A stretch of DNA of 64,000 nt, taken from the IMG/VR virus record IMGVR_UViG_3300031998_000020; one strand, 5' to 3'. Positions 1-64,000 of this stretch are shown piece after piece. Below the pieces are notes generated by a model that made no database searches, had not been told where the DNA came from, and worked only from the letters and a program-made list of their open reading frames with translations. The stretch's first letter is position 1. Every line of letters begins with the position of its first letter. The position numbers and the translations under genes were made by a program. This stretch comes from a virus (taxonomy: Duplodnaviria > Heunggongvirae > Uroviricota > Caudoviricetes).

Positions 1-16
1 AAGGAAATTCAAGACC

Positions 17-922
17 TTGGCAGAGTTTCGTCATGCCGAGCCAAGGGCATGTTCCATTGCACACAATCACGGTTGGTTGAAGGATTTTACATGGCTGGAG
101 AGAAGGCCTTCTCTGCATTGGACTTATGAGATGTGCTATAAGGAGGCCCAGAAGTATACCACGTTCAAGGATTTCAACTTGAAGAGTTGTGCTGCATTCG
201 CTGCTGCATACCGTCATAAATGGCTGGATGATTTCACATGGCTTGTGAAGGCAAACCAGAAGGTATGGACGTATGAGGCATGTGTTGAGGAATCCAAGAA
301 GTACAAGACCAAGACTGATTTCTACAGGGGAAGCAAGGGTGCTTATTACTCTGCATGGAATAACGATTGGCTCAAGGACTTTGTGTGGTTTCAGAAGAAG
401 AGTGAATCCAAAGGCTACTGGAATCACGAGAGATGCGCAGAGGAATCCAAGAAATACCAGACCAGGGGTCAGTTTGCTAAAGGCAGTCCTGTAGCTTACC
501 GTAGTGCATGGTCTCACAGGTGGCTTGACGAGTTCACTTGGCTAAGACCAGCCGACACTTTTAAGGCATTAAGTGAGAGTGAATGCCGTGAAGAGGCAAG
601 GAAATACAAGACGAGGACCCAGTTCCAGATTGGTTCAAGACATGCTTACGTAACGGCCCTGAATAACGGTTGGCTGGATAACTACTCATGGCTATGTCCT
701 TCCACACTTAAATGGTCGAAGAGAGTATGCTATGACTTGGCAAAGTCATGTGAGTATCATTATGAATTCCGAAGGAAATATCTGTACGCTTATCGTGCAG
801 CATACAAGCATGGCTGGCTCAAGGACTATACCTGGTTGAAGAAAAAATACAGAGAACCATGGAAAAGGGAAAATGTGAGGAAATTGCAAGACAATACAAG
901 ACTTACAAGGAATTCATGGTGA
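17..922 (+). CDS. Tandem-repeat protein (about 45-aa repeats C..EE.KY.T..DF..GS..AY..A...GWLD.FTWL), 5'-partial; reading frame breaks near the A6 run at 842-847.
   Basis: At least 6 consecutive repeats visible in the translation. The ORF starts at TTG at the window edge, so it likely continues upstream. Its tail (REPWKRENVRK...) is out-of-frame junk. Confidence 0.6.
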   Translation: MAEFRHAEPRACSIAHNHGWLKDFTWLERRPSLHWTYEMCYKEAQKYTTFKDFNLKSCAAFAAAYRHKWLDDFTWLVKANQKVWTYEACVEESKKYKTKTDFYRGSKGAYYSAWNNDWLKDFVWFQKKSESKGYWNHERCAEESKKYQTRGQFAKGSPVAYRSAWSHRWLDEFTWLRPADTFKALSESECREEARKYKTRTQFQIGSRHAYVTALNNGWLDNYSWLCPSTLKWSKRVCYDLAKSCEYHYEFRRKYLYAYRAAYKHGWLKDYTWLKKKYREPWKRENVRKLQDNTRLTRNSW

Positions 923-1071
923 ATGACTATGCTGCGTATTTCGCTGCATATAGACATGGATGGCTCTACGAGTTTGATTGGCTAAAGCCGTTGCACAACC
1001 ACCATACCGTAGAGAGATTAAGGGCCAAGAAGTTAAAGGAAAAGGAAGCATACGTAGCATGGTATGCTTAA
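859..1071 (+). CDS. C-terminal continuation of the same repeat protein in the -1 frame (KCEEIARQYKTYKEF...GWLYEFDWL).
   Basis: The repeat consensus resumes in another frame immediately after the A-run. Repeat spacing is preserved if one A is removed. Confidence 0.5.
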   Translation: MEKGKCEEIARQYKTYKEFMVNDYAAYFAAYRHGWLYEFDWLKPLHNHHTVERLRAKKLKEKEAYVAWYA

Positions 1072-1120
1072 AAATTGTTAAAAAATTTTGTCATTTCAGT
1101 TTTTTTCAATACCTTTGTAG
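1070..1120 (+). promoter_or_regulatory. Bacteroidota sigma(AB)-type promoter (-33 TTTG at 1087, -7 TACCTTTG at 1110).
   Basis: Seen in sequence: ttgttaaaaaattttg ... TAccTTTG with 19-nt spacing, upstream of the 1149 CDS. Confidence 0.6.
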
Positions 1121-1148
1121 TGAAATCATTATTATATAATCAAGAATT

Positions 1149-1577
1149 ATGTGTTTAATTTTAGACCCAACCAGAAATAATGGGGATGAACCACTTGTAG
1201 CCAAGAAGGAAATCAAGTGTTACAAGTACCTTCGTCCGACAGAAAATGGAGGCATTGCTCCGTTTTACGAGTACAAGTATACGTTTGGTATAGAAAACCA
1301 TACACAAATGGAACTAGAAGGTGGATTTGTGATGCAAGGTTTCCATGCATTAGAAAGTAGATTCAAGGGATTGGAGATTGTATTGGTTCATCTCCCATAC
1401 GAGAAATACGGCTTATACAAATGCATCATTCCGAAAGGTGCCAAGTATTATTTTGGAAGGTATGGAGAGATAGTTTCGGATAGCATAATTGTACAGTCTA
1501 AGGAAAGAATCACATGGTTTGATAAAATTCTCCGCTTTGGAAAAAAAATAATAAGATTCATAAACCAAAAAAAATAA
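1149..1577 (+). CDS. Met-Cys-start paralog family, member A (invariant Cys2, GFHAL, IPKGAKYYFG).
   Basis: Shares the N-terminal MCLxL, K.YK, the His motif and the C-terminal IPKG..YY.G with 12 other ORFs in this window. Confidence 0.7.
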   Translation: MCLILDPTRNNGDEPLVAKKEIKCYKYLRPTENGGIAPFYEYKYTFGIENHTQMELEGGFVMQGFHALESRFKGLEIVLVHLPYEKYGLYKCIIPKGAKYYFGRYGEIVSDSIIVQSKERITWFDKILRFGKKIIRFINQKK

Positions 1578-1586
1578 AGGAAAATT

Positions 1587-2366
1587 ATGGCATACTATTA
1601 TGGCTCTATGGGGCACACACAGAAAATGCAGGACCTCTATGCAGAGGAAATCAAGCATTCAGTAGATAATTCAAAGACGTTCAGAACCGCCAAGACAGTG
1701 GATTCTTGTCAGCAGTCTCCGACCCTGAAAAAAATCGTTGTCGAGAAACTTACCACAACCGAGGCTATTCTCAAATACAAGGACTATGCTGCATTGAATT
1801 TTGCCTCATACAAGTATCCAGGCGGTTCTTTCGGTAGACCTGCTGTACACCTTGCACAGGAGGAATATCTATGCAAGGATTCATTCTTGTATAACGTGCT
1901 CAATGATGACAAGTTCCAGGAGGACTATGCTTGGAATAACAAGCACAATAATGATGAACTCTATACCAATTGGTGTATATTCTCCAAGGATGTTGGCTTT
2001 GTCAATGATGAGGATGAGCTGGTAGCAAAGGCAGATATTCTCACCTGTGCTGCTCCTAATGCTTCTGCTGCACGGTATAGGAGGAATGTACTCGCAATAG
2101 ATTTTGTGATGAATTCAAGAATCGGCTTCGTTCTTGCCGTTGCTGCACAGATGGGTGTCAAGAACCTCATACTTGGTGCTTTTGGATGTGGCGTATTCGG
2201 TAATAATCCAAGTAAGGTGGCAAGCATGTTCATGTCTTTTCTAAAGTCCCATGATTATGGCTTCGAGAATGTTATTTTTGCCATTCCTGGTGGCGAAAAT
2301 TATGATAAGTTCAGGGAAGTAGTTGAGGACCCATATTGGAACTGGCTGATTAGTGAGAATTCCTAA
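1587..2366 (+). CDS. Bacterial-type poly(ADP-ribose) glycohydrolase-like macro-domain protein (DUF2263/TIGR02452-like).
   Basis: PGGSFGRPAVHLAQEEYLCKDS fits the PARG signature GGG-x6-9-QEE. GAFGCGVFGNNP fits the macro catalytic loop G.G.(F/Y)G.P. Confidence 0.65.
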   Translation: MAYYYGSMGHTQKMQDLYAEEIKHSVDNSKTFRTAKTVDSCQQSPTLKKIVVEKLTTTEAILKYKDYAALNFASYKYPGGSFGRPAVHLAQEEYLCKDSFLYNVLNDDKFQEDYAWNNKHNNDELYTNWCIFSKDVGFVNDEDELVAKADILTCAAPNASAARYRRNVLAIDFVMNSRIGFVLAVAAQMGVKNLILGAFGCGVFGNNPSKVASMFMSFLKSHDYGFENVIFAIPGGENYDKFREVVEDPYWNWLISENS

Positions 2367-2393
2367 ATGGTTATGTAAACGAACAATAGTATT

Positions 2394-3320
2394 ATGAAAG
2401 AAAAGAAATACAAGCTTTCAGAAACTACCCTGGAATGGAATGGTCATATTCTACACAGAATAGTAAGTGTTAGCACTTTCAAACTGATAAATGGGGATAT
2501 AGTCAATGCAGGTGACGAAGGTGGATGGGTTGAGTCGGAAGGTAACCTATCCCAGGAATATAGTTGCTGGGTTGATTGTGATGCCAAGGTTTATGGCGAT
2601 GCCATGGTTTTTGAACATGCTCTAATATCCGACCATGCAGAGGTTTTTGATGATGCAAAAGTTCATTCTAGTGCACGTATTTATGGCAGTGCAGAAGTTT
2701 TCGGGGAAGCAGAGGTTAGGGATTATGCTATAATGACTGAGTCTGCACAGGTCTATGGTAAAGCTTTCATATATGAAAACGCACGAATCCGAGGGAACGC
2801 AGAGGTATTTGGACTATGTGCAATATCTGGTAATGCCATGATTGCAGGTCGGGCCAAAGTTTATGACGAGGCAACGGTGTATGGCAATGCACAGGTCTTT
2901 GGCGATGTATGCGTTTATGATGAGGCATGTATTCATGGGTATGCACAGATTTTCGGTGATGCACAGGTCTATGGTTCTGCAACGATTAGTAATTATGCCT
3001 ACATTTGTGGTAAAACTAAAATTCATGGCTGTTTGTGTATTGACGGTCCTGCCGATATTAAGGGTGATGCCGAAATAACCAGCAATGAAGACTTTATCGT
3101 TTTCAGGAACCATTTCTCATCAGGTAGATGGTTTACTTGGACACGTAGCAATGACAAGTGGAGAGTCGGCTGTTTCTACGGCACTGGTAAGGAACTCATA
3201 GAGAAGGCTTACAAGGATAGTGACTTAAAAGGTAAATACTATGAGTCCTACGTTCAATTGGTTGAGAAATTTAAAGAAATCGGGCATAATGAAGAAAAAA
3301 GAGAGGCTCTACAGGATTGA
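2394..3320 (+). CDS. Hexapeptide-repeat (left-handed beta-helix) protein, paralog 1.
   Basis: About 28 consecutive hexads of pattern A-x-(V/I)-(Y/F/H)-G-x. The N-terminal (GHILHRI..GD.GGWVES) and C-terminal (FSSGRWFTWTRSNDKWRVGCFYGTGKELI) modules are shared with the 14612 and 29345 genes. Confidence 0.8.
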   Translation: MKEKKYKLSETTLEWNGHILHRIVSVSTFKLINGDIVNAGDEGGWVESEGNLSQEYSCWVDCDAKVYGDAMVFEHALISDHAEVFDDAKVHSSARIYGSAEVFGEAEVRDYAIMTESAQVYGKAFIYENARIRGNAEVFGLCAISGNAMIAGRAKVYDEATVYGNAQVFGDVCVYDEACIHGYAQIFGDAQVYGSATISNYAYICGKTKIHGCLCIDGPADIKGDAEITSNEDFIVFRNHFSSGRWFTWTRSNDKWRVGCFYGTGKELIEKAYKDSDLKGKYYESYVQLVEKFKEIGHNEEKREALQD

Positions 3321-3723
3321 ATGCACAGAGAAGCAATTAAGATTAATTGCCAGTTGTGTTGAAGACTGTCATCGTTTTATGGGCGGTCAGGTTGGGCTAT
3401 GGAATATAACTTCCATGCTTGATACTTACCGTGAACTTAAGGATGAATTGGAAAAACTCAAACCATTGGTAACGCCTGACTTGCCATTGAATGCAAGTTA
3501 TGGCTGGACAGGTAGCAGTTGCCCTAATGAGTACCAAAGGAAGTTTATTGCAGAAACTTATCCTATTTACAGAGAGATATTACATTTTTTTGCTTGTCAA
3601 AGGGATGATAATGGCTATAACGTGTATAAGAGTGATACATTAACCTGTAAAGAGGGTGGTGAGCCTATACGAATTAAAGAAATTAAAAGAAGAAGTATTA
3701 AGCCAAGCAATGATTATGTTTAA
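3289..3723 (+). CDS. Hypothetical protein (start chosen at MKKKERLYRIE).
   Basis: Long ORF; the start is uncertain and it overlaps the end of the upstream gene. Confidence 0.4.
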   Translation: MKKKERLYRIECTEKQLRLIASCVEDCHRFMGGQVGLWNITSMLDTYRELKDELEKLKPLVTPDLPLNASYGWTGSSCPNEYQRKFIAETYPIYREILHFFACQRDDNGYNVYKSDTLTCKEGGEPIRIKEIKRRSIKPSNDYV

Positions 3724-4078
3724 AATGATTTTCTCCATAGTAGCTATCATTATCGTAGTGATAGGCATCCGTCTCATGTATCTGATGTATCAATTCGAGA
3801 AGATACTAAAACGCAGTTGTCCAGACGATGATGGCATGAAGGATTCGGAAATGTGGAGACAGAAGGAGCAGGAAATACTCAAGAGGGACAACTACAGATG
3901 TAAGTATTGTGGTGGTAACTATAAGCTGAAAGTATATAGGAAATGCCATGAATATTATACCAGTAGGTTGGTTAAATTCCCTTGGGAATATTCAGACGAT
4001 TCTTATGTAACCGTCTGTGAGGATTGCTATAAGCTATCCAAAGAGGTCAAGGCATGGCTTCCACATCCATTAATATAA
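3710..4078 (+). CDS. Membrane-anchored protein with a Cys-rich C-terminus (CKYCGG...C..H...CEDC).
   Basis: N-terminal hydrophobic helix (FSIVAIIIVVIGIRLMYLMY). Cys/His cluster suggests Zn binding. ATGATTATGTTTAA start/stop overlap with the upstream gene. Confidence 0.45.
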   Translation: MIMFKMIFSIVAIIIVVIGIRLMYLMYQFEKILKRSCPDDDGMKDSEMWRQKEQEILKRDNYRCKYCGGNYKLKVYRKCHEYYTSRLVKFPWEYSDDSYVTVCEDCYKLSKEVKAWLPHPLI

Positions 4079-4374
4079 AATTACATTGTTATGAGTAAAG
4101 ATATAGCTTTTCATGATTATCACGACATATATGATATGAGGTATCATATGGGTGACTGGGAGGTAATCAATATAGAGACACTTTCTAATGGTTATTTTCG
4201 TGTTTGGCATTATGTTGAAGATTAAATCAAAATATACCAAGAAGCAAGTATTCAACAAATTTTATGATACTTGCAAGTTTGTAATTGAACCAAGCAAGGA
4301 TGGCAAGGGAGAAGGGGTAATCTTCGCTCCTTTCCTATTGCAGGATTGTGATAAAAACAAATGATTGCTTAGTT

Positions 4375-4770
4375 ATGGAGATTAAAGAAGTATACGTATC
4401 TTACGATGTGGCGAAGCTTTTATATGAAAGAGGATTTTACGAGCCCTGTGATATGTACTACAAGATGTCGTGTAAAAGCGATGAGCCAGAAGAGGTGCTG
4501 TGGGAAGAATTGAACTATGGGCAAGAAAGATATATTAAGGCTCCGACACACCAAATGGCAACTGACTGGCTTAGAGTAAGGCATGGGATATTCATATGTA
4601 TTACTTATGAGCCTGAACCTGGTGATAAGTTCGAGTGGCATGCTCTGATACGCAAAGATGGTAAAACAATAAAGTTTACTGACGGAATAAGAATTTCAGA
4701 TTATCACAGGCTTCTTGACCATGCCATCCGAGATGTTGTCGAGGGATGTATAGCTGTAAACATTGAATAA
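4375..4770 (+). CDS. Hypothetical protein, distant SKKLAEIL-family-like N-terminus (AKLLYERGFYEPCDMYYK).
   Basis: ORF with the first in-frame ATG at 4375. Weak resemblance to SKKLAEIL...ADMYYRD. Confidence 0.4.
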   Translation: MEIKEVYVSYDVAKLLYERGFYEPCDMYYKMSCKSDEPEEVLWEELNYGQERYIKAPTHQMATDWLRVRHGIFICITYEPEPGDKFEWHALIRKDGKTIKFTDGIRISDYHRLLDHAIRDVVEGCIAVNIE

Positions 4771-4815
4771 TTGTTAAAATATTTGGTGTTTTCAAATATT
4801 ATTTGTACCTTTGCA
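4770..4815 (+). promoter_or_regulatory. Bacteroidota-type promoter (TTTG 4782, TACCTTTG 4806).
   Basis: ttgttaaaatatttggtg ... TAccTTTG cassette. Confidence 0.65.
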
Positions 4816-4841
4816 TCCGTAACATAAATTATAAACAGGAA

Positions 4842-5711
4842 ATGATAAAATCAGTTGAAATAACAGATAATAAAAAGGCTACTTTAACGTACCTCCATAA
4901 TATAGAGGCATTTGCCAATGGTGCAAAGTTCAAATTCAAGCCAGGTGTGAATATCATTGTCGGAGAGAACGGCAGTGGTAAATCTACGTTGATTAACCTT
5001 ATTAGGGATTACACTCTCTGTAAAGACAGTATGGAAACTCATGTTCCTAATGTGCGTGAGCAGTTTGGTGTCCTTAAATTCCCGAATCTGTGGGGTAATA
5101 AGAGGTTTAATGAATCCGAAGGCTTCAACGACGGAGTCAAGGTAAAGGCTGATTACAAGGGTAAAGTTTTCAGGTTGATGTTTGATGACATTCAAAGGAA
5201 TGGGCATACTTTTGAAGAGAAAATCGAGAATTACAGCCTTCTGATGGACATGTCCTCAGCTTCAACAGGAGAGAAAATGATTACTGCATTGAGCTATTTA
5301 TTCAACTTCATGTATGGCAGGACGGATTATTTCTTCCCCATCAAAGAACTGGAAAAAATCCAAGAAAGTTCAAATGACCTTTGGTCGGAAAGAATCAAAC
5401 AGCTTCTTGATTATTACAAGAAGAATAGTATCAAGATTTCAAAGAAGAACTATGAATATACCGTTCTTATGGATGAGCCAGACAGGAATCTTGACATATA
5501 CCACATAAAAGAGTTATACGGCATACTGAGTGAGCGAAAGAAGCAAACACAGTTGATTACTGTTATACATAATCCTTTGCTTATCTATAAGCTGACCAAG
5601 CTTCCGCAGAGCAAGAAGGTAAACTTCGTAGAATTAACACCCAACTATATTGATACCATTAAGGAGTTCTATAAGTGGGCTGACAACAAGAGAATTTACA
5701 CTAAAATATAA
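4842..5711 (+). CDS. Small ABC/AAA_21-type ATPase (Walker A GENGSGKST; D-loop LMDEPDRNLD).
   Basis: P-loop VNIIVGENGSGKSTLINLI and DEP...LD motif. The first ATG after the promoter is at 4842. Confidence 0.7.
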   Translation: MIKSVEITDNKKATLTYLHNIEAFANGAKFKFKPGVNIIVGENGSGKSTLINLIRDYTLCKDSMETHVPNVREQFGVLKFPNLWGNKRFNESEGFNDGVKVKADYKGKVFRLMFDDIQRNGHTFEEKIENYSLLMDMSSASTGEKMITALSYLFNFMYGRTDYFFPIKELEKIQESSNDLWSERIKQLLDYYKKNSIKISKKNYEYTVLMDEPDRNLDIYHIKELYGILSERKKQTQLITVIHNPLLIYKLTKLPQSKKVNFVELTPNYIDTIKEFYKWADNKRIYTKI

Positions 5712-5715
5712 AAAC

Positions 5716-6096
5716 ATGACAAAGAAAGATTTAGCAATAAAGGCATTCAAGAATCAACTAGAGTTGATTCTTGAACTGTATCCCGATGTCAGGGACATGA
5801 TGTATGAGAATGAGGAGTCAATTACGTTCCATAATGATATGAATGGTAGATTGACATTAAAATTCCTACCTTCTGGTAAGACAGAAGTCGAGTGTTTTTT
5901 GCAGACCAGTCCAGGCTTTGAAATCTTTACTGTCGATGAGGATTTTAATGTCTGTGAGGAGAAATACAAACAATATGAAGGATACGCTAAACGTCTAATT
6001 GTAAACGCCATGCTTGAATGGCATGAATGCCAAGACATAATAAAAAGGGTCTTTGATAGTTACCGTAGCCTTAAATACTTAGCAGAAGAAGAGTAA
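5716..6096 (+). CDS. Hypothetical protein.
   Basis: ORF immediately downstream of the ATPase; start MTKKDLAIKAF. Confidence 0.45.
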   Translation: MTKKDLAIKAFKNQLELILELYPDVRDMMYENEESITFHNDMNGRLTLKFLPSGKTEVECFLQTSPGFEIFTVDEDFNVCEEKYKQYEGYAKRLIVNAMLEWHECQDIIKRVFDSYRSLKYLAEEE

Positions 6097-6183
6097 TGAT
6101 AAGAGTGGCATTAGAGATAATTGGCTATTATCTCCTTTTTGGGGGCATAGCATATTGTATAATCTCATATTTTGACAAAGAAA

Positions 6184-6474
6184 ATGAATAAAACAATTTT
6201 AATATTACTCTCAATATTTGTATTGGGTTCTTGTACGAGAGTTAAAATTGATAACCCAGGGAATAAAGAAGAGATTGAAAATTTTAAACAACAAGTGCAG
6301 AGAGCCCAAGATAGGGGTGGCCTAAAATATGATGATTTAATTAAAGAATTTGAGTACAAAGGTCATCAATACATTTGGTTTGAACAGTCACTTCGACAGG
6401 GTTACGCTGGTTATGGATTTGCTGGTGTAGTTCACAATCCAGATTGTAAGTGTTTTAAAAAAGTGGAGGAATAA
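6184..6474 (+). CDS. Lipoprotein (signal peptide plus LGSC lipobox).
   Basis: MNKTILILLSIFVLGSC... Confidence 0.55.
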   Translation: MNKTILILLSIFVLGSCTRVKIDNPGNKEEIENFKQQVQRAQDRGGLKYDDLIKEFEYKGHQYIWFEQSLRQGYAGYGFAGVVHNPDCKCFKKVEE

Positions 6475-6477
6475 GTT

Positions 6478-6669
6478 ATGGAAAAGTACATTCACAGCAA
6501 AACAGGTAAGCCATACTCTTTGATAAGTGAGAAACTGCTGGTGAAACAGGACGGAGTGTGGAGCAATGAATTCGTGCTTTATAAGGCAGAATATCCTAAT
6601 GAGGATGGACCGTTCTTTGTAAGGACGAAGGATGATTTCTTTAATCACTTTGAAAAAGTAAAGGAGTAA
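6478..6669 (+). CDS. Hypothetical small protein.
   Basis: ORF with an AGGA sequence upstream. Confidence 0.4.
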   Translation: MEKYIHSKTGKPYSLISEKLLVKQDGVWSNEFVLYKAEYPNEDGPFFVRTKDDFFNHFEKVKE

Positions 6670-6672
6670 GTT

Positions 6673-6972
6673 ATGGTAAATTTATCAGATTTCCTTAAAG
6701 AAAATGAAGGTCCAAAGACCACTACTACAGAGAAGTACAAGTGGATAAAGACATCAACAAATCAAAGGCCTCCAGATGGCCATTGGGTTGTCGTGACTAG
6801 ACCTATTTTCAGTGTGTTCAGAATGTTGGTCGGTGCCTATTGTACTAAAAAAGACTGCCTTGTTATGGATGAGGGTACCGAGCCGATGATTATGACCAGT
6901 CATTTTATGCTTATCGATGAGGATGGCGAAGATTTTTCCCGAATAAATTTCGATTATTTAGATAAGACATGA
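6673..6972 (+). CDS. Hypothetical protein, KYKWIKT(S/E)xNxRPP family.
   Basis: Paralog of 7231..7785 (KYKWIKTSTNQRPPDGHWVVV vs KYRWIKTECNLRPPHLQWIIV). Confidence 0.55.
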   Translation: MVNLSDFLKENEGPKTTTTEKYKWIKTSTNQRPPDGHWVVVTRPIFSVFRMLVGAYCTKKDCLVMDEGTEPMIMTSHFMLIDEDGEDFSRINFDYLDKT

Positions 6973-7229
6973 CACGCACAGAAGAAATCATAAAAGCAGC
7001 CGACGAAGCTTCTGATAAGGAGGAGTATGTGGATGGTTGGGAAAGAAACCGTTGTTGGGAGTATTTCATCCAAGGTGCTGAATGGGCCGACAAGACCATG
7101 CTTGACAAAGTTGGTGACTACCTGTCAAAATTGAAACGTTGCAAGTTAACGTCAATGGCTGGTCTCTTCAACATGAAAGTGTTCTCAGAAGAAGACATCG
7201 AAAAACTTCGTAAATCAATGGAGAAATAA
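6969..7229 (+). CDS. Hypothetical protein, AEWADKTMLDK family.
   Basis: About 85% nt identity over roughly 150 bp with 58672-58822, and a similar protein tail (VFSEEDIEKLRK). Confidence 0.6.
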   Translation: MTRTEEIIKAADEASDKEEYVDGWERNRCWEYFIQGAEWADKTMLDKVGDYLSKLKRCKLTSMAGLFNMKVFSEEDIEKLRKSMEK

Positions 7230-7230
7230 T

Positions 7231-7785
7231 ATGAGTGATAAAACGTCAAACAATAAGCCTCAGAGGTTTTTAACCTACGAGAAATACAGGTGGATAAAGA
7301 CAGAGTGTAATCTACGGCCTCCTCATCTGCAATGGATAATAGTTTATCGGGACATTTACGATTTCAAGAAGATGGATATCGGCCTCTACCACCAGGAAGA
7401 TGACTGTTTCCGTTCAGACACCCTGGACGTACCAATGGACAGTATAACCGCTTTTATGGCTGTAGATGAGCCTGACAGGATATTGCTGAACATGGAGCAG
7501 TCACTTGGCTACGAAATCCCTGACCCTGTAACGATAAGCCGTAAGGAAGACGTTGTAGAGACTTCTATATATCCAAAGGACCCAAAGCTGGGAAATGATT
7601 TCAATTTGGGTGATTATATCGGTGACTATCTTAAGAAGCATCTATCAGTCCAGGTTTTATGGTGGGGCAATGAGGTTTCTGTAAAACTCAAACTTGACGG
7701 TGATATAATATCAGAAGATAAAGACTGTTTTGATGGTCGCATCTATTCTATGGTAAATCTTAACAATGTAAAATTAAAAGAATGA
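7231..7785 (+). CDS. Hypothetical protein, KYKWIKT family (longer paralog).
   Basis: Paralog of 6673..6972. Confidence 0.55.
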   Translation: MSDKTSNNKPQRFLTYEKYRWIKTECNLRPPHLQWIIVYRDIYDFKKMDIGLYHQEDDCFRSDTLDVPMDSITAFMAVDEPDRILLNMEQSLGYEIPDPVTISRKEDVVETSIYPKDPKLGNDFNLGDYIGDYLKKHLSVQVLWWGNEVSVKLKLDGDIISEDKDCFDGRIYSMVNLNNVKLKE

Positions 7786-7958
7786 CATACGACGAGTTTA
7801 TGAACACTCCGTTCAAAAATGACGGACAAGGCAATCCTGTAGCATTAAAAGATGTATTGCCAACGCTTACAAGGGCTCAGAGGAAGTATATCCAAAGTAG
7901 GCTCAAGAAAGGAAGAATTGTACACATTGAAGAAATATTTAATATCGGGGAGGGTTAA
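7782..7958 (+). CDS. Small hypothetical protein (58 aa).
   Basis: ATGA start/stop overlap with the upstream gene; otherwise unsupported. Confidence 0.3.
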   Translation: MTYDEFMNTPFKNDGQGNPVALKDVLPTLTRAQRKYIQSRLKKGRIVHIEEIFNIGEG

Positions 7959-8183
7959 GATATGACAGCGAATCAATTTGTAACGGAATGGTTTTTGCCT
8001 TGTTTTGCAATGGTATTGATGACAGGAGGTGCTGTTGGAGTGTTGGTGGCATTATACAAAATGGCTAAAGACACATGACACCTTATGATTTTCTGATACA
8101 GTGGTTTGGACCGATATTTGTTATGGTTCTATGTTGCTTCTTTTTGGTTTTTGTATTTAAAACAAGAAAGGAATGGTGGAAAA

Positions 8184-8456
8184 ATGATTAAATTTACAAT
8201 CAAGATAGTAACCCCTATGGATTTATGGTATAGATTCAAAGGGTGGCTAATGCAAGCAAGACAAGATGACTGTAAAGGCTATGTCACACAATATAGGGAG
8301 TTTATTAAGGAAGACTTCATAAACTCTCTGGAAAGTGATGCAAATCAGGATTTGTCAGAGTATAGAGAGAGGATTATCCAAATATTGGATATTTCCTTGA
8401 AGGATTCGGAACGAGATATCGAGAACATGATAATGAGAATTCAACCAAAAATATAG
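8184..8456 (+). CDS. Hypothetical protein (MIKFTIKIV...).
   Basis: First ATG of the ORF; AATGATTAA overlap with a short membrane ORF (8075..8191) upstream. Confidence 0.4.
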   Translation: MIKFTIKIVTPMDLWYRFKGWLMQARQDDCKGYVTQYREFIKEDFINSLESDANQDLSEYRERIIQILDISLKDSERDIENMIMRIQPKI

Positions 8457-8457
8457 T

Positions 8458-8495
8458 AAAAGAATCTTCCTGCAAAGAGTGGGAAGATTTTTTTG
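8458..8495 (+). terminator. Intrinsic terminator hairpin (AGAATCTTCC...GGAAGATT plus T-run), first copy of the conserved terminator-promoter module.
   Basis: Inverted repeat followed by TTTTTTT; same module as at 33616 and 44704. Confidence 0.65.
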
Positions 8496-8504
8496 TTAAT
8501 GAGT

Positions 8505-8548
8505 GTTAAAAAATTTGGAGGTTTCAAATAAACTTTGTATCTTTGCAA
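8505..8548 (+). promoter_or_regulatory. Bacteroidota-type promoter (TTTG 8513; TATCTTTG 8538).
   Basis: gttaaaaaatttgg ... TAtcTTTG. Confidence 0.65.
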
Positions 8549-8596
8549 ACAGAAATCAAGGCGTGGTGCTGAGATACAAATAAAAACAGAAATAAA

Positions 8597-9325
8597 ATGA
8601 ATTGTGCAAATGGAATCAGATTTGATAGTGGTGACAGTAACGAAACTTATGTATTCGTTAAGAAAGTCGGCAATCAAACTTGTGAAGATTGTGATTTCTA
8701 TGGCAAATGTAATGCATACCATACAGTGCAGAATCGCAAGTCACCATGCATAGAGGTATTAGGTAATCCAAATTATCTACTCAAAAAACTAAATGGTGTA
8801 TACGTAGACCATCATACACCCGATAATACAGAAAACGTAGTAGTAAAAAAGGAAACGACAAAGGACAAGACAGAGGACATGGCTAAAAGTGTTTATTGCG
8901 AAGGTAGCAAGAAGAATGGTATGGGTGTGATTCGTGCCCTTGAAAGGCATGGAGGTATAAACATGCACAACCATGATGGCAAAGAGGATGATGTACTATT
9001 CTACATTCATCCTACCACGGATGTTATTGAGGTAGCTCGTGATGGTTCACACATGGAATTGATTCGTGTTGTATTCGACAAGATTAATCCAATCAAAATG
9101 TCAGGAAGAGCTAAATGTGGAGGGGAATATTTTACGATATACACTGCTGACGGTCTTCTCAAAGTTTTGGCTCGTCTTGATGACAGGCATGCTAGAGATG
9201 ATTCGTTTTATGAAGTTGGCAATTATTTTAAGGATGAGAGTGTTGCTAAAAAGATATGCGATGACTTCAACGATATCATTAAGCAGAATCGTGAAAAGTT
9301 ACTTTCCCAAGAGACGGAAATGTAA
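8597..9325 (+). CDS. Hypothetical protein with a C-terminal GNYF module (FYEVGNYFKDESVAKKICDDF).
   Basis: Shares the E.GNYF(K/A)..E module with the 28350, 28819 and 36087 genes. Confidence 0.55.
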   Translation: MNCANGIRFDSGDSNETYVFVKKVGNQTCEDCDFYGKCNAYHTVQNRKSPCIEVLGNPNYLLKKLNGVYVDHHTPDNTENVVVKKETTKDKTEDMAKSVYCEGSKKNGMGVIRALERHGGINMHNHDGKEDDVLFYIHPTTDVIEVARDGSHMELIRVVFDKINPIKMSGRAKCGGEYFTIYTADGLLKVLARLDDRHARDDSFYEVGNYFKDESVAKKICDDFNDIIKQNREKLLSQETEM

Positions 9326-9366
9326 TATGTCATTCAAAATCATTTTTTAAAATAAAGTAAAACAAT

Positions 9367-9636
9367 ATGGAAATTGCATATGTAATGTGTGTTGTGAGCT
9401 GGCTGCTTCTTGGCTGTGTCGCACAAGATTTTATAGGGGATAAAGATGATAGTACCGAAATGATGCTTGGACGTGTTTTGTTCTGGCCAGTTTATCTTGC
9501 TATCGGAGTCGTAATAAGTGTGATTATTTTACTTATTTTGGCAACCCGTTTCTGTGGTAAGGTTCTATGGGAAACCTTAAAAGAGCTGAGAACAATGATT
9601 AAATTTGGTTACAACGAGATAAAAGACTGTTTTTAA
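9367..9636 (+). CDS. Small membrane protein (2 TM).
   Basis: Hydrophobic segments CVVSWLLLGCVA and VYLAIGVVISVIILLILA. Confidence 0.45.
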   Translation: MEIAYVMCVVSWLLLGCVAQDFIGDKDDSTEMMLGRVLFWPVYLAIGVVISVIILLILATRFCGKVLWETLKELRTMIKFGYNEIKDCF

Positions 9637-9647
9637 AAAGTGAGAAT

Positions 9648-10130
9648 ATGGAAAAAATAACATTATTTGCTACAGGTATTATCATAGGACTGTTATACCT
9701 GTCATTAGGCAGAATTATCACTCATTGGCATTATGTCAGGGGAAATACGACAAGCGGTGCTATCTGCACATGGTTTTGGCCGTTGGTTATTGTCTTGAGA
9801 GTTTCGGTAATGATATGGAGACTATTATGCAATGCTCTTCGTATATTATGGGCCATCCCTGAGATATTTTGGGAAGCTAATTTCTGTGCTTGTGATGCCT
9901 TTGTCGACAAATTCAAAAGTGGAATTGAAGTCTATAAGGAAAATAGGATTCCACTTAAAAAAGGTGATACGGTACGATGGAGACGATATAAGGACCAAGG
10001 TGACTATATCGTTGAAAAAATAGACAGAGATTTCTTCTGGGGAGACTGGTATTTCATAAACGGTGGCTATGGCACTGTAACGGCTAAGAGAGGGGAATTA
10101 ATAAAAGTCAACAAAACAAAATCAGTTTAA
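9648..10130 (+). CDS. Membrane protein.
   Basis: N-terminal hydrophobic helices. Confidence 0.45.
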   Translation: MEKITLFATGIIIGLLYLSLGRIITHWHYVRGNTTSGAICTWFWPLVIVLRVSVMIWRLLCNALRILWAIPEIFWEANFCACDAFVDKFKSGIEVYKENRIPLKKGDTVRWRRYKDQGDYIVEKIDRDFFWGDWYFINGGYGTVTAKRGELIKVNKTKSV

Positions 10131-10132
10131 AA

Positions 10133-10657
10133 ATGAATAAAGATATAATAAATCTTGGAAAAGAACTTGCTTTCTTGCTTCGTCATGACAAGGAAGCATT
10201 CAGTAAAGGTTTGATAGACCATAACGGATGGCGTAATGTATCTGAGCTATTGAGTCTTGGCTATACACAAGAGACACTTGACGAGATAGTTGAGACCAAT
10301 GACAAGAAACGCTATGAATACAATCAAGACAAAAGCAAGATTAGAGCCCGACAAGGCCATTCTATTCCTGTTGATGTAGAATTAAAGGAAACTGTTCCAC
10401 CAGACATTTTGTATCATGGAACTGCAACACGATTCCTCGATTCAATCAATAAAAGTGGACTATTGCCGAAAGACAGGCTTTATGTCCATCTATCACCAGA
10501 TTTCGAGACTGCTATAAAAGTCGGCTCAAGACATGGCAAGCCAACAGTGATAACAATCGACTGTCAAAAGATGGTTGCTGATGGGCACAAGTTCTATTTG
10601 TCAAACAACGGAGTTTGGCTTACGGGTCCAATCGAGCCAAAATATTTTATAAAATAA
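10133..10657 (+). CDS. kptA: RNA 2'-phosphotransferase Tpt1/KptA.
   Basis: Near motif-by-motif match to KptA: LAFLLRH, DKKRYEY, IRARQGHS, YHGTATRFLDSINKSGL, LYVHLSPDFETAIKVGSRHGKPTVITI, NNGVWLT. Confidence 0.9.
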   Translation: MNKDIINLGKELAFLLRHDKEAFSKGLIDHNGWRNVSELLSLGYTQETLDEIVETNDKKRYEYNQDKSKIRARQGHSIPVDVELKETVPPDILYHGTATRFLDSINKSGLLPKDRLYVHLSPDFETAIKVGSRHGKPTVITIDCQKMVADGHKFYLSNNGVWLTGPIEPKYFIK

Positions 10658-10664
10658 CAAGAAA

Positions 10665-10931
10665 ATGGATAATTTTATAGATGTTTCTGGAGCACCTTTG
10701 GCTATTGGTGACAAAGTTGCAACCCAATACCAACAGCTTTTCAGGATTGGTAGAATTGAAGGTTTCACCAAAAAGAAAGTGATTGTGGCATTCGATTTCA
10801 GCGCACGAGGTAATGAATCGCCTACGTCAATGGAATATGCCAAGATAGCACCCTGGAAAATCGCCAAGGTTGCAAATCAAGACTGTACCCTACAGACGTA
10901 CTTCGATGTAGCCAATATGTATAACCCTTAA
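10665..10931 (+). CDS. Hypothetical protein.
   Basis: ORF in the operon context. Confidence 0.45.
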   Translation: MDNFIDVSGAPLAIGDKVATQYQQLFRIGRIEGFTKKKVIVAFDFSARGNESPTSMEYAKIAPWKIAKVANQDCTLQTYFDVANMYNP

Positions 10932-10942
10932 CAAATTGTAAA

Positions 10943-11344
10943 ATGGCTTTATTTTTAGTAATAACGATAGTAGTTTGGATTGGTTGGGGAATCGCTTGCT
11001 GGTTTGCAGAATACAATGGCGAATCAAACAAGTTCTGGATATGCATTCTCATGGGTGGCTTCTTTATCTTTGGTGGAATATGGAAGTTCTTGCGAGCTTC
11101 AACCAATAGACATTTTTGGAGAGATTTCAAATATGCACTCAAGAATGCATTCACCACCTACGAAATCGGGGATTGTGTGATGGTGATAAGCGACAATAAA
11201 CAATATACCTACACAGGCGAAGCTTCGGACTGTTGGGGTAATGTCACAGTAACACTTAAGGATTCTTGTGGATTCCAGAGGCTTGTCAAGAAAAATGAAA
11301 TCACGAAAATAAGTTCAAGAAACAACAAATCCACAGAAGATTAA
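10943..11344 (+). CDS. Membrane protein (2 TM N-terminal).
   Basis: MALFLVITIVVWIGWGIACWF...ILMGGFFIFGGIW. Confidence 0.5.
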   Translation: MALFLVITIVVWIGWGIACWFAEYNGESNKFWICILMGGFFIFGGIWKFLRASTNRHFWRDFKYALKNAFTTYEIGDCVMVISDNKQYTYTGEASDCWGNVTVTLKDSCGFQRLVKKNEITKISSRNNKSTED

Positions 11345-11361
11345 AGTTGTAATAAAAAAAA

Positions 11362-11406
11362 TATAAGTTCGGCAATAGATTAACTTTACTGCCGAACTTA
11401 TATCGT
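11362..11406. terminator. Bidirectional intrinsic terminator (12-bp perfect inverted repeat ATAAGTTCGGCA/TGCCGAACTTAT).
   Basis: Lies between convergent genes, flanked by an A-run on the 5' side and T-rich sequence on the 3' side. Confidence 0.75.
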
Positions 11407-11610
11407 TTATTCATCCTCGTCAAACTCAAACTCTGCATCTCCAACCTCTTTGGAAAAATGAGGACCGTGAGGTGGTGGGGGTGGAAAGAATGGAAAGAAT
11501 GGTCCATGTGGATGATGTGGATAATGTGGCTCATAACCACTGGAAGGGCACATAATTACTGGCTCTACCTTTCTAGCCCTTAATGTTGGGGCTGAATAAA
11601 TTTTCTTCAT
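11407..11610 (-). CDS. Small His/Pro-rich protein with an acidic C-terminus (HYPHHPHGPFFPFFPPPPPHGPHF...EFEFDEDE).
   Basis: Minus-strand ORF between a minus-strand promoter-like motif and the bidirectional terminator. Confidence 0.5.
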   Translation of the reverse strand: MKKIYSAPTLRARKVEPVIMCPSSGYEPHYPHHPHGPFFPFFPPPPPHGPHFSKEVGDAEFEFDEDE

Positions 11611-11654
11611 CTTCTTGTATAAAACTTTTACTGATTATGTTAATAAATACGATG

Positions 11655-11690
11655 CAAAGGTACAAATTATTGGAAATATAGCCAAATATT
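11655..11690 (-). promoter_or_regulatory. Putative minus-strand Bacteroidota-type promoter (TTTG - 20 nt - TACCTTTG on the reverse complement).
   Basis: Reverse complement reads ...atatTTGGctatatttccaataatttgTAccTTTGcatcg. Confidence 0.4.
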
Positions 11691-11702
11691 TTTTCTAAAA
11701 AA

Positions 11703-11748
11703 ATGTTAATAAATTTGGTGGTATAAAAAATATTGTATACCTTTGCAA
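11703..11748 (+). promoter_or_regulatory. Bacteroidota-type promoter (TTTG 11714; TACCTTTG 11738).
   Basis: gttaataaatttggtgg ... TAccTTTG. Confidence 0.65.
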
Positions 11749-11776
11749 TGTAAAACAAATAAAAAACAAAATTATC

Positions 11777-12043
11777 ATGGTCAAATTTGAAACATATGAC
11801 ATTCTAAAGGAAACTTACGATACTGGTAAGTATGACATCTTCTATGAGAATGGTAAGATTAAGTATGAGGTAAAGCATATTGGCTCCACCATTCTTTGCT
11901 ATGACCCTGAGAGAAACCTCGGCATGGGTGCAGTAAACAACTTTGACATCAAATGCTTCTATGGCATTGAAAAGCCAGAGCCTGTTATTGAAGAGGTGGC
12001 TGAACCAGAAGAGAATAAGGAAAGAGAATACGAAACAGATTAA
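11777..12043 (+). CDS. Hypothetical protein.
   Basis: ORF downstream of the promoter. Confidence 0.5.
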   Translation: MVKFETYDILKETYDTGKYDIFYENGKIKYEVKHIGSTILCYDPERNLGMGAVNNFDIKCFYGIEKPEPVIEEVAEPEENKEREYETD

Positions 12044-12059
12044 TCAAAATTAAAAAAAT

Positions 12060-12524
12060 ATGAGAAAGTATAGAGGTTATTCAGAAGTTTTGCATGCATG
12101 GCTTTACGGCGATGCCGTGGCAGTTGCGGACAGTGTTGCTATTTGCAAACCAACCGACTTTGAATTTGATGGACACCATATCAGACAGATTGCTGATGGG
12201 CCATTGTATGTTAACGAATCGTCTGTAGGTGAATTTATCGGTAAGAAAGATATCAATGGCAAAGAGATTTACCTTGGTGATATTGTGGCACAGACTTATA
12301 AGGAGTACAATGGTCAGATAACACCTGACGTTGGCGAAGTTCGTTATGACGAAGTGAATGCAAGGTTTTACATTAGCAAAAACACGAAATACGGAGAGAA
12401 AAAGTATCCGTTTAGGGATAGTGTGATTAACAAAGATGGTAATGCCACTATTTGCCTGACACCTCAATACGAGGTTCTTGGCAATGTCTACGAAAACTCA
12501 GAAATATTAGAAACAATAAATTAA
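12060..12524 (+). CDS. YopX-domain protein.
   Basis: WLYGD...GEFIGKKDINGKEIYLGDIV matches the YopX core (TGLKDKNGKEIYEGDI). Confidence 0.7.
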   Translation: MRKYRGYSEVLHAWLYGDAVAVADSVAICKPTDFEFDGHHIRQIADGPLYVNESSVGEFIGKKDINGKEIYLGDIVAQTYKEYNGQITPDVGEVRYDEVNARFYISKNTKYGEKKYPFRDSVINKDGNATICLTPQYEVLGNVYENSEILETIN

Positions 12525-12540
12525 ATCAATTAAAATCATT

Positions 12541-13083
12541 ATGAAAGAATTTAGTTTTTTTATTAAGATTGGCGCAGCAGTGATTGCGTTTATCATTGCT
12601 CTTGTATGTGTTAACATGTATTTCAGTTACAACAACCGTGAGGTGACTCTTCGTGAGTTGGCCGAGGCTCAGCGTAGTGATATCGAAGCTGTGCATGATG
12701 CCATGTGGAAGATTATCTCCCAAAAGGCACAGATATCACAGGAGTATCGTGCAGGATTTGATTCCATCTACACACACATCATCGAAGGACGTTACTCTCA
12801 GGGTGATGGTGCTCTCATGAAATGGATAACAGAGTCTAATCCAAACTTCGATACAAGTCTTTACAAGGATGTCATGGATGCCGTTGAATCAGAACGTACT
12901 CATTTCCTGCATGCACAGGAGAAGATGATAGACATCAAAAGACAGCATAGTGTATTGTGTAAGACATATCCTGGACGTTGGTTTATCACCAATACCTCAG
13001 AGATTGAATATACAGTTATATCATCAACTCGTAGTAAGGAAGTCATGAAGACTGGCACCGACGATGATGTCAAGTTATATTAA
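12541..13083 (+). CDS. Membrane-anchored protein (N-terminal TM, soluble helical domain).
   Basis: IKIGAAVIAFIIALVCVNMYF, then hydrophilic sequence. Confidence 0.5.
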   Translation: MKEFSFFIKIGAAVIAFIIALVCVNMYFSYNNREVTLRELAEAQRSDIEAVHDAMWKIISQKAQISQEYRAGFDSIYTHIIEGRYSQGDGALMKWITESNPNFDTSLYKDVMDAVESERTHFLHAQEKMIDIKRQHSVLCKTYPGRWFITNTSEIEYTVISSTRSKEVMKTGTDDDVKLY

Positions 13084-13104
13084 AAACTAATTAACGGAAT
13101 TTAC

Positions 13105-14268
13105 ATGGAACTTTTTTGTTATATATTCCCATTTATAGCTGGTGGCATACTCTTTGCCTTGTGTTTTAATCGGGCAAAAGAGAGAGGTGTCCTATTGGGG
13201 CAGATAGGTGGGGTTATCCTCTTTTCTTGCTTAGCAACATTAGGCATTAAGTCCATAATGATACATAGCAACGAAAACGACACTGAATATCTTGGTGGCT
13301 ATATAACCAAAATCACTCATTACGACGAATGGGACGAATGGATAGAACAGACGTGTACCAGAGAAGTTCCTGATGGTGAGGACGAGGATGGCCATACTAA
13401 ATACCGTACTGAAACATATGATTGCTCCTATAGGGATGTCCATCCAGAACGTTGGAAATATACCAACAATCATGGTTATGAGGAATACTTTTGGAGCGAA
13501 AAAGAATTCTTGGATGCTATGCGTGAACTCGGAAATCCCCCAATGGTTTTCCGAGACATGCATAGAGATTACTACCGCATTGACGGTGATGCCCAAGATT
13601 ATTTCTATGACGGTAAAGTCGAACACGTAAGGGCATTAACAGATTCACACTCGTATAAGAATAAGCTAATCAATTCCAAGTCTATATTCAAATATGAGGA
13701 GATTAGCCCAGAAGAGGCCCGTAAGTTGGGATTGTTTGACTACCCTGAGATAAAGTCTTACGACCAAGAGGTTGTTTTGGGTATTGATGTGTCCTATATC
13801 ACGGGAAAGAAATTCAAATACATCAATGCCATCTATGGCTCGCCAAAACAATTCAGAGTATACATATTGGCCTTCAAGAATAAGCCATATAGTATCTCGG
13901 AAAAACAGAAGGCATATTGGCAAGGTGGAAACAAGAATGAGTTTGTTGTATGCCTGGGCTATGATGCCAAGACCAGAAAAATCAACTGGTGTAATGCATT
14001 CTCCTGGTCCGACAAACCTACGCTTGAAGTAGCAACAAAAAGGTTCTTTCGAGAGCATGCTCATGTGGCATATTTAGGGGATTATGCAGACTGGTTGCCC
14101 AAGCACTTAAATCTCTGGAAACGTAAAGAATTCAAAGATTTTGACTACATCGAAAACACCCTGAGCCCCATTCAGTCAATGTGGTTGGTAATCCTTACAA
14201 TTATAATAAATTGGGTGTTATGTGGCATTATTTTCGTTATGGCAACTGAGGATTATCGACGAAATTGA
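13105..14268 (+). CDS. Membrane protein (N-terminal 2 TM, C-terminal TM), unknown function.
   Basis: 387-aa ORF with hydrophobic termini. Confidence 0.55.
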   Translation: MELFCYIFPFIAGGILFALCFNRAKERGVLLGQIGGVILFSCLATLGIKSIMIHSNENDTEYLGGYITKITHYDEWDEWIEQTCTREVPDGEDEDGHTKYRTETYDCSYRDVHPERWKYTNNHGYEEYFWSEKEFLDAMRELGNPPMVFRDMHRDYYRIDGDAQDYFYDGKVEHVRALTDSHSYKNKLINSKSIFKYEEISPEEARKLGLFDYPEIKSYDQEVVLGIDVSYITGKKFKYINAIYGSPKQFRVYILAFKNKPYSISEKQKAYWQGGNKNEFVVCLGYDAKTRKINWCNAFSWSDKPTLEVATKRFFREHAHVAYLGDYADWLPKHLNLWKRKEFKDFDYIENTLSPIQSMWLVILTIIINWVLCGIIFVMATEDYRRN

Positions 14269-14308
14269 TACTAATTATCCTTGTAAATCAGGGAGAAATC
14301 GTATCGCA

Positions 14309-14340
14309 AAAACAGTGCAATTCTTGCATTTTTGCGTACA
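14309..14340 (+). terminator. Possible terminator-like hairpin (CGCAAAAA...TTTTTGCG with an inner TGCAA/TTGCA stem).
   Basis: Nested inverted repeat; no clean U-tract after it. Confidence 0.3.
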
Positions 14341-14537
14341 ATTCGTTCTACACCGCAATTGTGTTTAAAAAATGAGTAATTCTGACACTATTTTAGGCTA
14401 TTTTTAAGCTCTATGTGGCTCTTAATTAGTGTTTTGGTACAATAATACCATTCATGATTTTTAACGGGTAATAGGGCTGATTTCCTGGCCTATCGTCATT
14501 CAATACATTGCGTTGTAATAAATATACTTTTAACGTT

Positions 14538-14588
14538 AATTTTTGTTAAGAAATTTGGTACTTTAAAAATCTTTTCTTATCTTTGCAA
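14538..14588 (+). promoter_or_regulatory. Bacteroidota-type promoter (TTTG 14554; TATCTTTG 14578).
   Basis: ttgttaagaaatttggtac ... TAtcTTTG. Confidence 0.65.
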
Positions 14589-14611
14589 TCAGAATGTTAA
14601 ATAAGCAAACA

Positions 14612-15418
14612 ATGGAGTCAGTAAAGAAATACACACTCACGAATGAAACTTTTAAATTTGAGGGACATTTGCTTCACCGAATTCAAGCAGTGGCCAATTT
14701 TGGCGATGTCAAAGCTGGAGACCTTGGTGGGTGGATTGAATCACAGGTCAATCTTTCCCAATATGGTGATTGCTGGGTTTATAACGAAGCCAAGGTCTAT
14801 GGCCATGCTGTGGTCAGTGGTAATGCAAGGGTTAGTGGTGATGCGCAGGTCTATGAAAATGCAAGGGTCCATGGTGAGGCATACGTCTGTGATTGTTCAG
14901 AGGTCTTTGGAAATGCATGTGTCGCTGAGTATGCACGGGTATATAATAATGCTAAAGTCTTTGGGTATGCACTGATTTATGATAATGCACAAGTTCATGG
15001 TGATGCATGTGTCAGTGGTGGTTCAAGGATTTTTGGTGAGGCATCTGTCTATGATAATGCACAAATTTATGGTAGTGCCAATGTATGTGATGAAGTAGAT
15101 GTATATGGTAATGCAAAGGTTCATAATGATGTGCTTGTGTGGGGACGTGCAGACATATGTGGTGATGCCGAAGTACAAGCGATTGAGGATTATATTGTCT
15201 TCAAAAACAGCTTCTCATCTGGCCGATGGTTTACATGGACACGTAGTAACGACATGTGGAAGGTTGGCTGCTTCTATGGTACGGGCAAGGAACTTATAAA
15301 GAAGGCTTACGAAGATAGTGAGGAGAAAGGAGATTATTACAAACTTTTTGTCGAATTGGTTGAAAAAGACAAAGAAGTTCGTCGGAAATACGATAGAATA
15401 GACACATTAGCATTTTAA
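14612..15418 (+). CDS. Hexapeptide-repeat (left-handed beta-helix) protein, paralog 2.
   Basis: Same N-terminal and C-terminal modules as the 2394 gene, with a hexad array. Start set at MESVKKYTL by alignment with its paralogs and by promoter position. Confidence 0.8.
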   Translation: MESVKKYTLTNETFKFEGHLLHRIQAVANFGDVKAGDLGGWIESQVNLSQYGDCWVYNEAKVYGHAVVSGNARVSGDAQVYENARVHGEAYVCDCSEVFGNACVAEYARVYNNAKVFGYALIYDNAQVHGDACVSGGSRIFGEASVYDNAQIYGSANVCDEVDVYGNAKVHNDVLVWGRADICGDAEVQAIEDYIVFKNSFSSGRWFTWTRSNDMWKVGCFYGTGKELIKKAYEDSEEKGDYYKLFVELVEKDKEVRRKYDRIDTLAF

Positions 15419-15430
15419 AATGGTACGATT

Positions 15431-16759
15431 ATGGAAAAGTTGACATTTCAAGACATAAGAGATAGGGGTTTACTCTTATACGAATATATAAGGGGTTCTC
15501 AGGCTTATGGTATGGCTACTCCTACTTCCGACGAGGATAGGGGAGGTATCTTTATTGCCCCTCAAGAACAGCTTTTAGGCTTAGGCTTTGACTATCAGGA
15601 CGAGGTATCAGACGATAAGCATGATACCTGTTGGTGGGAGTTGGGTAAGTTCATGAATCTGGCCTTGAAGTGTAGCCCTATCGTATTGGAGGCGTTCTTT
15701 ATTCCAGAGGATAAGGTGTTGTACGTTCATCCTGTCTTTGCCGAGATACTAAAGCATAGGGAAGCATTCTTGACAAAGCAATGCTTTAAGCCGTTTAGCA
15801 ATTATGCTATTTCCCAGATTGAGAAGGCAAGGGGCCAGAACAAGAAGATAATGTGGGATATCAATGAGATGACAAGAAAGACTCCATTGGACTACACATA
15901 CACCTTCTGTAATCAAGGCAGCAAGAACATCCAGCCTTGGCTTGAGGAAAGAGGCCTTGACCAGAGGAACATTGGTCTGGTCAATATCCCTAACATGAAG
16001 GATGTCTATGGGGCTTATTATGACTTCGGACAGCATATCAGGCTTAGCGGAATCACAGAAGAATATTTTTGTAATCCAGAAGTCAGGGATGATAAATTCA
16101 TCAACTATTGTTGGGACCAGTTCAGTTATAAGTATAACACATCAACAGGTCGCTCATATGCTGATATAATGCATGAGATGTGGAATGATATTTCACACCC
16201 TAAAGGCGGTCATTGTGGTATTGTCTCCCCAAGTGAAGTCTCTAATGAAATACGATACAGCTCTCATGTAACCTTTTCGCCAGTACAGAAGGGTGATGCA
16301 CCTATATGTTGGGTAGTGTATAACCAGGGTGCATATGAGAACCATTGCAGGAAGTTCAAAGAATATGAGACGTGGAAGAAGAATCGAAACAAGGCACGTT
16401 ATGAGAACAACCTTGAAGGACTGGAAAAGGAGAACAAGGATAAGTTTTACGATTCTAAAAACTTCTCACATTGTTTCCGTCTTATCAATACTGCCATCGA
16501 GATTGCCAGGGGTGAGGGCATGAAGGTTTGCCGTAAGGGTATTGATGCTGATTTCTTGCTTGATGTAAGGAACAGGAAATACACCTATGACGAGCTTATC
16601 AAGCTGGTGGACGAGAAGAAGGTTGAGATGGATGAGGCAATGAAGAATTCAACATTGCCAGAGACCATTGATATAGACTTTGTCAATAACCTCCTGCTTA
16701 GAGCAAGGTCTGATTTTAAGTATGAAAACTTAAAGCTTACATATGGCAAAACCAGATAA
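15431..16759 (+). CDS. Nucleotidyltransferase-fold protein (pol-beta superfamily; GS...D.D motif).
   Basis: IRGSQAYGMATPTSDEDRGGIFIA fits hG[GS]-x9-13-[DE]h[DE]h. Confidence 0.6.
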   Translation: MEKLTFQDIRDRGLLLYEYIRGSQAYGMATPTSDEDRGGIFIAPQEQLLGLGFDYQDEVSDDKHDTCWWELGKFMNLALKCSPIVLEAFFIPEDKVLYVHPVFAEILKHREAFLTKQCFKPFSNYAISQIEKARGQNKKIMWDINEMTRKTPLDYTYTFCNQGSKNIQPWLEERGLDQRNIGLVNIPNMKDVYGAYYDFGQHIRLSGITEEYFCNPEVRDDKFINYCWDQFSYKYNTSTGRSYADIMHEMWNDISHPKGGHCGIVSPSEVSNEIRYSSHVTFSPVQKGDAPICWVVYNQGAYENHCRKFKEYETWKKNRNKARYENNLEGLEKENKDKFYDSKNFSHCFRLINTAIEIARGEGMKVCRKGIDADFLLDVRNRKYTYDELIKLVDEKKVEMDEAMKNSTLPETIDIDFVNNLLLRARSDFKYENLKLTYGKTR

Positions 16760-17090
16760 TTGTTATCCTGTATTTCAGGTGGACATATGCTTTGAATCAT
16801 ATTCTATGGATTATGTCTTGGTAGGTGCAATGTCTAAGAAGGATTTAATTGCACATATTAAAGATGTGTTTCCTGACAACCAATATACCTTGGATGAGTA
16901 TGATGTCAGTGAGGACGGTGACTATCCCGACAGGAAGGTTGGGGATGTGATTACTCAGCCACGGTTTACTGAAAAACAGTTGAAGGAAATCTGTAGACGA
17001 GACACACGTTTCTCAAGAATCAAGCAAATTAAGCACCTTTATACAGACAAACCCTACAAGGAATTGACAGGGTTCGGGTATTTTGAATAA
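16743..17090 (+). CDS. Hypothetical protein.
   Basis: ORF overlapping the upstream stop; an alternative start exists at 16806. Confidence 0.4.
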   Translation: MAKPDNCYPVFQVDICFESYSMDYVLVGAMSKKDLIAHIKDVFPDNQYTLDEYDVSEDGDYPDRKVGDVITQPRFTEKQLKEICRRDTRFSRIKQIKHLYTDKPYKELTGFGYFE

Positions 17091-17200
17091 ACTGTTATAA
17101 CCATACAAGACAAGGACTATCGGAACTCGAAGTACAAGAGCCAAATAAACAAATTAAATGCGGAATCCGTTAGTCGTGTCTTTTAATAAAAAAGTAGAAT

Positions 17201-17623
17201 ATGTGTTTGGTATTAGAAAAGGATTATAAGGCACAAGTTGCCAAAAAGGATATTGAATGCTACAAGATATTCAATATATTTTATGCGTATACTGGTAAGC
17301 TATATAAAAGTCTGTACCGAGGCACGGGATACGAATTGGGTAAAGAATATAACAGTGGGTTTACATTTTCAGAAATTGTCAAACATCCTTGTAATGAAGG
17401 TATTTTTCAGGAATTCGTTCCGACAGTTGAAATGGGATTACACTCTTATGCTGAAATGCCTTCGTATGGAGGATATAGTAAATTCATATTCCATTTGGCT
17501 TGTTGCAGATGTATCATACCAAAAGGTAGTACCTACTATGTAGGCAAGTTTGACAATGCGACATCCTATGCTTCTAATTGCATTAAAGTAATTGAGGAAG
17601 TTCACGGTGTCAAAGGTTGGTAA
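17201..17623 (+). CDS. Met-Cys-start family, member B.
   Basis: MCLVLEK...KKDIECYKIF...GLHSY...CIIPKGSTYYVG. Confidence 0.7.
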   Translation: MCLVLEKDYKAQVAKKDIECYKIFNIFYAYTGKLYKSLYRGTGYELGKEYNSGFTFSEIVKHPCNEGIFQEFVPTVEMGLHSYAEMPSYGGYSKFIFHLACCRCIIPKGSTYYVGKFDNATSYASNCIKVIEEVHGVKGW

Positions 17624-17672
17624 CACAACAAAAGACGTGTAACTCCACATCATGTAAAAACGTGTAATAGTC

Positions 17673-17966
17673 ATGAAGTTCAAAATAGTAGAAGGTACGG
17701 AAGTTCTTACAAGGAATCTGTATGGTAGAGTATTAACTAAGACAAAATACTATCATATAGATATGGTGAAATGGCATTTCCTCCATTTTTCTTTAAGATT
17801 CGAGAGGATGTCATTTAGCACGGCATCTCAATTGTTAACTCAGTGGCCTGTAAAGGTTGAGTTGAACCCTCTCTATCCAACTAAATTTGATAGTAAGGAC
17901 GATGCTCAAAAAGTCATTGATGACATTCAAGAGAATCCCGACAAGTATATTTGTGTTTTTTATTAA
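17673..17966 (+). CDS. Hypothetical protein.
   Basis: ORF. Confidence 0.4.
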   Translation: MKFKIVEGTEVLTRNLYGRVLTKTKYYHIDMVKWHFLHFSLRFERMSFSTASQLLTQWPVKVELNPLYPTKFDSKDDAQKVIDDIQENPDKYICVFY

Positions 17967-18011
17967 AAGCCAATAATGAGTACACAAAACATCAAATAAA
18001 ATTTAAATATT

Positions 18012-18350
18012 ATGAGTTTAAGAAGTAAAGAATCATTAGAGAAACTTTTCGCTGAGACAAGAGAACGTGTTGCAAAAAGGAAAATTGCAGAGGCAAAACA
18101 GCGTAAAAACGCAAAAGCATTCAGAGAAAAACGTATGGCAATAGAAGAAAGGCATGAAAAAAGGTGGGCAAAAAGTTTCTTAAATGCCATAAAAGATGAT
18201 TCTGAATGGCGTGAACATTGGAATGAGATGGACATTTGCGCCCATTCTATTGAAATCATTTCCATATTAAGCAACAAAAACGAATTGAACAGCAACGAAC
18301 AGAGTGTTCTTGAGTTTGCGTTTAATTTAACCTACCCAAATGGTGTGTAG
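18012..18350 (+). CDS. Hypothetical basic, helical protein.
   Basis: Lys/Arg/Glu-rich ORF. Confidence 0.45.
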   Translation: MSLRSKESLEKLFAETRERVAKRKIAEAKQRKNAKAFREKRMAIEERHEKRWAKSFLNAIKDDSEWREHWNEMDICAHSIEIISILSNKNELNSNEQSVLEFAFNLTYPNGV

Positions 18351-18427
18351 AGATTGTCCTGACAGATGTTGGGGTAAATAGTCAGTCGTGACAATATTGA
18401 AGTATTATTTTCGTACCTACAAGAATC

Positions 18428-18598
18428 ATGAGTACACAGAATATAATATCCGAAGCTCATAAAGAGCAGTTCGACCTTGTAGTAGCAAGGACGGAGGAAT
18501 TCTTATACAATGCCTTGGCTGATGAACACATGGAAGTCAAGGATATAAGAAAGTTGATAGAACTATATAGAAATAACATTCAAGAAGTCAGGTTATAA
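18428..18598 (+). CDS. Small hypothetical protein (56 aa).
   Basis: Below the ORF-track cutoff; MSTQNI N-terminus echoes a 7-aa ORF at 17976. Confidence 0.3.
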   Translation: MSTQNIISEAHKEQFDLVVARTEEFLYNALADEHMEVKDIRKLIELYRNNIQEVRL

Positions 18599-18619
18599 AT
18601 CATTTAACAGTATAAGATT

Positions 18620-19177
18620 ATGTGTTTACTATGCAAAAAAAGCGATAAGGTCAAAGTAGCTTTGGAGGACAAAAAATGCTATAAAGTCCTTGAACTTACA
18701 GAAGATGGAAAGTTGAAATCACCTTATTATGATTTTTTCTACGAAATCGGAAAGGTGTATGAAGGTGCTATCAATTTTGATTTGGCAACTTATAACTATT
18801 GTCCATCATTGGAAATTGTTTCTTTTGAAGAATATTGCAAACATCACAAAGGTTATGTTGATGGTGATGGTAATAAAAAAATAATATACCTTCCTTCTTA
18901 CGACAGCTATGTTGATGATAATGGTGTTGAAGTGTCAGAATATGCTATTGGCCAAGGTTTCCATAGTTGTGACTCCTTAGAAATCTGTAAGTCAATTTTT
19001 TACGCTGAGTTTCAAGGGATACTAAAAGGAACTGGTAACTTAGTGATTGCTGAATGTGTAATACCAAGAGGCAATTTCTATTATACGGGATATACGAATT
19101 ACAAAATATGTGCTCCATGCTATGCAAGCACTGCCCTGAAAATAGAAAAGATAGTGTTTAACTCTAAAGAACAATAA
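18620..19177 (+). CDS. Met-Cys-start family, member C.
   Basis: MCLLCKK...KKCYKVL...GQGFHSC...CVIPRGNFYYTG. Confidence 0.7.
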   Translation: MCLLCKKSDKVKVALEDKKCYKVLELTEDGKLKSPYYDFFYEIGKVYEGAINFDLATYNYCPSLEIVSFEEYCKHHKGYVDGDGNKKIIYLPSYDSYVDDNGVEVSEYAIGQGFHSCDSLEICKSIFYAEFQGILKGTGNLVIAECVIPRGNFYYTGYTNYKICAPCYASTALKIEKIVFNSKEQ

Positions 19178-19179
19178 TT

Positions 19180-19776
19180 ATGTGTTTAGTATTAAGAAGC
19201 GGAATAAGAGATTTTAAGTTTGCTCAAAAACCAGTGAAGTGTTACAAGATTCTCAAGGTTGAAGACGGACAATTGAAGGCACCCATGGCTAAATTCACCT
19301 ATCAGGTGGGTAAAACCTATGAGTGTCCTTTGAACAACGAAGTCAGTGAGCATACTTGGAGTCAGATATTCCCACGATTCGCCCAATTTCATAAGTGCTA
19401 TCATATACCAAATCAAGAAGAGAAGTTTTTGGTTGTAGAAAAATATTCAATAGGCCAGGGTTTCCATAGTTTCAAACACCTTGAAGCATGTTTATTTTTT
19501 CTGGAACATCGAAAGGCATGGGAAAATGGCGAATCTAGATATGCTGTGGCAGAATGTACAATCCCAAAGTATAGTGGATATTACGAGGGCCATCAGCCTA
19601 TAATGTTCAAGAACCATGACGGTTATGCCAGTGACACTTTTAGGATAGATAGGATTTTGGACAAAGAAACTCTTGACAAGTTGATGATAGTGCACGATGA
19701 ATACCGCAATCTCAATAAGGAAGATAAGCAGAGATTGTACGAAGAGTGTATTAATGATATGGAGGATAAGCAATGA
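19180..19776 (+). CDS. Met-Cys-start family, member D.
   Basis: MCLVLRS...VKCYKIL...GQGFHSF...CTIPKYSGYYEG. Confidence 0.7.
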   Translation: MCLVLRSGIRDFKFAQKPVKCYKILKVEDGQLKAPMAKFTYQVGKTYECPLNNEVSEHTWSQIFPRFAQFHKCYHIPNQEEKFLVVEKYSIGQGFHSFKHLEACLFFLEHRKAWENGESRYAVAECTIPKYSGYYEGHQPIMFKNHDGYASDTFRIDRILDKETLDKLMIVHDEYRNLNKEDKQRLYEECINDMEDKQ

Positions 19777-20129
19777 CACCGACCATGGATGTAGAGAAAA
19801 AATATGTCTGGCTAAAGAAGTCAGACTATATAGAGGAACTTAAGCCGTTCCACAAAGTGATGTATTATTTAGGTTGCCTTGAGTTTAAGCCTTGGAAAAA
19901 ATACAAAGGTAAACCTTATCAAATACATACTGGTGGCTTTTATCGGGCCAAAATAGGCTTTAGACTATGGAATCCGTTAGGCTTGATATTATGCATAGTG
20001 TTATTCCTCCTATTGTTCGGCTTATATTTGATTGAAGCTTTCGCAAATACATTCGAGAGGATTGTAGAAATCAACAATCAAGAGCTCTCTATTAACAAAA
20101 ATCTCGAAAAAAGAGAAAATGATAAGTAA
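19773..20129 (+). CDS. Membrane protein.
   Basis: TM segment LGLILCIVLFLLLFGLYLI. Confidence 0.45.
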   Translation: MTPTMDVEKKYVWLKKSDYIEELKPFHKVMYYLGCLEFKPWKKYKGKPYQIHTGGFYRAKIGFRLWNPLGLILCIVLFLLLFGLYLIEAFANTFERIVEINNQELSINKNLEKRENDK

Positions 20130-20150
20130 ATCATAAGAATTGGTAAAACT

Positions 20151-20453
20151 ATGCATGATTTTATATACTTTGAAGAATTTATAAAAACTCACAAGCCAAT
20201 TACATATTGGTGTTGGTTTCCTCGCCAGCATATGAGATACAAAGTTTATACTTGTTTAATGGCAATTCCATTTGGTAAAAAATGGAAAAAATACTGGAAA
20301 TGTAAAAGATGTCAATTTGTGCATAAGCCATTCGTAAAATATTGGAAGAAAACGAAGTCTATTGACTTTACTAAAATGGACTTGAGTTTTCCTGATTTTG
20401 AATGGGAGGTAATTCTGAATAATAGGCAAGAACGTACTAATACGTTAAATTAA
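20151..20453 (+). CDS. Hypothetical basic Cys-containing protein.
   Basis: ORF with CKRC and CLMAIPFGKKWKKYW. Confidence 0.45.
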   Translation: MHDFIYFEEFIKTHKPITYWCWFPRQHMRYKVYTCLMAIPFGKKWKKYWKCKRCQFVHKPFVKYWKKTKSIDFTKMDLSFPDFEWEVILNNRQERTNTLN

Positions 20454-20464
20454 GGAGATAAATT

Positions 20465-21070
20465 ATGTGGGAAGTAATAAGTAAACTCATTGATTCGATA
20501 TTAAGCGAATCAAAACGAAAGGATGCAAAGATTGAAGCCTTGGAGGAGAATTTAAGTCTTGCTGCTCAGAAAAACTTAGACATCCAAAGTAGCATCAAAC
20601 AATATCAGTCGAAACTAGAAAGTTCAGAGCAAGACAGGATAAAGCTGAATAAGCTGAAAAATCAGCTAGAAGATATGAAGAAGAACTACTGTCAGACAGT
20701 TCTCCTATATGGTAAGCCTTGTAATGACTCTATCAAAATCCAGGCACATGTTGCTGCATTGGAAGATGAACTTGAACAGATACATGATTCGAGAAAGGCA
20801 TACAATTTTCATATCAATGGTAGTGACACTACTGATTGCCATGAGGTCCAGCAATATATCGACAAACTTGAAGAACTGACCAGTTCCAAGGATTCAGAGG
20901 CAAACTTTGGATACACTATGCGTGGTACTCAGGTGAGTGACCATAATGAAGTTCAAAGGTATATAACTCTTCTGGAAAATTCCAATGATATACTCAGGAC
21001 CAGAGTCAAGGAGTTAGAAGTTAAATACGAAGTGTTGCCTCACAGAAGTGAAACAGGTTCAGGAATATAA
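20465..21070 (+). CDS. Coiled-coil protein.
   Basis: Heptad-rich, Q/E/K/L-rich sequence. Confidence 0.5.
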   Translation: MWEVISKLIDSILSESKRKDAKIEALEENLSLAAQKNLDIQSSIKQYQSKLESSEQDRIKLNKLKNQLEDMKKNYCQTVLLYGKPCNDSIKIQAHVAALEDELEQIHDSRKAYNFHINGSDTTDCHEVQQYIDKLEELTSSKDSEANFGYTMRGTQVSDHNEVQRYITLLENSNDILRTRVKELEVKYEVLPHRSETGSGI

Positions 21071-21078
21071 GATAAGTT

Positions 21079-21450
21079 ATGAGACAGAAGATTAAGACTA
21101 TATTATGCATATTGATATGTTCTTTGATGTTTTTTGCCTGTAATAATAAGGAGGCAAAACAGGAAAGTGATACATATCCAATTGCAGTGAGAAGTATAAC
21201 TGGCAGGACTATGGATGGTGATTCAATCCGAATGTATGGTGGTAAATTCAGATATAAGGACTGGTATAAGACCAAATCCATCGCACCCTTAAGAGACTGT
21301 CAAATAGAACAATGTGATGTTGTTTTTGAAAATGGTACTGTTGGTAAACTATATGGAGGCAAGGTAATAATAAACTATACTCATTGGGAACATAAATTCC
21401 TAAGCGCAGAAGTTATAAATGGTACTCTTGTAATACAGCCAACAAAATAA
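21079..21450 (+). CDS. Lipoprotein (FFAC lipobox).
   Basis: MRQKIKTILCILICSLMFFAC. Confidence 0.55.
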   Translation: MRQKIKTILCILICSLMFFACNNKEAKQESDTYPIAVRSITGRTMDGDSIRMYGGKFRYKDWYKTKSIAPLRDCQIEQCDVVFENGTVGKLYGGKVIINYTHWEHKFLSAEVINGTLVIQPTK

Positions 21451-21459
21451 TTTCTTAAA

Positions 21460-21507
21460 AAGTGTTAAGAAATTTGGTAGTTCAAAAAAATATTCGTACC
21501 TTTGCAC
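21460..21507 (+). promoter_or_regulatory. Bacteroidota-type promoter (TTTG 21473; TACCTTTG 21497).
   Basis: gtgttaagaaatttggtag ... TAccTTTG. Confidence 0.65.
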
Positions 21508-21542
21508 TCAGAAACAAAATAATAAACAAAAAAACATTAACA

Positions 21543-21989
21543 ATGGGAAAGATTAATTTCACACGTCAGCACTACGATAAGCTGAAAAGTCTTGCAACAG
21601 ATATGTTGTTCAAGAATGAGACTATCATGACTTCTATGGGTCAGGTTCTTAATATTACAGAACTCTTGCACACTCAGTCAATAGGTGTACTCAATAATAT
21701 CCGTATCTCACTTGACAAAAAGCTCGACAGTATCAGCAAGCAGGATGAATGGGTGGCTACAGATGCCCAGCAAGCCAAGTCTGAGAAGCTCAAGAACCAG
21801 AGAGAGTTGGTAAACCTTCTCATAGGTTATAAGAGATATACCATGGAGCAGAATGAGTTGAAGGCTCAGAAGGAAAAGCTTTCTGCACAGCTTGAGGAGC
21901 TTAAGGAGTCTCAGAAGACCCCAGAGGATAGAATTAAGGAGCTTGCAGATGCTATGGCTGCACTTCAAATCGACCCTGACTTTGAGTAA
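21543..21989 (+). CDS. Coiled-coil protein (start at MGKINF).
   Basis: First ATG after the promoter; helical, K/E/Q-rich. Confidence 0.5.
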   Translation: MGKINFTRQHYDKLKSLATDMLFKNETIMTSMGQVLNITELLHTQSIGVLNNIRISLDKKLDSISKQDEWVATDAQQAKSEKLKNQRELVNLLIGYKRYTMEQNELKAQKEKLSAQLEELKESQKTPEDRIKELADAMAALQIDPDFE

Positions 21990-22050
21990 ACTGCTCGTAG
22001 TTTTTTAAATCATTTTTATCGTTTAATTTTCAAATTTGTTACTTACAACA

Positions 22051-23859
22051 ATGGTAGAAGTAAAGCTTAACAACAGTAACAAGAATCATTTCTATGGTAT
22101 GAGGGAGTGTCTCTATCTCTTTCAGAACCTCAATACCAATATCACGGAAGCTATGCTTGACAGAGCATGGGCAGAAGTAAAGGATGACAAGCAGAAGAGG
22201 GAGCTCTTTTTCTCCCTTATCTTCTCTATAGGTGATATTACTGCACGTCAGCACAACATCTTCAAGGGTGTTAAGATGGATAATGGCGGTAATGCAAACA
22301 GAGATTCTTTCTGGACTATCTTTAATTGGATAAAGGACAGAAATTGGGCTCAGTTCGTAAAGTTCCTCCATGCAGGTCTCTTCAATGAGTATCAGTGTTT
22401 CGACACACTGTTCCGTTCACGAGTCAAGACATGTAGCGGTAGGGTAGTTAAGGTGTATGACATCTTTGCTGACCAGACATACCGTAATGAGCTTGCCAAC
22501 TACGTGTACTCTATTGTTAATGGTAATAATACCTTTAACAAGCACCTTGTGGCTAAGTTCTTGACACTTCCTCGTCCATCAAAGAGAACAGGTCATACCA
22601 AGATGCTTGATGAGACAATGGCCGTTATGAAGAATAAGGCCAAGTTCCTTACCAAGCTGTCAGACATGGTAGGTTGGGAGTATGATGGCTACAACTTCAT
22701 CGGCTATCGTAAGTGGAGAAAGGAATATAACACTAACCTTGAGTCCGTTCTTTTCTCATCAGGTGCTATTAATGGTTTTACTCAGGACCAGTTCTTCAAG
22801 TGGCTTGAGCAACTGCCATCACAGGCAAGGTTCAGAGTCAGGAACAAGGTATCCTTCTCTAAGAAGGAAGATGATACTCTCAAGTGGCCAGTTCTTAAGG
22901 AGTGGTATAACAAGTGGGAGAATCACAAGGAGGAAATGCAAGCTGAACAGAGAAAGCTTGAGGAGAAGGTTCGACAGGGTGGAGCCTCTGAGGAAGACCT
23001 CAAGAAGCTTGCCAAGGTCAAGAAGGAGGCCAAGATTAACACTGGTGCTACAAACTTCAAGGAAATCTATGAGTCCATCCTTAGCGGTAAGGCAGATGCT
23101 CTTGCAGTTGAAAGCTTTATCCAGAACAAGGTGAACCTTCCTTATAATAGCCTGGTTATTATTGACGATTCTGGCTCAATGCGTGGGGCACCATTCAACT
23201 TTGCCACATTCCTGGCAACTGTATGCTTGATGAAGAACCCTGATGACGAGGCACGAAACCTCGTAGGCTTCTTTGCTAACGATTCACATTGGCATGCTTA
23301 CATTGATTCAAAAAAGCAGCCAAGCCCAAATAGTATCGTTAGAACTGGAAACATCAAGTGTGAGGCAGAACCTCTCATAGACCCTACACTTAGCTTTATG
23401 GAGAACTATAAGCGATTTGATTCTTTTGCTCACTCTGTGTTCAGTTGTCGTGGTACACATATTGATTCAATCGCAAGAGGTCTGAATGAAGCTTGTAAGA
23501 GAAATCCTCAGATGCTTGATGCACTCAAGAACTATCCAGTTTGGACCATTGTATCAGATGGTGATTTTAACAATCTGTATAGTCCAGAAGCATCTTTGAA
23601 TGACCTCATGAGACAGTGCCAGGAGTACTTTGGCTTCAAGCCTTTTATCGTAGGTATCGCTGTTGATATGTATAATAGCACTCCTAAGTATGAAAGGTTT
23701 AGCGGTATAGAGAATTTCCTCTACATACCAGCCAACCCTACTCTCATTGAGCAGTTCCTTACAAATTTCAGGGATATGGACACATTCGATGTCTATGCAC
23801 CACTACAGGGTTTGTACAGGACTAACAGGTATGAACTGGTTCGCCAGAACGTGATTTAA
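22051..23859 (+). CDS. Large protein with a vWA/MIDAS motif (IIDDSGSM).
   Basis: LVIIDDSGSMRGAPF is a classic DxSxS MIDAS motif. About 600 aa, otherwise unknown. Confidence 0.65.
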   Translation: MVEVKLNNSNKNHFYGMRECLYLFQNLNTNITEAMLDRAWAEVKDDKQKRELFFSLIFSIGDITARQHNIFKGVKMDNGGNANRDSFWTIFNWIKDRNWAQFVKFLHAGLFNEYQCFDTLFRSRVKTCSGRVVKVYDIFADQTYRNELANYVYSIVNGNNTFNKHLVAKFLTLPRPSKRTGHTKMLDETMAVMKNKAKFLTKLSDMVGWEYDGYNFIGYRKWRKEYNTNLESVLFSSGAINGFTQDQFFKWLEQLPSQARFRVRNKVSFSKKEDDTLKWPVLKEWYNKWENHKEEMQAEQRKLEEKVRQGGASEEDLKKLAKVKKEAKINTGATNFKEIYESILSGKADALAVESFIQNKVNLPYNSLVIIDDSGSMRGAPFNFATFLATVCLMKNPDDEARNLVGFFANDSHWHAYIDSKKQPSPNSIVRTGNIKCEAEPLIDPTLSFMENYKRFDSFAHSVFSCRGTHIDSIARGLNEACKRNPQMLDALKNYPVWTIVSDGDFNNLYSPEASLNDLMRQCQEYFGFKPFIVGIAVDMYNSTPKYERFSGIENFLYIPANPTLIEQFLTNFRDMDTFDVYAPLQGLYRTNRYELVRQNVI

Positions 23860-23877
23860 ACTTTTTGTGGCCCATAG

Positions 23878-23912
23878 GAGGTGGGTTTATAAAAAAAATT
23901 CACCTCCTATAT
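23878..23912 (+). terminator. Possible terminator hairpin (GGAGGTG...CACCTCC).
   Basis: 7-bp inverted repeat after the 23859 stop; weak U-tract. Confidence 0.35.
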
Positions 23913-23917
23913 AAAAA

Positions 23918-23965
23918 AGTTACGAAAATATTTGGTAGTATCAGATTTTTTTAGTAACTTTGCAA
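23918..23965 (+). promoter_or_regulatory. Bacteroidota-type promoter driving the noncoding locus (TTTG 23931; TAACTTTG 23955).
   Basis: aaatatttggtag ... TAacTTTG. Confidence 0.6.
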
Positions 23966-24082
23966 ACGGAATTAAGATGTTTTTGTCGTATTCCATTTGA
24001 TGAAGAAGTCACTTACAATAAGTACTATCTAGAATTATCAGATTGGTTATCTATGCAAGTTCGAGCCTTGTCTTAGGCGTAA

Positions 24083-24126
24083 GCCTTTGTGGTGGAATTG
24101 GTAGACACAATAATGTAAGATGTAGT
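24083..24126 (+). ncRNA. tRNA-Leu-like 5' half (acceptor GCCTTTG, U8 G9, class II D-arm, anticodon-arm-like ATAAT/GTAAGAT/GTAGT); no matching 3' acceptor strand found.
   Basis: Resembles the 5' 44 nt of bacterial tRNA-Leu, but CAAAGGC is absent downstream. Confidence 0.3.
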
Positions 24127-24138
24127 GACTTAAACACT

Positions 24139-24252
24139 AAGGAGATGGTGTAATGGTAGCATGCGTTAGCTTAGTGACACTATGTCACTTACAATATCAA
24201 TGCTTTTTGATTTTGGGTATCCGTGGTGTGGGTTCGAATCCTGCTCTCCTTG
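24139..24252 (+). ncRNA. Atypical 114-nt tRNA-like element. It has a perfect 7-bp acceptor AAGGAGA/TCTCCTT, U8, a D-arm GTGT-AATGGTA-GCAT and a T-arm GTGGG-TTCGAAT-CCTGC. It carries about 38 nt more than a standard tRNA between the D-arm and the T-arm.
   Basis: Perfect acceptor complementarity flanking canonical D and T arms. An internal hairpin AGTGA-CACTATG-TCACT would present a CUA triplet in a 7-nt loop, but position 33 is A, not U. Confidence 0.4.
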
Positions 24253-24373
24253 CAAATAAAGACACTTACAAAAACAACAAGTTTTCTACGGTGGTTCAAA
24301 TCCATCATTGTTCGAGCATGAACGATTAGTGTAGCGGTTCACACAAAAACAGTTTAGTGTCTTTCCTCGCTTT

Positions 24374-24409
24374 GATGGCATTCTGAAAAGGATGCCATTT
24401 TTTTTTGTT
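24374..24409 (+). terminator. Intrinsic terminator (TGGCAT...ATGCCA plus T9).
   Basis: 6-bp stem followed by TTTTTTTTT. Confidence 0.75.
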
Positions 24410-24411
24410 AA

Positions 24412-24460
24412 ATACTGTTAATAAATTTGGCAATGTCAGATTTTATCCGTACCTTTGTAT
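24412..24460 (+). promoter_or_regulatory. Bacteroidota-type promoter (TTTG 24426; TACCTTTG 24450).
   Basis: ctgttaataaatttggcaa ... TAccTTTG. Confidence 0.65.
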
Positions 24461-24484
24461 CATAATTTAAAACTATATTATAGA

Positions 24485-24796
24485 ATGGAAAGACTTAAAA
24501 ATAAAGAACAACTAACGCCAGGAGGTAAATTTTACTATTATAGTGATGGTAAAGTAGAAGAATACAAGGTTCTATGCTTTGAGCCAGACAATCCAGAGAT
24601 AATCTACGCCGAAAATCTTGTCACTAATTGTATAGAACGTTTCACTATTAGTGAGCTTATAGAAAATTTAAGGTGGGATGAAAACTGGGAGGTTTATGTT
24701 GGTGATTATGATATAGATTTCTTCATCAAGAAGAAAATCGAGTATCATAAGGCAGCGATTCAGGACCTGGAGGCCTTATTAAACGCTAAAAAGTAA
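24485..24796 (+). CDS. Hypothetical protein.
   Basis: The first ATG after the promoter; the ORF-track start at 24455 is a TTG inside the -7 element. Confidence 0.45.
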   Translation: MERLKNKEQLTPGGKFYYYSDGKVEEYKVLCFEPDNPEIIYAENLVTNCIERFTISELIENLRWDENWEVYVGDYDIDFFIKKKIEYHKAAIQDLEALLNAKK

Positions 24797-24802
24797 AGTA
24801 CT

Positions 24803-25324
24803 ATGAGGAAATTAAAAGATATAAAATTCAGAGGTAAAACCACTTTCGATTTCACGTGGGTCTATGGTGACTTAATGTATGACAAATTCGATAGTGCTTA
24901 TATACACAAACCCAATTTTAATCAAAATGGGGTTGACCCTGACACGGTAGGTCAATTCACAGGCTTGTATGACAAGGACGGCAAAGAAATATATGAAGGT
25001 GACATCATAGAATTCTACGAAATCGAAAGTTATTGCATTAATCCTGATTGTGAACCTCACCTGATAGGTTATGGAAACCGTCTGGTTAAGCATGCATGTC
25101 AGGTTATGTTTGACAACGGAATGTTTTGTGTTGACCTAGAAGGTGATTGTAGAATTAGACCGCTTTTGTATTGTGGTTTACTGGAGGGTGATATAGAAGA
25201 CTTAAAAGATTGGGTAGAAAATGATGATTATTTTGACACTGATGGGTATGAAATAGACGAATCTATCCTCGGATTCAAAGTGGTCGGAAACATCTTCGAT
25301 AATCCCGACTTAGATTACGTGTAA
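24803..25324 (+). CDS. YopX-domain protein.
   Basis: WVYGDL...VGQFTGLYDKDGKEIYEGDIIEF. Confidence 0.8.
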   Translation: MRKLKDIKFRGKTTFDFTWVYGDLMYDKFDSAYIHKPNFNQNGVDPDTVGQFTGLYDKDGKEIYEGDIIEFYEIESYCINPDCEPHLIGYGNRLVKHACQVMFDNGMFCVDLEGDCRIRPLLYCGLLEGDIEDLKDWVENDDYFDTDGYEIDESILGFKVVGNIFDNPDLDYV

Positions 25325-25327
25325 ATT

Positions 25328-25729
25328 ATGGAAGCAGAGACAGTTACTATACCAAAGGCTCTTTATATGAAACTCCTTCAATACAAGAAGGATTTGATAG
25401 CATTGGAGAGGCGGTACATCTTCATGAAAATGGAACCTTTCAAGGATATTGATGATATTCCAGAGATTCCTCTTATTAAGGACAAGAAGGAATATGAAGA
25501 TGTTGTCGTTAAGAATCTGATTAGATGTGGTGCCATACCAAAAGACAAACTTGAAGTAGGTGCTACATATATCGGAACATGCCGTAATGCAAGCAAAGGA
25601 GTATGGAATGGCGAATTCTTTGAAATCGAGAGATATAAATTCGGTGACATATGGAATGATACTGTTGAGCATTTCCAAGATGACAAAGGTTACGACGTAT
25701 TTGTACCACTAAGAAAAGAGGAGAAATAA
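25328..25729 (+). CDS. Hypothetical protein.
   Basis: ORF in a tight operon. Confidence 0.45.
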   Translation: MEAETVTIPKALYMKLLQYKKDLIALERRYIFMKMEPFKDIDDIPEIPLIKDKKEYEDVVVKNLIRCGAIPKDKLEVGATYIGTCRNASKGVWNGEFFEIERYKFGDIWNDTVEHFQDDKGYDVFVPLRKEEK

Positions 25730-26011
25730 ATGGAACATAACATTATTGTAACAATAGATGGCATAAGTCATAAACTTGAACATGTGCCCCATGAGTTAGG
25801 CTGTAGATATTGTTCTCTTGAACATTTCTGTAGTTCGGAACAACGTACCAACTATGCTGGACTCTGTTATGCTTTCTTAGGGGATGATGCAATGGCCTAT
25901 CACTTTAACCAGATACAATCAACTGAAATCCCCTCTTTGCAGGATAGAAGTAAAAGTGATACAGGCTATAACGAAGGTATCAAGAAAACTCAAAACACAG
26001 GAGGAAATTGA
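25730..26011 (+). CDS. Hypothetical Cys-rich protein (CRYCSLEHFCSSE).
   Basis: ORF. Confidence 0.4.
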   Translation: MEHNIIVTIDGISHKLEHVPHELGCRYCSLEHFCSSEQRTNYAGLCYAFLGDDAMAYHFNQIQSTEIPSLQDRSKSDTGYNEGIKKTQNTGGN

Positions 26012-26245
26012 ATGGAAAATAAGTATGTTCTCAGGACAAAATTGGGGCAAGAGCTGGTTAAGCATAATTGCGACCCGAAGCTAATTGCAGCACTCAATAC
26101 TCTTTACGAAGCTGACTTGAAGAAATCTGTCAAATGCTTCTGTGAAACATATTCTGACCTATTGTCAGCGCAAGGGTATGACTTAAATAGTATTAACCAA
26201 GAGGTTGTCAGGTTGAAAACCAAATTAGAGGAGAAAATATTATGA
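26012..26245 (+). CDS. Hypothetical protein.
   Basis: ORF. Confidence 0.4.
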   Translation: MENKYVLRTKLGQELVKHNCDPKLIAALNTLYEADLKKSVKCFCETYSDLLSAQGYDLNSINQEVVRLKTKLEEKIL

Positions 26246-26439
26246 GAAAGTATTATTATGTATTGCAGTTTGTATCAGGTGATACAGCATTAGTGATGGG
26301 CATAGACGAAGTAGAAGCCATCAGGCTTATTCGTAATAGAGGCTGTACCCAAGAGATAGTTTCAAGTAAGCGGTTCAAGGACCACAATGAGGCTGTTATG
26401 TATCAAAGTGAATTAATTAACAATAAAGAATCGGTATGA
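26242..26439 (+). CDS. Hypothetical protein.
   Basis: ORF overlapping its neighbours by 4 nt. Confidence 0.4.
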   Translation: MRKYYYVLQFVSGDTALVMGIDEVEAIRLIRNRGCTQEIVSSKRFKDHNEAVMYQSELINNKESV

Positions 26440-26663
26440 AAAATAGACCAGAAAATTTAGAGGATTGTAGATTAGCAAATTTAGATGATTTGTTGCTGGA
26501 ACGTTGGCTCAGACAACGAGAGAGTAAGAAGATAATTTGGGAAACCAAAGACGGTCTCCGATTGCCCATACAGGAAATGACGGACAGTCATCTCAAGAAT
26601 GCTATTGAGTGTGCCAGGAGACGGATACTCGACGATGCAATAGCTGACAGTAATTGGGTATAG
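26436..26663 (+). CDS. Hypothetical protein.
   Basis: ORF. Confidence 0.4.
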   Translation: MKNRPENLEDCRLANLDDLLLERWLRQRESKKIIWETKDGLRLPIQEMTDSHLKNAIECARRRILDDAIADSNWV

Positions 26664-26685
26664 TCTAATAACAAATATACAAAAT

Positions 26686-27309
26686 ATGGATAGACAGCAA
26701 TTCATGCAGCAAGCTGCATTAAGGCTTATTACTGGTGGCTCATCTATGAGCCCAGAAGAAGTATACAAATATACTAAGGAATTGGGTAATTTGTTTTTCC
26801 CTGTTGAAAAAGTATCTAAACCAGATGAGGCAGTTGAAACACCATTCCATCCTGGGGATATTATCTGCTACATGTATCGTTCAATTATATTTTGCGATTC
26901 TATTCAAGACGATTGTGTGACAAGTAGGTTTGAATATGATATCAAAAATGATTCTTTAGAGGTGTATGATACAGCCAGGTTGTATCTCATGAATCTTTCT
27001 AAACCTGCCGATGTTAGCCAAAGGATAAAATTCATAGAGACTTTGTATAAGCATGGCCATTGTATTGACACTGATAACAATTCCATACGTCCATTTCCAC
27101 AAGAGGGGGACATTATCACAAAGAGGGGTACTCTTTATCCTGTGTTTCAGTTAGGTAAAAAAGCAGTGGGCTGGTATGATGGCTATATGTTCACGTGTTG
27201 TGACGATGTTGCCAACAGTGGTTTCTTGACTGATAGTGACATAAGAGAAAACTATGTATTGTTTAGGCCAAAAAAACTTGGTTCAGGAGACCCTTCGAAA
27301 GGTGCGTAA
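26686..27309 (+). CDS. Hypothetical protein.
   Basis: ORF. Confidence 0.45.
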   Translation: MDRQQFMQQAALRLITGGSSMSPEEVYKYTKELGNLFFPVEKVSKPDEAVETPFHPGDIICYMYRSIIFCDSIQDDCVTSRFEYDIKNDSLEVYDTARLYLMNLSKPADVSQRIKFIETLYKHGHCIDTDNNSIRPFPQEGDIITKRGTLYPVFQLGKKAVGWYDGYMFTCCDDVANSGFLTDSDIRENYVLFRPKKLGSGDPSKGA

Positions 27310-27313
27310 ACAG

Positions 27314-27356
27314 AAAAGAGACCATTGAGAGATTAATTCCCTTGATGGTCTCTTTT
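27314..27356. terminator. Bidirectional intrinsic terminator (AAAAGAGACCAT...ATGGTCTCTTTTT).
   Basis: 12-bp inverted repeat between convergent genes. Confidence 0.7.
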
Positions 27357-27359
27357 TGC

Positions 27360-27932
27360 TTAGAACTTGTGCTGTACAATAACATCAACAGCCTCTTCCA
27401 GTGACTTTACTCGTAAGATGTTAAGACTTTTGTCATCGATATACCTATTGTATGGCGTATCAACCATTATTTTCTTGGAATGGTCTGATTCATTGAGAAT
27501 GAATTCTGGGTTGTCATCAATCAGATAGTCACCATGAACCATCCATTTATCTTTCGTAAAGCAAATATCATCATAATAAAGGTGATGACGGTCAAAGAAA
27601 TCCAATGTGAACTCCTTGTTCTGTTTGTTGAATTGCCAGGTTACGATAACAACCTTGTAACCTTTCTTATGGAGAAGGTCAAGAGCTTGTTTAACGCCAT
27701 CGAAAGGCTTAGAAATACACCTAAAAACACCATCTGCATGGTCTTCAAAAAAGAACTGCCATGGTGTACAATTCAACTGTTCCTTGACCTTGGGGAATGA
27801 CTTGTTAATGTCATAGTCGGTGATTGATTCAGGGCTGATATGTTCCTTGAACTGCCATTGATAGATTTGGCACATTCCACCTATCATGTCCCTTATGACA
27901 CCATCCACATCTACTTTAACTATTTTACTCAT
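27360..27932 (-). CDS. 5'(3')-deoxyribonucleotidase-like HAD hydrolase (NT5C family).
   Basis: VKVDVDGVIRDMIGGM (HAD motif I DxDGV), GVKQALDLL and YLIDDNP align with NT5C-family motifs. Confidence 0.7.
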   Translation of the reverse strand: MSKIVKVDVDGVIRDMIGGMCQIYQWQFKEHISPESITDYDINKSFPKVKEQLNCTPWQFFFEDHADGVFRCISKPFDGVKQALDLLHKKGYKVVIVTWQFNKQNKEFTLDFFDRHHLYYDDICFTKDKWMVHGDYLIDDNPEFILNESDHSKKIMVDTPYNRYIDDKSLNILRVKSLEEAVDVIVQHKF

Positions 27933-28191
27933 AAGATTCTATATTATGCTTTTGACTTCTTTCTTTTTTATGGGAAAGTTTCTTTTTGGCTGCCTCCCAT
28001 TTTCTGGCTCCCTTGGTTAACATATTTCCGCTACCAATCTTTGCCTTAATCATTTTCTTAACATTGAACTCACTTGGATTACCAGGAGTCCAAAAATCGG
28101 CATAGCCCTCTTTGGCTCTCATTTCCTTGAGATAATCGACCAAGTTCTGTCTCAGCTTTTTCTTTTGGTAGAATTTCTGATTTCTTTGCAT
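27925..28191 (-). CDS. Small basic protein.
   Basis: Lys/Arg-rich ORF downstream of a minus-strand promoter motif. Confidence 0.45.
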   Translation of the reverse strand: MQRNQKFYQKKKLRQNLVDYLKEMRAKEGYADFWTPGNPSEFNVKKMIKAKIGSGNMLTKGARKWEAAKKKLSHKKERSQKHNIESYE

Positions 28192-28207
28192 GATTCTTTA
28201 TTTTTGT

Positions 28208-28250
28208 AGTGCAAAGATACTAAAAAAGAATTTAACAGGCAAAAAAATTA
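28208..28250 (-). promoter_or_regulatory. Putative minus-strand promoter (TTTG - 20 nt - TATCTTTG on the reverse complement).
   Basis: Reverse complement reads ...ttttTTGcctgttaaattcttttttagTAtcTTTGcactac. Confidence 0.45.
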
Positions 28251-28257
28251 TGTTAAT

Positions 28258-28303
28258 TTTTATTAATTAATTTGGTAGATTAAAATATTATCATTACTTT
28301 TGC
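28258..28303 (+). promoter_or_regulatory. Bacteroidota-type promoter (TTTG 28271; TACTTTTG 28295).
   Basis: ttaattaatttggtag ... TActTTTG. Confidence 0.55.
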
Positions 28304-28349
28304 AAACGGAAAGTTAAATCAAACAAACAAAATGTTTAATTAAAAGTTA

Positions 28350-28829
28350 ATGACTATGTCACAAAAAATAGACTATTTTTGCTACGGCACAGAGACAGGA
28401 GAAGGGGTAATTGCAGCCCTTAAGGACAAGGGTGCCCAAAACTTCGAATGTCATAAAGGCAAAGATTCAACAACTGGCCCAGTAATATACTATACCGAAT
28501 ATTTCGGGGAGACAGGTATGTGCATTAAGTGTTTGAGGGCGGTAGACAATCAACAACTCTTTGGGATAATAACCAAATATTACACCAAGCTTGAGCCCGT
28601 CCCTACACCTTCTTACAGAGTACCCCGTGGTGACCACTATTATTTTTTAAGTGGCTCATTCACTAAGATTCGCATCGTCGAAGACGTAGACCTAAGAACG
28701 GAGAATGATGATTTTCGTGCTCAAACAGGTAATTATTTTTATTCACAAGAAGAAGGCTTGAAGGCTAAAGAAGCTATTGGTCAAATATTTGCACAGAATA
28801 TAGCAAAGTTAATAAATTATGGAAAATAA
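28350..28829 (+). CDS. Hypothetical protein with a C-terminal GNYF module.
   Basis: Paralog of 28819..29325 (CYGTETGEGVIAAL / CWATLTGENVIHQL; GNYFYSQEEGLKAKEAIGQIF / GNYFATKEEAVECQKRIIDIF). Confidence 0.55.
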   Translation: MTMSQKIDYFCYGTETGEGVIAALKDKGAQNFECHKGKDSTTGPVIYYTEYFGETGMCIKCLRAVDNQQLFGIITKYYTKLEPVPTPSYRVPRGDHYYFLSGSFTKIRIVEDVDLRTENDDFRAQTGNYFYSQEEGLKAKEAIGQIFAQNIAKLINYGK

Positions 28830-29325
28830 GAAGAAAAATAAATTCGGTTATAACCCAGTCTATTGTTGGGCCACCTTAACAGGTGAGAATGTCATACATC
28901 AGCTTGAATTGTGTGGAGGAAAGAATGTTTGGCTTTATGACGGTAAACCAATACGGGTTGATGGCGAATGCCAGAGGACTCTCTACTACCTATTACCAGA
29001 CGGTACTATTGAATGCTTAACCAATGAATCCCAAGATGAGCCTAAGTACCAAATGATTATGGCTTTGTACACAGAAGTCCAGCCAAAAATAGCACGTTGG
29101 AGAGCAAAAATGTATGAGGAATATTACACAATTGCCATGGATTCGGAAAAATGTAAAATTAAGGTTGTGTGTATCAGGGATGAATATAAAGATTTCGATG
29201 ACAAACAGTACAAGTTTGGTAACTACTTTGCAACTAAGGAAGAGGCTGTTGAATGTCAAAAACGCATCATTGACATATTCACTCAACATGTTGTCAAAGA
29301 AGCACGAAAAGCCAAAGGCAAATAG
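28819..29325 (+). CDS. Hypothetical protein with a C-terminal GNYF module (paralog).
   Basis: See the 28350 gene. Confidence 0.55.
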   Translation: MENKKKNKFGYNPVYCWATLTGENVIHQLELCGGKNVWLYDGKPIRVDGECQRTLYYLLPDGTIECLTNESQDEPKYQMIMALYTEVQPKIARWRAKMYEEYYTIAMDSEKCKIKVVCIRDEYKDFDDKQYKFGNYFATKEEAVECQKRIIDIFTQHVVKEARKAKGK

Positions 29326-29344
29326 AAACATATAATTTCAAAAT

Positions 29345-30427
29345 ATGACAAAGAAAAAATACGAATTAACGGGTGAAGTCCTGAAACATGCTGGTCGTGT
29401 ACTTTATAGAATTAAGGCCGTGTCAAGTTTTGGTGATGTCAAAGAAGGGGACCTTGGCGGTTGGGTAGAGTCGGAAGACAATCTATCCCAAGAGGGCAAA
29501 TGCTGGCTCTATGGCGAATCCAAAGCCTATGAAAGGGCAATGGTTAGTGGTGATGCTGCCTTGTTTGGTGAAGCTGAGGTTTATAATCTTGCACAAGTAA
29601 ATGACCAGGCACGAGTTTTTGACAATGCAAAGGTCTATGGCTGCTCAAAGGTCTATGAAAATGCAAAAATTTGTGACTTTGCGGAGATATGTGACTATGC
29701 TCGTATATCTGGCGATGCAATGATTAGTGGTCATGCCAAAGTTTACCATTGGGCTCAGGTTTGGGAAAACGCACATGTTTATGGGGATGCCTCTGTTTAT
29801 GACGAGGCACGTGTACGAGGAGATGCAAGGATTTTTGGAAAGGCGAAAATTCATGAACATGCGTTTATATACGGCCAGGCAAATGTATATGGAGAGGCTG
29901 AGGTTTTAGGTTGTGCACAGGCGTTTGAAAATGCAGATGTATATGATAATGCACTGCTTGATAATGATGCCAAGGTCTATGGGAATGCAAAAATACGTGG
30001 TGAGAGCCGTATCTATGGGAAGGCTCGAATTGATGGTGATGCAGATGTTTGTGACAGTAATGTTTATGGACATGCATGCATAACCGACCATGCAGTCATT
30101 ATAGATTCCACAATTTATTTTTCTGTCAACATTAGTGGCCATGCACATATCACGAAAGCTGTTGTTCAAAGAGATTCCGATTATATGGTATTCCGTAATT
30201 CATGGAGTAGTGGAAGGTGGTTTACATGGACAAGAAGCAACAATATGTGGAATGTCGGCTGTTTCTTTGGTACTGGCAAGGAGTTAATAAAAAAGGCATA
30301 CAGGGATAACGCTCTTAAAGGACAGTGTTATGAGTCAGTTGTCAAGCTTGTTGACAAAATTGACTACCTGCAAAAGCCAAACAAGACCTGGTATGACCGT
30401 TTAATGTATTTTATAAGAAAATTATGA
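29345..30427 (+). CDS. Hexapeptide-repeat (left-handed beta-helix) protein, paralog 3 (longest).
   Basis: Same N-terminal and C-terminal modules as the 2394 gene, with about 35 hexads. Confidence 0.8.
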   Translation: MTKKKYELTGEVLKHAGRVLYRIKAVSSFGDVKEGDLGGWVESEDNLSQEGKCWLYGESKAYERAMVSGDAALFGEAEVYNLAQVNDQARVFDNAKVYGCSKVYENAKICDFAEICDYARISGDAMISGHAKVYHWAQVWENAHVYGDASVYDEARVRGDARIFGKAKIHEHAFIYGQANVYGEAEVLGCAQAFENADVYDNALLDNDAKVYGNAKIRGESRIYGKARIDGDADVCDSNVYGHACITDHAVIIDSTIYFSVNISGHAHITKAVVQRDSDYMVFRNSWSSGRWFTWTRSNNMWNVGCFFGTGKELIKKAYRDNALKGQCYESVVKLVDKIDYLQKPNKTWYDRLMYFIRKL

Positions 30428-30627
30428 AATCAGAAGCTATGCTAGGGACAATATTTGATGGCTTGGTAGTATTGGACCATTCTGAATCTCCATGTCCTAA
30501 TAGCGAAGACGTGCCAGAGATTAACCTTGCTCCAGCCAATCCAGAGAGTGTTGTGAGATTTTGGTTTGGTGGGATGCCTTCGGGTTATGATTGGATTCCA
30601 GATAAAAATCAAGGGGATAACAATTAG
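30424..30627 (+). CDS. Small hypothetical protein.
   Basis: ORF overlapping the upstream stop. Confidence 0.35.
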   Translation: MKSEAMLGTIFDGLVVLDHSESPCPNSEDVPEINLAPANPESVVRFWFGGMPSGYDWIPDKNQGDNN

Positions 30628-30642
30628 TTATCCTCTTTTTTG
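30613..30642 (+). terminator. Intrinsic terminator (GGGGATAAC...GTTATCCTC plus T6).
   Basis: Inverted repeat followed by a T-run. Confidence 0.65.
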
Positions 30643-30647
30643 TTAAA

Positions 30648-30695
30648 GAGTGTTAACAAATTTGGTGATACCAAATAAAATTTGTATCTTTGCAA
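30648..30695 (+). promoter_or_regulatory. Bacteroidota-type promoter (TTTG 30661; TATCTTTG 30685).
   Basis: gtgttaacaaatttggtga ... TAtcTTTG. Confidence 0.65.
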
Positions 30696-30730
30696 TCGAA
30701 AAATTAAAACAATTGACAAACAATACAGTT

Positions 30731-31231
30731 ATGTGTTTATACAAAGATAAAATAGTCAGTAATGGATGGTGGTATACAGAAATCCCTTCGGGGGATTATA
30801 TCACTTCCTACAAGGTATTGATAATTAACAAGAGGGATGGGGCACTCTTACCACCATACCAGAATAATGGTTTTCATTATAGAAAAGGAGAGCTTGCCAC
30901 CAGTCAAGTGGGGTTCACTGATTATTCCTGTCTGACTCGAAGATATGACATGGTGGGGGCAGGTTTACACTCTTACGAGAACAAAAAAGATGCTTACCAT
31001 CTCATGAGATTCTTAAGTAGAATGAATAAAGATGTACGCTACGGTGTATTCAAATGTAAAATACCTCACACTAAGACCTTCTTTAGAGGAAGATGTGGTG
31101 GGGGTAGCAATGACCCGATTGGCTATGTTTCAGACAAATTAATCGTAGTTAAGCAAGACAAGTGCTGGCTTTATGAGATTAAGAGAATTTATCAATCACT
31201 TAGAAAGTTCTTCAAAGAAGAAGAGATATAA
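30731..31231 (+). CDS. Met-Cys-start family, member E (start moved to MCLYKDK).
   Basis: The ATG at 30731 follows the promoter; MC..., YKVL, GAGLHSY, CKIPHTKTFFRG. Confidence 0.65.
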   Translation: MCLYKDKIVSNGWWYTEIPSGDYITSYKVLIINKRDGALLPPYQNNGFHYRKGELATSQVGFTDYSCLTRRYDMVGAGLHSYENKKDAYHLMRFLSRMNKDVRYGVFKCKIPHTKTFFRGRCGGGSNDPIGYVSDKLIVVKQDKCWLYEIKRIYQSLRKFFKEEEI

Positions 31232-31350
31232 AGGTTAAGCGCAGAGTCAGCGAATTCTGGGGCTATATCGAGAGTATTAAAAAATACAAGATTGATGAGT
31301 TTCACCATTGGATTAATAGAATTGATAAGTCTTGTTAAAAATACAATATT

Positions 31351-31548
31351 ATGGATAAACTTTCATACGAAATAGCAGTGAACGTTCTTGGCAAGTCGTA
31401 TCGGATTTGCAACAAGAAATATAGTGGTGCATCTATATGTGATGTTTGCGACCTTTCGGGTGTGTGTAACGAGCATATGTGGGAAGGCCAGGCTCCATGT
31501 AGACGTTTGAATCTTCATGGCGATGAACGCTTTGTTGAAGTAAAGTAG
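31351..31548 (+). CDS. Small Cys-rich protein.
   Basis: ORF; CDVCDLSGVCNEH...C. Confidence 0.4.
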   Translation: MDKLSYEIAVNVLGKSYRICNKKYSGASICDVCDLSGVCNEHMWEGQAPCRRLNLHGDERFVEVK

Positions 31549-31658
31549 TATGAGAACTTGCGATGATTGTAAATTTGCCATCTGGGATTACAGGGTCTTC
31601 TGTGACTACACGACTCCGAACTATACAAAGAAATAAAACCAATTAAATCAGAATAAAA

Positions 31659-31985
31659 ATGGAAATACAGGTAACAAGAACAACAAAGTACGATGTTGGT
31701 GATGTCGTATTTTACATGCATGAGAACAGTGTTAAGCAGGGAGTGGTATTGAAAGTTATATACAAGAAAGAATATAACTCACTATACCTGGACGATGAGG
31801 ATACATGTTTTCTATCAGCATTAGCGACGAAAAAAGCATATCAAACGCCTGATGAGAAAGTGGAATACGTTGTTTCCATGTGCGTAAACACAGGTGGTAA
31901 TGTGATATATCGCAGACAAAATCTGACAACATTATCTGAATCTCAGGTATTCAGCACTAAAGAAGACCTTTTGAAATCACTTTAA
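31659..31985 (+). CDS. Hypothetical protein.
   Basis: ORF. Confidence 0.45.
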   Translation: MEIQVTRTTKYDVGDVVFYMHENSVKQGVVLKVIYKKEYNSLYLDDEDTCFLSALATKKAYQTPDEKVEYVVSMCVNTGGNVIYRRQNLTTLSESQVFSTKEDLLKSL

Positions 31986-31997
31986 TCTTTTAATCAG

Positions 31998-32258
31998 ATG
32001 GATATATTAGAGTATAAGGCTGTTGAAAGAGTGAATGAGCTCTTGGCAGGTGAAATCATGTTTTTGGAGAATACCGAAGTGGTGGTTCTTTCAGATGCAG
32101 AGAGATGCTATATTCAAGGCTATAAGGATGCCATAGAAAAAGCTTGTAAAGCGATAAAACAAGAACTGCATGATACTAATGCCTTCGTGGAGTCATTGAA
32201 CCCCACAAAGCGCATAGAGGAAGTAGTGGAAGGTGTCCGTCACGAATTGGAGGGATAG
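31998..32258 (+). CDS. Hypothetical protein.
   Basis: ORF. Confidence 0.45.
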   Translation: MDILEYKAVERVNELLAGEIMFLENTEVVVLSDAERCYIQGYKDAIEKACKAIKQELHDTNAFVESLNPTKRIEEVVEGVRHELEG

Positions 32259-32403
32259 ACTATGGATGGTTTAACATTAGACACCATTCTGGATTATCTA
32301 TTAATAATCTGTGGTGTCCTTGGATTTGGGGCTATTGGCATATTCAACATATTGCTATGCATCTATCTTTACAAGGACACAATTAAAACAAACAAAATTA
32401 GCT

Positions 32404-32970
32404 ATGAAAGCAAAGGTTAAAGAAACAGGTGAGGTTGTTGAAGTGAAATGTACTCGCACTGCAATGTATTCAACAGTGGATATGTCTGGCGAGGGTGACA
32501 CTCAGAACTACGAAGAGACCGAACTTGAATTCATTGGGGAGGATTCGCACAGAAACGATATCACTCTTGCCAATGCCTATGATACCATTGAGAAGTTAAG
32601 GAATGAGCAAGCATTGGATGCCATGTACTTAGACAGTGTGAGGGATGATTGTAAGTTCTACAAAGCTCTGTTTAACTACCTCATTAATGATGCTGTCGGA
32701 GATAAACTGTCTGTAATAGAAACTCTTGAAAAGAATTGGTACAATCGGTTAGAAGGTAACGTCCAAGTTACCAAGTCTCTAAACGATAAACAAGAACTGA
32801 TTCTCGAATTCGCCGATAGTAAAGGTGACAAGTATAAAGCAAAATGGATGCCATCTGAGGGGTATGCTTCTTATCAGACTTGTGTTTGTGCAGAGGACGA
32901 TTATAGTGGTTATCTGCTATTCCCGACATATAAGGACAATGAATACTTCTGTGTGTATTATCAATGTTAA
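32404..32970 (+). CDS. Hypothetical protein, MKA(K/R)VKETGE family.
   Basis: Start aligned with its paralog at 32991 (MKAKVKETGEVVEVKC vs MKARVKETGEIIDVQC). Confidence 0.55.
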   Translation: MKAKVKETGEVVEVKCTRTAMYSTVDMSGEGDTQNYEETELEFIGEDSHRNDITLANAYDTIEKLRNEQALDAMYLDSVRDDCKFYKALFNYLINDAVGDKLSVIETLEKNWYNRLEGNVQVTKSLNDKQELILEFADSKGDKYKAKWMPSEGYASYQTCVCAEDDYSGYLLFPTYKDNEYFCVYYQC

Positions 32971-32990
32971 ACCATCAAAGATTATTAATT

Positions 32991-33260
32991 ATGAAAGCAA
33001 GAGTCAAAGAAACAGGTGAGATAATTGATGTACAGTGTTTGTACTCTGTAAGGTATTCCAGATTGGATGCCAATCATAAGATAATTGAAGAGTACGACGA
33101 GGATGAGCTTGAACTTCTCCCAATCGAACCAAAGAAGAAGATGGTCTCTCTTGACAAGGTATGTGAGTACTGGGAGCCAAGATTGACAGATTTGGCAGGT
33201 TACAATATGAGTGGGGAAATGTTAGCGAATTTTCGTAAGGACATGGAGGAAGAGGCATGA
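32991..33260 (+). CDS. Hypothetical protein, MKA(K/R)VKETGE family (short paralog).
   Basis: See the 32404 gene. Confidence 0.55.
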   Translation: MKARVKETGEIIDVQCLYSVRYSRLDANHKIIEEYDEDELELLPIEPKKKMVSLDKVCEYWEPRLTDLAGYNMSGEMLANFRKDMEEEA

Positions 33261-33586
33261 AGATAACTATCCCTACCTTAACAGATACAACAGTAAAACT
33301 GTTTGTAGATGGAAAATATGTTGGCGATGTCACTTCGGAACAATTCAATAAAATTAGAATTGACGTTGTACAATACATTGTTGATACTAGTGATACGTCT
33401 GTTCTTGACACGTTTTATGTGATTGGTCATAAAGATACCAATACAGAGATGGGTGAGGAAATTAAAATCACTATGGATGAATTTGGAAATCTTTCTGATT
33501 TGCCTTGGGAGATGGCTCATGTAAGAAGAGATATGTTCAAACTCATACAACTTGGCAAACAATTAAGACCGTCAACATTCAAATAA
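33257..33586 (+). CDS. Hypothetical protein, paralog of 51110..51424.
   Basis: KLFVDGKYVGDV...DTFYVIGHKDT vs KLYVNGQYKGEI...DTFYFVGHEDS. Confidence 0.55.
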   Translation: MKITIPTLTDTTVKLFVDGKYVGDVTSEQFNKIRIDVVQYIVDTSDTSVLDTFYVIGHKDTNTEMGEEIKITMDEFGNLSDLPWEMAHVRRDMFKLIQLGKQLRPSTFK

Positions 33587-33615
33587 ATCACTATGGCAGC
33601 AGCATAATGCATATA

Positions 33616-33653
33616 AAAGAATCTTTTCATCTAACAGGATGAGAAGATTTTTT
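33616..33653 (+). terminator. Intrinsic terminator, second copy of the conserved terminator-promoter module.
   Basis: GAATCTTTTCATC...GATGAGAAGATT plus T-run. Confidence 0.65.
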
Positions 33654-33659
33654 GTTAAT

Positions 33660-33706
33660 AATAGTTAATATATTTGGTAATATTGAATATTTGTTATATC
33701 TTTGCA
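33660..33706 (+). promoter_or_regulatory. Bacteroidota-type promoter (TTTG 33673; TATCTTTG 33697); likely drives the 11-kb operon 33732-44672.
   Basis: agttaatatatttggtaat ... TAtcTTTG. Confidence 0.65.
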
Positions 33707-33731
33707 TCAGAAATTCAAAAGAAACAAAAAT

Positions 33732-34151
33732 ATGGGAATAGAAATCACAAGCATTGAACAAAGCAGAAAACTGCTTGAAATGGGCATTTCGCCTGACACG
33801 GCAGATGTGTGGTATGATATCGTAACACCTGTGCCAAAAGCAGATTCAGATAGGCTATTGGACACTAAGCCTTATTGGGATATCTGTGTCAAAAAGCCAG
33901 CCCGTGTAAATACGGAGTCAGAAAGCCATGAAATCCTACCTGCCTGGAGTGTGGGAGGGTTGTTGAAATTGCTTGTCTATGATTTCAATAAGACAACAAA
34001 CATTGAAATCACCATGGAGAAAGATGGAAGTGGTTTTTTGGATGGGACAATAAGAGATGCCTGGGATGGTGAATTCTATAATAACCATGAATGCAAGTCA
34101 TTGATTGACTTGGCAGTGGAATTGGTTCTACACAGAGAAAGGAGGTACTAA
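33732..34151 (+). CDS. SKKLAEIL-family protein (divergent member).
   Basis: SIEQSRKLLEMGISPDTADVWYD...PAWSVGGLLKLL parallels TQSKKLAEILPLESADMYYRD...PCWSLAALLE. Confidence 0.5.
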   Translation: MGIEITSIEQSRKLLEMGISPDTADVWYDIVTPVPKADSDRLLDTKPYWDICVKKPARVNTESESHEILPAWSVGGLLKLLVYDFNKTTNIEITMEKDGSGFLDGTIRDAWDGEFYNNHECKSLIDLAVELVLHRERRY

Positions 34152-34324
34152 TGGAGAATATGGTCACTATATCCGAAGAGAGGTATAAACAGTTGCTGGC
34201 AATTGAGGAGGCTTACCTCGGTAAACGAAACGACATCCCTCAAATAGGTGAGGTTTCACAACCTTATATAGACACCGAAAACTATCGTTTAAAAGAACCC
34301 CCAAAACCTTGGGTTTGGGGATAA
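34151..34324 (+). CDS. Small hypothetical protein (57 aa).
   Basis: TAATG overlap with the upstream stop. Confidence 0.3.
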   Translation: MENMVTISEERYKQLLAIEEAYLGKRNDIPQIGEVSQPYIDTENYRLKEPPKPWVWG

Positions 34325-34340
34325 TAAAAAACAAAGACAC

Positions 34341-34724
34341 ATGAAAAGAAAAGAAGAAATATTACAAGCAGCAGAAAAAAGCGTATTGGGCTATCATCCT
34401 GCTATACAGAAGATGTGTACCGAATGTTTTATAGAAGGTGCCGAGTGGTCTGATGCTAATCCAGATAAAAAACACGTCTATACCAAGCGTGAACTGATGG
34501 ACATGAAATTCGCCTTCACTCTTAACGGTGACATCGTAACCCCAGAAGAGATGAGGAAGGACTTGCATCTCCTGATTAAGCATGAGAAAGAACAACAGCT
34601 TAAAAAGGTTATGAAATTGTTGGAAAACATTGCCTTTAAATATGTTGAAACATATGGCAGTGAATATGAAGGCTATGATACGCAAGGCTTGTTAGAAGAG
34701 CTCAAAAAAGGATTGGAGGAATAG
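34341..34724 (+). CDS. Hypothetical protein, AEW(A/S)D family relative.
   Basis: KEEILQAAEKS...FIEGAEWSDANPDKK resembles TEEIIKAADEAS...FIQGAEWADKTM. Confidence 0.5.
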   Translation: MKRKEEILQAAEKSVLGYHPAIQKMCTECFIEGAEWSDANPDKKHVYTKRELMDMKFAFTLNGDIVTPEEMRKDLHLLIKHEKEQQLKKVMKLLENIAFKYVETYGSEYEGYDTQGLLEELKKGLEE

Positions 34725-34726
34725 AT

Positions 34727-35044
34727 ATGGCGCAGAAAACACAAGAAGAATTGAAAAAGGAACTTGAGGCACTATATCCCAATATGACTAAGAGAGTAGT
34801 CTATACAAGCGAAAAAACGGTTGTTGACAATGTAGGTAGCGTACAATATTTTGAAATCACCCAAATACCTTATAGGGTTAAAGGAATGAGAGATTTCAAA
34901 TTTAGGAACTACACGGAATTTCCTAATGGTATAAGAAATGAACGCATAGGGGATATTACTATCCTTCAACTAAGAAATCTATTGGGGCTACTAAAGAAAA
35001 TGGAAGCTGATGGTTTTTTGGATGAAGTTTATGTAAAAGAATAG
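34727..35044 (+). CDS. Hypothetical protein.
   Basis: ORF with a GGAGGAATAG junction upstream. Confidence 0.45.
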   Translation: MAQKTQEELKKELEALYPNMTKRVVYTSEKTVVDNVGSVQYFEITQIPYRVKGMRDFKFRNYTEFPNGIRNERIGDITILQLRNLLGLLKKMEADGFLDEVYVKE

Positions 35045-35046
35045 GA

Positions 35047-35514
35047 ATGAATATGATTAAAGCAGCAGAACTTCAAATAGGCGATTGGGTAGTGTATAAC
35101 GGCAATAAGTACCAAGTTACTTATCTATACTGCCGTCCTCTACCTGATGGTACTCTCCCTGCCAACGAGGTGGGATTTACCCATAAAGAAGATTTTTGGG
35201 TTAACGGAGGAAGTGTAGAACCGATTCCTCTTACAGAGGATATATTAAAGCTGAATGGTTTTGTACTCGACGATGGCAACTATTATTGTTGTATCAATGG
35301 TGATGATTTTTGGGTGAGACTTCCAAAAGAGAACACCTTGTATCCTTATGTCGATATTACGTACTATTCTCTATTTTACATGCCAGAAGATGTAACAGAG
35401 GTATCTCACTCGAATGAGTTGCATTTCCCCCGAATGGCATACGTTCATCAACTCCAACAAGTGTTGCGAATTTGTGGTTTGGGTGATTTTGCAAATAACC
35501 TCAAAATACAATAA
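35047..35514 (+). CDS. GDWV/HELQHALR-family protein.
   Basis: ELQIGDWVVYNGN...EPIPLTEDILKLNGF...VHQLQQVLRICGLGDFANNLKIQ. Confidence 0.7.
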   Translation: MNMIKAAELQIGDWVVYNGNKYQVTYLYCRPLPDGTLPANEVGFTHKEDFWVNGGSVEPIPLTEDILKLNGFVLDDGNYYCCINGDDFWVRLPKENTLYPYVDITYYSLFYMPEDVTEVSHSNELHFPRMAYVHQLQQVLRICGLGDFANNLKIQ

Positions 35515-35518
35515 AATT

Positions 35519-35674
35519 ATGAATCAGTCAAATATGAATTTTAGGCAGCAGGTAGAATGCCTTAAGGAACGTTTACATGATATCTTAGATGGTGAAATGG
35601 GCCATTGGGATATTGATTGTGGAGTCTTTGAGACCGCTTTACGAGAGTTTGCCGATGAATTAGAAATCGAATAG
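35519..35674 (+). CDS. Small hypothetical protein (51 aa).
   Basis: First ATG; the upstream part of the track ORF overlaps the preceding gene. Confidence 0.35.
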   Translation: MNQSNMNFRQQVECLKERLHDILDGEMGHWDIDCGVFETALREFADELEIE

Positions 35675-35676
35675 GC

Positions 35677-35868
35677 ATGGATAAGAAACATCGTATCAAT
35701 AGTACATGGGAGGATATTGGCTTGCGTGAAGCGATAATCAACAAATTGAACGTCATTCACGAAGTCAGGCACCAATTCAACGGAATTGATTCTATTTCTC
35801 AGATAGAGGAAATGCTTTGGGGTAATCTGCATGAAGTTGAAAACAGAATAATAGAAAACATAAAATAA
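35677..35868 (+). CDS. Hypothetical small protein.
   Basis: ORF. Confidence 0.4.
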   Translation: MDKKHRINSTWEDIGLREAIINKLNVIHEVRHQFNGIDSISQIEEMLWGNLHEVENRIIENIK

Positions 35869-35869
35869 T

Positions 35870-36070
35870 ATGGCAAAGATTAAGCAATGCCCAGATAGTG
35901 ATTTATGGACCCCTCAGTGCAGAACATGCATTGATTGGTACGACTGTTATCGAGATGACGGTCCCAATCCAGAAGCAACGTCGTTTTGTCTTCGTAGTGA
36001 TTGTGAGCATATACGCCACAAGCATTCTCTGGGTGAGGATGTTACATGCCGTTGGTTTATGGAACTTTAA
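35870..36070 (+). CDS. Small Cys-rich protein (putative Zn-binding).
   Basis: CPDSDLWTPQCRTCIDWYDC...CLRSDCEH...C. Confidence 0.45.
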   Translation: MAKIKQCPDSDLWTPQCRTCIDWYDCYRDDGPNPEATSFCLRSDCEHIRHKHSLGEDVTCRWFMEL

Positions 36071-36086
36071 TTGCAACAAGTAAAAT

Positions 36087-36329
36087 ATGGCGGTAAAGCG
36101 TTGGAGGGCTGATATTGGAAAATCCTATTATTGTTTAGCCGACACATCATCAGGTGTTAGGATTGTTGAAGTGAAAGACGTTCGTAGTAGGCTTGATGAT
36201 AATAGATATGAGCTTGGTAATTACTTCAAGGATAAGAATCCACCGATATGTTTACACGCATATCCGATTTTGCAATTATTGAAGGAAGGTTACGACGTGT
36301 ATGCTTTTAACGAAAAAATGGAGGAATAG
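36087..36329 (+). CDS. Hypothetical protein with a GNYF module.
   Basis: RYELGNYFKDKNPPI. Confidence 0.5.
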   Translation: MAVKRWRADIGKSYYCLADTSSGVRIVEVKDVRSRLDDNRYELGNYFKDKNPPICLHAYPILQLLKEGYDVYAFNEKMEE

Positions 36330-36332
36330 GCT

Positions 36333-36833
36333 ATGACACAAAAAGAAAGAGAAATCTTATTCAAAGACCTTAGTGGTAGATTGCCGTATGGTGTAATCGT
36401 AGATTACAAGGAGAACGAGTATGATTCCCGTGATTGGAAGATTTCTACATTACACGCTCCTGCATATAGTCAGAGTGGTAGTCTGATAAGCACAGACTAT
36501 GATGGTTGGATTGAATATGAAGAGTATCACGGATGCGGTATGTCAACAGGTTCAAGAACATTTAAGATTGAACAACATAAGCCGTACCTAAGACCCTTGT
36601 CAAGCATGACAGAAAAGGAGAAGAAAAAATTCCTTGATGCTGACATGGATGACTTGAAGATTTGTAGTGAAGCTATGCTAAAGAAGCTACAAATGAACAG
36701 TAACGAAGAAACAATATATGGTATGTATCATCATATCGATTGGTTAGACAAGTACATGTTTGACTATAGAGGTTTAATCCCAATGGGCCTTGCGCTAGAG
36801 GCTCCAGAAGGAATGTATCAAATGGAGGAATAA
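36333..36833 (+). CDS. KPYLRP-family protein.
   Basis: MTQKEREILFKDLSGRLPYG...HKPYLRPLSSMTEKEKKKF...FDYRGLIPMGLALEAPEGMY. Confidence 0.75.
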   Translation: MTQKEREILFKDLSGRLPYGVIVDYKENEYDSRDWKISTLHAPAYSQSGSLISTDYDGWIEYEEYHGCGMSTGSRTFKIEQHKPYLRPLSSMTEKEKKKFLDADMDDLKICSEAMLKKLQMNSNEETIYGMYHHIDWLDKYMFDYRGLIPMGLALEAPEGMYQMEE

Positions 36834-36835
36834 AG

Positions 36836-37084
36836 ATGTTATTCAAAGCTATATTCTATGGAAAAGAGCACCGCAAGCCGTATAGTAATAGGTGTCTCAG
36901 GAAAAATGGTTGGTACTGTCTTTGTGATTTTAGTCACAACCCAGATACCCAAGACCCATTAGTGAAGAGTGATAGGTTGCACAGCAATCGTAAGAGAGAA
37001 GTCGCTTCCTATTACGATGTCCGAGAATATGGCTATGTGAAATCGTCGTTCAGAATAAAGAATGTCAATTTAATGGAGGAATAA
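36836..37084 (+). CDS. Hypothetical small protein.
   Basis: ORF between GGAGGAATAA junctions. Confidence 0.4.
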   Translation: MLFKAIFYGKEHRKPYSNRCLRKNGWYCLCDFSHNPDTQDPLVKSDRLHSNRKREVASYYDVREYGYVKSSFRIKNVNLMEE

Positions 37085-37087
37085 ACA

Positions 37088-37342
37088 ATGAAGAATATTA
37101 TGTTATTAATACTCACAACCTTGATAATGGTTGGGTGTATTGATGAAGAAGAAAGAGAAGAGGCAGAAAGATTGGAGGGCTTTAATATTGTCGTTATTGA
37201 TAGTTGTGAGTATCTAAAAAGGGACGATGCAATGGGATATCAAGGTTATGGATATTTTGCTCACAAAGGCAACTGTCGTTTCTGTCAAGAACGTAAGCAA
37301 AAAGAATTGGAAAAGTTAAAAATAGAATTAAAAGAGAAATAA
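37088..37342 (+). CDS. Small lipoprotein (MVGC lipobox).
   Basis: MKNIMLLILTTLIMVGC. Confidence 0.5.
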   Translation: MKNIMLLILTTLIMVGCIDEEEREEAERLEGFNIVVIDSCEYLKRDDAMGYQGYGYFAHKGNCRFCQERKQKELEKLKIELKEK

Positions 37343-37344
37343 TT

Positions 37345-38229
37345 ATGGACTACGAACAGAAATATAAGGAAGCTCTTGATAGGGCAAAGAAATGGCGTAA
37401 CGCACCAAACTCTGATAAAATCCCTACTTATGCTAATAGAGTTATCGAGGAAATTTTTCCAGAACTCAAAGAGAGTGAGGACGAAAAGATTAGGAAAGCA
37501 ATTATATTGTTCTTTGAACTTCAAGATGACAACACTACTTATTCTTTTGTACCCAAGAAAGATATTCTTGCCTGGCTTGAAAAGCAAGGTGAGCAGAAGT
37601 CTGTTTCTATTACAGATGAATGGATTGATGATTACTGGCAACATCATAAAGTGATTAATCCTGACTCCTACAATAAAGGTGAAGAGATTCAATTTGACTA
37701 TCAAGGTTTCGTAAGTTTCTGCAAATATATTACAAGACTTGCTTGTCTTGAAAAGCAAGGTGAGAAGTCACAAAGTGAATCATCACTTGAAACAATCAAC
37801 GAAGAAAAGCTTGAATCAAAGTTTAATGTTGGTGATTGGGTAGTATATTGTGGTAAAACTTGTAAAATTACAGGATTACATAATGGTGTTTTCACGATAA
37901 CAAACCAAGACGGCAGTTATTTCTTCAATCAAGTTGAATCTACAACTGAACCAGTTTTTCATCTCTGGACCATCGATGATGCAAAGGACGGTGATGTTCT
38001 TTGTGCAAACTATGGTGGAGCAAAGCCTTTTATATTCAGTGAAAACAATTATTGTTCTGCATATTGTGCCCTCAATTCATTTGGTGAATTTATATTGGAA
38101 CCTGCTGAATGGTTAGTTAAAGCAGGTGTATCTCCTGCAACCAAAGAACAACGTGATACTCTGTTCCAAAGGATGAAAGAAGCAGGTTATGAGTGGGATG
38201 AAAATAAAAAGGAGCTAATAAAGTTATAA
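37345..38229 (+). CDS. LAWLEKQGE-repeat-family protein (paralog 1 of 3).
   Basis: Shared N-terminus (KYKEALDRAKKW...IFPELKE.EDE(K/R)IRK), two copies of LAWLEKQGE / LACLEKQGE, a GDW(V/I/L) core, and a C-terminus PATKEQRDTLFQRMKEAGYEWDENKKEL. Confidence 0.75.
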   Translation: MDYEQKYKEALDRAKKWRNAPNSDKIPTYANRVIEEIFPELKESEDEKIRKAIILFFELQDDNTTYSFVPKKDILAWLEKQGEQKSVSITDEWIDDYWQHHKVINPDSYNKGEEIQFDYQGFVSFCKYITRLACLEKQGEKSQSESSLETINEEKLESKFNVGDWVVYCGKTCKITGLHNGVFTITNQDGSYFFNQVESTTEPVFHLWTIDDAKDGDVLCANYGGAKPFIFSENNYCSAYCALNSFGEFILEPAEWLVKAGVSPATKEQRDTLFQRMKEAGYEWDENKKELIKL

Positions 38230-38232
38230 GAT

Positions 38233-39672
38233 ATGAAAGAACTTAGTATAGAACAGAAAGCCAAACGCTATGATGAGGCACTTGCAAGGGCAAGAGAAAT
38301 ACACAGTGAAGGTAAAGCACAGTGCCATAACGTTATGACAAAGGTTTTCCCCGAAATCAAAGAGATTGAGGATGAAAGAATTAGGAGACTAATTATCAAG
38401 CACTTCAAGGAGATTGCTAACAGCAATGAGCAGTCTTGGAAAAACCTTGACATCCCATATATTCTTGCCTGGCTTGAAAAGCAAGGTGAAACAAATATCA
38501 AAAATAATAATCCAGTTAAAATAGAATCTGATAAATTCTACTTCTGCATCAAAGATTATTTTGCAGGCGGTTGTTGTCGTTCCAAAAATGGCGATGTGGT
38601 TTTGGCTAAAAACGGTATGAATATGATGGGGCTTTCTCCAAAAGAAGCATCAGAATATTTTATACCAATCAACCCTTTCAATGAATATGTTGTTGCCTGG
38701 CTTGAAAAGCAAGGTGAACCCATTGACAAGATAGTAAAAAGGGCTATGAATGAAAAACAAAGAGTCCTTCTCACTGAAACAAATGGTGATGCAAATATAG
38801 ATTGGGATACTCGTAGCCTTCAAGATGTAAAATCACTGTTGGAGTATGGCTTAGATTACATTAAGAAACTCGAAAAACAGGATAAGCAAAACATTGATGA
38901 TAAGGTTGAATTAAAGTATAAAGATGGTGATTGGATTGTATATGACAATAATGTCTATAAAATAGTCAATATACCGCATGGTAAATATTATGAATGTCTT
39001 GGGATTGATAATACAATTCGTGTGTATAATCATCTTATTGATAATAAATCCCATCTTTGGGCAATCGAAGATGCAACGGAGGGTGATGTGCTTACTGTTG
39101 ATTGGTATCAGGGTGATGATTCTTGGGAAAAAATCATAATTTTCAAGAAATATCATAATAAAGGCATAGAAGGATTGATTAATGCATCATGTGTTGAAGG
39201 GTATGGTAATACATTCAAAAATAGAAAAATGGCATTTGTCGAAGAAGTACCATATTATTCTAAAACATGGACAGACAATTTACATCCAGCAACTAAAGAA
39301 CAGCGTAATCTTTTGTTTCAAAGAATGAAAGAAGCAGGTTATGAGTGGGATGCCGAGCAAAAAGAGTTGAAAAAGATTCAACAGAAGCCTACTTGGAGTG
39401 AAGAGGATGAAAATTCCCTTTTGGATGTACTATGGTGTTGTAAAAAGGTTGCAAGCATTGCAAAAGATGAAAATGAAATGGGTACTGTCTGGTGTGCAGA
39501 ACGATGGCTCAATTCTCTCAAAGAGAGATACACTTGGAAGCCTACTGAAAAGCAAATTAACGCAATAAGGCTTGCAAGAAGTTTCGTGACAGATGATTTT
39601 GGTAATAATCCAACTCTATCAGAAACACTTCTCGACTTGGAAAAACAATTAAAGAAAATAATGGAGGTATAA
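38233..39672 (+). CDS. LAWLEKQGE-repeat-family protein (paralog 2, longest; two AWLEKQGE copies plus an extra C-terminal domain).
   Basis: See the 37345 gene. Confidence 0.75.
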   Translation: MKELSIEQKAKRYDEALARAREIHSEGKAQCHNVMTKVFPEIKEIEDERIRRLIIKHFKEIANSNEQSWKNLDIPYILAWLEKQGETNIKNNNPVKIESDKFYFCIKDYFAGGCCRSKNGDVVLAKNGMNMMGLSPKEASEYFIPINPFNEYVVAWLEKQGEPIDKIVKRAMNEKQRVLLTETNGDANIDWDTRSLQDVKSLLEYGLDYIKKLEKQDKQNIDDKVELKYKDGDWIVYDNNVYKIVNIPHGKYYECLGIDNTIRVYNHLIDNKSHLWAIEDATEGDVLTVDWYQGDDSWEKIIIFKKYHNKGIEGLINASCVEGYGNTFKNRKMAFVEEVPYYSKTWTDNLHPATKEQRNLLFQRMKEAGYEWDAEQKELKKIQQKPTWSEEDENSLLDVLWCCKKVASIAKDENEMGTVWCAERWLNSLKERYTWKPTEKQINAIRLARSFVTDDFGNNPTLSETLLDLEKQLKKIMEV

Positions 39673-39675
39673 AGT

Positions 39676-40533
39676 ATGAAAGAACTATCAATAGAAGAGA
39701 AATCCAAACGTTATGAAAAAGCTTTAGATGAGGCTAAAGCAATTCATAAAGCTATAAGAAAAGATTTAAAGCCAGTTATCGAACAAATCTTTCCCGAACT
39801 CATAGAAACTGAGGATGAAAGGATAAGGAAAGAGATAACAGACTTTATAAGAAGGAAATTTGAAAACTCATGTTCACCAACACCATCCAAAACTACATTG
39901 GCTAATTGGATTACTTGGCTTGAACAGCAAGGCGAGAAGAAGCCAGGAGAAGATTCTCTAACTCTTGAAGAGTTTGAAAATGCTTTTATTACTAAAGCAA
40001 AACAATATGATATAGACCTCCCTAATCGTAGTTGGGATATTCATGCCTTATGCAAAGAATTATACTCACTAAAGCATAAGCCAAAGCAAGGTGAGCAGAA
40101 TCCTGCTGATAAGGTTGAACCAAAGTTTCATGAAGGAGATTGGCTTGTTACTGATAAAGGTGATACAGTCCAAATTGGGATAGTCAACAACGACTATTAC
40201 ACCATAGGTAATGGAATGCTTTTTAACATGTCTTATGTAGATACATGTTGGCATTTGTGGACTATCGAAGATGCAAAGGACGGTGATGTGCTTCGTCTTG
40301 GCTATGTAATTGCAATATTCAAAAAATATATTGGTCAAAATAATTGTATATGCTATTGTTCTTATGTTAAAGGTGTAGGTTTTGAAGTTCCAATTAAAAA
40401 TGGAGAAGATAATGTCTATGGTTGTAGAAATACTACTCCAGCCTCCAAAGAAGAGCGTGACCTCTTATTCCAAAAAATGAAAGAAGCAGACTATGAATGG
40501 GATGCTAACAAAAAAGAACTAAAAAAGTTATAA
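39676..40533 (+). CDS. LAWLEKQGE-repeat-family protein (paralog 3).
   Basis: See the 37345 gene; ITWLEQQGE and KPKQGEQ repeats. Confidence 0.75.
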   Translation: MKELSIEEKSKRYEKALDEAKAIHKAIRKDLKPVIEQIFPELIETEDERIRKEITDFIRRKFENSCSPTPSKTTLANWITWLEQQGEKKPGEDSLTLEEFENAFITKAKQYDIDLPNRSWDIHALCKELYSLKHKPKQGEQNPADKVEPKFHEGDWLVTDKGDTVQIGIVNNDYYTIGNGMLFNMSYVDTCWHLWTIEDAKDGDVLRLGYVIAIFKKYIGQNNCICYCSYVKGVGFEVPIKNGEDNVYGCRNTTPASKEERDLLFQKMKEADYEWDANKKELKKL

Positions 40534-40536
40534 GAT

Positions 40537-40857
40537 ATGAAAGCATATACAGACTTGACACAAAGCAAGAAACTTGCTGAGATACTGCCGCTTGAGAGTG
40601 CGGATATGTATTATCGTGATTGGAAAAGAATGACAAAATATATTCACATTGCTCATGTTGGAAGTGCTGATGAGAAGGATTTGCCTTGTTGGTCTTTAGC
40701 AGCGTTGCTTGAAGTATATCCTATGTGCGTAGGCAGGGATTTAGGAATGTATTGCTGTTGGGTAAACACTAAAAGTATGTGTTTAAGGCATTTTGACAAT
40801 CCTGTCGATGCTTGCGTAGATATGGTATTTGCATTGAAAGAAAGGAATATAATATGA
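40537..40857 (+). CDS. SKKLAEIL-family protein.
   Basis: MKAYTDLTQSKKLAEILPLESADMYYRD...CWSLAALLE...NPVDACVDMVFALKERNI. Confidence 0.7.
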   Translation: MKAYTDLTQSKKLAEILPLESADMYYRDWKRMTKYIHIAHVGSADEKDLPCWSLAALLEVYPMCVGRDLGMYCCWVNTKSMCLRHFDNPVDACVDMVFALKERNII

Positions 40858-41285
40858 AAACAACAGAACTTCAAATATTCGATTGGGTTAAAATCAATCA
40901 TAATCAGAAAAAAGTAAAAGTAAAGGCTGTTTATGAAAATCTGATAGAAACCACTTCTGTTAGTCCTCTTATGGGAGACGAAGTAAGTCCTATCCCTCTC
41001 ACATTTGAAATTCTTGAAAAAAATGGATTTGAGTTAAATGGAGAACTGCCTTTTCGTAAAGAGTTTCGACTTTGTATCAATAAAGATACAGAAGATGAAC
41101 GTTATCTTTTTGTAGATTTCCATCACAAGAGAGATTTTATTATATTGACTTATCAATCCTATACAGGACATGATAATGGCACCAATGGAATAGTTATTAA
41201 CCATTGCGGTGTACATCAATTCCAACATGCTCTTAGAATATGTGGCTTGGATGAACTTGCAGATAATCTCAAATTGGAGGAATGA
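40854..41285 (+). CDS. GDWV/HELQHALR-family protein (start at MKTTELQIFDWV).
   Basis: ATGA start/stop overlap; SPIPLTFEILEKNGF...VHQFQHALRICGLDELADNLKLEE. Confidence 0.7.
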   Translation: MKTTELQIFDWVKINHNQKKVKVKAVYENLIETTSVSPLMGDEVSPIPLTFEILEKNGFELNGELPFRKEFRLCINKDTEDERYLFVDFHHKRDFIILTYQSYTGHDNGTNGIVINHCGVHQFQHALRICGLDELADNLKLEE

Positions 41286-41512
41286 ATATGAAAGCATACA
41301 AAGCATGGGTAGCACGAGATAAAGATGGGTTCTTAATGATATATAATCGTTGCCCCACAAAAAACAATGAAACTGGGTTATGGGAAATAAAGAGTCCCTT
41401 GAGTCCTTTTTACTCTATGGGTTTTATTGAAAACGCATTACCCGATGGTATCGACCCAAAATGGGAGGATGAAGAACCTATTGAAGTTGAACTTAAAATA
41501 GAGAAACTATGA
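41282..41512 (+). CDS. Hypothetical small protein.
   Basis: ORF. Confidence 0.4.
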   Translation: MNMKAYKAWVARDKDGFLMIYNRCPTKNNETGLWEIKSPLSPFYSMGFIENALPDGIDPKWEDEEPIEVELKIEKL

Positions 41513-41829
41513 AATCGTATACAGACATAGAACAATCCAAAAAGTTGGCAGAGATACTGCCATTAGAGAGTGCGGATATGTTTTACCGTGACAATGGAAT
41601 AGATGTAAAACTTATATGGGAACATATTGCTCAAAAAGTAACAAATCCTTGTTGGAGTCTTGCAGCATTGCTTGATGCCCTACCAAAAATATATAATTTA
41701 AAACCAATATTAGACTTAGAAGAAAATTCTATTCTATATAGTGGTATTGACATTTATGTACATGCAGACAATCCTATTGATGCTTGCGTAGACATGATTT
41801 TTAAACTCAAAGAAAAGAATTTATTATGA
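41509..41829 (+). CDS. SKKLAEIL-family protein.
   Basis: MKSYTDIEQSKKLAEILPLESADMFYRD...CWSLAALLD...NPIDACVDMIFKLKEKNL. Confidence 0.7.
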   Translation: MKSYTDIEQSKKLAEILPLESADMFYRDNGIDVKLIWEHIAQKVTNPCWSLAALLDALPKIYNLKPILDLEENSILYSGIDIYVHADNPIDACVDMIFKLKEKNLL

Positions 41830-42275
41830 AACAAGAAGATAAAGACTTGCTGTTAAGGTACCTGTGTATGGCATTGCCGTATGGATTGATTTGTTCAATC
41901 TATCGAATAGATGATTGGAATGTCGGTTGGAGGGACGAAAATTTAACTGGCTATTTCGATAATGGGACGGCATATGAATTTTATTTTGGTAAATCTCCCA
42001 TTTCTATTGATAATGACATTTCTAAAATTAAGCCATATCTCCGTCCAATGTCTTCAATGACTGAAAAAGAAAAGAAAGAGTATAGAAGAACCCAAATTAT
42101 AAAATGGGTTAAAAGTGTTGATTGCACAGGTGGAGGATATTATGAATATAAAGACACTCTTAAAACATATGATTGGCTTAAGAAACATCATTTTGATTTC
42201 ATGGGATTAATCCCAAGAAATTTGGCTATCGAAGTTACAGAAAAAAATAATCCATACAACTTAACGGAGGAATAA
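41826..42275 (+). CDS. KPYLRP-family protein.
   Basis: MKQEDKDLLLRYLCMALPYG...IKPYLRPMSSMTEKEKKEY...FDFMGLIPRNLAIEVTEKNNPY. Confidence 0.75.
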   Translation: MKQEDKDLLLRYLCMALPYGLICSIYRIDDWNVGWRDENLTGYFDNGTAYEFYFGKSPISIDNDISKIKPYLRPMSSMTEKEKKEYRRTQIIKWVKSVDCTGGGYYEYKDTLKTYDWLKKHHFDFMGLIPRNLAIEVTEKNNPYNLTEE

Positions 42276-42277
42276 TT

Positions 42278-42655
42278 ATGATACAGTACATAGACAAAGA
42301 TGCGTTAATAGCGGAGATAAACAAACGTATAATAGATGCACCAATAAATTACGTTGGGCATCAGCGAGTTTGGGCTTATAATGATGTTAAAGACATTCTC
42401 AACACCCTTGAAGTAATAGACCCATATGCATTGTGTATACAATATCCAAGTATAGAAGATGGCATTAAATCTCATGCCGAAGTATATTCTTTCAACATAG
42501 AAAGCAAGTTATTCAATCAATTAACGAAAGAACAGCAAGTATTGTGGAGAAAGGAAATAGAACAGGCTTGTATTAGTGGTGGCGAGGCTGGTGTTGAACT
42601 TGCAAGAGACCCTCGTTACAAGGAAAACCTCGAAGTGAAAGAAATGGAGGAATAA
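42278..42655 (+). CDS. Hypothetical protein.
   Basis: ORF ending ...EMEE with a GGAGGAATAA junction. Confidence 0.45.
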   Translation: MIQYIDKDALIAEINKRIIDAPINYVGHQRVWAYNDVKDILNTLEVIDPYALCIQYPSIEDGIKSHAEVYSFNIESKLFNQLTKEQQVLWRKEIEQACISGGEAGVELARDPRYKENLEVKEMEE

Positions 42656-42657
42656 AT

Positions 42658-42807
42658 ATGGGGTATTTTGTTTGCCAACACTGTGGAGCACACCTTCACG
42701 ACAGTAAAGTAAAGGATTTATATCAATGGGATGACAAAGACTCAATAGGATGGTCTTATGTATGCCCTCGTTGTGGTGAAGAAAATTATAAAGAAATCAA
42801 GATATAA
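42658..42807 (+). CDS. Small zinc-ribbon protein (CxxC...CxxC, 49 aa).
   Basis: MGYFVCQHCGAH...VCPRCGEE; fills the gap between two GGAGGAATA junctions. Confidence 0.4.
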   Translation: MGYFVCQHCGAHLHDSKVKDLYQWDDKDSIGWSYVCPRCGEENYKEIKI

Positions 42808-42812
42808 TAGAT

Positions 42813-43196
42813 ATGAAACAAGAAGATAAAGAGTTGCTATTAAGGTACCTGTGTATGGCATTGCCTTATAAAGTAAAAGTCTGTCTCTATGAACAAGAGA
42901 CATGCATTTTATTGGGTATTGATGGCTGTGACGTGTATTTAGATGTTGATTCTGACCCATTTCGTATAGAAAGTATAAAGCCATACCTTCGCCCAATGTC
43001 AAGTATGACAGAGGAAGAGGAAGAAGAGTTTGTTTCATTTACAGATACAATGTTTAGATATGGTAAAGATAATAACCTTTGTTGTTTGCCATTAGATGCT
43101 ATTCATTGGCTTCTTGAACACCATTTCGACTTCATGGGCCTCATCCCAAAAGGTCTTGTATTGGAAGTTACAGAAAAAAATAACCCTTATAAATAA
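42813..43196 (+). CDS. KPYLRP-family protein.
   Basis: MKQEDKELLLRYLCMALPYKVKV...IKPYLRPMSSMTEEEEEEF...FDFMGLIPKGLVLEVTEKNNPY. Confidence 0.75.
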   Translation: MKQEDKELLLRYLCMALPYKVKVCLYEQETCILLGIDGCDVYLDVDSDPFRIESIKPYLRPMSSMTEEEEEEFVSFTDTMFRYGKDNNLCCLPLDAIHWLLEHHFDFMGLIPKGLVLEVTEKNNPYK

Positions 43197-43214
43197 AATA
43201 ACGGAGGAATAGAT

Positions 43215-43475
43215 ATGATACCACCAAGTAATTGCCCTTATAAAGATTTGGCAAGCCTTCCTTGTTGGACATGCCAATGGCATAATGCAGACATGGACAC
43301 TTGTAATCTTTCGCTAGGCCATACAGCCTCAAGCATAGGAACGGCTGCAACAATTGCCCAAAGCCAATCTTTTGAAGACAGGCTTAGAGCCTATGAAAAT
43401 GAACGCAAAAAGCTACTTGCGTTATCGAAAGAGGAATTAGTGAATCTAATCATCCATCGTCCTACGTTATATTAA
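43215..43475 (+). CDS. Hypothetical protein.
   Basis: ORF. Confidence 0.4.
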   Translation: MIPPSNCPYKDLASLPCWTCQWHNADMDTCNLSLGHTASSIGTAATIAQSQSFEDRLRAYENERKKLLALSKEELVNLIIHRPTLY

Positions 43476-43488
43476 AAACATTAGAACT

Positions 43489-43986
43489 ATGAATAAAAGT
43501 AAATTAAAATCAACGGATTTCATGGTTGGTGATTGGGTTCGATGGAAGGATAAATACGTTCAGATTGCTGCAATTAGCGGTATCGTGTATTCCTTCGGAC
43601 ACATAGATGTAGAACTTGCACATTGCGGTAGCGGACTCATCGAGAGACATGACCTCAAGAGCATTTCACCTATTCCACTTACGCCTGAGATATTGAAGGC
43701 TAATGGGTTTAAGGAATATGAAGAAGATAATCATAATGAATATGTTTATGAAAAGTGCGATGGCACAAGTTACTATGAAATAGTGATTAGTTGGAGGGAT
43801 TCATACGACAATGGTGCATTAGATGCGTTCAATCATGTTCAATGGGATGAATGTTGGAAAATAAACATTGAAAGCGAAGGTAGCTACAATAAGGGGTGGT
43901 GTAAGACTATCTACTTTCATGAACTTCAACATGCACTTCGTCTCTGCGGACTTCACGAGTTGGCTGATAACTTTAAAGTAGAATAA
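43489..43986 (+). CDS. GDWV/HELQHALR-family protein.
   Basis: FMVGDWVRWKDKY...SPIPLTPEILKANGF...FHELQHALRLCGLHELADNFKVE. Confidence 0.7.
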   Translation: MNKSKLKSTDFMVGDWVRWKDKYVQIAAISGIVYSFGHIDVELAHCGSGLIERHDLKSISPIPLTPEILKANGFKEYEEDNHNEYVYEKCDGTSYYEIVISWRDSYDNGALDAFNHVQWDECWKINIESEGSYNKGWCKTIYFHELQHALRLCGLHELADNFKVE

Positions 43987-43988
43987 TT

Positions 43989-44411
43989 ATGACACAGGAA
44001 GAAAAAGAACTATTAAAAGACCTCAGTGCAAGGTGGCTGTATGGTACAATTGTATCTGTTACTGACGGAACTATCAAATTTAACGCTTATATTGAATCTG
44101 TTAGCCATAAAAGTATACAAGTTTCACCTGTTAGTGATTCTAATTTTACTGCATATACTTTTTATAAAATAAGTGAAGTTAAGCCATATCTTCGTCCTTT
44201 GTCAGCAATGACAGAGGAAGAACTCATAAACTTGAATTGTATTTGTTATCACAATATCAGTATTCAAGACGATATGCTGTGTGGCTATATATGCTGTGGA
44301 GAGTTGGAGGATGTATTTGATTACCTTAACTCAATCCATGTAGATTATCGAGGATTAATTCCAAAAGGCCTTGCTTTGGAGGCTCCAGAAGACATGTATA
44401 AATTTGAATAA
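43989..44411 (+). CDS. KPYLRP-family protein.
   Basis: MTQEEKELLKDLSARWLYG...VKPYLRPLSAMTEEELINL...VDYRGLIPKGLALEAPEDMY. Confidence 0.75.
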   Translation: MTQEEKELLKDLSARWLYGTIVSVTDGTIKFNAYIESVSHKSIQVSPVSDSNFTAYTFYKISEVKPYLRPLSAMTEEELINLNCICYHNISIQDDMLCGYICCGELEDVFDYLNSIHVDYRGLIPKGLALEAPEDMYKFE

Positions 44412-44420
44412 ACAAGAAAT

Positions 44421-44672
44421 ATGATTAAGATAGAAATTCCAACATCATTCCAAGATATAAAGAATCTCTGGAATGCAAAAGTCAGTATCAGGCATAGACA
44501 TAACAGCCAAGAGGTTGAAAAATTAACTGCATTTTTTGTAGAGTCAATCCTTAGTGGCAGGTGGAGTGAGGTGTCGGATGGTGAGGTCGTTAAGTGGACC
44601 GAAAAAGACAAGAAACAATTCACCGAAGAAATGAAGAAAGAGATGTATAAGTGTATATGCCGACTTAAATAA
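44421..44672 (+). CDS. Hypothetical protein.
   Basis: Last ORF of the operon, before the terminator. Confidence 0.4.
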   Translation: MIKIEIPTSFQDIKNLWNAKVSIRHRHNSQEVEKLTAFFVESILSGRWSEVSDGEVVKWTEKDKKQFTEEMKKEMYKCICRLK

Positions 44673-44703
44673 ATCATTATGCTTTGGCATGGATTAACAT
44701 ATA

Positions 44704-44741
44704 GAAGAATCTTTCCATCTAATAAGGTGGGAAGATTTTTT
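44704..44741 (+). terminator. Intrinsic terminator, third copy of the conserved terminator-promoter module.
   Basis: GAAGAATCTTTCCATC...GTGGGAAGATT plus T-run. Confidence 0.65.
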
Positions 44742-44747
44742 GTTAAT

Positions 44748-44795
44748 TAGTGTTAATAAATTTGGTGGTCTGAAATATATTGTCTATCTTTGCAT
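44748..44795 (+). promoter_or_regulatory. Bacteroidota-type promoter (TTTG 44761; TATCTTTG 44785).
   Basis: gtgttaataaatttggtgg ... TAtcTTTG. Confidence 0.65.
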
Positions 44796-44830
44796 CAGAA
44801 ACAAAATAATAAACAAAAAAAACATTAACA

Positions 44831-45253
44831 ATGGGAAATCTATATAATCTCTTAAACGGAGTAAACCCAGCTACATTTTTTATTCTTCCAATGCTGGGTA
44901 AGCACCCTGACGAGTATCCACGTTTCCGTGATTGTTTTGTTAACAAGGACAATCAGATAGTGGTTTATACCAGGGTAGGTGGTGGCAACCGTAATAGTGG
45001 CTATGGCGAGGAAGAGCTATATAAGCATCCAGACTTTGTTAGGACGTATGATGATGACTTTGACAATACCTATGGGTATTATGTCTTCAACGTGCCAGAA
45101 AAGTGGAAAGAGGACTTTGACAAGTTCTTCAAGAAGCAGAAGCCTTCCGAGGAATACATAGAGCATGTTTGTTCTATCTATCCAAAGATTACAGGTGAAA
45201 TAAAAGAAATATTTAGCCGATTCGGGGAAAACGACAACAACAAACAGTCATAA
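44831..45253 (+). CDS. Hypothetical protein.
   Basis: First ORF after the promoter. Confidence 0.5.
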   Translation: MGNLYNLLNGVNPATFFILPMLGKHPDEYPRFRDCFVNKDNQIVVYTRVGGGNRNSGYGEEELYKHPDFVRTYDDDFDNTYGYYVFNVPEKWKEDFDKFFKKQKPSEEYIEHVCSIYPKITGEIKEIFSRFGENDNNKQS

Positions 45254-45267
45254 AAGCAAGAATAACT

Positions 45268-45477
45268 ATGGTAAATAAACTATCCGAGAGACATGCTGGT
45301 CAAGTTGAAGATGGCTATAAGTATATTGTTGTCTGCCCCTGTTGTGGGACACTCCTTAATTTCAGCCAAGTTGATGTCTACAAAAGCAAGGACAGTGGCT
45401 TAATCACCCAAGAGTACATCGACTGTCCTGAATGTAATGAGAGTATTCAATTGGATGAGAATTATTATTTCAGCTAA
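45268..45477 (+). CDS. Small zinc-ribbon protein.
   Basis: CPCCG...CPEC. Confidence 0.45.
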   Translation: MVNKLSERHAGQVEDGYKYIVVCPCCGTLLNFSQVDVYKSKDSGLITQEYIDCPECNESIQLDENYYFS

Positions 45478-45492
45478 AAAGGAGGAATAGAT

Positions 45493-45750
45493 ATGAGACT
45501 AAGCGAAATTAGCAAATACCACATATCCATACAAAGGAAAAAATACTGGAATAGAGTGAATAAACGCTATAAAGAGGAAGACTACTTTGTGTGGAAGGAA
45601 GGATGGGATGCAGCAATCCGATTCCTAAGCAAAATGGAGGACAAAGACACATTCTGTTGTCATTGCGGTAAGGCTATTGCACTCGAAGAGATGGAATGGT
45701 TCGGAGAAGACGTGTTCTGTAAAAAGTGTTTCAGGAAATTATATAAGTAG
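45493..45750 (+). CDS. Small zinc-ribbon protein.
   Basis: CCHCG...CKKC. Confidence 0.45.
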   Translation: MRLSEISKYHISIQRKKYWNRVNKRYKEEDYFVWKEGWDAAIRFLSKMEDKDTFCCHCGKAIALEEMEWFGEDVFCKKCFRKLYK

Positions 45751-45771
45751 TCAAGCAATGGAGGACTAGAT

Positions 45772-45906
45772 ATGACACAAAAAGAAAGAGAAATATTGTG
45801 GTCTTGTATTGATGACATAGTCAATTCTGATGAGCAAACAGATGCTTTGGTTTCATTATTCAATGAAGTAAAGAGGATGATTCATTATAAACACAAAGAG
45901 GGATAG
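45772..45906 (+). CDS. Short ORF carrying only the KPYLRP-family N-terminal signature (MTQKEREIL); possible gene remnant.
   Basis: 44 aa; GGAGGACTAGATATG junction. Confidence 0.3.
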   Translation: MTQKEREILWSCIDDIVNSDEQTDALVSLFNEVKRMIHYKHKEG

Positions 45907-45964
45907 ATATGACAAGTGACAGATGTAAGGGAATGTATAACTTTAATCATTAATCATAACATCA

Positions 45965-46891
45965 ATGGAAATATTTTCAAACAATAATATAGCATTGTTC
46001 TATGCAATAGGCTGTCTGTGGACGTTACTGACAATTATTGCTGACAGGAAGTATGATAGGGGTAATTGTACTTTCGGCAAGACAAAGACACAATTTGTGA
46101 TATCATCCATTATCTTTATCCTTCTTTCATGGACTTTTTTCTTACCGCTATGGATAAAGCACCGTTGGATACCTGACAATAAGAATGAGTTTAAGCAAAT
46201 AAAGGAAGAGCTAAAAAGAATTCCAGGCATACCGTTCTTACTTAGATTGGTAAACCCTTCATATTCTTATTGTGAGATTTGTGGATTGCCTTGGAATCAC
46301 ACAGAGAATCACACTGTGCAATTGAGCAAATCTGTGGGTTGTTTTGCCGTATGTGAATATTGTCATCAACACTCATCTAAGGGACGATTGATGGATGCCT
46401 ATAAAAGTGCATACAAGAAGTATTGGAGAGATGCTGATAGCAAACACTCATGGATATATTATGAACAGGCTATTGAAAAGGATATATCAAATAGAAATCT
46501 GGCACGGGAAGGTAAGGAGTTAATCTTGCGAGACATAAGCGCAAGGCTCCCATATAAGGTTAAGGTACAAGTAGAATATAGCGAAGAGCATGCATCTTCT
46601 TTTAGGGATAAATTCTGTAAAAGAGGATTGAATACCTTAACCACAGAGATATACCAACTTTTTCAAAAAGACGAAATAACACTCAAGCCATATTTCCGTC
46701 AGTATGAAGATATGACAGAAGATGAAAGCCATACGTATTATTTTCTACAGCAGCATTATCCTACTCCTTTTGGGGATGTGCACGTAGATACTGTTGCATC
46801 TATTGATTATCTGAATAAATGCCATATTGATTATCGAGGCATGATTGAACAGGATTTGGCTTTAAAGGCCACAAAAGACATGTATATATAG
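45965..46891 (+). CDS. Chimeric membrane / Cys-His / KPYLRP-family C-terminal-domain protein.
   Basis: N-terminal 2 TM, a CEICGLPWNH...CHQH cluster, then LILRDISARLPYKVKV...LKPYFRQYEDMTEDE...IDYRGMIEQDLALKATKDMY. Confidence 0.6.
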   Translation: MEIFSNNNIALFYAIGCLWTLLTIIADRKYDRGNCTFGKTKTQFVISSIIFILLSWTFFLPLWIKHRWIPDNKNEFKQIKEELKRIPGIPFLLRLVNPSYSYCEICGLPWNHTENHTVQLSKSVGCFAVCEYCHQHSSKGRLMDAYKSAYKKYWRDADSKHSWIYYEQAIEKDISNRNLAREGKELILRDISARLPYKVKVQVEYSEEHASSFRDKFCKRGLNTLTTEIYQLFQKDEITLKPYFRQYEDMTEDESHTYYFLQQHYPTPFGDVHVDTVASIDYLNKCHIDYRGMIEQDLALKATKDMYI

Positions 46892-46903
46892 CAATATTAA
46901 CAT

Positions 46904-47356
46904 ATGATTACAAGAGATAAAATTCAAAAGGAGATTTTTCTGTATTCGGAATCTCTGAACTGTCACCCAATTGAACAGCAAGCAGCTAACATATACATCA
47001 AGTGGCTGCAAGAGCATCCTAACTACTCAATGGATACAGTACAAATGCGCATTGCCTTTCAGGAGCGTGATGAAGATGCCCATGGTAACGGCGGTGGCTA
47101 TGATAAGTACGTCCGTATCTATCAGACAAGAGAAGAAACCGAAGAGGAATACAATGCCAGAATCGCTCAAGAGGAAAACATTCTTCTTGAAGGCTTCCAC
47201 AAAAAGTTACGAAGTTCCCTACAAAAGCTCGTTGAAGATTTGAACATCTATTCAGTTCTTGATTCACGTCAGAAAGTGACAGAGTATTTGGATAGCATGG
47301 ATGAAGCAATAATGAGAACACTAACAGAAAAAATCCACCAAACAACAAAAGAATAA
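46904..47356 (+). CDS. Hypothetical protein.
   Basis: ORF. Confidence 0.45.
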   Translation: MITRDKIQKEIFLYSESLNCHPIEQQAANIYIKWLQEHPNYSMDTVQMRIAFQERDEDAHGNGGGYDKYVRIYQTREETEEEYNARIAQEENILLEGFHKKLRSSLQKLVEDLNIYSVLDSRQKVTEYLDSMDEAIMRTLTEKIHQTTKE

Positions 47357-47358
47357 TT

Positions 47359-47484
47359 ATGATAAGTTACGATGATTACACATTCAGCGAATTGAATGAT
47401 TGGAGAGCTAGGAATCCAAAGGCTAAAATTATTAGCATTGAGACAAGAAACTCTTATTATAGAGTGTGGTATGAACATTTGTAA
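47359..47484 (+). CDS. Small hypothetical protein (41 aa).
   Basis: Fills a gap; weak support. Confidence 0.25.
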   Translation: MISYDDYTFSELNDWRARNPKAKIISIETRNSYYRVWYEHL

Positions 47485-47498
47485 ACCAAAGAGTAACT

Positions 47499-47918
47499 AT
47501 GAATAAAATAGAAGAAACAGCTATGCTTTTTGACTGGTTCTCAGACCGAGGTCAACCATTCCAGGTTCAAGGCATCGATGTAGATAACGGAGGCAGACAT
47601 CACCTCTGTAGCTCAATATATGGCTGGGAGAATAATGCAGATGTTGCACCCATGCCACTCAGCAAGGAAGTCATGGAGATAAACGGCTTTACACAGTGGG
47701 TAACTGAGCCTCAAGTGTGTTATATGCTGCCTAACCTCCCAGATGTCGTGTTCAGTATCAATGATGAAAACGAAAGCAATACATGCTCAATAACAACACT
47801 TGTTGACTATAACGGTATTATGCACGTTCTCATAACGGTAACTTATATTCATGAACTCCAGAGGGCTCTCCGTCAGTGTGGACTTTATGAATTCGCCAAT
47901 CAACTCAAAATCAAGTAA
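47499..47918 (+). CDS. GDWV/HELQHALR-family protein (divergent member).
   Basis: APMPLSKEVMEINGF...IHELQRALRQCGLYEFANQLKIK. Confidence 0.65.
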   Translation: MNKIEETAMLFDWFSDRGQPFQVQGIDVDNGGRHHLCSSIYGWENNADVAPMPLSKEVMEINGFTQWVTEPQVCYMLPNLPDVVFSINDENESNTCSITTLVDYNGIMHVLITVTYIHELQRALRQCGLYEFANQLKIK

Positions 47919-47920
47919 TC

Positions 47921-48154
47921 ATGGAGAAAAAACTTACAAAGGAAGAGAAGGCACAGGCATATGCCCAAGAACTTACAGAAAAGGCTCATTGTGGAACTGA
48001 ATTTACCACGGAAGAAATCGCACAAGCGTATCTGAAAGGGTATAATGAAGGTCATAATGATGCTTATGGCAAAGGTTTTAGTCAAGGCCATAAGGTAGGT
48101 TATAAGAAAGGCATTTATGAAGGTATACTAGACTGTAGTGACTACCATCTTTAA
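47921..48154 (+). CDS. Hypothetical small protein.
   Basis: ORF. Confidence 0.4.
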   Translation: MEKKLTKEEKAQAYAQELTEKAHCGTEFTTEEIAQAYLKGYNEGHNDAYGKGFSQGHKVGYKKGIYEGILDCSDYHL

Positions 48155-48166
48155 GTTAATAGAGTT

Positions 48167-48364
48167 ATGACATTATTTGAGCTAAAAAATAAAATAGACA
48201 AGATTCTGGAAGAACATCCATCATGGGGTGAAGTGAGCAGAATCGGTATTGTAACCAATACAGAGGAGGATGGTTGGAAGGAAATGACGTATCTGGAAGA
48301 CTTCCGAGCCATTTGTTGTGACGGCCAGGGAATGGTTGCCTTTGAGATGGTAATGGAGGAATAG
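48167..48364 (+). CDS. Hypothetical small protein (ends ...MVMEE).
   Basis: ORF. Confidence 0.4.
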   Translation: MTLFELKNKIDKILEEHPSWGEVSRIGIVTNTEEDGWKEMTYLEDFRAICCDGQGMVAFEMVMEE

Positions 48365-48385
48365 AACATATAGAACAAACTAGCA

Positions 48386-48428
48386 TAAAAAAAAGGACAC
48401 TCCTTGATAGGGGTGCCCTTTCTCTTTG
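48386..48428. terminator. Bidirectional intrinsic terminator (AAGGACAC...GGTGCCCTT, A-run on one side and T-run on the other).
   Basis: Lies between the convergent 48167(+) and 48430(-) genes. Confidence 0.65.
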
Positions 48429-48429
48429 T

Positions 48430-50982
48430 TTACCAATCCGTTATAATCGTCGCATTACTTGCTCCCCATTTATTAGATGGAACTGTACCCTTAAAATATA
48501 TCTTTGTCAAATTAGGACATTGATAGAAAATAGCTTTCTGGGCATTACCTGATGTAATCATGCTTATATTGGGGTTTTCAATCACAATAGAAGCAAGTGA
48601 AGGGCAATTTTTAAAAGCAGCAGTGTTCACTGTTTGTACCGAACTTGGTATCACCATAGCCGTTAGGCCTGAACATCCTTCAAAAGCATTCTCTCCTATA
48701 ATTTCCAAAGAACCTGGTAATTCGACGGTAGTCAAGGAATGACAGTCAAGAAAAGCCCCATTGTCAAGTAATTCCAAAGAATTACCTAATGTAACAGATG
48801 ACAAATTGATACACCAAAAGAATACGTTTTCACCTATACGTGTAACAGAATCAGGGATTGTTATGGAAGTAAGGCTTTCACAGTACATGAATGCACCGTC
48901 ATCAATTTCACTTACGGAATTACCTAAAGTAATAGCAGAAAGTTCAGTACAATCACAAAACGCACTTTCATCAATAAATTCTACTGTGTCAGGTATTGTT
49001 ATATTAGTTATTCCTGTACATCCAGAAAAGGCGTAATATCCAATACTTGTCACAGATGCGCCAAAGGTTATCCCCGTTAAGGACGTACATCCAGCAAACA
49101 TATCTCTTGGAAGTTCAGGAAGAGAATCACCGATAGTTACAGAAGTCAATTTTTTACAGTAAGTAAAATTGCCTGTGCTATTGTATGGCTCTGGCAAAAC
49201 AGTCACATTATCACCTATCACAAGATGTGTTATATTGGTAAAATGGCTAAATTCTATATTAGATGCGTTTGTTACAGAATCGCCAATAATCAATAGCCCA
49301 ACACCTGTCGTATTACCTAAAGTTCGAAAGTTGATATTCGCCGAAGAAGTGTCTACTGTAAGTGTAGTTACGTTAGTACAGCCTGAGAAAGCACCACCCT
49401 CAATTGACGTTACTCCGCTTCCGATATTCAGAGAACTAATACTCGAACAATTAAGGAATGCACATGGGCCAATACTTGTAACTGACTCTGGAATTGACAA
49501 AGTAGTTATTCCCACACAATTAGCAAATACATAGCCACTCAAAGATGTTATGCCATTTGGGATGTTGATAGACGTAACACTTGTACAACCAGAGAATGCA
49601 CCTACTCCGATAGAGGCTACGGTATCTGGAATGGTTATAGCTGACAAACCTGAACATTCAGCAAAAGCACCTTTACCAATATATGTCACAGTATCTGGGC
49701 AAAGCAATTGTGTCAGACTTTCACAATCAAAGAAAGTCATATCACCAATACGTCGTAATTCATTGCCCATTGTCACAGAAGCGAGGTTAGAACAACCTTG
49801 GAATGTTCCCGTCAGACTACTAACTGTGGTTGGTAGAACTATTGAAGTGATACTCGTACAACCAGAGAATGCACCTGTTCCGATATATGTTACTGATTCA
49901 GAAAGATTGATTGACTCCAAACCTGTACAACCACCGAAAGCATAATTACCAAGATATGTGATAGAACTTCCGAGAGTTATACTAGTCAGACTATCACACC
50001 CACAGAAAGCGTTATTCTCTATGTATGTAACACTATCAGGAATTGTAATACTGGATAGGCTAGTGCAATCTGCGAACATTCTATCACTGATATATTCAAG
50101 TTTCTCAGGCATATAAACCTCATTCAGTGCTGAACAGCCAGCAAGCATACTGTTAGGGACATACGTTACTGCACGGCTAAATGACACTTTTGTAATGCCT
50201 GGGTCACGATTGAAAGTGTAGTTTCCAGTAAAGCTGTATTTGGCACCTGCTGGCGAGTTATATGTAACATAACTATCTTCACCTATCTTGGTGAAATTGT
50301 CATGAAAATAATTCATATCGTAATAAACGTTGCCGTTCTCATCGCAAAAATTGCAATCATCCCCATTTACGGCAAGCCCTCTGACTTCTTCTATTGTATC
50401 TAGAAGAGAACCTAAGCCTAGATTGTCCTCTTGTAAAAGGAAACCAAATTCTTCATTATCATTCTCATTAATAAGGAACTTAGCTATCTTCATTTCGGTT
50501 GGTTCATCGACAGTGAGATAATAAAGAACCACGCCATAATATGCGGCATTCTTTGCCCTGTCATAATAGCAGATGCTATATGGGTTTATGGCACGGACTA
50601 TAATGACTGAGACCTCATATTCCGCAAAATCTTCGGCAGTATAATCTTCTGCACTACTTCTTGCCTCTGCTTCATCGTCTGAAATTGGCATCTCGCCATA
50701 CTCTTCGTCATAATATTTATAGAATTCCAAACCGTTCAAGTCATAGTTTGAATCCCTATACCACCAACCACCAGGACCCGTATAGACATTAGTAGGTAAT
50801 ATCCCGTGGAAGTCACCATTCAGTACGATTTTACCTTCACCCCATATTCGGCAAAAAGGCTCTCGATAATATTGTACCGTACTGTCCCCTTTATCATACA
50901 TGACATTATCCTTTGCTTCTGGATAATTGGCACTATCAGAGTACAATCCGTTTTTCAGAGAAAATTTTCTTAACTGTATCAT
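48430..50982 (-). CDS. BspA-type leucine-rich-repeat (LRR_5) surface-protein-like protein, 850 aa.
   Basis: More than 15 tandem units of about 23 aa (I.IPDSVT.IG..AF.GC..L.SI). This is the only large minus-strand gene in the window. Confidence 0.8.
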   Translation of the reverse strand: MIQLRKFSLKNGLYSDSANYPEAKDNVMYDKGDSTVQYYREPFCRIWGEGKIVLNGDFHGILPTNVYTGPGGWWYRDSNYDLNGLEFYKYYDEEYGEMPISDDEAEARSSAEDYTAEDFAEYEVSVIIVRAINPYSICYYDRAKNAAYYGVVLYYLTVDEPTEMKIAKFLINENDNEEFGFLLQEDNLGLGSLLDTIEEVRGLAVNGDDCNFCDENGNVYYDMNYFHDNFTKIGEDSYVTYNSPAGAKYSFTGNYTFNRDPGITKVSFSRAVTYVPNSMLAGCSALNEVYMPEKLEYISDRMFADCTSLSSITIPDSVTYIENNAFCGCDSLTSITLGSSITYLGNYAFGGCTGLESINLSESVTYIGTGAFSGCTSITSIVLPTTVSSLTGTFQGCSNLASVTMGNELRRIGDMTFFDCESLTQLLCPDTVTYIGKGAFAECSGLSAITIPDTVASIGVGAFSGCTSVTSINIPNGITSLSGYVFANCVGITTLSIPESVTSIGPCAFLNCSSISSLNIGSGVTSIEGGAFSGCTNVTTLTVDTSSANINFRTLGNTTGVGLLIIGDSVTNASNIEFSHFTNITHLVIGDNVTVLPEPYNSTGNFTYCKKLTSVTIGDSLPELPRDMFAGCTSLTGITFGASVTSIGYYAFSGCTGITNITIPDTVEFIDESAFCDCTELSAITLGNSVSEIDDGAFMYCESLTSITIPDSVTRIGENVFFWCINLSSVTLGNSLELLDNGAFLDCHSLTTVELPGSLEIIGENAFEGCSGLTAMVIPSSVQTVNTAAFKNCPSLASIVIENPNISMITSGNAQKAIFYQCPNLTKIYFKGTVPSNKWGASNATIITDW

Positions 50983-50989
50983 AATTCAA

Positions 50990-51035
50990 TTATTAGCTTT
51001 ACATTTAACATAAATACCAAATAAATGGTTAATTA
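50990..51035 (-). promoter_or_regulatory. Possible degenerate minus-strand promoter for the LRR gene.
   Basis: Reverse complement reads ...tatTTGGtatttatgttaaatgtaaagcTAatAATTG (one mismatch to TAnnTTTG). Confidence 0.3.
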
Positions 51036-51039
51036 TTGT

Positions 51040-51090
51040 TAATAATCGGTTATAGATTTGGTAATGTCATATTAAATGTTTACCTTTGCA
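51040..51090 (+). promoter_or_regulatory. Bacteroidota-type promoter (TTTG 51057; TACCTTTG 51081).
   Basis: ttgttaataatcggttatagatttggtaat ... TAccTTTG. Confidence 0.6.
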
Positions 51091-51109
51091 AGCAAAATCA
51101 AAATAACAT

Positions 51110-51424
51110 ATGGAAAAAGAGAATTTCAAGATTGATGTTCCTGTTATAGAGAACAGCACGGCCAAATTGTATGTCAACGGCCAATATAAAGGAGAGATTA
51201 ACGAAATTCAGTTATTCAAACTCAAATTACAGGTTTTGGACTATCTCAAGGAGACCAAGGATGAATCTATTCTTGATACATTCTATTTTGTCGGGCATGA
51301 AGACTCACCGTCTGACGAAATGCCAGAAAAGATAATCAAGACTACAATGGATAAGCATGGCTACCTAGTGGAGGAACTATGGGAACTTAACCATAGTATC
51401 AGAGCTTTACTAAAACTAATCTAA
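51110..51424 (+). CDS. Hypothetical protein, paralog of 33257..33586.
   Basis: See the 33257 gene. Confidence 0.55.
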   Translation: MEKENFKIDVPVIENSTAKLYVNGQYKGEINEIQLFKLKLQVLDYLKETKDESILDTFYFVGHEDSPSDEMPEKIIKTTMDKHGYLVEELWELNHSIRALLKLI

Positions 51425-51439
51425 TAAAATATAAGCTAT

Positions 51440-51673
51440 ATGAAACCAAATTTTTTTGATACGCCCTTTTTTGGTGCACTAGTATGTGTTATGATACTAG
51501 TCGTAGTTTCCCTTCTAGTTGTGTCAATAATAAAGGTGTTTAAAAGCCTCAAGGAACGTGATTGGGAGTTTGTTTTTAAGTATCTATTGCTGGTATTTTG
51601 GGCCATACTCCTTTTAGGTTGTATTGGTTTGCTCATTCCAAATGACATTTTAAAAATCACATTTTTATCTTAA
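51440..51673 (+). CDS. Small membrane protein (2 TM).
   Basis: Hydrophobic helices. Confidence 0.4.
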   Translation: MKPNFFDTPFFGALVCVMILVVVSLLVVSIIKVFKSLKERDWEFVFKYLLLVFWAILLLGCIGLLIPNDILKITFLS

Positions 51674-51690
51674 TTTAATTCACAATTTTT

Positions 51691-52512
51691 ATGAAAAAAT
51701 TTCTATTAATTTTATCTCTAACGATGACACTTGTCTCGTTGACAAGTTGTCATAGTGTCTCGCCAGATGCGGACGAAGAGGCAGTATTAATCTACAAGCC
51801 ATGGTTTTTTGGGCATGGTGGAGTTGATGACGAGGCCGTTACAAGTGGCCTAACATGGTGTTGGTGGTCAACACATTCAGAGTACTTTAAAATCATCCCA
51901 GTGAAACATCAGGTAAACATGGATGATTTGTTCTCTGATGATAACACACCGTTGGATTTCCATACGATTATCATCACCCAAATCGAGGCAGGTAAGTCTC
52001 CTATCCTACTCAAGAACTATGGTAAGGACTGGTTCAACACTAACATCTATAACTACTATTGTAACCTTGTCCGAGACCATATCTCACAGCATACTCCATT
52101 CGACCTTATGAGCAACCGAGCAATATTGAATGAGATTGACGAAAAGGTGCTAAACCAAATGAAGGAGCACATAGCAAAGTTGTCAAAGGAAAAGGAGTTT
52201 CCAGTATCAATCAAGCAGGTTACTATCGGTAAGGCAACTCCAAACCAAGAGCAGCTTGCAGAGATGAACAAGACCGCAAAGGCTGTTCAGGCGAAGCAGA
52301 CCCAAGAGCGAGAGGCTGAGGTTCAGATGGCCAGGGAAAAAGCTGAAAAACAGAGGGCAAAGGCTGACAAGGCATATCGAGAGTACCTGGGTTTGTCAAT
52401 TCCAGAATTCATCGAGCTACGTAAGTGGGAGGTCATCGAGAAGAAGTCAGGTGCCAATATCGACGTAATCGTTGGCGGTAGCTCTGCATCTATGATGTAT
52501 CCAGTCAAGTAA
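51691..52512 (+). CDS. Lipoprotein with a C-terminal charged coiled-coil.
   Basis: MKKFLLILSLTMTLVSLTSC lipobox; the C-terminus is QEREAEVQMAREKAEKQRAKADKA. Confidence 0.6.
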   Translation: MKKFLLILSLTMTLVSLTSCHSVSPDADEEAVLIYKPWFFGHGGVDDEAVTSGLTWCWWSTHSEYFKIIPVKHQVNMDDLFSDDNTPLDFHTIIITQIEAGKSPILLKNYGKDWFNTNIYNYYCNLVRDHISQHTPFDLMSNRAILNEIDEKVLNQMKEHIAKLSKEKEFPVSIKQVTIGKATPNQEQLAEMNKTAKAVQAKQTQEREAEVQMAREKAEKQRAKADKAYREYLGLSIPEFIELRKWEVIEKKSGANIDVIVGGSSASMMYPVK

Positions 52513-52558
52513 ATTATACTCAAAAGATAAATTCAAATTATTCAATTATACTCAAAAA

Positions 52559-52597
52559 ATCCCCGACAGTAATGTTGGGGATTTTCCTTTTTATTTA
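52559..52597 (+). terminator. Intrinsic terminator (CCCCGAC...GTTGGGG plus T-rich tract).
   Basis: Inverted repeat followed by attttcctttttat. Confidence 0.6.
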
Positions 52598-52611
52598 GTA
52601 TTTTTAAGTGA

Positions 52612-52660
52612 AAAAATGTTAAAAGATTTGGTTATATCGTATATTATTAGTATCTTTGCA
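52612..52660 (+). promoter_or_regulatory. Bacteroidota-type promoter (TTTG 52627; TATCTTTG 52651).
   Basis: atgttaaaagatttggtta ... TAtcTTTG. Confidence 0.65.
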
Positions 52661-52692
52661 TCAAAATCATAGAAAATTTCAACTACATAACT

Positions 52693-53145
52693 ATGTGTAC
52701 ATACTTAAAGGAAATTGAGCTAAAAACAGCAACCCACGACATAAAAGTGTACAAATTGGTCAAATGGGAAGATGGCAAATTCTTTGCGCCATACAGAAAT
52801 GTAGAATACCCTTCTAACACTCTCCACACAGAACTTGGCAAGGTTGTCACTAATCCGTATTGCTCATCCTATATAATGCAAACAGGTTCATGCTCATTCA
52901 TGTGTAAACATTCAATAAACATAGGATTACACTCATTCAAAAGCAAGTTACACGCCAAGCAAGCACTTAAAAATAAGCCTTGGGAGCCTCATTTCAGGTG
53001 GCTAGTGATAAAGGCAGTCATCCCAAAGGGTAGCCAATACTATGAGGGCTTTAGTGATTATCATGTAGGTGGTTATCTAATAAAGCCTGTCTATGTTTCT
53101 GATAATCTCATATTATATCCAGAAGAGATTATTGCTCAAATGTAA
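52693..53145 (+). CDS. Met-Cys-start family, member F.
   Basis: MCTYLKE...HDIKVYKLV...DGKFFAPYRNVEY...GLHSF...AVIPKGSQYYEG...VSDNLIL. Confidence 0.75.
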   Translation: MCTYLKEIELKTATHDIKVYKLVKWEDGKFFAPYRNVEYPSNTLHTELGKVVTNPYCSSYIMQTGSCSFMCKHSINIGLHSFKSKLHAKQALKNKPWEPHFRWLVIKAVIPKGSQYYEGFSDYHVGGYLIKPVYVSDNLILYPEEIIAQM

Positions 53146-53163
53146 TTAATAAAAGTAAACAAT

Positions 53164-53589
53164 ATGTGTACATTCCTAACAACTCGAAAAAGATATACAG
53201 CCAAAAAGAATATGGTTGTTTATAAAATCCTACGAAAAAAAGATGGTGAGTATTTCGCCCCTTACTACGGCACTTCCTACTCTAGCCACCAGTTGTCTAC
53301 TACTACACTTGGTAATCCACGATTCTATAACAACCCCAGTGTGAGAATGAACTATGGTATATGCCAAGGAATACATTCTTTCAGAACAATTCGGGCAGCA
53401 AAAGATTATTTCAACTCATCAGTCTTAGTGTTCCATGAAGACTTGTTTATCGTCAAGGCAATCGTCCCTAAAGGTTCAAACTACTATCCTGGCTATTATG
53501 ATTCAAAGTCAAGTCTCAAGCCAAATTCAATAGTATCCGATTCTATCCAATTAACCAATGAGGAGATTAAACTATGTGTGCATTCTTAA
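53164..53589 (+). CDS. Met-Cys-start family, member G.
   Basis: MCTFLTT...VVYKIL...DGEYFAPYYGTSY...GIHSF...AIVPKGSNYYPG. Confidence 0.75.
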   Translation: MCTFLTTRKRYTAKKNMVVYKILRKKDGEYFAPYYGTSYSSHQLSTTTLGNPRFYNNPSVRMNYGICQGIHSFRTIRAAKDYFNSSVLVFHEDLFIVKAIVPKGSNYYPGYYDSKSSLKPNSIVSDSIQLTNEEIKLCVHS

Positions 53590-54011
53590 TAGACAACAAA
53601 CCCCATGTTGCCGACAAAGACATAGAAGTCTATAAAATGGTCCTGGAACACAACGGTAAATTCTATGCCCCAATACGTGGAACCTTATACGAATCCAACG
53701 ACCTGTCTTCGGAGTTTGGTGAGGTATACGAGTCAGATTATCGTCAACCAATGAACAATACACCTTTGTTTTGTATAGACAAAGGACTATATTCATACTC
53801 AATGCTTGAAGATGCCAACAGACTCCTTTATGATTTTCAGATTATGGGTGGGTCATGCATAAAATACCGTATAATAAAGGCTATCATCCCGAAAGGTACG
53901 GAATATTATGCAGGGTTCGAGAGCTTCGGTTGTAATAGCCCTCTACTTGTCTCAAAGAGACTGATAATGGACTTTGAGAATATCGTGATTATCAAAGCAT
54001 CCTTGCCTTAA
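53574..54011 (+). CDS. Met-Cys-start family, member H.
   Basis: MCAFLID...DIEVYKMV...GKFYAPIRGTLYES...AIIPKGTEYYAG. Confidence 0.75.
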   Translation: MCAFLIDNKPHVADKDIEVYKMVLEHNGKFYAPIRGTLYESNDLSSEFGEVYESDYRQPMNNTPLFCIDKGLYSYSMLEDANRLLYDFQIMGGSCIKYRIIKAIIPKGTEYYAGFESFGCNSPLLVSKRLIMDFENIVIIKASLP

Positions 54012-54073
54012 GAGGCCAGTGATGTTTTAACATAAATAATTATTAACTCAATTAAAACAAATCATCAATAACA

Positions 54074-54529
54074 ATGTGCACAGTAATACATAATCTCACA
54101 AGAAAGACTGCCCAAGAAGACATCGAAGTATATAAGATTGTCATTATTGTTAATCTGTTTGGCAATTCGCAGATTGTAGCACCATATCGGTACACAGTAT
54201 ACGAATCTAACGATGTACACTCAGAACTCGAAGTGCCAACACCACATGTCGTTGAAACTGGCTGCGCTGGAGAAATGAACACGCATAAAATCGAAATAGG
54301 GCTACATTCCATTAAGAATTTGGACGATGCCAAGAGTATGTTTTTTTGGAGATTTAACAACAGAGGAACTTCACAGTTTAAGCTAATTAAAGCTACCATA
54401 CCAAAGGGAAGTGAATACTATGAGGGCTTCGACTTTATTAATGCCCTTGGTGACTATACATGGCCAATGCTTGTCTCTGACAGACTTATACTACACACCG
54501 ACGAAGTGATAGAATCTTCAAGAATATGA
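54074..54529 (+). CDS. Met-Cys-start family, member I.
   Basis: MCTVIHN...DIEVYKIV...APYRYTVYES...GLHSI...ATIPKGSEYYEG...VSDRLIL. Confidence 0.75.
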   Translation: MCTVIHNLTRKTAQEDIEVYKIVIIVNLFGNSQIVAPYRYTVYESNDVHSELEVPTPHVVETGCAGEMNTHKIEIGLHSIKNLDDAKSMFFWRFNNRGTSQFKLIKATIPKGSEYYEGFDFINALGDYTWPMLVSDRLILHTDEVIESSRI

Positions 54530-54557
54530 TTCATAAGGCCAAGCAATTGGCCTTTTT
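54530..54557 (+). terminator. Intrinsic terminator (GGCCAA-gcaa-TTGGCC plus T6).
   Basis: Perfect 6-bp stem, GNRA-type loop, T-run. Confidence 0.7.
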
Positions 54558-54602
54558 TGTTAAAAATACTTAATAAATTTGGCGATTAGGAATATTATCG
54601 TT
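54552..54602 (+). promoter_or_regulatory. Bacteroidota-type promoter (TTTG 54568; TATCTTTG 54592).
   Basis: ttgttaaaaatacttaataaatttggcg ... TAtcTTTG. Confidence 0.6.
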
Positions 54603-54644
54603 ATCTTTGCAACAAATTAAAATATATTACATTAAAATAGAGAT

Positions 54645-54950
54645 ATGAATATGATATATTATTTAGCAAAAGATTGCGACAAGGAAGGTAGGATATGCCT
54701 CTTTCAGACTGAGCCTGACAAGATAGGCGATTTGTGGTTTGCACATTCAGCAGGTGACGGATTCATTGATGTCACGGAGTCTTTCTTACCTCAAAAAGGC
54801 AAAGAAGCTTTCCTTAAGGAAATCGAGGTGAAACCTGTTCGTGTTGAAATAAAACTCACGCAGGACATGGTATGCTACTTAAACCTATTACAAACAGTAA
54901 AGGATGCAACAGGGATTAATATTCCCACAAAAGATAAAGCCTCAGAATGA
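54645..54950 (+). CDS. Hypothetical protein.
   Basis: ORF after the promoter. Confidence 0.45.
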   Translation: MNMIYYLAKDCDKEGRICLFQTEPDKIGDLWFAHSAGDGFIDVTESFLPQKGKEAFLKEIEVKPVRVEIKLTQDMVCYLNLLQTVKDATGINIPTKDKASE

Positions 54951-55150
54951 GTATGACACAAGCAAAGTTAGAACTAGGGCATACACTAGCAGAAATTGAC
55001 AATGGTATGCCTAATGGTATGCTTACAGATTGCGAGGCATACGGAATGTGTGGCGGTTGTGATGAATATTGCCCTGTTCTCAGAGCAGGAAAATGTGAGT
55101 TACAAGATACAGACAATGCAGAACTTTACAAAAAATCAATGGAGGGATAA
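54947..55150 (+). CDS. Small Cys-rich protein.
   Basis: CEAYGMCGGCDEYCPVLRAGKC. Confidence 0.4.
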   Translation: MSMTQAKLELGHTLAEIDNGMPNGMLTDCEAYGMCGGCDEYCPVLRAGKCELQDTDNAELYKKSMEG

Positions 55151-55153
55151 ATT

Positions 55154-55558
55154 ATGAATTGGACAAATTTAGAACAAAGTAAGAAATTTTTAGCTTTGGG
55201 AGTAAATCCCCAAAGCGCAGATATGGGTATCTGTGTATGTGTCGATGATACGGAAAGGTATTTGCCGATAGATGATTGGGACTTGCCCAAGAATGGCGAA
55301 GATGGCACGAAATTTTATCCAAGTTGGAGTGTTGGCGCATTAATTGACTTAATGCCACTATGCATAGGAGAATCTGCACCATTTTTTTTGCATGTAACAA
55401 ATTCATATGTAGAATATGCTAATGCAATAAAAGGCGTAGGAATTTATTATTCAGCAGGAACAAACGGATTGATTGATGCTTGCTTTAAGATGGTGGTATG
55501 GCTGATTGAAAACAAATACATCAAAGTAAAGGAGCAGAATGTCGAAACGGAGGAGTAA
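55154..55558 (+). CDS. SKKLAEIL-family protein (divergent member).
   Basis: NLEQSKKFLALGVNPQSADMGI...PSWSVGALIDLMP...GLIDACFKMVVWLIEN. Confidence 0.6.
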   Translation: MNWTNLEQSKKFLALGVNPQSADMGICVCVDDTERYLPIDDWDLPKNGEDGTKFYPSWSVGALIDLMPLCIGESAPFFLHVTNSYVEYANAIKGVGIYYSAGTNGLIDACFKMVVWLIENKYIKVKEQNVETEE

Positions 55559-55560
55559 AT

Positions 55561-56088
55561 ATGAGTAAGACAGACAGCTTGCACTATCAACTATGCTGTG
55601 AAGGAGCCAAGTGGTTACGCAGACAGAAAAAGAATAACGAGCGTTGTCGGAAGAAATCATGCTTTCGCACAGAGGCTTGCGGTTGCTGCTTCAAGTACAA
55701 GTATGTAGCCGTAGAATTATGCACATGGAATAGCGAGAATACCGATGTTTGGGGGTTAGGCAATTTCAGTGACAGTGTCGTAATTGAGGTAAAGACATCT
55801 CACTCTGACTTCCTTGCAGATAGAAAGAAGTGGTGTAGGAGCGAATATGCCGAGACCTCTGGTCTGCAAGCTGGCAGGTTACGGTGGTATCTATGTCCAG
55901 AAGGTGTCATCAGTAAGGATGAATTACCTGATAGATGGGGTCTTCTGTATTGGGACGGGAAGAAAGTCTATCCTGTTGTGGCTCCGAAGAAGTTCGAGAA
56001 TACAGGTTGGGCAGATATAGATATACTCACAAGTATCTTGAGACGTGAAGGCTTCAAGGAGGGAATTTTCAACTATAGACAAAAATAA
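55561..56088 (+). CDS. Cys-rich protein with a possible PD-(D/E)xK-like nuclease motif (SDSVVIEVK).
   Basis: D...EVK triad seen, with short spacing; assignment is speculative. Confidence 0.45.
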   Translation: MSKTDSLHYQLCCEGAKWLRRQKKNNERCRKKSCFRTEACGCCFKYKYVAVELCTWNSENTDVWGLGNFSDSVVIEVKTSHSDFLADRKKWCRSEYAETSGLQAGRLRWYLCPEGVISKDELPDRWGLLYWDGKKVYPVVAPKKFENTGWADIDILTSILRREGFKEGIFNYRQK

Positions 56089-56094
56089 ATAAGT

Positions 56095-56505
56095 ATGAAA
56101 GCGACAGAATCACAAATAGGCGATTGGGTAACTGGTAAAAAATGGAAAGAAAAACCATTCCAGATTACTCGTATTAATGATAATGGGAAATTTTATTATG
56201 GTGTTACGGCAAAAGGGACATTGGTTGGACCTTTTCTTGTTGAAGATTTAGAGACTATCCCTCTCACGTCTGAAATACTTGAAAAGAACGGATTTGAATT
56301 GCGTGATGGTTTCTTATTCCATAGGATAGATGACAAACCACATCATTATGATTTCAAGTTAAAAAATAGCGGTGTTTATTCCTCTGAGGGTTATACATTA
56401 GAATGTGGTATATATCTTCTGACTATCAGTTATGTGCATGAACTCCAACATGCACTCAGGCTATGTGGCCTGTTTGAGTTGGCTGACAATTTAAAACTAG
56501 AATAG
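56095..56505 (+). CDS. GDWV/HELQHALR-family protein.
   Basis: SQIGDWVTGKKW...ETIPLTSEILEKNGF...VHELQHALRLCGLFELADNLKLE. Confidence 0.7.
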   Translation: MKATESQIGDWVTGKKWKEKPFQITRINDNGKFYYGVTAKGTLVGPFLVEDLETIPLTSEILEKNGFELRDGFLFHRIDDKPHHYDFKLKNSGVYSSEGYTLECGIYLLTISYVHELQHALRLCGLFELADNLKLE

Positions 56506-56507
56506 TT

Positions 56508-56927
56508 ATGACACAGGAAGATAAAAAGTTAGTACTGCAAGACCTTTGTGCTCGTTTGCCGTATGGGGTAAAAGTTAAAATCAGAAGCAACGATATACGC
56601 ACAGTAAGAACAATAAATATCGAGGAAGAAATTGTGACTTTTTTTGAAATAGACACGATTTCTCTGTTTGGCTCGCATATTGAAAACACTCTAACTCTTA
56701 GACAACAAGTTAAGCCATACCTTCGTCCAATGTCAAGCATGACTGAGGAAGAAATGGAACGCTTGACAGATACACATAGCTTACTATCGGCAAATGGAAT
56801 ACCCAATAATGTTTGCTGTACGGTTGAGGGCATGGATTATCTCAATTCAATCCATGTTGATTACCGAGGATTAATCCCGATGGGTCTTGCTCTAGAGGCT
56901 CCAGAGGGTATGTATAACATTGAATAA
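56508..56927 (+). CDS. KPYLRP-family protein.
   Basis: MTQEDKKLVLQDLCARLPYGVKV...VKPYLRPMSSMTEEEMERL...VDYRGLIPMGLALEAPEGMY. Confidence 0.75.
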   Translation: MTQEDKKLVLQDLCARLPYGVKVKIRSNDIRTVRTINIEEEIVTFFEIDTISLFGSHIENTLTLRQQVKPYLRPMSSMTEEEMERLTDTHSLLSANGIPNNVCCTVEGMDYLNSIHVDYRGLIPMGLALEAPEGMYNIE

Positions 56928-56933
56928 ACCACT

Positions 56934-57290
56934 ATGACCCAGGAAGAAAAAAATATATTAGTACAAGACATTTGTGGAAGACTCACTTATGGAGTGATAC
57001 TTAGAATAGCTGGCCATAATGTTAAAATGACTACCAATAATACTTGGGTATATTTTGGTGCCAGTGATGAAGCTAAAGAATATATCAAGCCTTATTTACG
57101 TCCAATGTCAAGCATGACAGAGGACGAGAAAGTAGAATATAAACACTTAGTTTCTTTTAGCGGTAGTTCTAACGGAGCATTGGACTTTGTTAATTGGCTC
57201 AATGCACACCATCTTGACTACAGAGGCTTAATCCCAATGGACCTTGCTCTAGAGGCTCCAGAAGATATGTATAATTCACAAAAGGAATAA
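56934..57290 (+). CDS. KPYLRP-family protein.
   Basis: MTQEEKNILVQDICGRLTYG...IKPYLRPMSSMTEDEKVEY...LDYRGLIPMDLALEAPEDMY. Confidence 0.75.
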   Translation: MTQEEKNILVQDICGRLTYGVILRIAGHNVKMTTNNTWVYFGASDEAKEYIKPYLRPMSSMTEDEKVEYKHLVSFSGSSNGALDFVNWLNAHHLDYRGLIPMDLALEAPEDMYNSQKE

Positions 57291-57293
57291 ACT

Positions 57294-57791
57294 ATGGAAG
57301 CATGGATAACATATGAAAAAGGCAAGTTTTATTTGTGCAAAAATATAATACTTGCTAAAAAAGGTTGGGAAGGTGAGGGTGTAATGGCTGTTTTGTCCGA
57401 AGAAGACCTTCCAGAAGGTTACACCCCTCAAGAAGAGCCTGTTGCAGTTGAATTTCATCTTCAACCAAGAGGAAGAAAAGAATTGATAAAATACGACCCC
57501 TCACATGTAGATTATAATCCTTATGAGCCAAATCCAAAGCCATATAAATATACTGCTAAAAGCTTAGCTGATATAATTCCTTTTGGAAAATATAAAGGCA
57601 AAAGCCTTAAAGAAGTTTTGGATAAAGGTCAGTGGAGGTATATCCATTGGTTAAATAGTGAAAATATTGTATATTACCCTCGCTCTCTAGAAAATGATAT
57701 ACACGCTGCTTCATATGTAATAGCAAACTACCACTGGCCAGACCCTGATTATTTTGACTATGAATATAATGTTGATGCTTCATATAGTTAG
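57294..57791 (+). CDS. DUF3820-like protein (FGKYKGK.L.EV......YI.WL motif).
   Basis: IIPFGKYKGKSLKEVLDKGQWRYIHWL. Confidence 0.5.
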   Translation: MEAWITYEKGKFYLCKNIILAKKGWEGEGVMAVLSEEDLPEGYTPQEEPVAVEFHLQPRGRKELIKYDPSHVDYNPYEPNPKPYKYTAKSLADIIPFGKYKGKSLKEVLDKGQWRYIHWLNSENIVYYPRSLENDIHAASYVIANYHWPDPDYFDYEYNVDASYS

Positions 57792-57811
57792 TATTTGATA
57801 CCAAAAGGTCT

Positions 57812-57852
57812 TGCTATTAAAGCAGTCACCAAGTAAATGTGATTGCTTTTTT
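57812..57852 (+). terminator. Intrinsic terminator (GCAGTCAC...GTGATTGC plus T7).
   Basis: 8-bp stem with one GU, followed by a T-run. Confidence 0.6.
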
Positions 57853-57857
57853 TGTTA

Positions 57858-57905
57858 AATATTGTTAAGAAATTTGGTAATCTGAAACAATTTCATTACC
57901 TTTGC
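57858..57905 (+). promoter_or_regulatory. Bacteroidota-type promoter (TTTG 57873; TACCTTTG 57896).
   Basis: attgttaagaaatttggtaat ... TAccTTTG. Confidence 0.65.
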
Positions 57906-57935
57906 AACAAAACCAAAATAATAGCAAAATAACAT

Positions 57936-58340
57936 ATGACACAGGAAGAACAAAAAATATTACTGCAAGACCTTTGCGCACGTCTGCCACACGATGTGAA
58001 TGTATGGGTGAAAACTCATCATGGCCAAATCATTGAATCTGATATTTTGACCTTATGCAATGGTGGGGGATATTATTCCACGTTAACCTATGAGGGAATT
58101 ATGAATGATTCTGTGGTTAAGCCATACCTCAGACCATTCTCAGAAATGACAGAGGAAGAGAAGAAAGAATACAAAGACTTACTCTATTGTGTTAAGTATG
58201 CAGATGATACAGTCTTAGCAGTTAATATGCTTACTGATTGGCTCAATGCACATCACTTTGATTATCGTGGCCTAATCCCAATGGGTCTTGCACTAAAGGC
58301 TCCAGAGGGAATGTATAATGTGGTAAACGAAAGTGAGTAG
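57936..58340 (+). CDS. KPYLRP-family protein.
   Basis: MTQEEQKILLQDLCARLPHD...VKPYLRPFSEMTEEEKKEY...FDYRGLIPMGLALKAPEGMY. Confidence 0.75.
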   Translation: MTQEEQKILLQDLCARLPHDVNVWVKTHHGQIIESDILTLCNGGGYYSTLTYEGIMNDSVVKPYLRPFSEMTEEEKKEYKDLLYCVKYADDTVLAVNMLTDWLNAHHFDYRGLIPMGLALKAPEGMYNVVNESE

Positions 58341-58370
58341 TAACAGACTATAATACACTAACAGAAAATT

Positions 58371-58550
58371 ATGCTAAAAAGAACAAACATGCCACCGTTG
58401 GGAGTAAAGCCAAGATGGATAATAGAGGAAGAAAGGATAAAGGAATTGCAAGATGCTATTAAGAGGTTTCTTGATGCAAACTGGCCGATTCCTGATGAAG
58501 TATTCAAGGAGTACAATGCCTTGACACAACGTTTAGAGATAGAGGAATAA
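58371..58550 (+). CDS. Small hypothetical protein (59 aa).
   Basis: Fills a gap; ends ...IEE with a GAGGAATAAATATG junction. Confidence 0.3.
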   Translation: MLKRTNMPPLGVKPRWIIEEERIKELQDAIKRFLDANWPIPDEVFKEYNALTQRLEIEE

Positions 58551-58552
58551 AT

Positions 58553-59041
58553 ATGACCAGAAAAGAAGAAATACAACATAAAGCAGACGAAATATTCAGA
58601 AAAGGTGATTTTGGTTTATTGTCTGATTATGAAGTAGCCACACACGTTGCAACTGAAACAGCAGAGTGGGCAGACAAGACCATGCTTGACAAAGTTTGTG
58701 ACTATCTGTCAAAATTGAAATTTTGCAAGCTATCGTCAATAGCTAGTGTCTCCAATATGCCAGTATTCTCAGAAGAGGACATCGAAAAACTGCGCAAAGC
58801 AATGGAGGAAATCGATATTCCTATGGTATCCCCCTCTGCAATGGATTTGCAAACATATCTCAATAATTCTGCACCTTGTAGTCATTGCATATTTTTCAAA
58901 GACTTGAAATGTACATTTCCTGAGAATAAAAAGAAAGAATGCAGTCAGGAACTGGGTACTATTAAAGGCTGGAATACCAAAGAATACCAAAGAATACCAA
59001 AGGATATCGACGTAAATCTTATTAAGGAACAGTTATGCTAA
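58553..59041 (+). CDS. AEWADKTMLDK-family protein (longer paralog of 6969..7229).
   Basis: About 85% nt identity with 7075-7225. Confidence 0.6.
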   Translation: MTRKEEIQHKADEIFRKGDFGLLSDYEVATHVATETAEWADKTMLDKVCDYLSKLKFCKLSSIASVSNMPVFSEEDIEKLRKAMEEIDIPMVSPSAMDLQTYLNNSAPCSHCIFFKDLKCTFPENKKKECSQELGTIKGWNTKEYQRIPKDIDVNLIKEQLC

Positions 59042-59199
59042 CATTAACAAAAAAATGGAGTAATGAGCACATAGGCTTTAAAATCCTCCTTAATGACAGT
59101 GTTCTATTCACTGTGGAAGATAATGACGTGCTTAGGCATGTAGGTGAGTGTTTAATAAAACTTAGTGAAACCGAAGGAAATGATTCATTGTCTGTTTGA
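59035..59199 (+). CDS. Small hypothetical protein (54 aa).
   Basis: ATGCTAA overlap with the upstream stop; weak support. Confidence 0.25.
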   Translation: MLTLTKKWSNEHIGFKILLNDSVLFTVEDNDVLRHVGECLIKLSETEGNDSLSV

Positions 59200-59249
59200 G
59201 AATAGGATGTGCTTGAATAAGGAATATATAACTTTAATTAACAAAAAGT

Positions 59250-59681
59250 ATGCTTACAGTACAAGACTTAATGATGGGTGATTGGGTACGAATCACCATT
59301 GAAGGACATAGGTACCCAGCTTACGTAAATTTTCTCAAATACTACACAGAAGAAATAGGTGTAGCATATCTCGCTGCCCCAGGAGATTGGGAGGATGGTG
59401 ATGGATATGACGATATTGAACCCATACCACTCACTCCTGAGATACTGGAGTTGAATGGGTTTAAAGGTACGGCAGGACGGACTGTCTGGGAAATGGAGAT
59501 AAACAAAAAGTATATTAACATTTGGGGTACGCATGCGCTTTCTTTTTCGATGAATGTCCCATACCTTCTTGGGTATAAATGGATAATACAAGATTTACCG
59601 ATTAATTACGTTCATGAGTTGCAACATCTATTGAGACAATGTGGCTTCACCGAACTGGCAAATGACTTCAAAGTAGAATAA
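59250..59681 (+). CDS. GDWV/HELQHALR-family protein.
   Basis: LMMGDWVRITIEG...EPIPLTPEILELNGF...VHELQHLLRQCGFTELANDFKVE. Confidence 0.7.
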   Translation: MLTVQDLMMGDWVRITIEGHRYPAYVNFLKYYTEEIGVAYLAAPGDWEDGDGYDDIEPIPLTPEILELNGFKGTAGRTVWEMEINKKYINIWGTHALSFSMNVPYLLGYKWIIQDLPINYVHELQHLLRQCGFTELANDFKVE

Positions 59682-59683
59682 CT

Positions 59684-60010
59684 ATGCACACAAATGACAA
59701 GGAAATACTTCAAAGCAAGATTAATGACAGGTCAATTACTTCTGACGATTTAATGTTTGGAAGAAAGATGCCTTTCGGTAAATATAAAGGGCAATTTATC
59801 TATTGGCTTGTTGTTAAGCATCCCTATTATGTGAATTGGATAATCAACCACACCAAATTCACATTCACAGACACGGAAATATGGCTTCATAAAGAATGTC
59901 TGGACGAATTATGGTTAGGGAATTTGAATGGTCTTATATATGACCTTTCTAAGCAAGTCCAAAAACTTGGTTCCTTGCCAGAAAGTAACCCTCATTATAT
60001 AGTAGAATAG
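59684..60010 (+). CDS. DUF3820-like protein.
   Basis: KMPFGKYKGQFIYWLVVKHPYYVNWI. Confidence 0.5.
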   Translation: MHTNDKEILQSKINDRSITSDDLMFGRKMPFGKYKGQFIYWLVVKHPYYVNWIINHTKFTFTDTEIWLHKECLDELWLGNLNGLIYDLSKQVQKLGSLPESNPHYIVE

Positions 60011-60012
60011 AT

Positions 60013-60237
60013 ATGGTTAAAATTAAATTTGAACTTATCGACGAACTCAAAACAGCAGTGAAGAATACTGCTAGTGAAGCTGCGGTGGAATACTATAGAC
60101 AAAATGGTATTCTAAATACACCTGCTCCTTGGTATGAAAAGGGAAAGGCTGCTTTGTCAAGAGAGTTAGAGCGTAAAATGCTAATAGCAATCAATAATGC
60201 AATCGCTGATGTATTCGAGGACTTGAATGTGGGCTAA
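60013..60237 (+). CDS. Hypothetical small protein.
   Basis: ORF. Confidence 0.4.
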   Translation: MVKIKFELIDELKTAVKNTASEAAVEYYRQNGILNTPAPWYEKGKAALSRELERKMLIAINNAIADVFEDLNVG

Positions 60238-60273
60238 TCCTTAAAGAAAAAATCAATTCAAATAAAAAACATC

Positions 60274-60537
60274 ATGAAGAAATTCTTTATAATAATCCTT
60301 TGTTCTCTTCTATGCATGTCATGTGAAGAAAAGAAGAACGAGAAGTGTGAATTGGTATATACCATCTATTGGCCAGGCAATACCAAAACATATACAAAAA
60401 TTGTTGAAGGTGATGTGTATCTAATCTCACATAGAGGTACTAACCGTCTGAAAGTGGGCGGTATATGTATTGAACAAACCACCGCACCTATCGAAATCGT
60501 CTCATATAAGAAGATAGCAACCCAACATAATGAGTAA
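60274..60537 (+). CDS. Small lipoprotein (CMSC lipobox).
   Basis: MKKFFIIILCSLLCMSC. Confidence 0.5.
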   Translation: MKKFFIIILCSLLCMSCEEKKNEKCELVYTIYWPGNTKTYTKIVEGDVYLISHRGTNRLKVGGICIEQTTAPIEIVSYKKIATQHNE

Positions 60538-60556
60538 ATAACAAGAAATAAACGAT

Positions 60557-60823
60557 ATGGTACCAACAATAATTATTTTCTCTATGTTACTCATCGTCCT
60601 TGTAGGATTGGTGTACGCTTTCAAGGCAACAACCTTCACTGTGAAGGATGCTTACGATATTAAATACGATGGCAAGTACCTCACTTTCAAAACCAAAAGC
60701 AGAAAGAAAGTACACTCTTGGAAATTCAAGGGCGAATGTACAGTCTGGCACTACGAAAGTGGCGAAAGATGTGACACACTACTTGAATGTGTCTTATGTG
60801 ATATCTGGCAACAAACACAATAG
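60557..60823 (+). CDS. Small membrane-anchored protein.
   Basis: MVPTIIIFSMLLIVLVGLVYAF. Confidence 0.45.
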   Translation: MVPTIIIFSMLLIVLVGLVYAFKATTFTVKDAYDIKYDGKYLTFKTKSRKKVHSWKFKGECTVWHYESGERCDTLLECVLCDIWQQTQ

Positions 60824-60828
60824 CAATT

Positions 60829-61293
60829 ATGAGTAAAACCCACAATACCAAGCATGAGTACTTGGAGAGAATGAAGGTTGAATTTCCGAATGGTTTACCT
60901 GCTGAGACTCACAAATGCTTCAATGATGAGACAATAGTAACTCGTAAGGAAATCAAACCTGGAGAAACTGACACTACTGATTGGTCTCATTCAGTATGGG
61001 AAAAAGGCGATTGGAGAAAAGCGGAGAAGGAAGCTCAGATGGCCACTTCAAGGCATCCGAATGGTAAAAGGAAAAAGTCATCCTTAACCAAGGAATATAA
61101 GGGCAAAAAGTACTTCACAATCAATAAGAGAACCATAAACAGGTTCGGCCCTCACAATAGAACATCCAAATGCCATAACAACCGAAATACTAAACGAGGT
61201 GTGTCACGAACCATTCGTTGCACTCAAAGGGAAATGGTTAGAAAAATCATTGATGATGGCATAAACGAAATAAACGAAAATAACAAAAAATAA
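60829..61293 (+). CDS. Highly basic hypothetical protein.
   Basis: K/R/N-rich C-terminal half. Confidence 0.45.
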   Translation: MSKTHNTKHEYLERMKVEFPNGLPAETHKCFNDETIVTRKEIKPGETDTTDWSHSVWEKGDWRKAEKEAQMATSRHPNGKRKKSSLTKEYKGKKYFTINKRTINRFGPHNRTSKCHNNRNTKRGVSRTIRCTQREMVRKIIDDGINEINENNKK

Positions 61294-61298
61294 TCACT

Positions 61299-61694
61299 AT
61301 GTGTACATTCGTAATAGACCGTAAACTTAAAACGGCAGAAGAAGACATAAAGGTGTACAAGGTAATACAAGTCAAAAGCGATGGATTCTACGCACCCTAT
61401 CAGGGGGTAAAATATTCCTCCAACGAAATAACATCAGAAGACAGTCTTAAGTTAGAAACTATTGTCATGGAATCATACGGAGAATCACACTGTATAATTG
61501 AGCAAGGAATACATTCGTATGCACATCTTGAAGATGCCTGTGTTTATCTACCTTGGGATTGGATTACGGTAGAAGCAACTATCCCAAAGGGTACAAAATA
61601 CTATAAAGGATATGACCGAATCGACAACAAAAGAGAAACCTATGTCTCAGAGAAGCTGATTATCCACCCTGACAAAGTAAGAACATTAGATTAA
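61299..61694 (+). CDS. Met-Cys-start family, member J.
   Basis: MCTFVID...DIKVYKVI...DGFYAPYQGVKYSS...GIHSY...ATIPKGTKYYKG...VSEKLII. Confidence 0.75.
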   Translation: MCTFVIDRKLKTAEEDIKVYKVIQVKSDGFYAPYQGVKYSSNEITSEDSLKLETIVMESYGESHCIIEQGIHSYAHLEDACVYLPWDWITVEATIPKGTKYYKGYDRIDNKRETYVSEKLIIHPDKVRTLD

Positions 61695-61711
61695 TTAAAT
61701 CATAAACTATT

Positions 61712-62209
61712 ATGTGCTGCTATTTCACTACCCCAAAGTTACAAAAGTCTGATAAAGACATTACGGTATATAAGCTGGTCTACAAATCTAAGGACGGCCA
61801 GCTTTATGCACCATTCCGACGTACAAGATATAGTTTGTCAGACAGCCTCTATTCAAAACTTGGCAGACCTCATAAGATAGACGTGTATACATGTGACAAT
61901 CCTACTAAGCTATTCAGGTGCTTTAAAGTATCACTAGGATTACACACATTCAAATTCAAGGGTGATGCTATAAGGTGGATGGATAAAAACTTTATGCTAT
62001 CCCAAGAGCACCAAATTATAAAGGCTACCATACCCAAGGGGACTATGTATTATGAAGGCTTCTGGGACTATGATGGTAAAAAGCTCAAAACAAGGACATT
62101 TGTCTCAGAAAAACTCATATTACATCCTGAAAAGGTGGTAATGGATAGGCCAATCAAACATCTCGAAGTGAATACCAAACTTTGGGCATTCAACTCAAGT
62201 AATATATAA
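61712..62209 (+). CDS. Met-Cys-start family, member K.
   Basis: MCCYFTT...DITVYKLV...DGQLYAPFRRTRYS...GLHTF...ATIPKGTMYYEG...VSEKLIL. Confidence 0.75.
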   Translation: MCCYFTTPKLQKSDKDITVYKLVYKSKDGQLYAPFRRTRYSLSDSLYSKLGRPHKIDVYTCDNPTKLFRCFKVSLGLHTFKFKGDAIRWMDKNFMLSQEHQIIKATIPKGTMYYEGFWDYDGKKLKTRTFVSEKLILHPEKVVMDRPIKHLEVNTKLWAFNSSNI

Positions 62210-62219
62210 TAAGAACATC

Positions 62220-62921
62220 ATGTGTACATATTTAACAGACTATATCCAGAAAAGGGCAAGTGAGGATGTTAAAGCCTACAAGGTGGTAATGATAAAAGAC
62301 GGGAAATACTATGCCCCGTACAGGAGAACCGTATACTCATCCAATGTCATAACAGCATCCATAGGCGTAGAAAAAATACCTTATGGGAAAAGAGTCGTTC
62401 AAGAGGGAATACATACGTTCAAATACCTCGAAGATGCAGTCAGCACTGCTGCATTGCTTAAATCCGAAGAAGTCAAGAGCGACTTTCATGTCATAGAATG
62501 CATAATACCAGAAGGTGCATACTATTACTGGGGATATCAGACATGTCTATACAAGACACGTACATACGTAGCAGACAAGGTTGTGATGGATTATAGCCGT
62601 CACCTTGACAATCTGGCTGAATACGACGAATTATGGCAAGAGATGAACCGTCTGTATCAAAATGACACGAAATATAAGGGAATTCCTATCATCATAGTAC
62701 AACCTGTACTATATAAGCTTGCCAGCAGGAACATTAAACCAGAACCGAGAGAATTATTGGATATGGTAATACCACTCACAACGCAATATGATTGCTTGAT
62801 AAGGTGGATTGGTGATGATAGTGAATTTGAACACTACACCATAAACAAATCATTTGAAAACAAACTATGGCAAGAGTATTTGACAAAATACAATATCCAT
62901 CCACAGGAAATATATAATTAA
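62220..62921 (+). CDS. Met-Cys-start family, member L (with a C-terminal extension).
   Basis: MCTYLTD...DVKAYKVV...DGKYYAPYRRTVYSS...GIHTF...CIIPEGAYYYWG. Confidence 0.75.
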   Translation: MCTYLTDYIQKRASEDVKAYKVVMIKDGKYYAPYRRTVYSSNVITASIGVEKIPYGKRVVQEGIHTFKYLEDAVSTAALLKSEEVKSDFHVIECIIPEGAYYYWGYQTCLYKTRTYVADKVVMDYSRHLDNLAEYDELWQEMNRLYQNDTKYKGIPIIIVQPVLYKLASRNIKPEPRELLDMVIPLTTQYDCLIRWIGDDSEFEHYTINKSFENKLWQEYLTKYNIHPQEIYN

Positions 62922-62933
62922 AATAAAATCATC

Positions 62934-63623
62934 ATGTGCGCAATAATAGAACATAACAACAAAATCCAAACAGCTCAGAACGACATAGAGGTATATAAAG
63001 TAGTTTGGGTAAAAGACAATGGATACTATGCGCCCTATCAGGGCACACCATACCAATCAGAAAAGGTCACTGCACAGTTAGGTAAACTGTTTACATGCAC
63101 AGCAGGAAAAGGGATAGATGAGGGTCTCCATAGCTTTATGAAACTCGTAGATGCCATGGAATGTGCCTTTGCCTTTAATAAGGCAGCTATCCAGCCAAAT
63201 CTTATAGTAAGTGAGGACTATGAAGTTTCACTATTCAATCGGAACTATCATGTCGTAAAGGCCATCATACCAAAAGGAAGCCATTATTACGAAGCTGTAA
63301 CAGGTTCATCATACAAACCGACATATGTCTCCGACCAACTGGTAATGGACTTCAATTCATATCTCAACAAAGACCTGCCAGAAATCTATATAGGACAAAC
63401 CCCATATAGCGACCGAATGTCTTCCAACTTCGACTACAAGACATTCACAGGAAATGTGTACAAGCTCACAGAACTCGGTATTAAAAGACTAGTAAGAGAA
63501 CTAGTTTGTATTGGTTCTGATATACTGGATAAAGATGTCTACCTCAACCCAGACAATCATCTGGCATACCCAGTGAATATCTCCAACTCACAATACGGAA
63601 CAACATATCATATATATGATTAA
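62934..63623 (+). CDS. Met-Cys-start family, member M (with a C-terminal extension).
   Basis: MCAIIEH...DIEVYKVV...NGYYAPYQGTPYQS...GLHSF...AIIPKGSHYYEA...VSDQLVM. Confidence 0.75.
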   Translation: MCAIIEHNNKIQTAQNDIEVYKVVWVKDNGYYAPYQGTPYQSEKVTAQLGKLFTCTAGKGIDEGLHSFMKLVDAMECAFAFNKAAIQPNLIVSEDYEVSLFNRNYHVVKAIIPKGSHYYEAVTGSSYKPTYVSDQLVMDFNSYLNKDLPEIYIGQTPYSDRMSSNFDYKTFTGNVYKLTELGIKRLVRELVCIGSDILDKDVYLNPDNHLAYPVNISNSQYGTTYHIYD

Positions 63624-63656
63624 ACAAGCTCTCATAGGGGCTAAAACATAGGAAAA

Positions 63657-64000
63657 ATGTCACAAGAATCAAAGTCAATATCACAAGCAAAGAGACTTGT
63701 CATGAAGAGACTAGGCTTTTCCGAGGAAAGAGCCAATACGTTCGTAAGAAATGAGTTGAGACATGATATCCCTGCTCTCAGGTCCAAGAAAGCATCAAAG
63801 TTTATTCTTGGCACTACAAGAATGTTCTGTGATAAACAAATCACAAATTCAAATACAGTCCTTGAACTTAATGCCACCCTGAAACTCATAGTGGATGGAG
63901 GACACGACAACGAATATGACAGGAACCTTAACGGTCTCTCAGCACAAGACCTTATTGACAGGTTCTCGACAAGCAGACAATACCTTTCTTATAAAGAAAA
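63657..64000 (+). CDS. Hypothetical protein, 3'-partial (runs off the window end).
   Basis: Open + strand frame from ATG 63657 to the window end with no stop. Preferred over the antisense 63641..63910 ORF because the local genes are all on the + strand. Confidence 0.45.
   Translation, partial: MSQESKSISQAKRLVMKRLGFSEERANTFVRNELRHDIPALRSKKASKFILGTTRMFCDKQITNSNTVLELNATLKLIVDGGHDNEYDRNLNGLSAQDLIDRFSTSRQYLSYKE

Follow-up and report, generated by a model that had tools for sequence, protein, structure and literature searches.

Shine-Dalgarno-type GGAGG sites at tight gene junctions suggest restart of translation inside operons of a phage with Bacteroidota-type promoters

Ribosomes of Bacteroidia sequester their anti-Shine-Dalgarno (anti-SD) sequence, and they disregard Shine-Dalgarno sequences (SDs) both in reporter assays and in vitro (PMC7797042, PMC9976891). 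Among 720 surveyed genomes, those of Bacteroidetes showed no SD use, even at overlapping gene pairs (PMC6728339). The 64,000-nucleotide stretch of viral DNA analyzed here (the window) joins Bacteroidota-type promoters to strong GGAGG sites ahead of its start codons, raising the question of what those sites do. The surprise is reduced because Bacteroidales already have strong SDs at ribosomal-protein genes (PMC7797042).

The window belongs to a huge phage of a rumen-type community, with a host that most likely belongs to the Bacteroidales and is possibly Prevotella-like; the phylum, Bacteroidota, we infer from sequence. The best phage match of its nucleotidyltransferase is in a Prevotella Lak phage (43% identity), and the best genome matches of its Tpt1 enzyme are in Prevotella lacticifex (62%) and Bacteroides (61%). 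A sequence-only reading had described classical Bacteroidota -33/-7 promoters. Indeed, TTTG-N19-21-TAnnTTTG occurs 22 times in the window against 3.9 expected, and about 15 of these copies form one extended family positioned ahead of gene blocks. The promoters referred to here are the following.

33673..33704, + strand: Bacteroidota-type promoter (-33 TTTG, -7 TAnnTTTG), promoter family D2/D3
44761..44792, + strand: Bacteroidota-type promoter heading the following operon (44831-48364)
51057, 52627, 54578, 57873: other Bacteroidota-type promoters

The promoter at 33673..33704 heads a polycistron of about 11 kb (33732-44672) that is home to most of the SD junctions, and no convincing + strand terminator was found in it upstream of 44.7 kb.

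Start codons were counted in a curated + strand gene set (n = 131 starts). A perfect GGAGG lies 5 to 8 nt before the ATG at 20 of them (15%), and 7 further starts have a near-perfect core. Spacing between GGAGG and ATG is 7 or 8 nt at 19 of the 20 perfect sites and 5 nt at the remaining one; a spacing histogram likewise places 16 of 17 nearby sites at 7 to 8 nt. The motif precedes only 18 of 1,639 non-start ATGs (about 1%; Fisher p = 1.6e-14 versus starts), GGAGG-N7-ATG occurs at 15 sites in the window versus 1.78 expected, and predicted anti-SD pairing reaches -7 kcal/mol or stronger in 26 of 147 start regions compared with 7 of 147 mock windows. Two start types therefore coexist: about 15% carry GGAGG 7 to 8 nt before the ATG, and about 80% are SD-less, A-rich, and unstructured, as is typical of the phylum. 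The latter are also G-poor with T at -1, the same context as in the starts of a Bacteroides thetaiotaomicron plasmid. As had been proposed, SD frequency exceeds the Bacteroidota level, at 15% versus the 1.7% published for Bacteroidia genomes (PMC7797042) and 0 to 3.5% in our controls, which comprised Bacteroidota phages (crAss001, B40-8, and Lak) and the Bacteroides plasmid.

The sequence-only reading had further claimed that at least 15 junctions within 34716-58556 share one sequence. The exact string ATGGAGGAATA(A/G)ATATG is present in a single copy (42644-42660); "at least 15" is true for the degenerate motif only, because the region holds 13 perfect sites and 2 near-perfect ones (AGAGG, at 45897 and 58541) among its 52 starts. 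Allowing up to two mismatches, GGAGGAATARATATG occurs at 13 sites in the window versus 0.46 expected, all 13 on the + strand. The junction architecture is thus real and far above chance, and the exact consensus varies far more than first claimed. The positions given for individual junctions are right to within about 1 to 12 nt; the one given as 48352 is an orphan MEE-stop that no ATG follows. The sites are as follows.

34141..34153, + strand: SD junction GGAGGTACTAATG, 1-nt overlap with the upstream gene
34715..34729, + strand: SD junction, LEE-TAG, 2 nt, ATG
36320..36335, + strand: SD junction, MEE-TAG, 3 nt, ATG
36824..36838, + strand: SD junction, MEE-TAA, 2 nt, ATG
37075..37090, + strand: SD junction, MEE-TAA, 3 nt, ATG
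39663..39678, + strand: SD junction, MEV-TAA (GGAGGTATAA), 3 nt, ATG, between two family C paralogues
41276..41290, + strand: SD junction, LEE-TGA (GGAGGAATGAATATG); the true start is likely the ATG at 41288, not 41282
42266..42280, + strand: SD junction, TEE-TAA, 2 nt, ATG
42644..42660, + strand: SD junction, MEE-TAA, 2 nt, ATG, the sole exact 17-mer copy, followed by a 49-aa zinc-ribbon ORF
43203..43217, + strand: intergenic SD, 18 nt past the upstream stop
45481..45495, + strand: intergenic SD (AAGGAGGAATAGATATG), 15 nt past the upstream stop
45760..45774, + strand: intergenic SD, ATGGAGGACTAGATATG
45897..45911, + strand: near-SD junction AGAGGGATAGATATG, KEG-TAG, with only a 14-codon ORF downstream
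48353..48364, + strand: orphan ATGGAGGAATAG, MEE-stop closing the operon's last gene, no ATG downstream, followed by a terminator-like hairpin at 48398
55141..55156, + strand: SD junction, MEG-TAA (GGAGGGATAA), 3 nt, ATG
55549..55563, + strand: SD junction, TEE-TAA (GGAGGAGTAA), 2 nt, ATG
58541..58555, + strand: near-SD junction AGAGGAATAAATATG, IEE-TAA, with + strand ORF 58371-58550 as upstream gene
6465..6480, + strand: SD junction outside 34716-58556, VEE-TAA
7949, 19761, 26000, 32249, 33245: more SD junctions outside 34716-58556

These could be ordinary ribosome-binding sites if the host reads SDs normally, being either outside the Bacteroidota or an atypical lineage of the phylum. The host is assigned only indirectly, phages with SD-rich genomes often contain the identical 17-mer, and SD use in related phage loci varies widely, rising with GC content. 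We nevertheless consider such a host quite improbable, given the roughly 15 canonical -33/-7 promoters, the Prevotella and Bacteroides matches, and the 80% of starts that are G-depleted and A-rich like those of Bacteroides; Bacillus phage SPP1, whose host uses SDs, gives 29 to 51% SD in the same pipeline.

The SD class almost exclusively occupies junctions with GGAGG followed by a stop codon, 2 to 3 nt, and the ATG, and the presence of GGAGG is tied to the gap from the upstream gene (Fisher p = 7e-5): it is found at 14 of 39 starts with gaps of 0 to 5 nt, 3 of 22 overlaps, and 3 of 38 gaps of 6 to 25 nt. None of the 31 starts with gaps above 25 nt has it, including every first cistron after a promoter. 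The sites cluster in the operon from 33.7 to 44.7 kb and at the start of the next operon, up to 45.9 kb.

Because the upstream stop lies 2 to 3 nt before the ATG, the upstream gene has to spell the SD with its three final codons (NNG-GAG-GAA-stop), and MEE, LEE, and TEE tails therefore arise as a by-product. Such tails had been noted before, and the upstream C termini bear them out (MEE four times, LEE and TEE twice each, and VEE, MEV, MEG, LEG, GEG, IEE, and KEG). The accompanying claim of a bias in terminal residues also holds, with Glu last in 30 of 147 ORFs versus 7.7% Glu overall. An excess of terminal Glu is seen at junctions lacking GGAGG as well, where the gene ends in GAATAA or GAATAG. 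The codon preceding GAG-GAA is ATG in 9 of 16 cases, and ATG makes up 10.7% of NNG codons.

The best reading is that xEE C termini are by-products of SD sites. The causality could also run the other way, with a functionless motif arising from acidic C-terminal tails, purine-rich coding DNA, and repeated cassette duplication. Paralogue arrays fill the window, the Glu excess extends to junctions without GGAGG, and one MEE-stop has no downstream gene, all as this account would have it. The sharp spacing peak and the mock-window and non-start ATG controls oppose chance, however, and the motif is missing at wide gaps. It is also retained out of frame: the site at 43203 and the in-frame TEE junction at 42266 are homologous, and at 43203 a 4-nt indel has shifted the stop upstream while leaving ACGGAGGAATAG intact, now outside the coding frame. 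Genes flanking the SD junctions come from a wide range of unrelated families, with 25 to 45% identity where they are related at all. Nor is the motif a mobile repeat: it does not lie in a longer repeat, and it is not limited to one paralogue family. Among family C homologues elsewhere, 106 of 115 have no SD; family A paralogues have a conserved domain in common and a variable short tail that spells an SD or does not. Purifying selection was measurable on only 6 sequence pairs, for lack of a close relative. Taken together, descent or protein-level selection does not appear to explain the SD junctions.

Related phages and other putative Bacteroidota phages repeat the pattern. In related rumen phage loci (about 2,700 starts), the spacing of GGAGG is most often 6 to 8 nt, GGAGG is commonest at gaps of 0 to 5 nt (8.4%), and MEE, KEE, REE, and KED tails recur. 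Other SD-poor IMG/VR contigs with Bacteroidota promoters contain the same junction clusters. Distant phages keep the architecture and the spacing in different codon frames (EE, ED, GG, and RRK tails), which further opposes a functionless motif, an origin to which we give very little credence.

We think it probable that the GGAGG sites are functional SDs aiding re-initiation at internal cistrons of Bacteroidota-phage polycistrons. Host-type -33/-7 promoters would produce long polycistrons, and when a ribosome terminates on the upstream gene, its mRNA channel would contain the SD. Following release, either the small subunit or a 70S that has not split may remain on the mRNA and shift about 8 nt, whereupon pairing of GGAGG with the 16S 3' tail would keep the following ATG in the P site and the internal cistron would be translated by re-initiation. 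A tight junction would leave no space for an A-rich leader supporting de novo loading. Anti-SD pairing is thus the presumed contact, and coupling to upstream translation is suggested by position. That about one-third of tight junctions have a perfect GGAGG in the final codons of the preceding gene suggests that the signal still works for restarting translation inside operons.

Several points run against this model. Bacteroidia ribosomes ignore SDs in the assays cited above, the genome survey saw no SD use in Bacteroidetes, and the 5-bp core here is shorter than the pairing that Flavobacterium rpsU requires. The intergenic sites at 43203, 45481, and 45760 lie 15 to 21 nt past the upstream stop, farther than termination-reinitiation is reported to reach (PMC10666635), and the orphan MEE-stop has no gene to restart.

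At those three sites de novo initiation is more plausible, as it would be if a special pool of ribosomes, natural or phage-made, had its anti-SD freed by the absence of bS21 or bS18 and initiated de novo on separately regulated cistrons. In Flavobacterium johnsoniae, bS21 is normally absent from more than 10% of ribosomes (PMC13000453). Ribosomes of this kind are quicker to initiate on strong-SD mRNA and slower on SD-less mRNA (PMC9976891), and bS21 genes occur in many Bacteroidia phages (PMC9723584); the concentration of sites in particular operons would also fit. Yet a general de novo signal would be expected at first cistrons and wide gaps too, where none of 31 starts has it. Further, the window ORFs gave no ribosomal protein or translation factor, among the families listed, and no bS21 or bS18 homologue was found in the window and 137 related loci, which sample each genome in part. 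The SDs known to displace bS21 are also much longer than this core. We regard a special pool as unlikely.

GGAGG might instead be another kind of RNA-level element, such as a cleavage site for a RegB-like endoribonuclease or a phage translational repressor site. T4 RegB cuts GGAG. Conservation spans (A/T)TGGAGGAATAR, more than anti-SD pairing needs, with flanks (U before the core, A after) that add no pairing, and the window encodes RNA-repair-type genes (a Tpt1 RNA 2'-phosphotransferase and a RlaP nucleotidyltransferase). The preference for ATG before GAG-GAA also lacks explanation; the re-initiation model does not account for it, and it counts against that model. The GAA codon and the stop codon explain the extra conserved bases, however, and the strict 7- to 8-nt spacing with a canonical core is what a ribosome-binding site predicts. 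Scans with Pfam, NCBIfam, and PHROG found no RegB-like or known repressor family, among the families listed (the first 25 in the alignment-mode Pfam and NCBIfam scans), and we judge such a function very unlikely.

We found no published description of this junction pattern in Bacteroidota phages. Re-initiation aided by SDs resembles the SD-assisted translational coupling of bacterial and phage operons, which likewise has the SD in the 3' end of the upstream ORF, stop and start a few nucleotides apart, canonical start-codon spacing, and internal cistrons of polycistrons as its targets. Here the context is of Bacteroidota type, a phylum whose ribosomes are reported to be SD-blind (PMC6728339, PMC7797042), and a 2- to 3-nt gap is favored over the common ATGA overlap (14/39 versus 3/22). 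In haloarchaea, SDs serve re-initiation, and de novo initiation does without them (Huber et al. 2019, PMC6728339); as in the window, their first cistrons never have an SD and tightly linked downstream cistrons often do. They differ in being archaeal; most of their mRNAs are leaderless, the overlaps are mainly of 4 nt, and their ribosome, unlike that of Bacteroidia, is not known to sequester its anti-SD.

The genes rpsR, rplI, rplE, rplF, rplW, and rpmD are internal cistrons of their operons. In Bacteroidia, the probable host class, all have strong SDs (Jha et al. 2021, PMC7797042), at -7 kcal/mol or better in genomes with 1.7% SD, which offers a precedent for the phage sites. Those are host housekeeping genes with bS18 autoregulation as the proposed purpose, whereas the phage has SDs about nine times as frequently (15% versus 1.7%), before unrelated small genes without assigned function. 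Phage-encoded bS21 has been proposed to redirect the anti-SD initiation step in Bacteroidia phages (PMC9723584; also Mizuno et al. 2019, as relayed in PMC9976891). Those papers report no SD-led phage cistrons, and no bS21 gene turned up in the window or the sampled relatives, among the families listed. The one proven functional SD/anti-SD pairing in the phylum, rpsU (bS21) autoregulation in Flavobacteriia, demonstrates that SD-competent ribosomes exist (PMC9976891, PMC13000453). In Flavobacterium it requires pairing of 9 to 13 bp, and a single mismatch abolishes initiation (PMC13000453). That system concerns a single gene with 9 to 13 consecutive bp and less than -13 kcal/mol; the phage has twenty sites with a 5-bp core and a predicted energy of about -9 kcal/mol, tied to junction geometry.

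The architecture of these junctions recurs far more often than their exact sequence. The sequence-only reading had described a shared 17-mer, of which the window holds one exact copy; what stood was the junction itself, namely GGAGG in the last codons of the upstream gene, a stop codon, 2 to 3 nt and ATG. Perfect GGAGG precedes 20 of 131 curated plus-strand starts (15%), and a near-perfect core precedes seven more. Measured against shuffled-sequence controls, GGAGGAATARATATG with up to two mismatches has 13 sites (0.46 expected) and GGAGG-N7-ATG has 15 (1.78 expected). Curation swapped three minus-strand ORFs for plus-strand ORFs ending in the junction motif, removed an ORF overlapping a tRNA-like element, and shifted the start at 41282 to 41288. 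The 52 starts within 34716-58556, the region flagged initially, include 13 with perfect and 2 with near GGAGG. The distance from GGAGG to ATG is 7 or 8 nt at 19 of the 20 sites and 5 nt at one, and only 1.1% of non-start ATGs carry the motif, compared with 15% of starts.

Complementarity to CCUCC, a position about 5 to 10 nt upstream and enrichment at true starts mark these sites as putative Shine-Dalgarno (SD) sequences. Their predicted duplex energies with ACCUCCUU, the canonical 16S rRNA 3' tail, which was assumed and may not be that of the host, are about -9.3 to -10.6 kcal/mol, with the strongest site, AAGGAGGA, at about -10.6 kcal/mol. At a threshold of -7 kcal/mol, 26/147 start regions pair versus 7/147 mock windows. 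The pairing core is 5 bp, and neither the U or C on its 5' side nor the A on its 3' side pairs; this is short of the bS21-displacing, extended rpsU-type SD (at least 9 consecutive bp, less than -13 kcal/mol). Extended or alternative anti-SD pairing was considered for the ATG before and AATA after GGAGG and rejected: by sequence, the A-rich stretch is on the wrong side to pair with the CCUCCUUUCU tail. Predicted RNA folding at SD starts, which under an unfolding model would hide them, did not differ significantly from that at other starts (-4.8 versus -3.65 kcal/mol, p = 0.09).

The presence of GGAGG depends on the gap to the upstream gene (Fisher p = 7e-5).

Starts with GGAGG by gap to the upstream gene
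Overlap: 3/22
0-5 nt: 14/39
6-25 nt: 3/38
>25 nt: 0/31

Overlaps and gaps of 0 to 5 nt hold 17 of the 20 SD sites. Every first cistron after a promoter falls in the >25 nt class and thus lacks GGAGG. The sites at 43203, 45481 and 45760 have gaps of 15 to 21 nt, too wide for the close stop-start arrangement of termination-reinitiation. All SD sites are on the plus strand with co-directional neighbors, promoters occur only at gene-block edges, and no convincing plus-strand terminator was found between 33.7 and 44.7 kb. The earlier interpretation of SD use inside polycistrons in a Bacteroidota context is supported, and the consensus was worded too strongly.

The usual layout is NNG-GAG-GAA-stop, 2 to 3 nt, ATG, with all three stop codons in use, so that the upstream protein tail is fixed as xEE (a C-terminal tripeptide ending in Glu-Glu) or, less often, xEV or xEG. 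The proposed constraint on the upstream C-terminal tripeptide is visible in the proteins: tails are mostly xEE, and Glu is the last residue in 30/147 ORFs (Glu overall, 7.7%). GAATAA or GAATAG also closes many upstream genes that have no GGAGG. ATG precedes GAG-GAA in 9/16 in-frame cases and makes up 10.7% of NNG codons (p = 1e-5), a preference that the SD reading does not account for; the flanking U and A do not extend pairing.

Variant sites and a neighboring gene
48353-48364 (plus strand): ATGGAGGAATAG (MEE-stop), end of the operon's last gene, with no start codon downstream
48430-50982 (minus strand): 850-aa BspA-type leucine-rich-repeat protein, alone on this strand
8951-8965 (plus strand): GGAGGTATAAACATG inside a 242-aa ORF (8597-9325), its ATG in frame with the ORF
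45897-45953 (plus strand): near-SD junction AGAGGGATAGATATG, preceding a 14-codon ORF and then a 308-aa gene at 45965

The first may be left over from a junction that lost its downstream gene to replacement by the minus-strand module. The 850-aa gene, which lies between a promoter at 51057 and a terminator-like hairpin at 48398 where GC skew is flat or reversed, resembles an inserted module for a surface protein or adhesin. The site at 8951-8965 may be an internal start yielding a shorter isoform; shorter paralogues of this ORF's family lie at 28350, 28819, 36087 and 45493. The 14-codon ORF represents a decayed gene or else a small upstream ORF.

Old paralogue arrays at 25 to 45% identity fill much of the window (34-48 kb, 52-64 kb and elsewhere).

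Paralogue families in the window
36333, 41826, 42813, 43989, 45965, 56508, 56934, 57936: family A, no known function
35047, 40854, 43489, 47499, 56095, 59250: family B, no known function
37345, 38233, 39676: family C, no known function
52693 to 54074 and 61299 to 62934: family E, no known function
2394, 14594, 29345: beta-solenoid family, match to the YdcK family

The sequence-only reading had named a repeated mobile sequence as the alternative to selection. No repeat family in the window covers the SD junctions, the genes on both sides of them belong to many families, and 106/115 family C homologues in other phages have SD-less starts; an origin by mobile repeat, duplicated cassette or paralogy was rejected on this evidence. 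In family A, the paralogues have the conserved ending ...APE(G/D)MY in common and then tails of 2 to 5 residues that differ (MEE, TEE, FE, IE or QKE). The only clearly homologous junction pair is 42266 and 43203, and at 43203 a 4-nt indel ends the protein earlier, leaving ACGGAGGAATAG intact though noncoding. At all three intergenic sites, an alternative frame runs open for 28 to 46 codons up to a stop in the spacer, which suggests that these sites are former in-frame tails. Between close locus pairs, of which there are only six, GGAGG is conserved in 28/30 positions versus roughly 0.7 upstream, a sample too small to carry weight. We conclude that the SD junctions are explained neither by descent, nor by a repeat, nor by selection at the protein level.

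The classical Bacteroidota -33/-7 promoters claimed for the window are indeed present: TTTG-N19-21-TAnnTTTG has 22 matches versus 3.9 expected. Some 15 of them belong to a single extended family, spanning a fixed 32 nt and lying in the gaps that precede gene blocks. A -33 TTTG and a -7 TAnnTTTG, 19 to 21 nt apart and upstream of units, are as in Bacteroidota primary-sigma promoters. SD-less starts follow an A-rich, G-poor sequence, with A at -3, -4, -6, -7 and -11 to -14 and T at -1. Genes of the Bacteroides thetaiotaomicron plasmid p5482 have a similar start context, T at -1 being common. In the window, T at -1 occurs at 63% of SD-less starts and 12/17 SD-led starts (background, 28%). For the Tpt1 gene (10133-10657), the best-matching genomes are Prevotella lacticifex (62%) and a Bacteroides MAG (61%). 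Together, the promoters, the SD-less start context and the Tpt1 matches make a Bacteroidales host well supported, though not proven.

Extended promoter elements
8489-8555, 30636-30702, 44736-44802, 57848-57914: examples of a 67-nt promoter consensus found at about 15 sites
21444-21550, 44732-44838, 4753, 11685, 30632: five copies of a 107-nt unit (promoter, leader and first codons of a gene)

The 67-nt consensus has TTTTTTGTTAA-N4-TGTTAA-nAAA on the 5' side of the -33 TTTG, made up of a T-run and then a direct GTTAA repeat, and GCA-N-C-AGAAA comes 3' of the -7 element. It could be a terminator plus promoter unit or the binding site of a phage regulator. The leader AATAATAAACAAAAAAACATTAACAATG is almost the same at 21543 and 44831.

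Pervasive SD use in a Bacteroidota-type setting, as initially proposed, is supported by the 15% of starts in the window set against the published 1.7% for Bacteroidia genomes (PMC7797042).

GGAGG at starts in comparison genomes (uncurated ORF-calling pipeline throughout, except annotated starts for p5482; crAss001 stood in as the crAssphage control)
Bacillus phage SPP1: 29% of starts; 51% at -7 kcal/mol or stronger
Window: 17/135 (12.6%) uncurated; 20/131 curated
crAss001: 4/116
Bacteroides phage B40-8: 2/65
Lak-C1, 50 kb: 0/83
B. thetaiotaomicron plasmid p5482: 1/37

The three control phages (crAss001, B40-8 and Lak-C1) have no GGAGG at 0-5 nt junctions. Across about 2,700 starts in related viral loci, GGAGG shows a sharp spacing peak at 6 to 8 nt and is commonest at 0-5 nt gaps (8.4%). 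Its use ranges from none in low-GC relatives to window-like in L010 and L043, and the tails MEE, KEE, REE, KED and EED recur, MEE being the commonest. The 17-mer is common in IMG/VR, where about half of the contigs holding it are SD-rich; a subset is SD-poor, with Bacteroidota promoters and clusters of the same junction. The IMG/VR contigs L322, L313, L235 and L241 combine such promoters and few SDs with junction runs (e.g., TTGGAGGATTGATTATG and ATGGAGGAATAGTTATG), indicating that the feature is wider than this phage group. Full-text literature searches turned up no account of such SD-led junctions in Bacteroidota phages, and according to a preprint the feature is absent from Cellulophaga phages (10.1101/2021.04.21.440840).

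The window, at 37% GC, is densely packed with small genes, nearly all on the plus strand, and has no nucleotide-level match in the phage collection. We interpret it as a segment of a huge phage genome. The top phage relatives of its nucleotidyltransferase RlaP (15431-16759) are Prevotella Lak megaphages (43% identity). Relatives of a 479-aa protein (38233-39672) number in the dozens, on 100- to 400-kb IMG/VR contigs and in other metagenome assemblies, the closest at ≤58% protein identity; judging by their accession prefixes, these assemblies are presumably from rumen projects. Recognized domains comprise YopX, BspA-type leucine-rich repeats, Tpt1 RNA 2'-phosphotransferase, RlaP, PARG and NT5C. 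Ten representative SD-led genes have no Pfam match, and four of them have PHROGs matches, almost all to families of unknown function.

A tRNA-like element at 24139-24252 (plus strand) scores 36.5 bits against the Rfam tRNA model, with intact acceptor, D and T arms and 56 nt in the anticodon region versus 13 in the model; ARAGORN makes no call there. The ORF at 24153-24329 with an apparent AAGGAG SD is spurious, as AAGGAGA is the acceptor stem of this element. Because Tpt1 and RlaP are both encoded in the window, one may ask whether the element is a tRNA that bears an intron or depends on repair.

The parsimonious reading of this sequence pattern is SD-assisted re-initiation at internal cistrons. 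The putative functional SD would help re-initiation where an A-rich leader has no room, and the restriction of GGAGG to tight junctions favors coupling over a general de novo signal. Bacteroidota retain the anti-SD on their 16S rRNA, but it is hidden. To our knowledge, a need for it has so far been shown only for rpsU translation and rRNA processing, both in Flavobacterium. By operon order, the SD-bearing ribosomal-protein genes of Bacteroidia are internal cistrons. The host ribosome poses a problem for this reading. In Bacteroidia the anti-SD is sequestered under bS21, bS18 and bS6, and SDs are ignored in vitro and in reporters (PMC7797042, PMC9976891). Flavobacterium rpsU requires 9 to 13 bp of pairing (PMC13000453), and a survey of 720 genomes found Bacteroidetes without SD use, overlapping pairs included (PMC6728339). 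In favor of the reading, strong SDs occur at several ribosomal-protein genes in Bacteroidia (PMC7797042), and bS21 is missing from over 10% of the ribosomes in Flavobacterium (PMC13000453). Under SD-assisted re-initiation, the putative SD sites may be read by normal post-termination subunits or by a pool with free anti-SD.

We consider it improbable that some Bacteroidales phages use a private translation code, with short SDs that ordinary host ribosomes, their anti-SD sequestered, would miss and that only ribosomes with an exposed 16S tail (a natural bS21/bS18-deficient pool or phage-remodelled ones) would read. If so, the phage cistron block would gain ribosome supply, SD-less host mRNAs competing poorly, and the remodelling factor could be phage-encoded elsewhere in the genome. 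No ribosomal protein or translation factor is among the matches listed for window ORFs, and no bS21 or bS18 homologue was found in the window plus 137 related loci, each covering only part of a genome. An ABC-F "ribosomal protection" candidate was rejected as a generic P-loop match far under its cutoff.

With SD-assisted re-initiation as the preferred reading, the twenty SD-led cistrons in 64 kb, none first in an operon, form a natural data set that points to re-initiation as one context for use of the hidden anti-SD. The junctions are compact enough to serve as test sequences, the SD being removable by a synonymous GAG-to-GAA change, and operon design for gut Bacteroides could borrow them. 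Gene callers tuned to SD-less Bacteroidota may place starts wrongly in such phages, and the recurrence of the pattern on other IMG/VR contigs that have Bacteroidota promoters suggests a general, overlooked feature. The SD itself is a known element and the setting is what surprises, host ribosomal-protein operons being a partial precedent. The same division of labor between SD re-initiation and SD-less starts as proposed for this phage is found in haloarchaea (PMC6728339).
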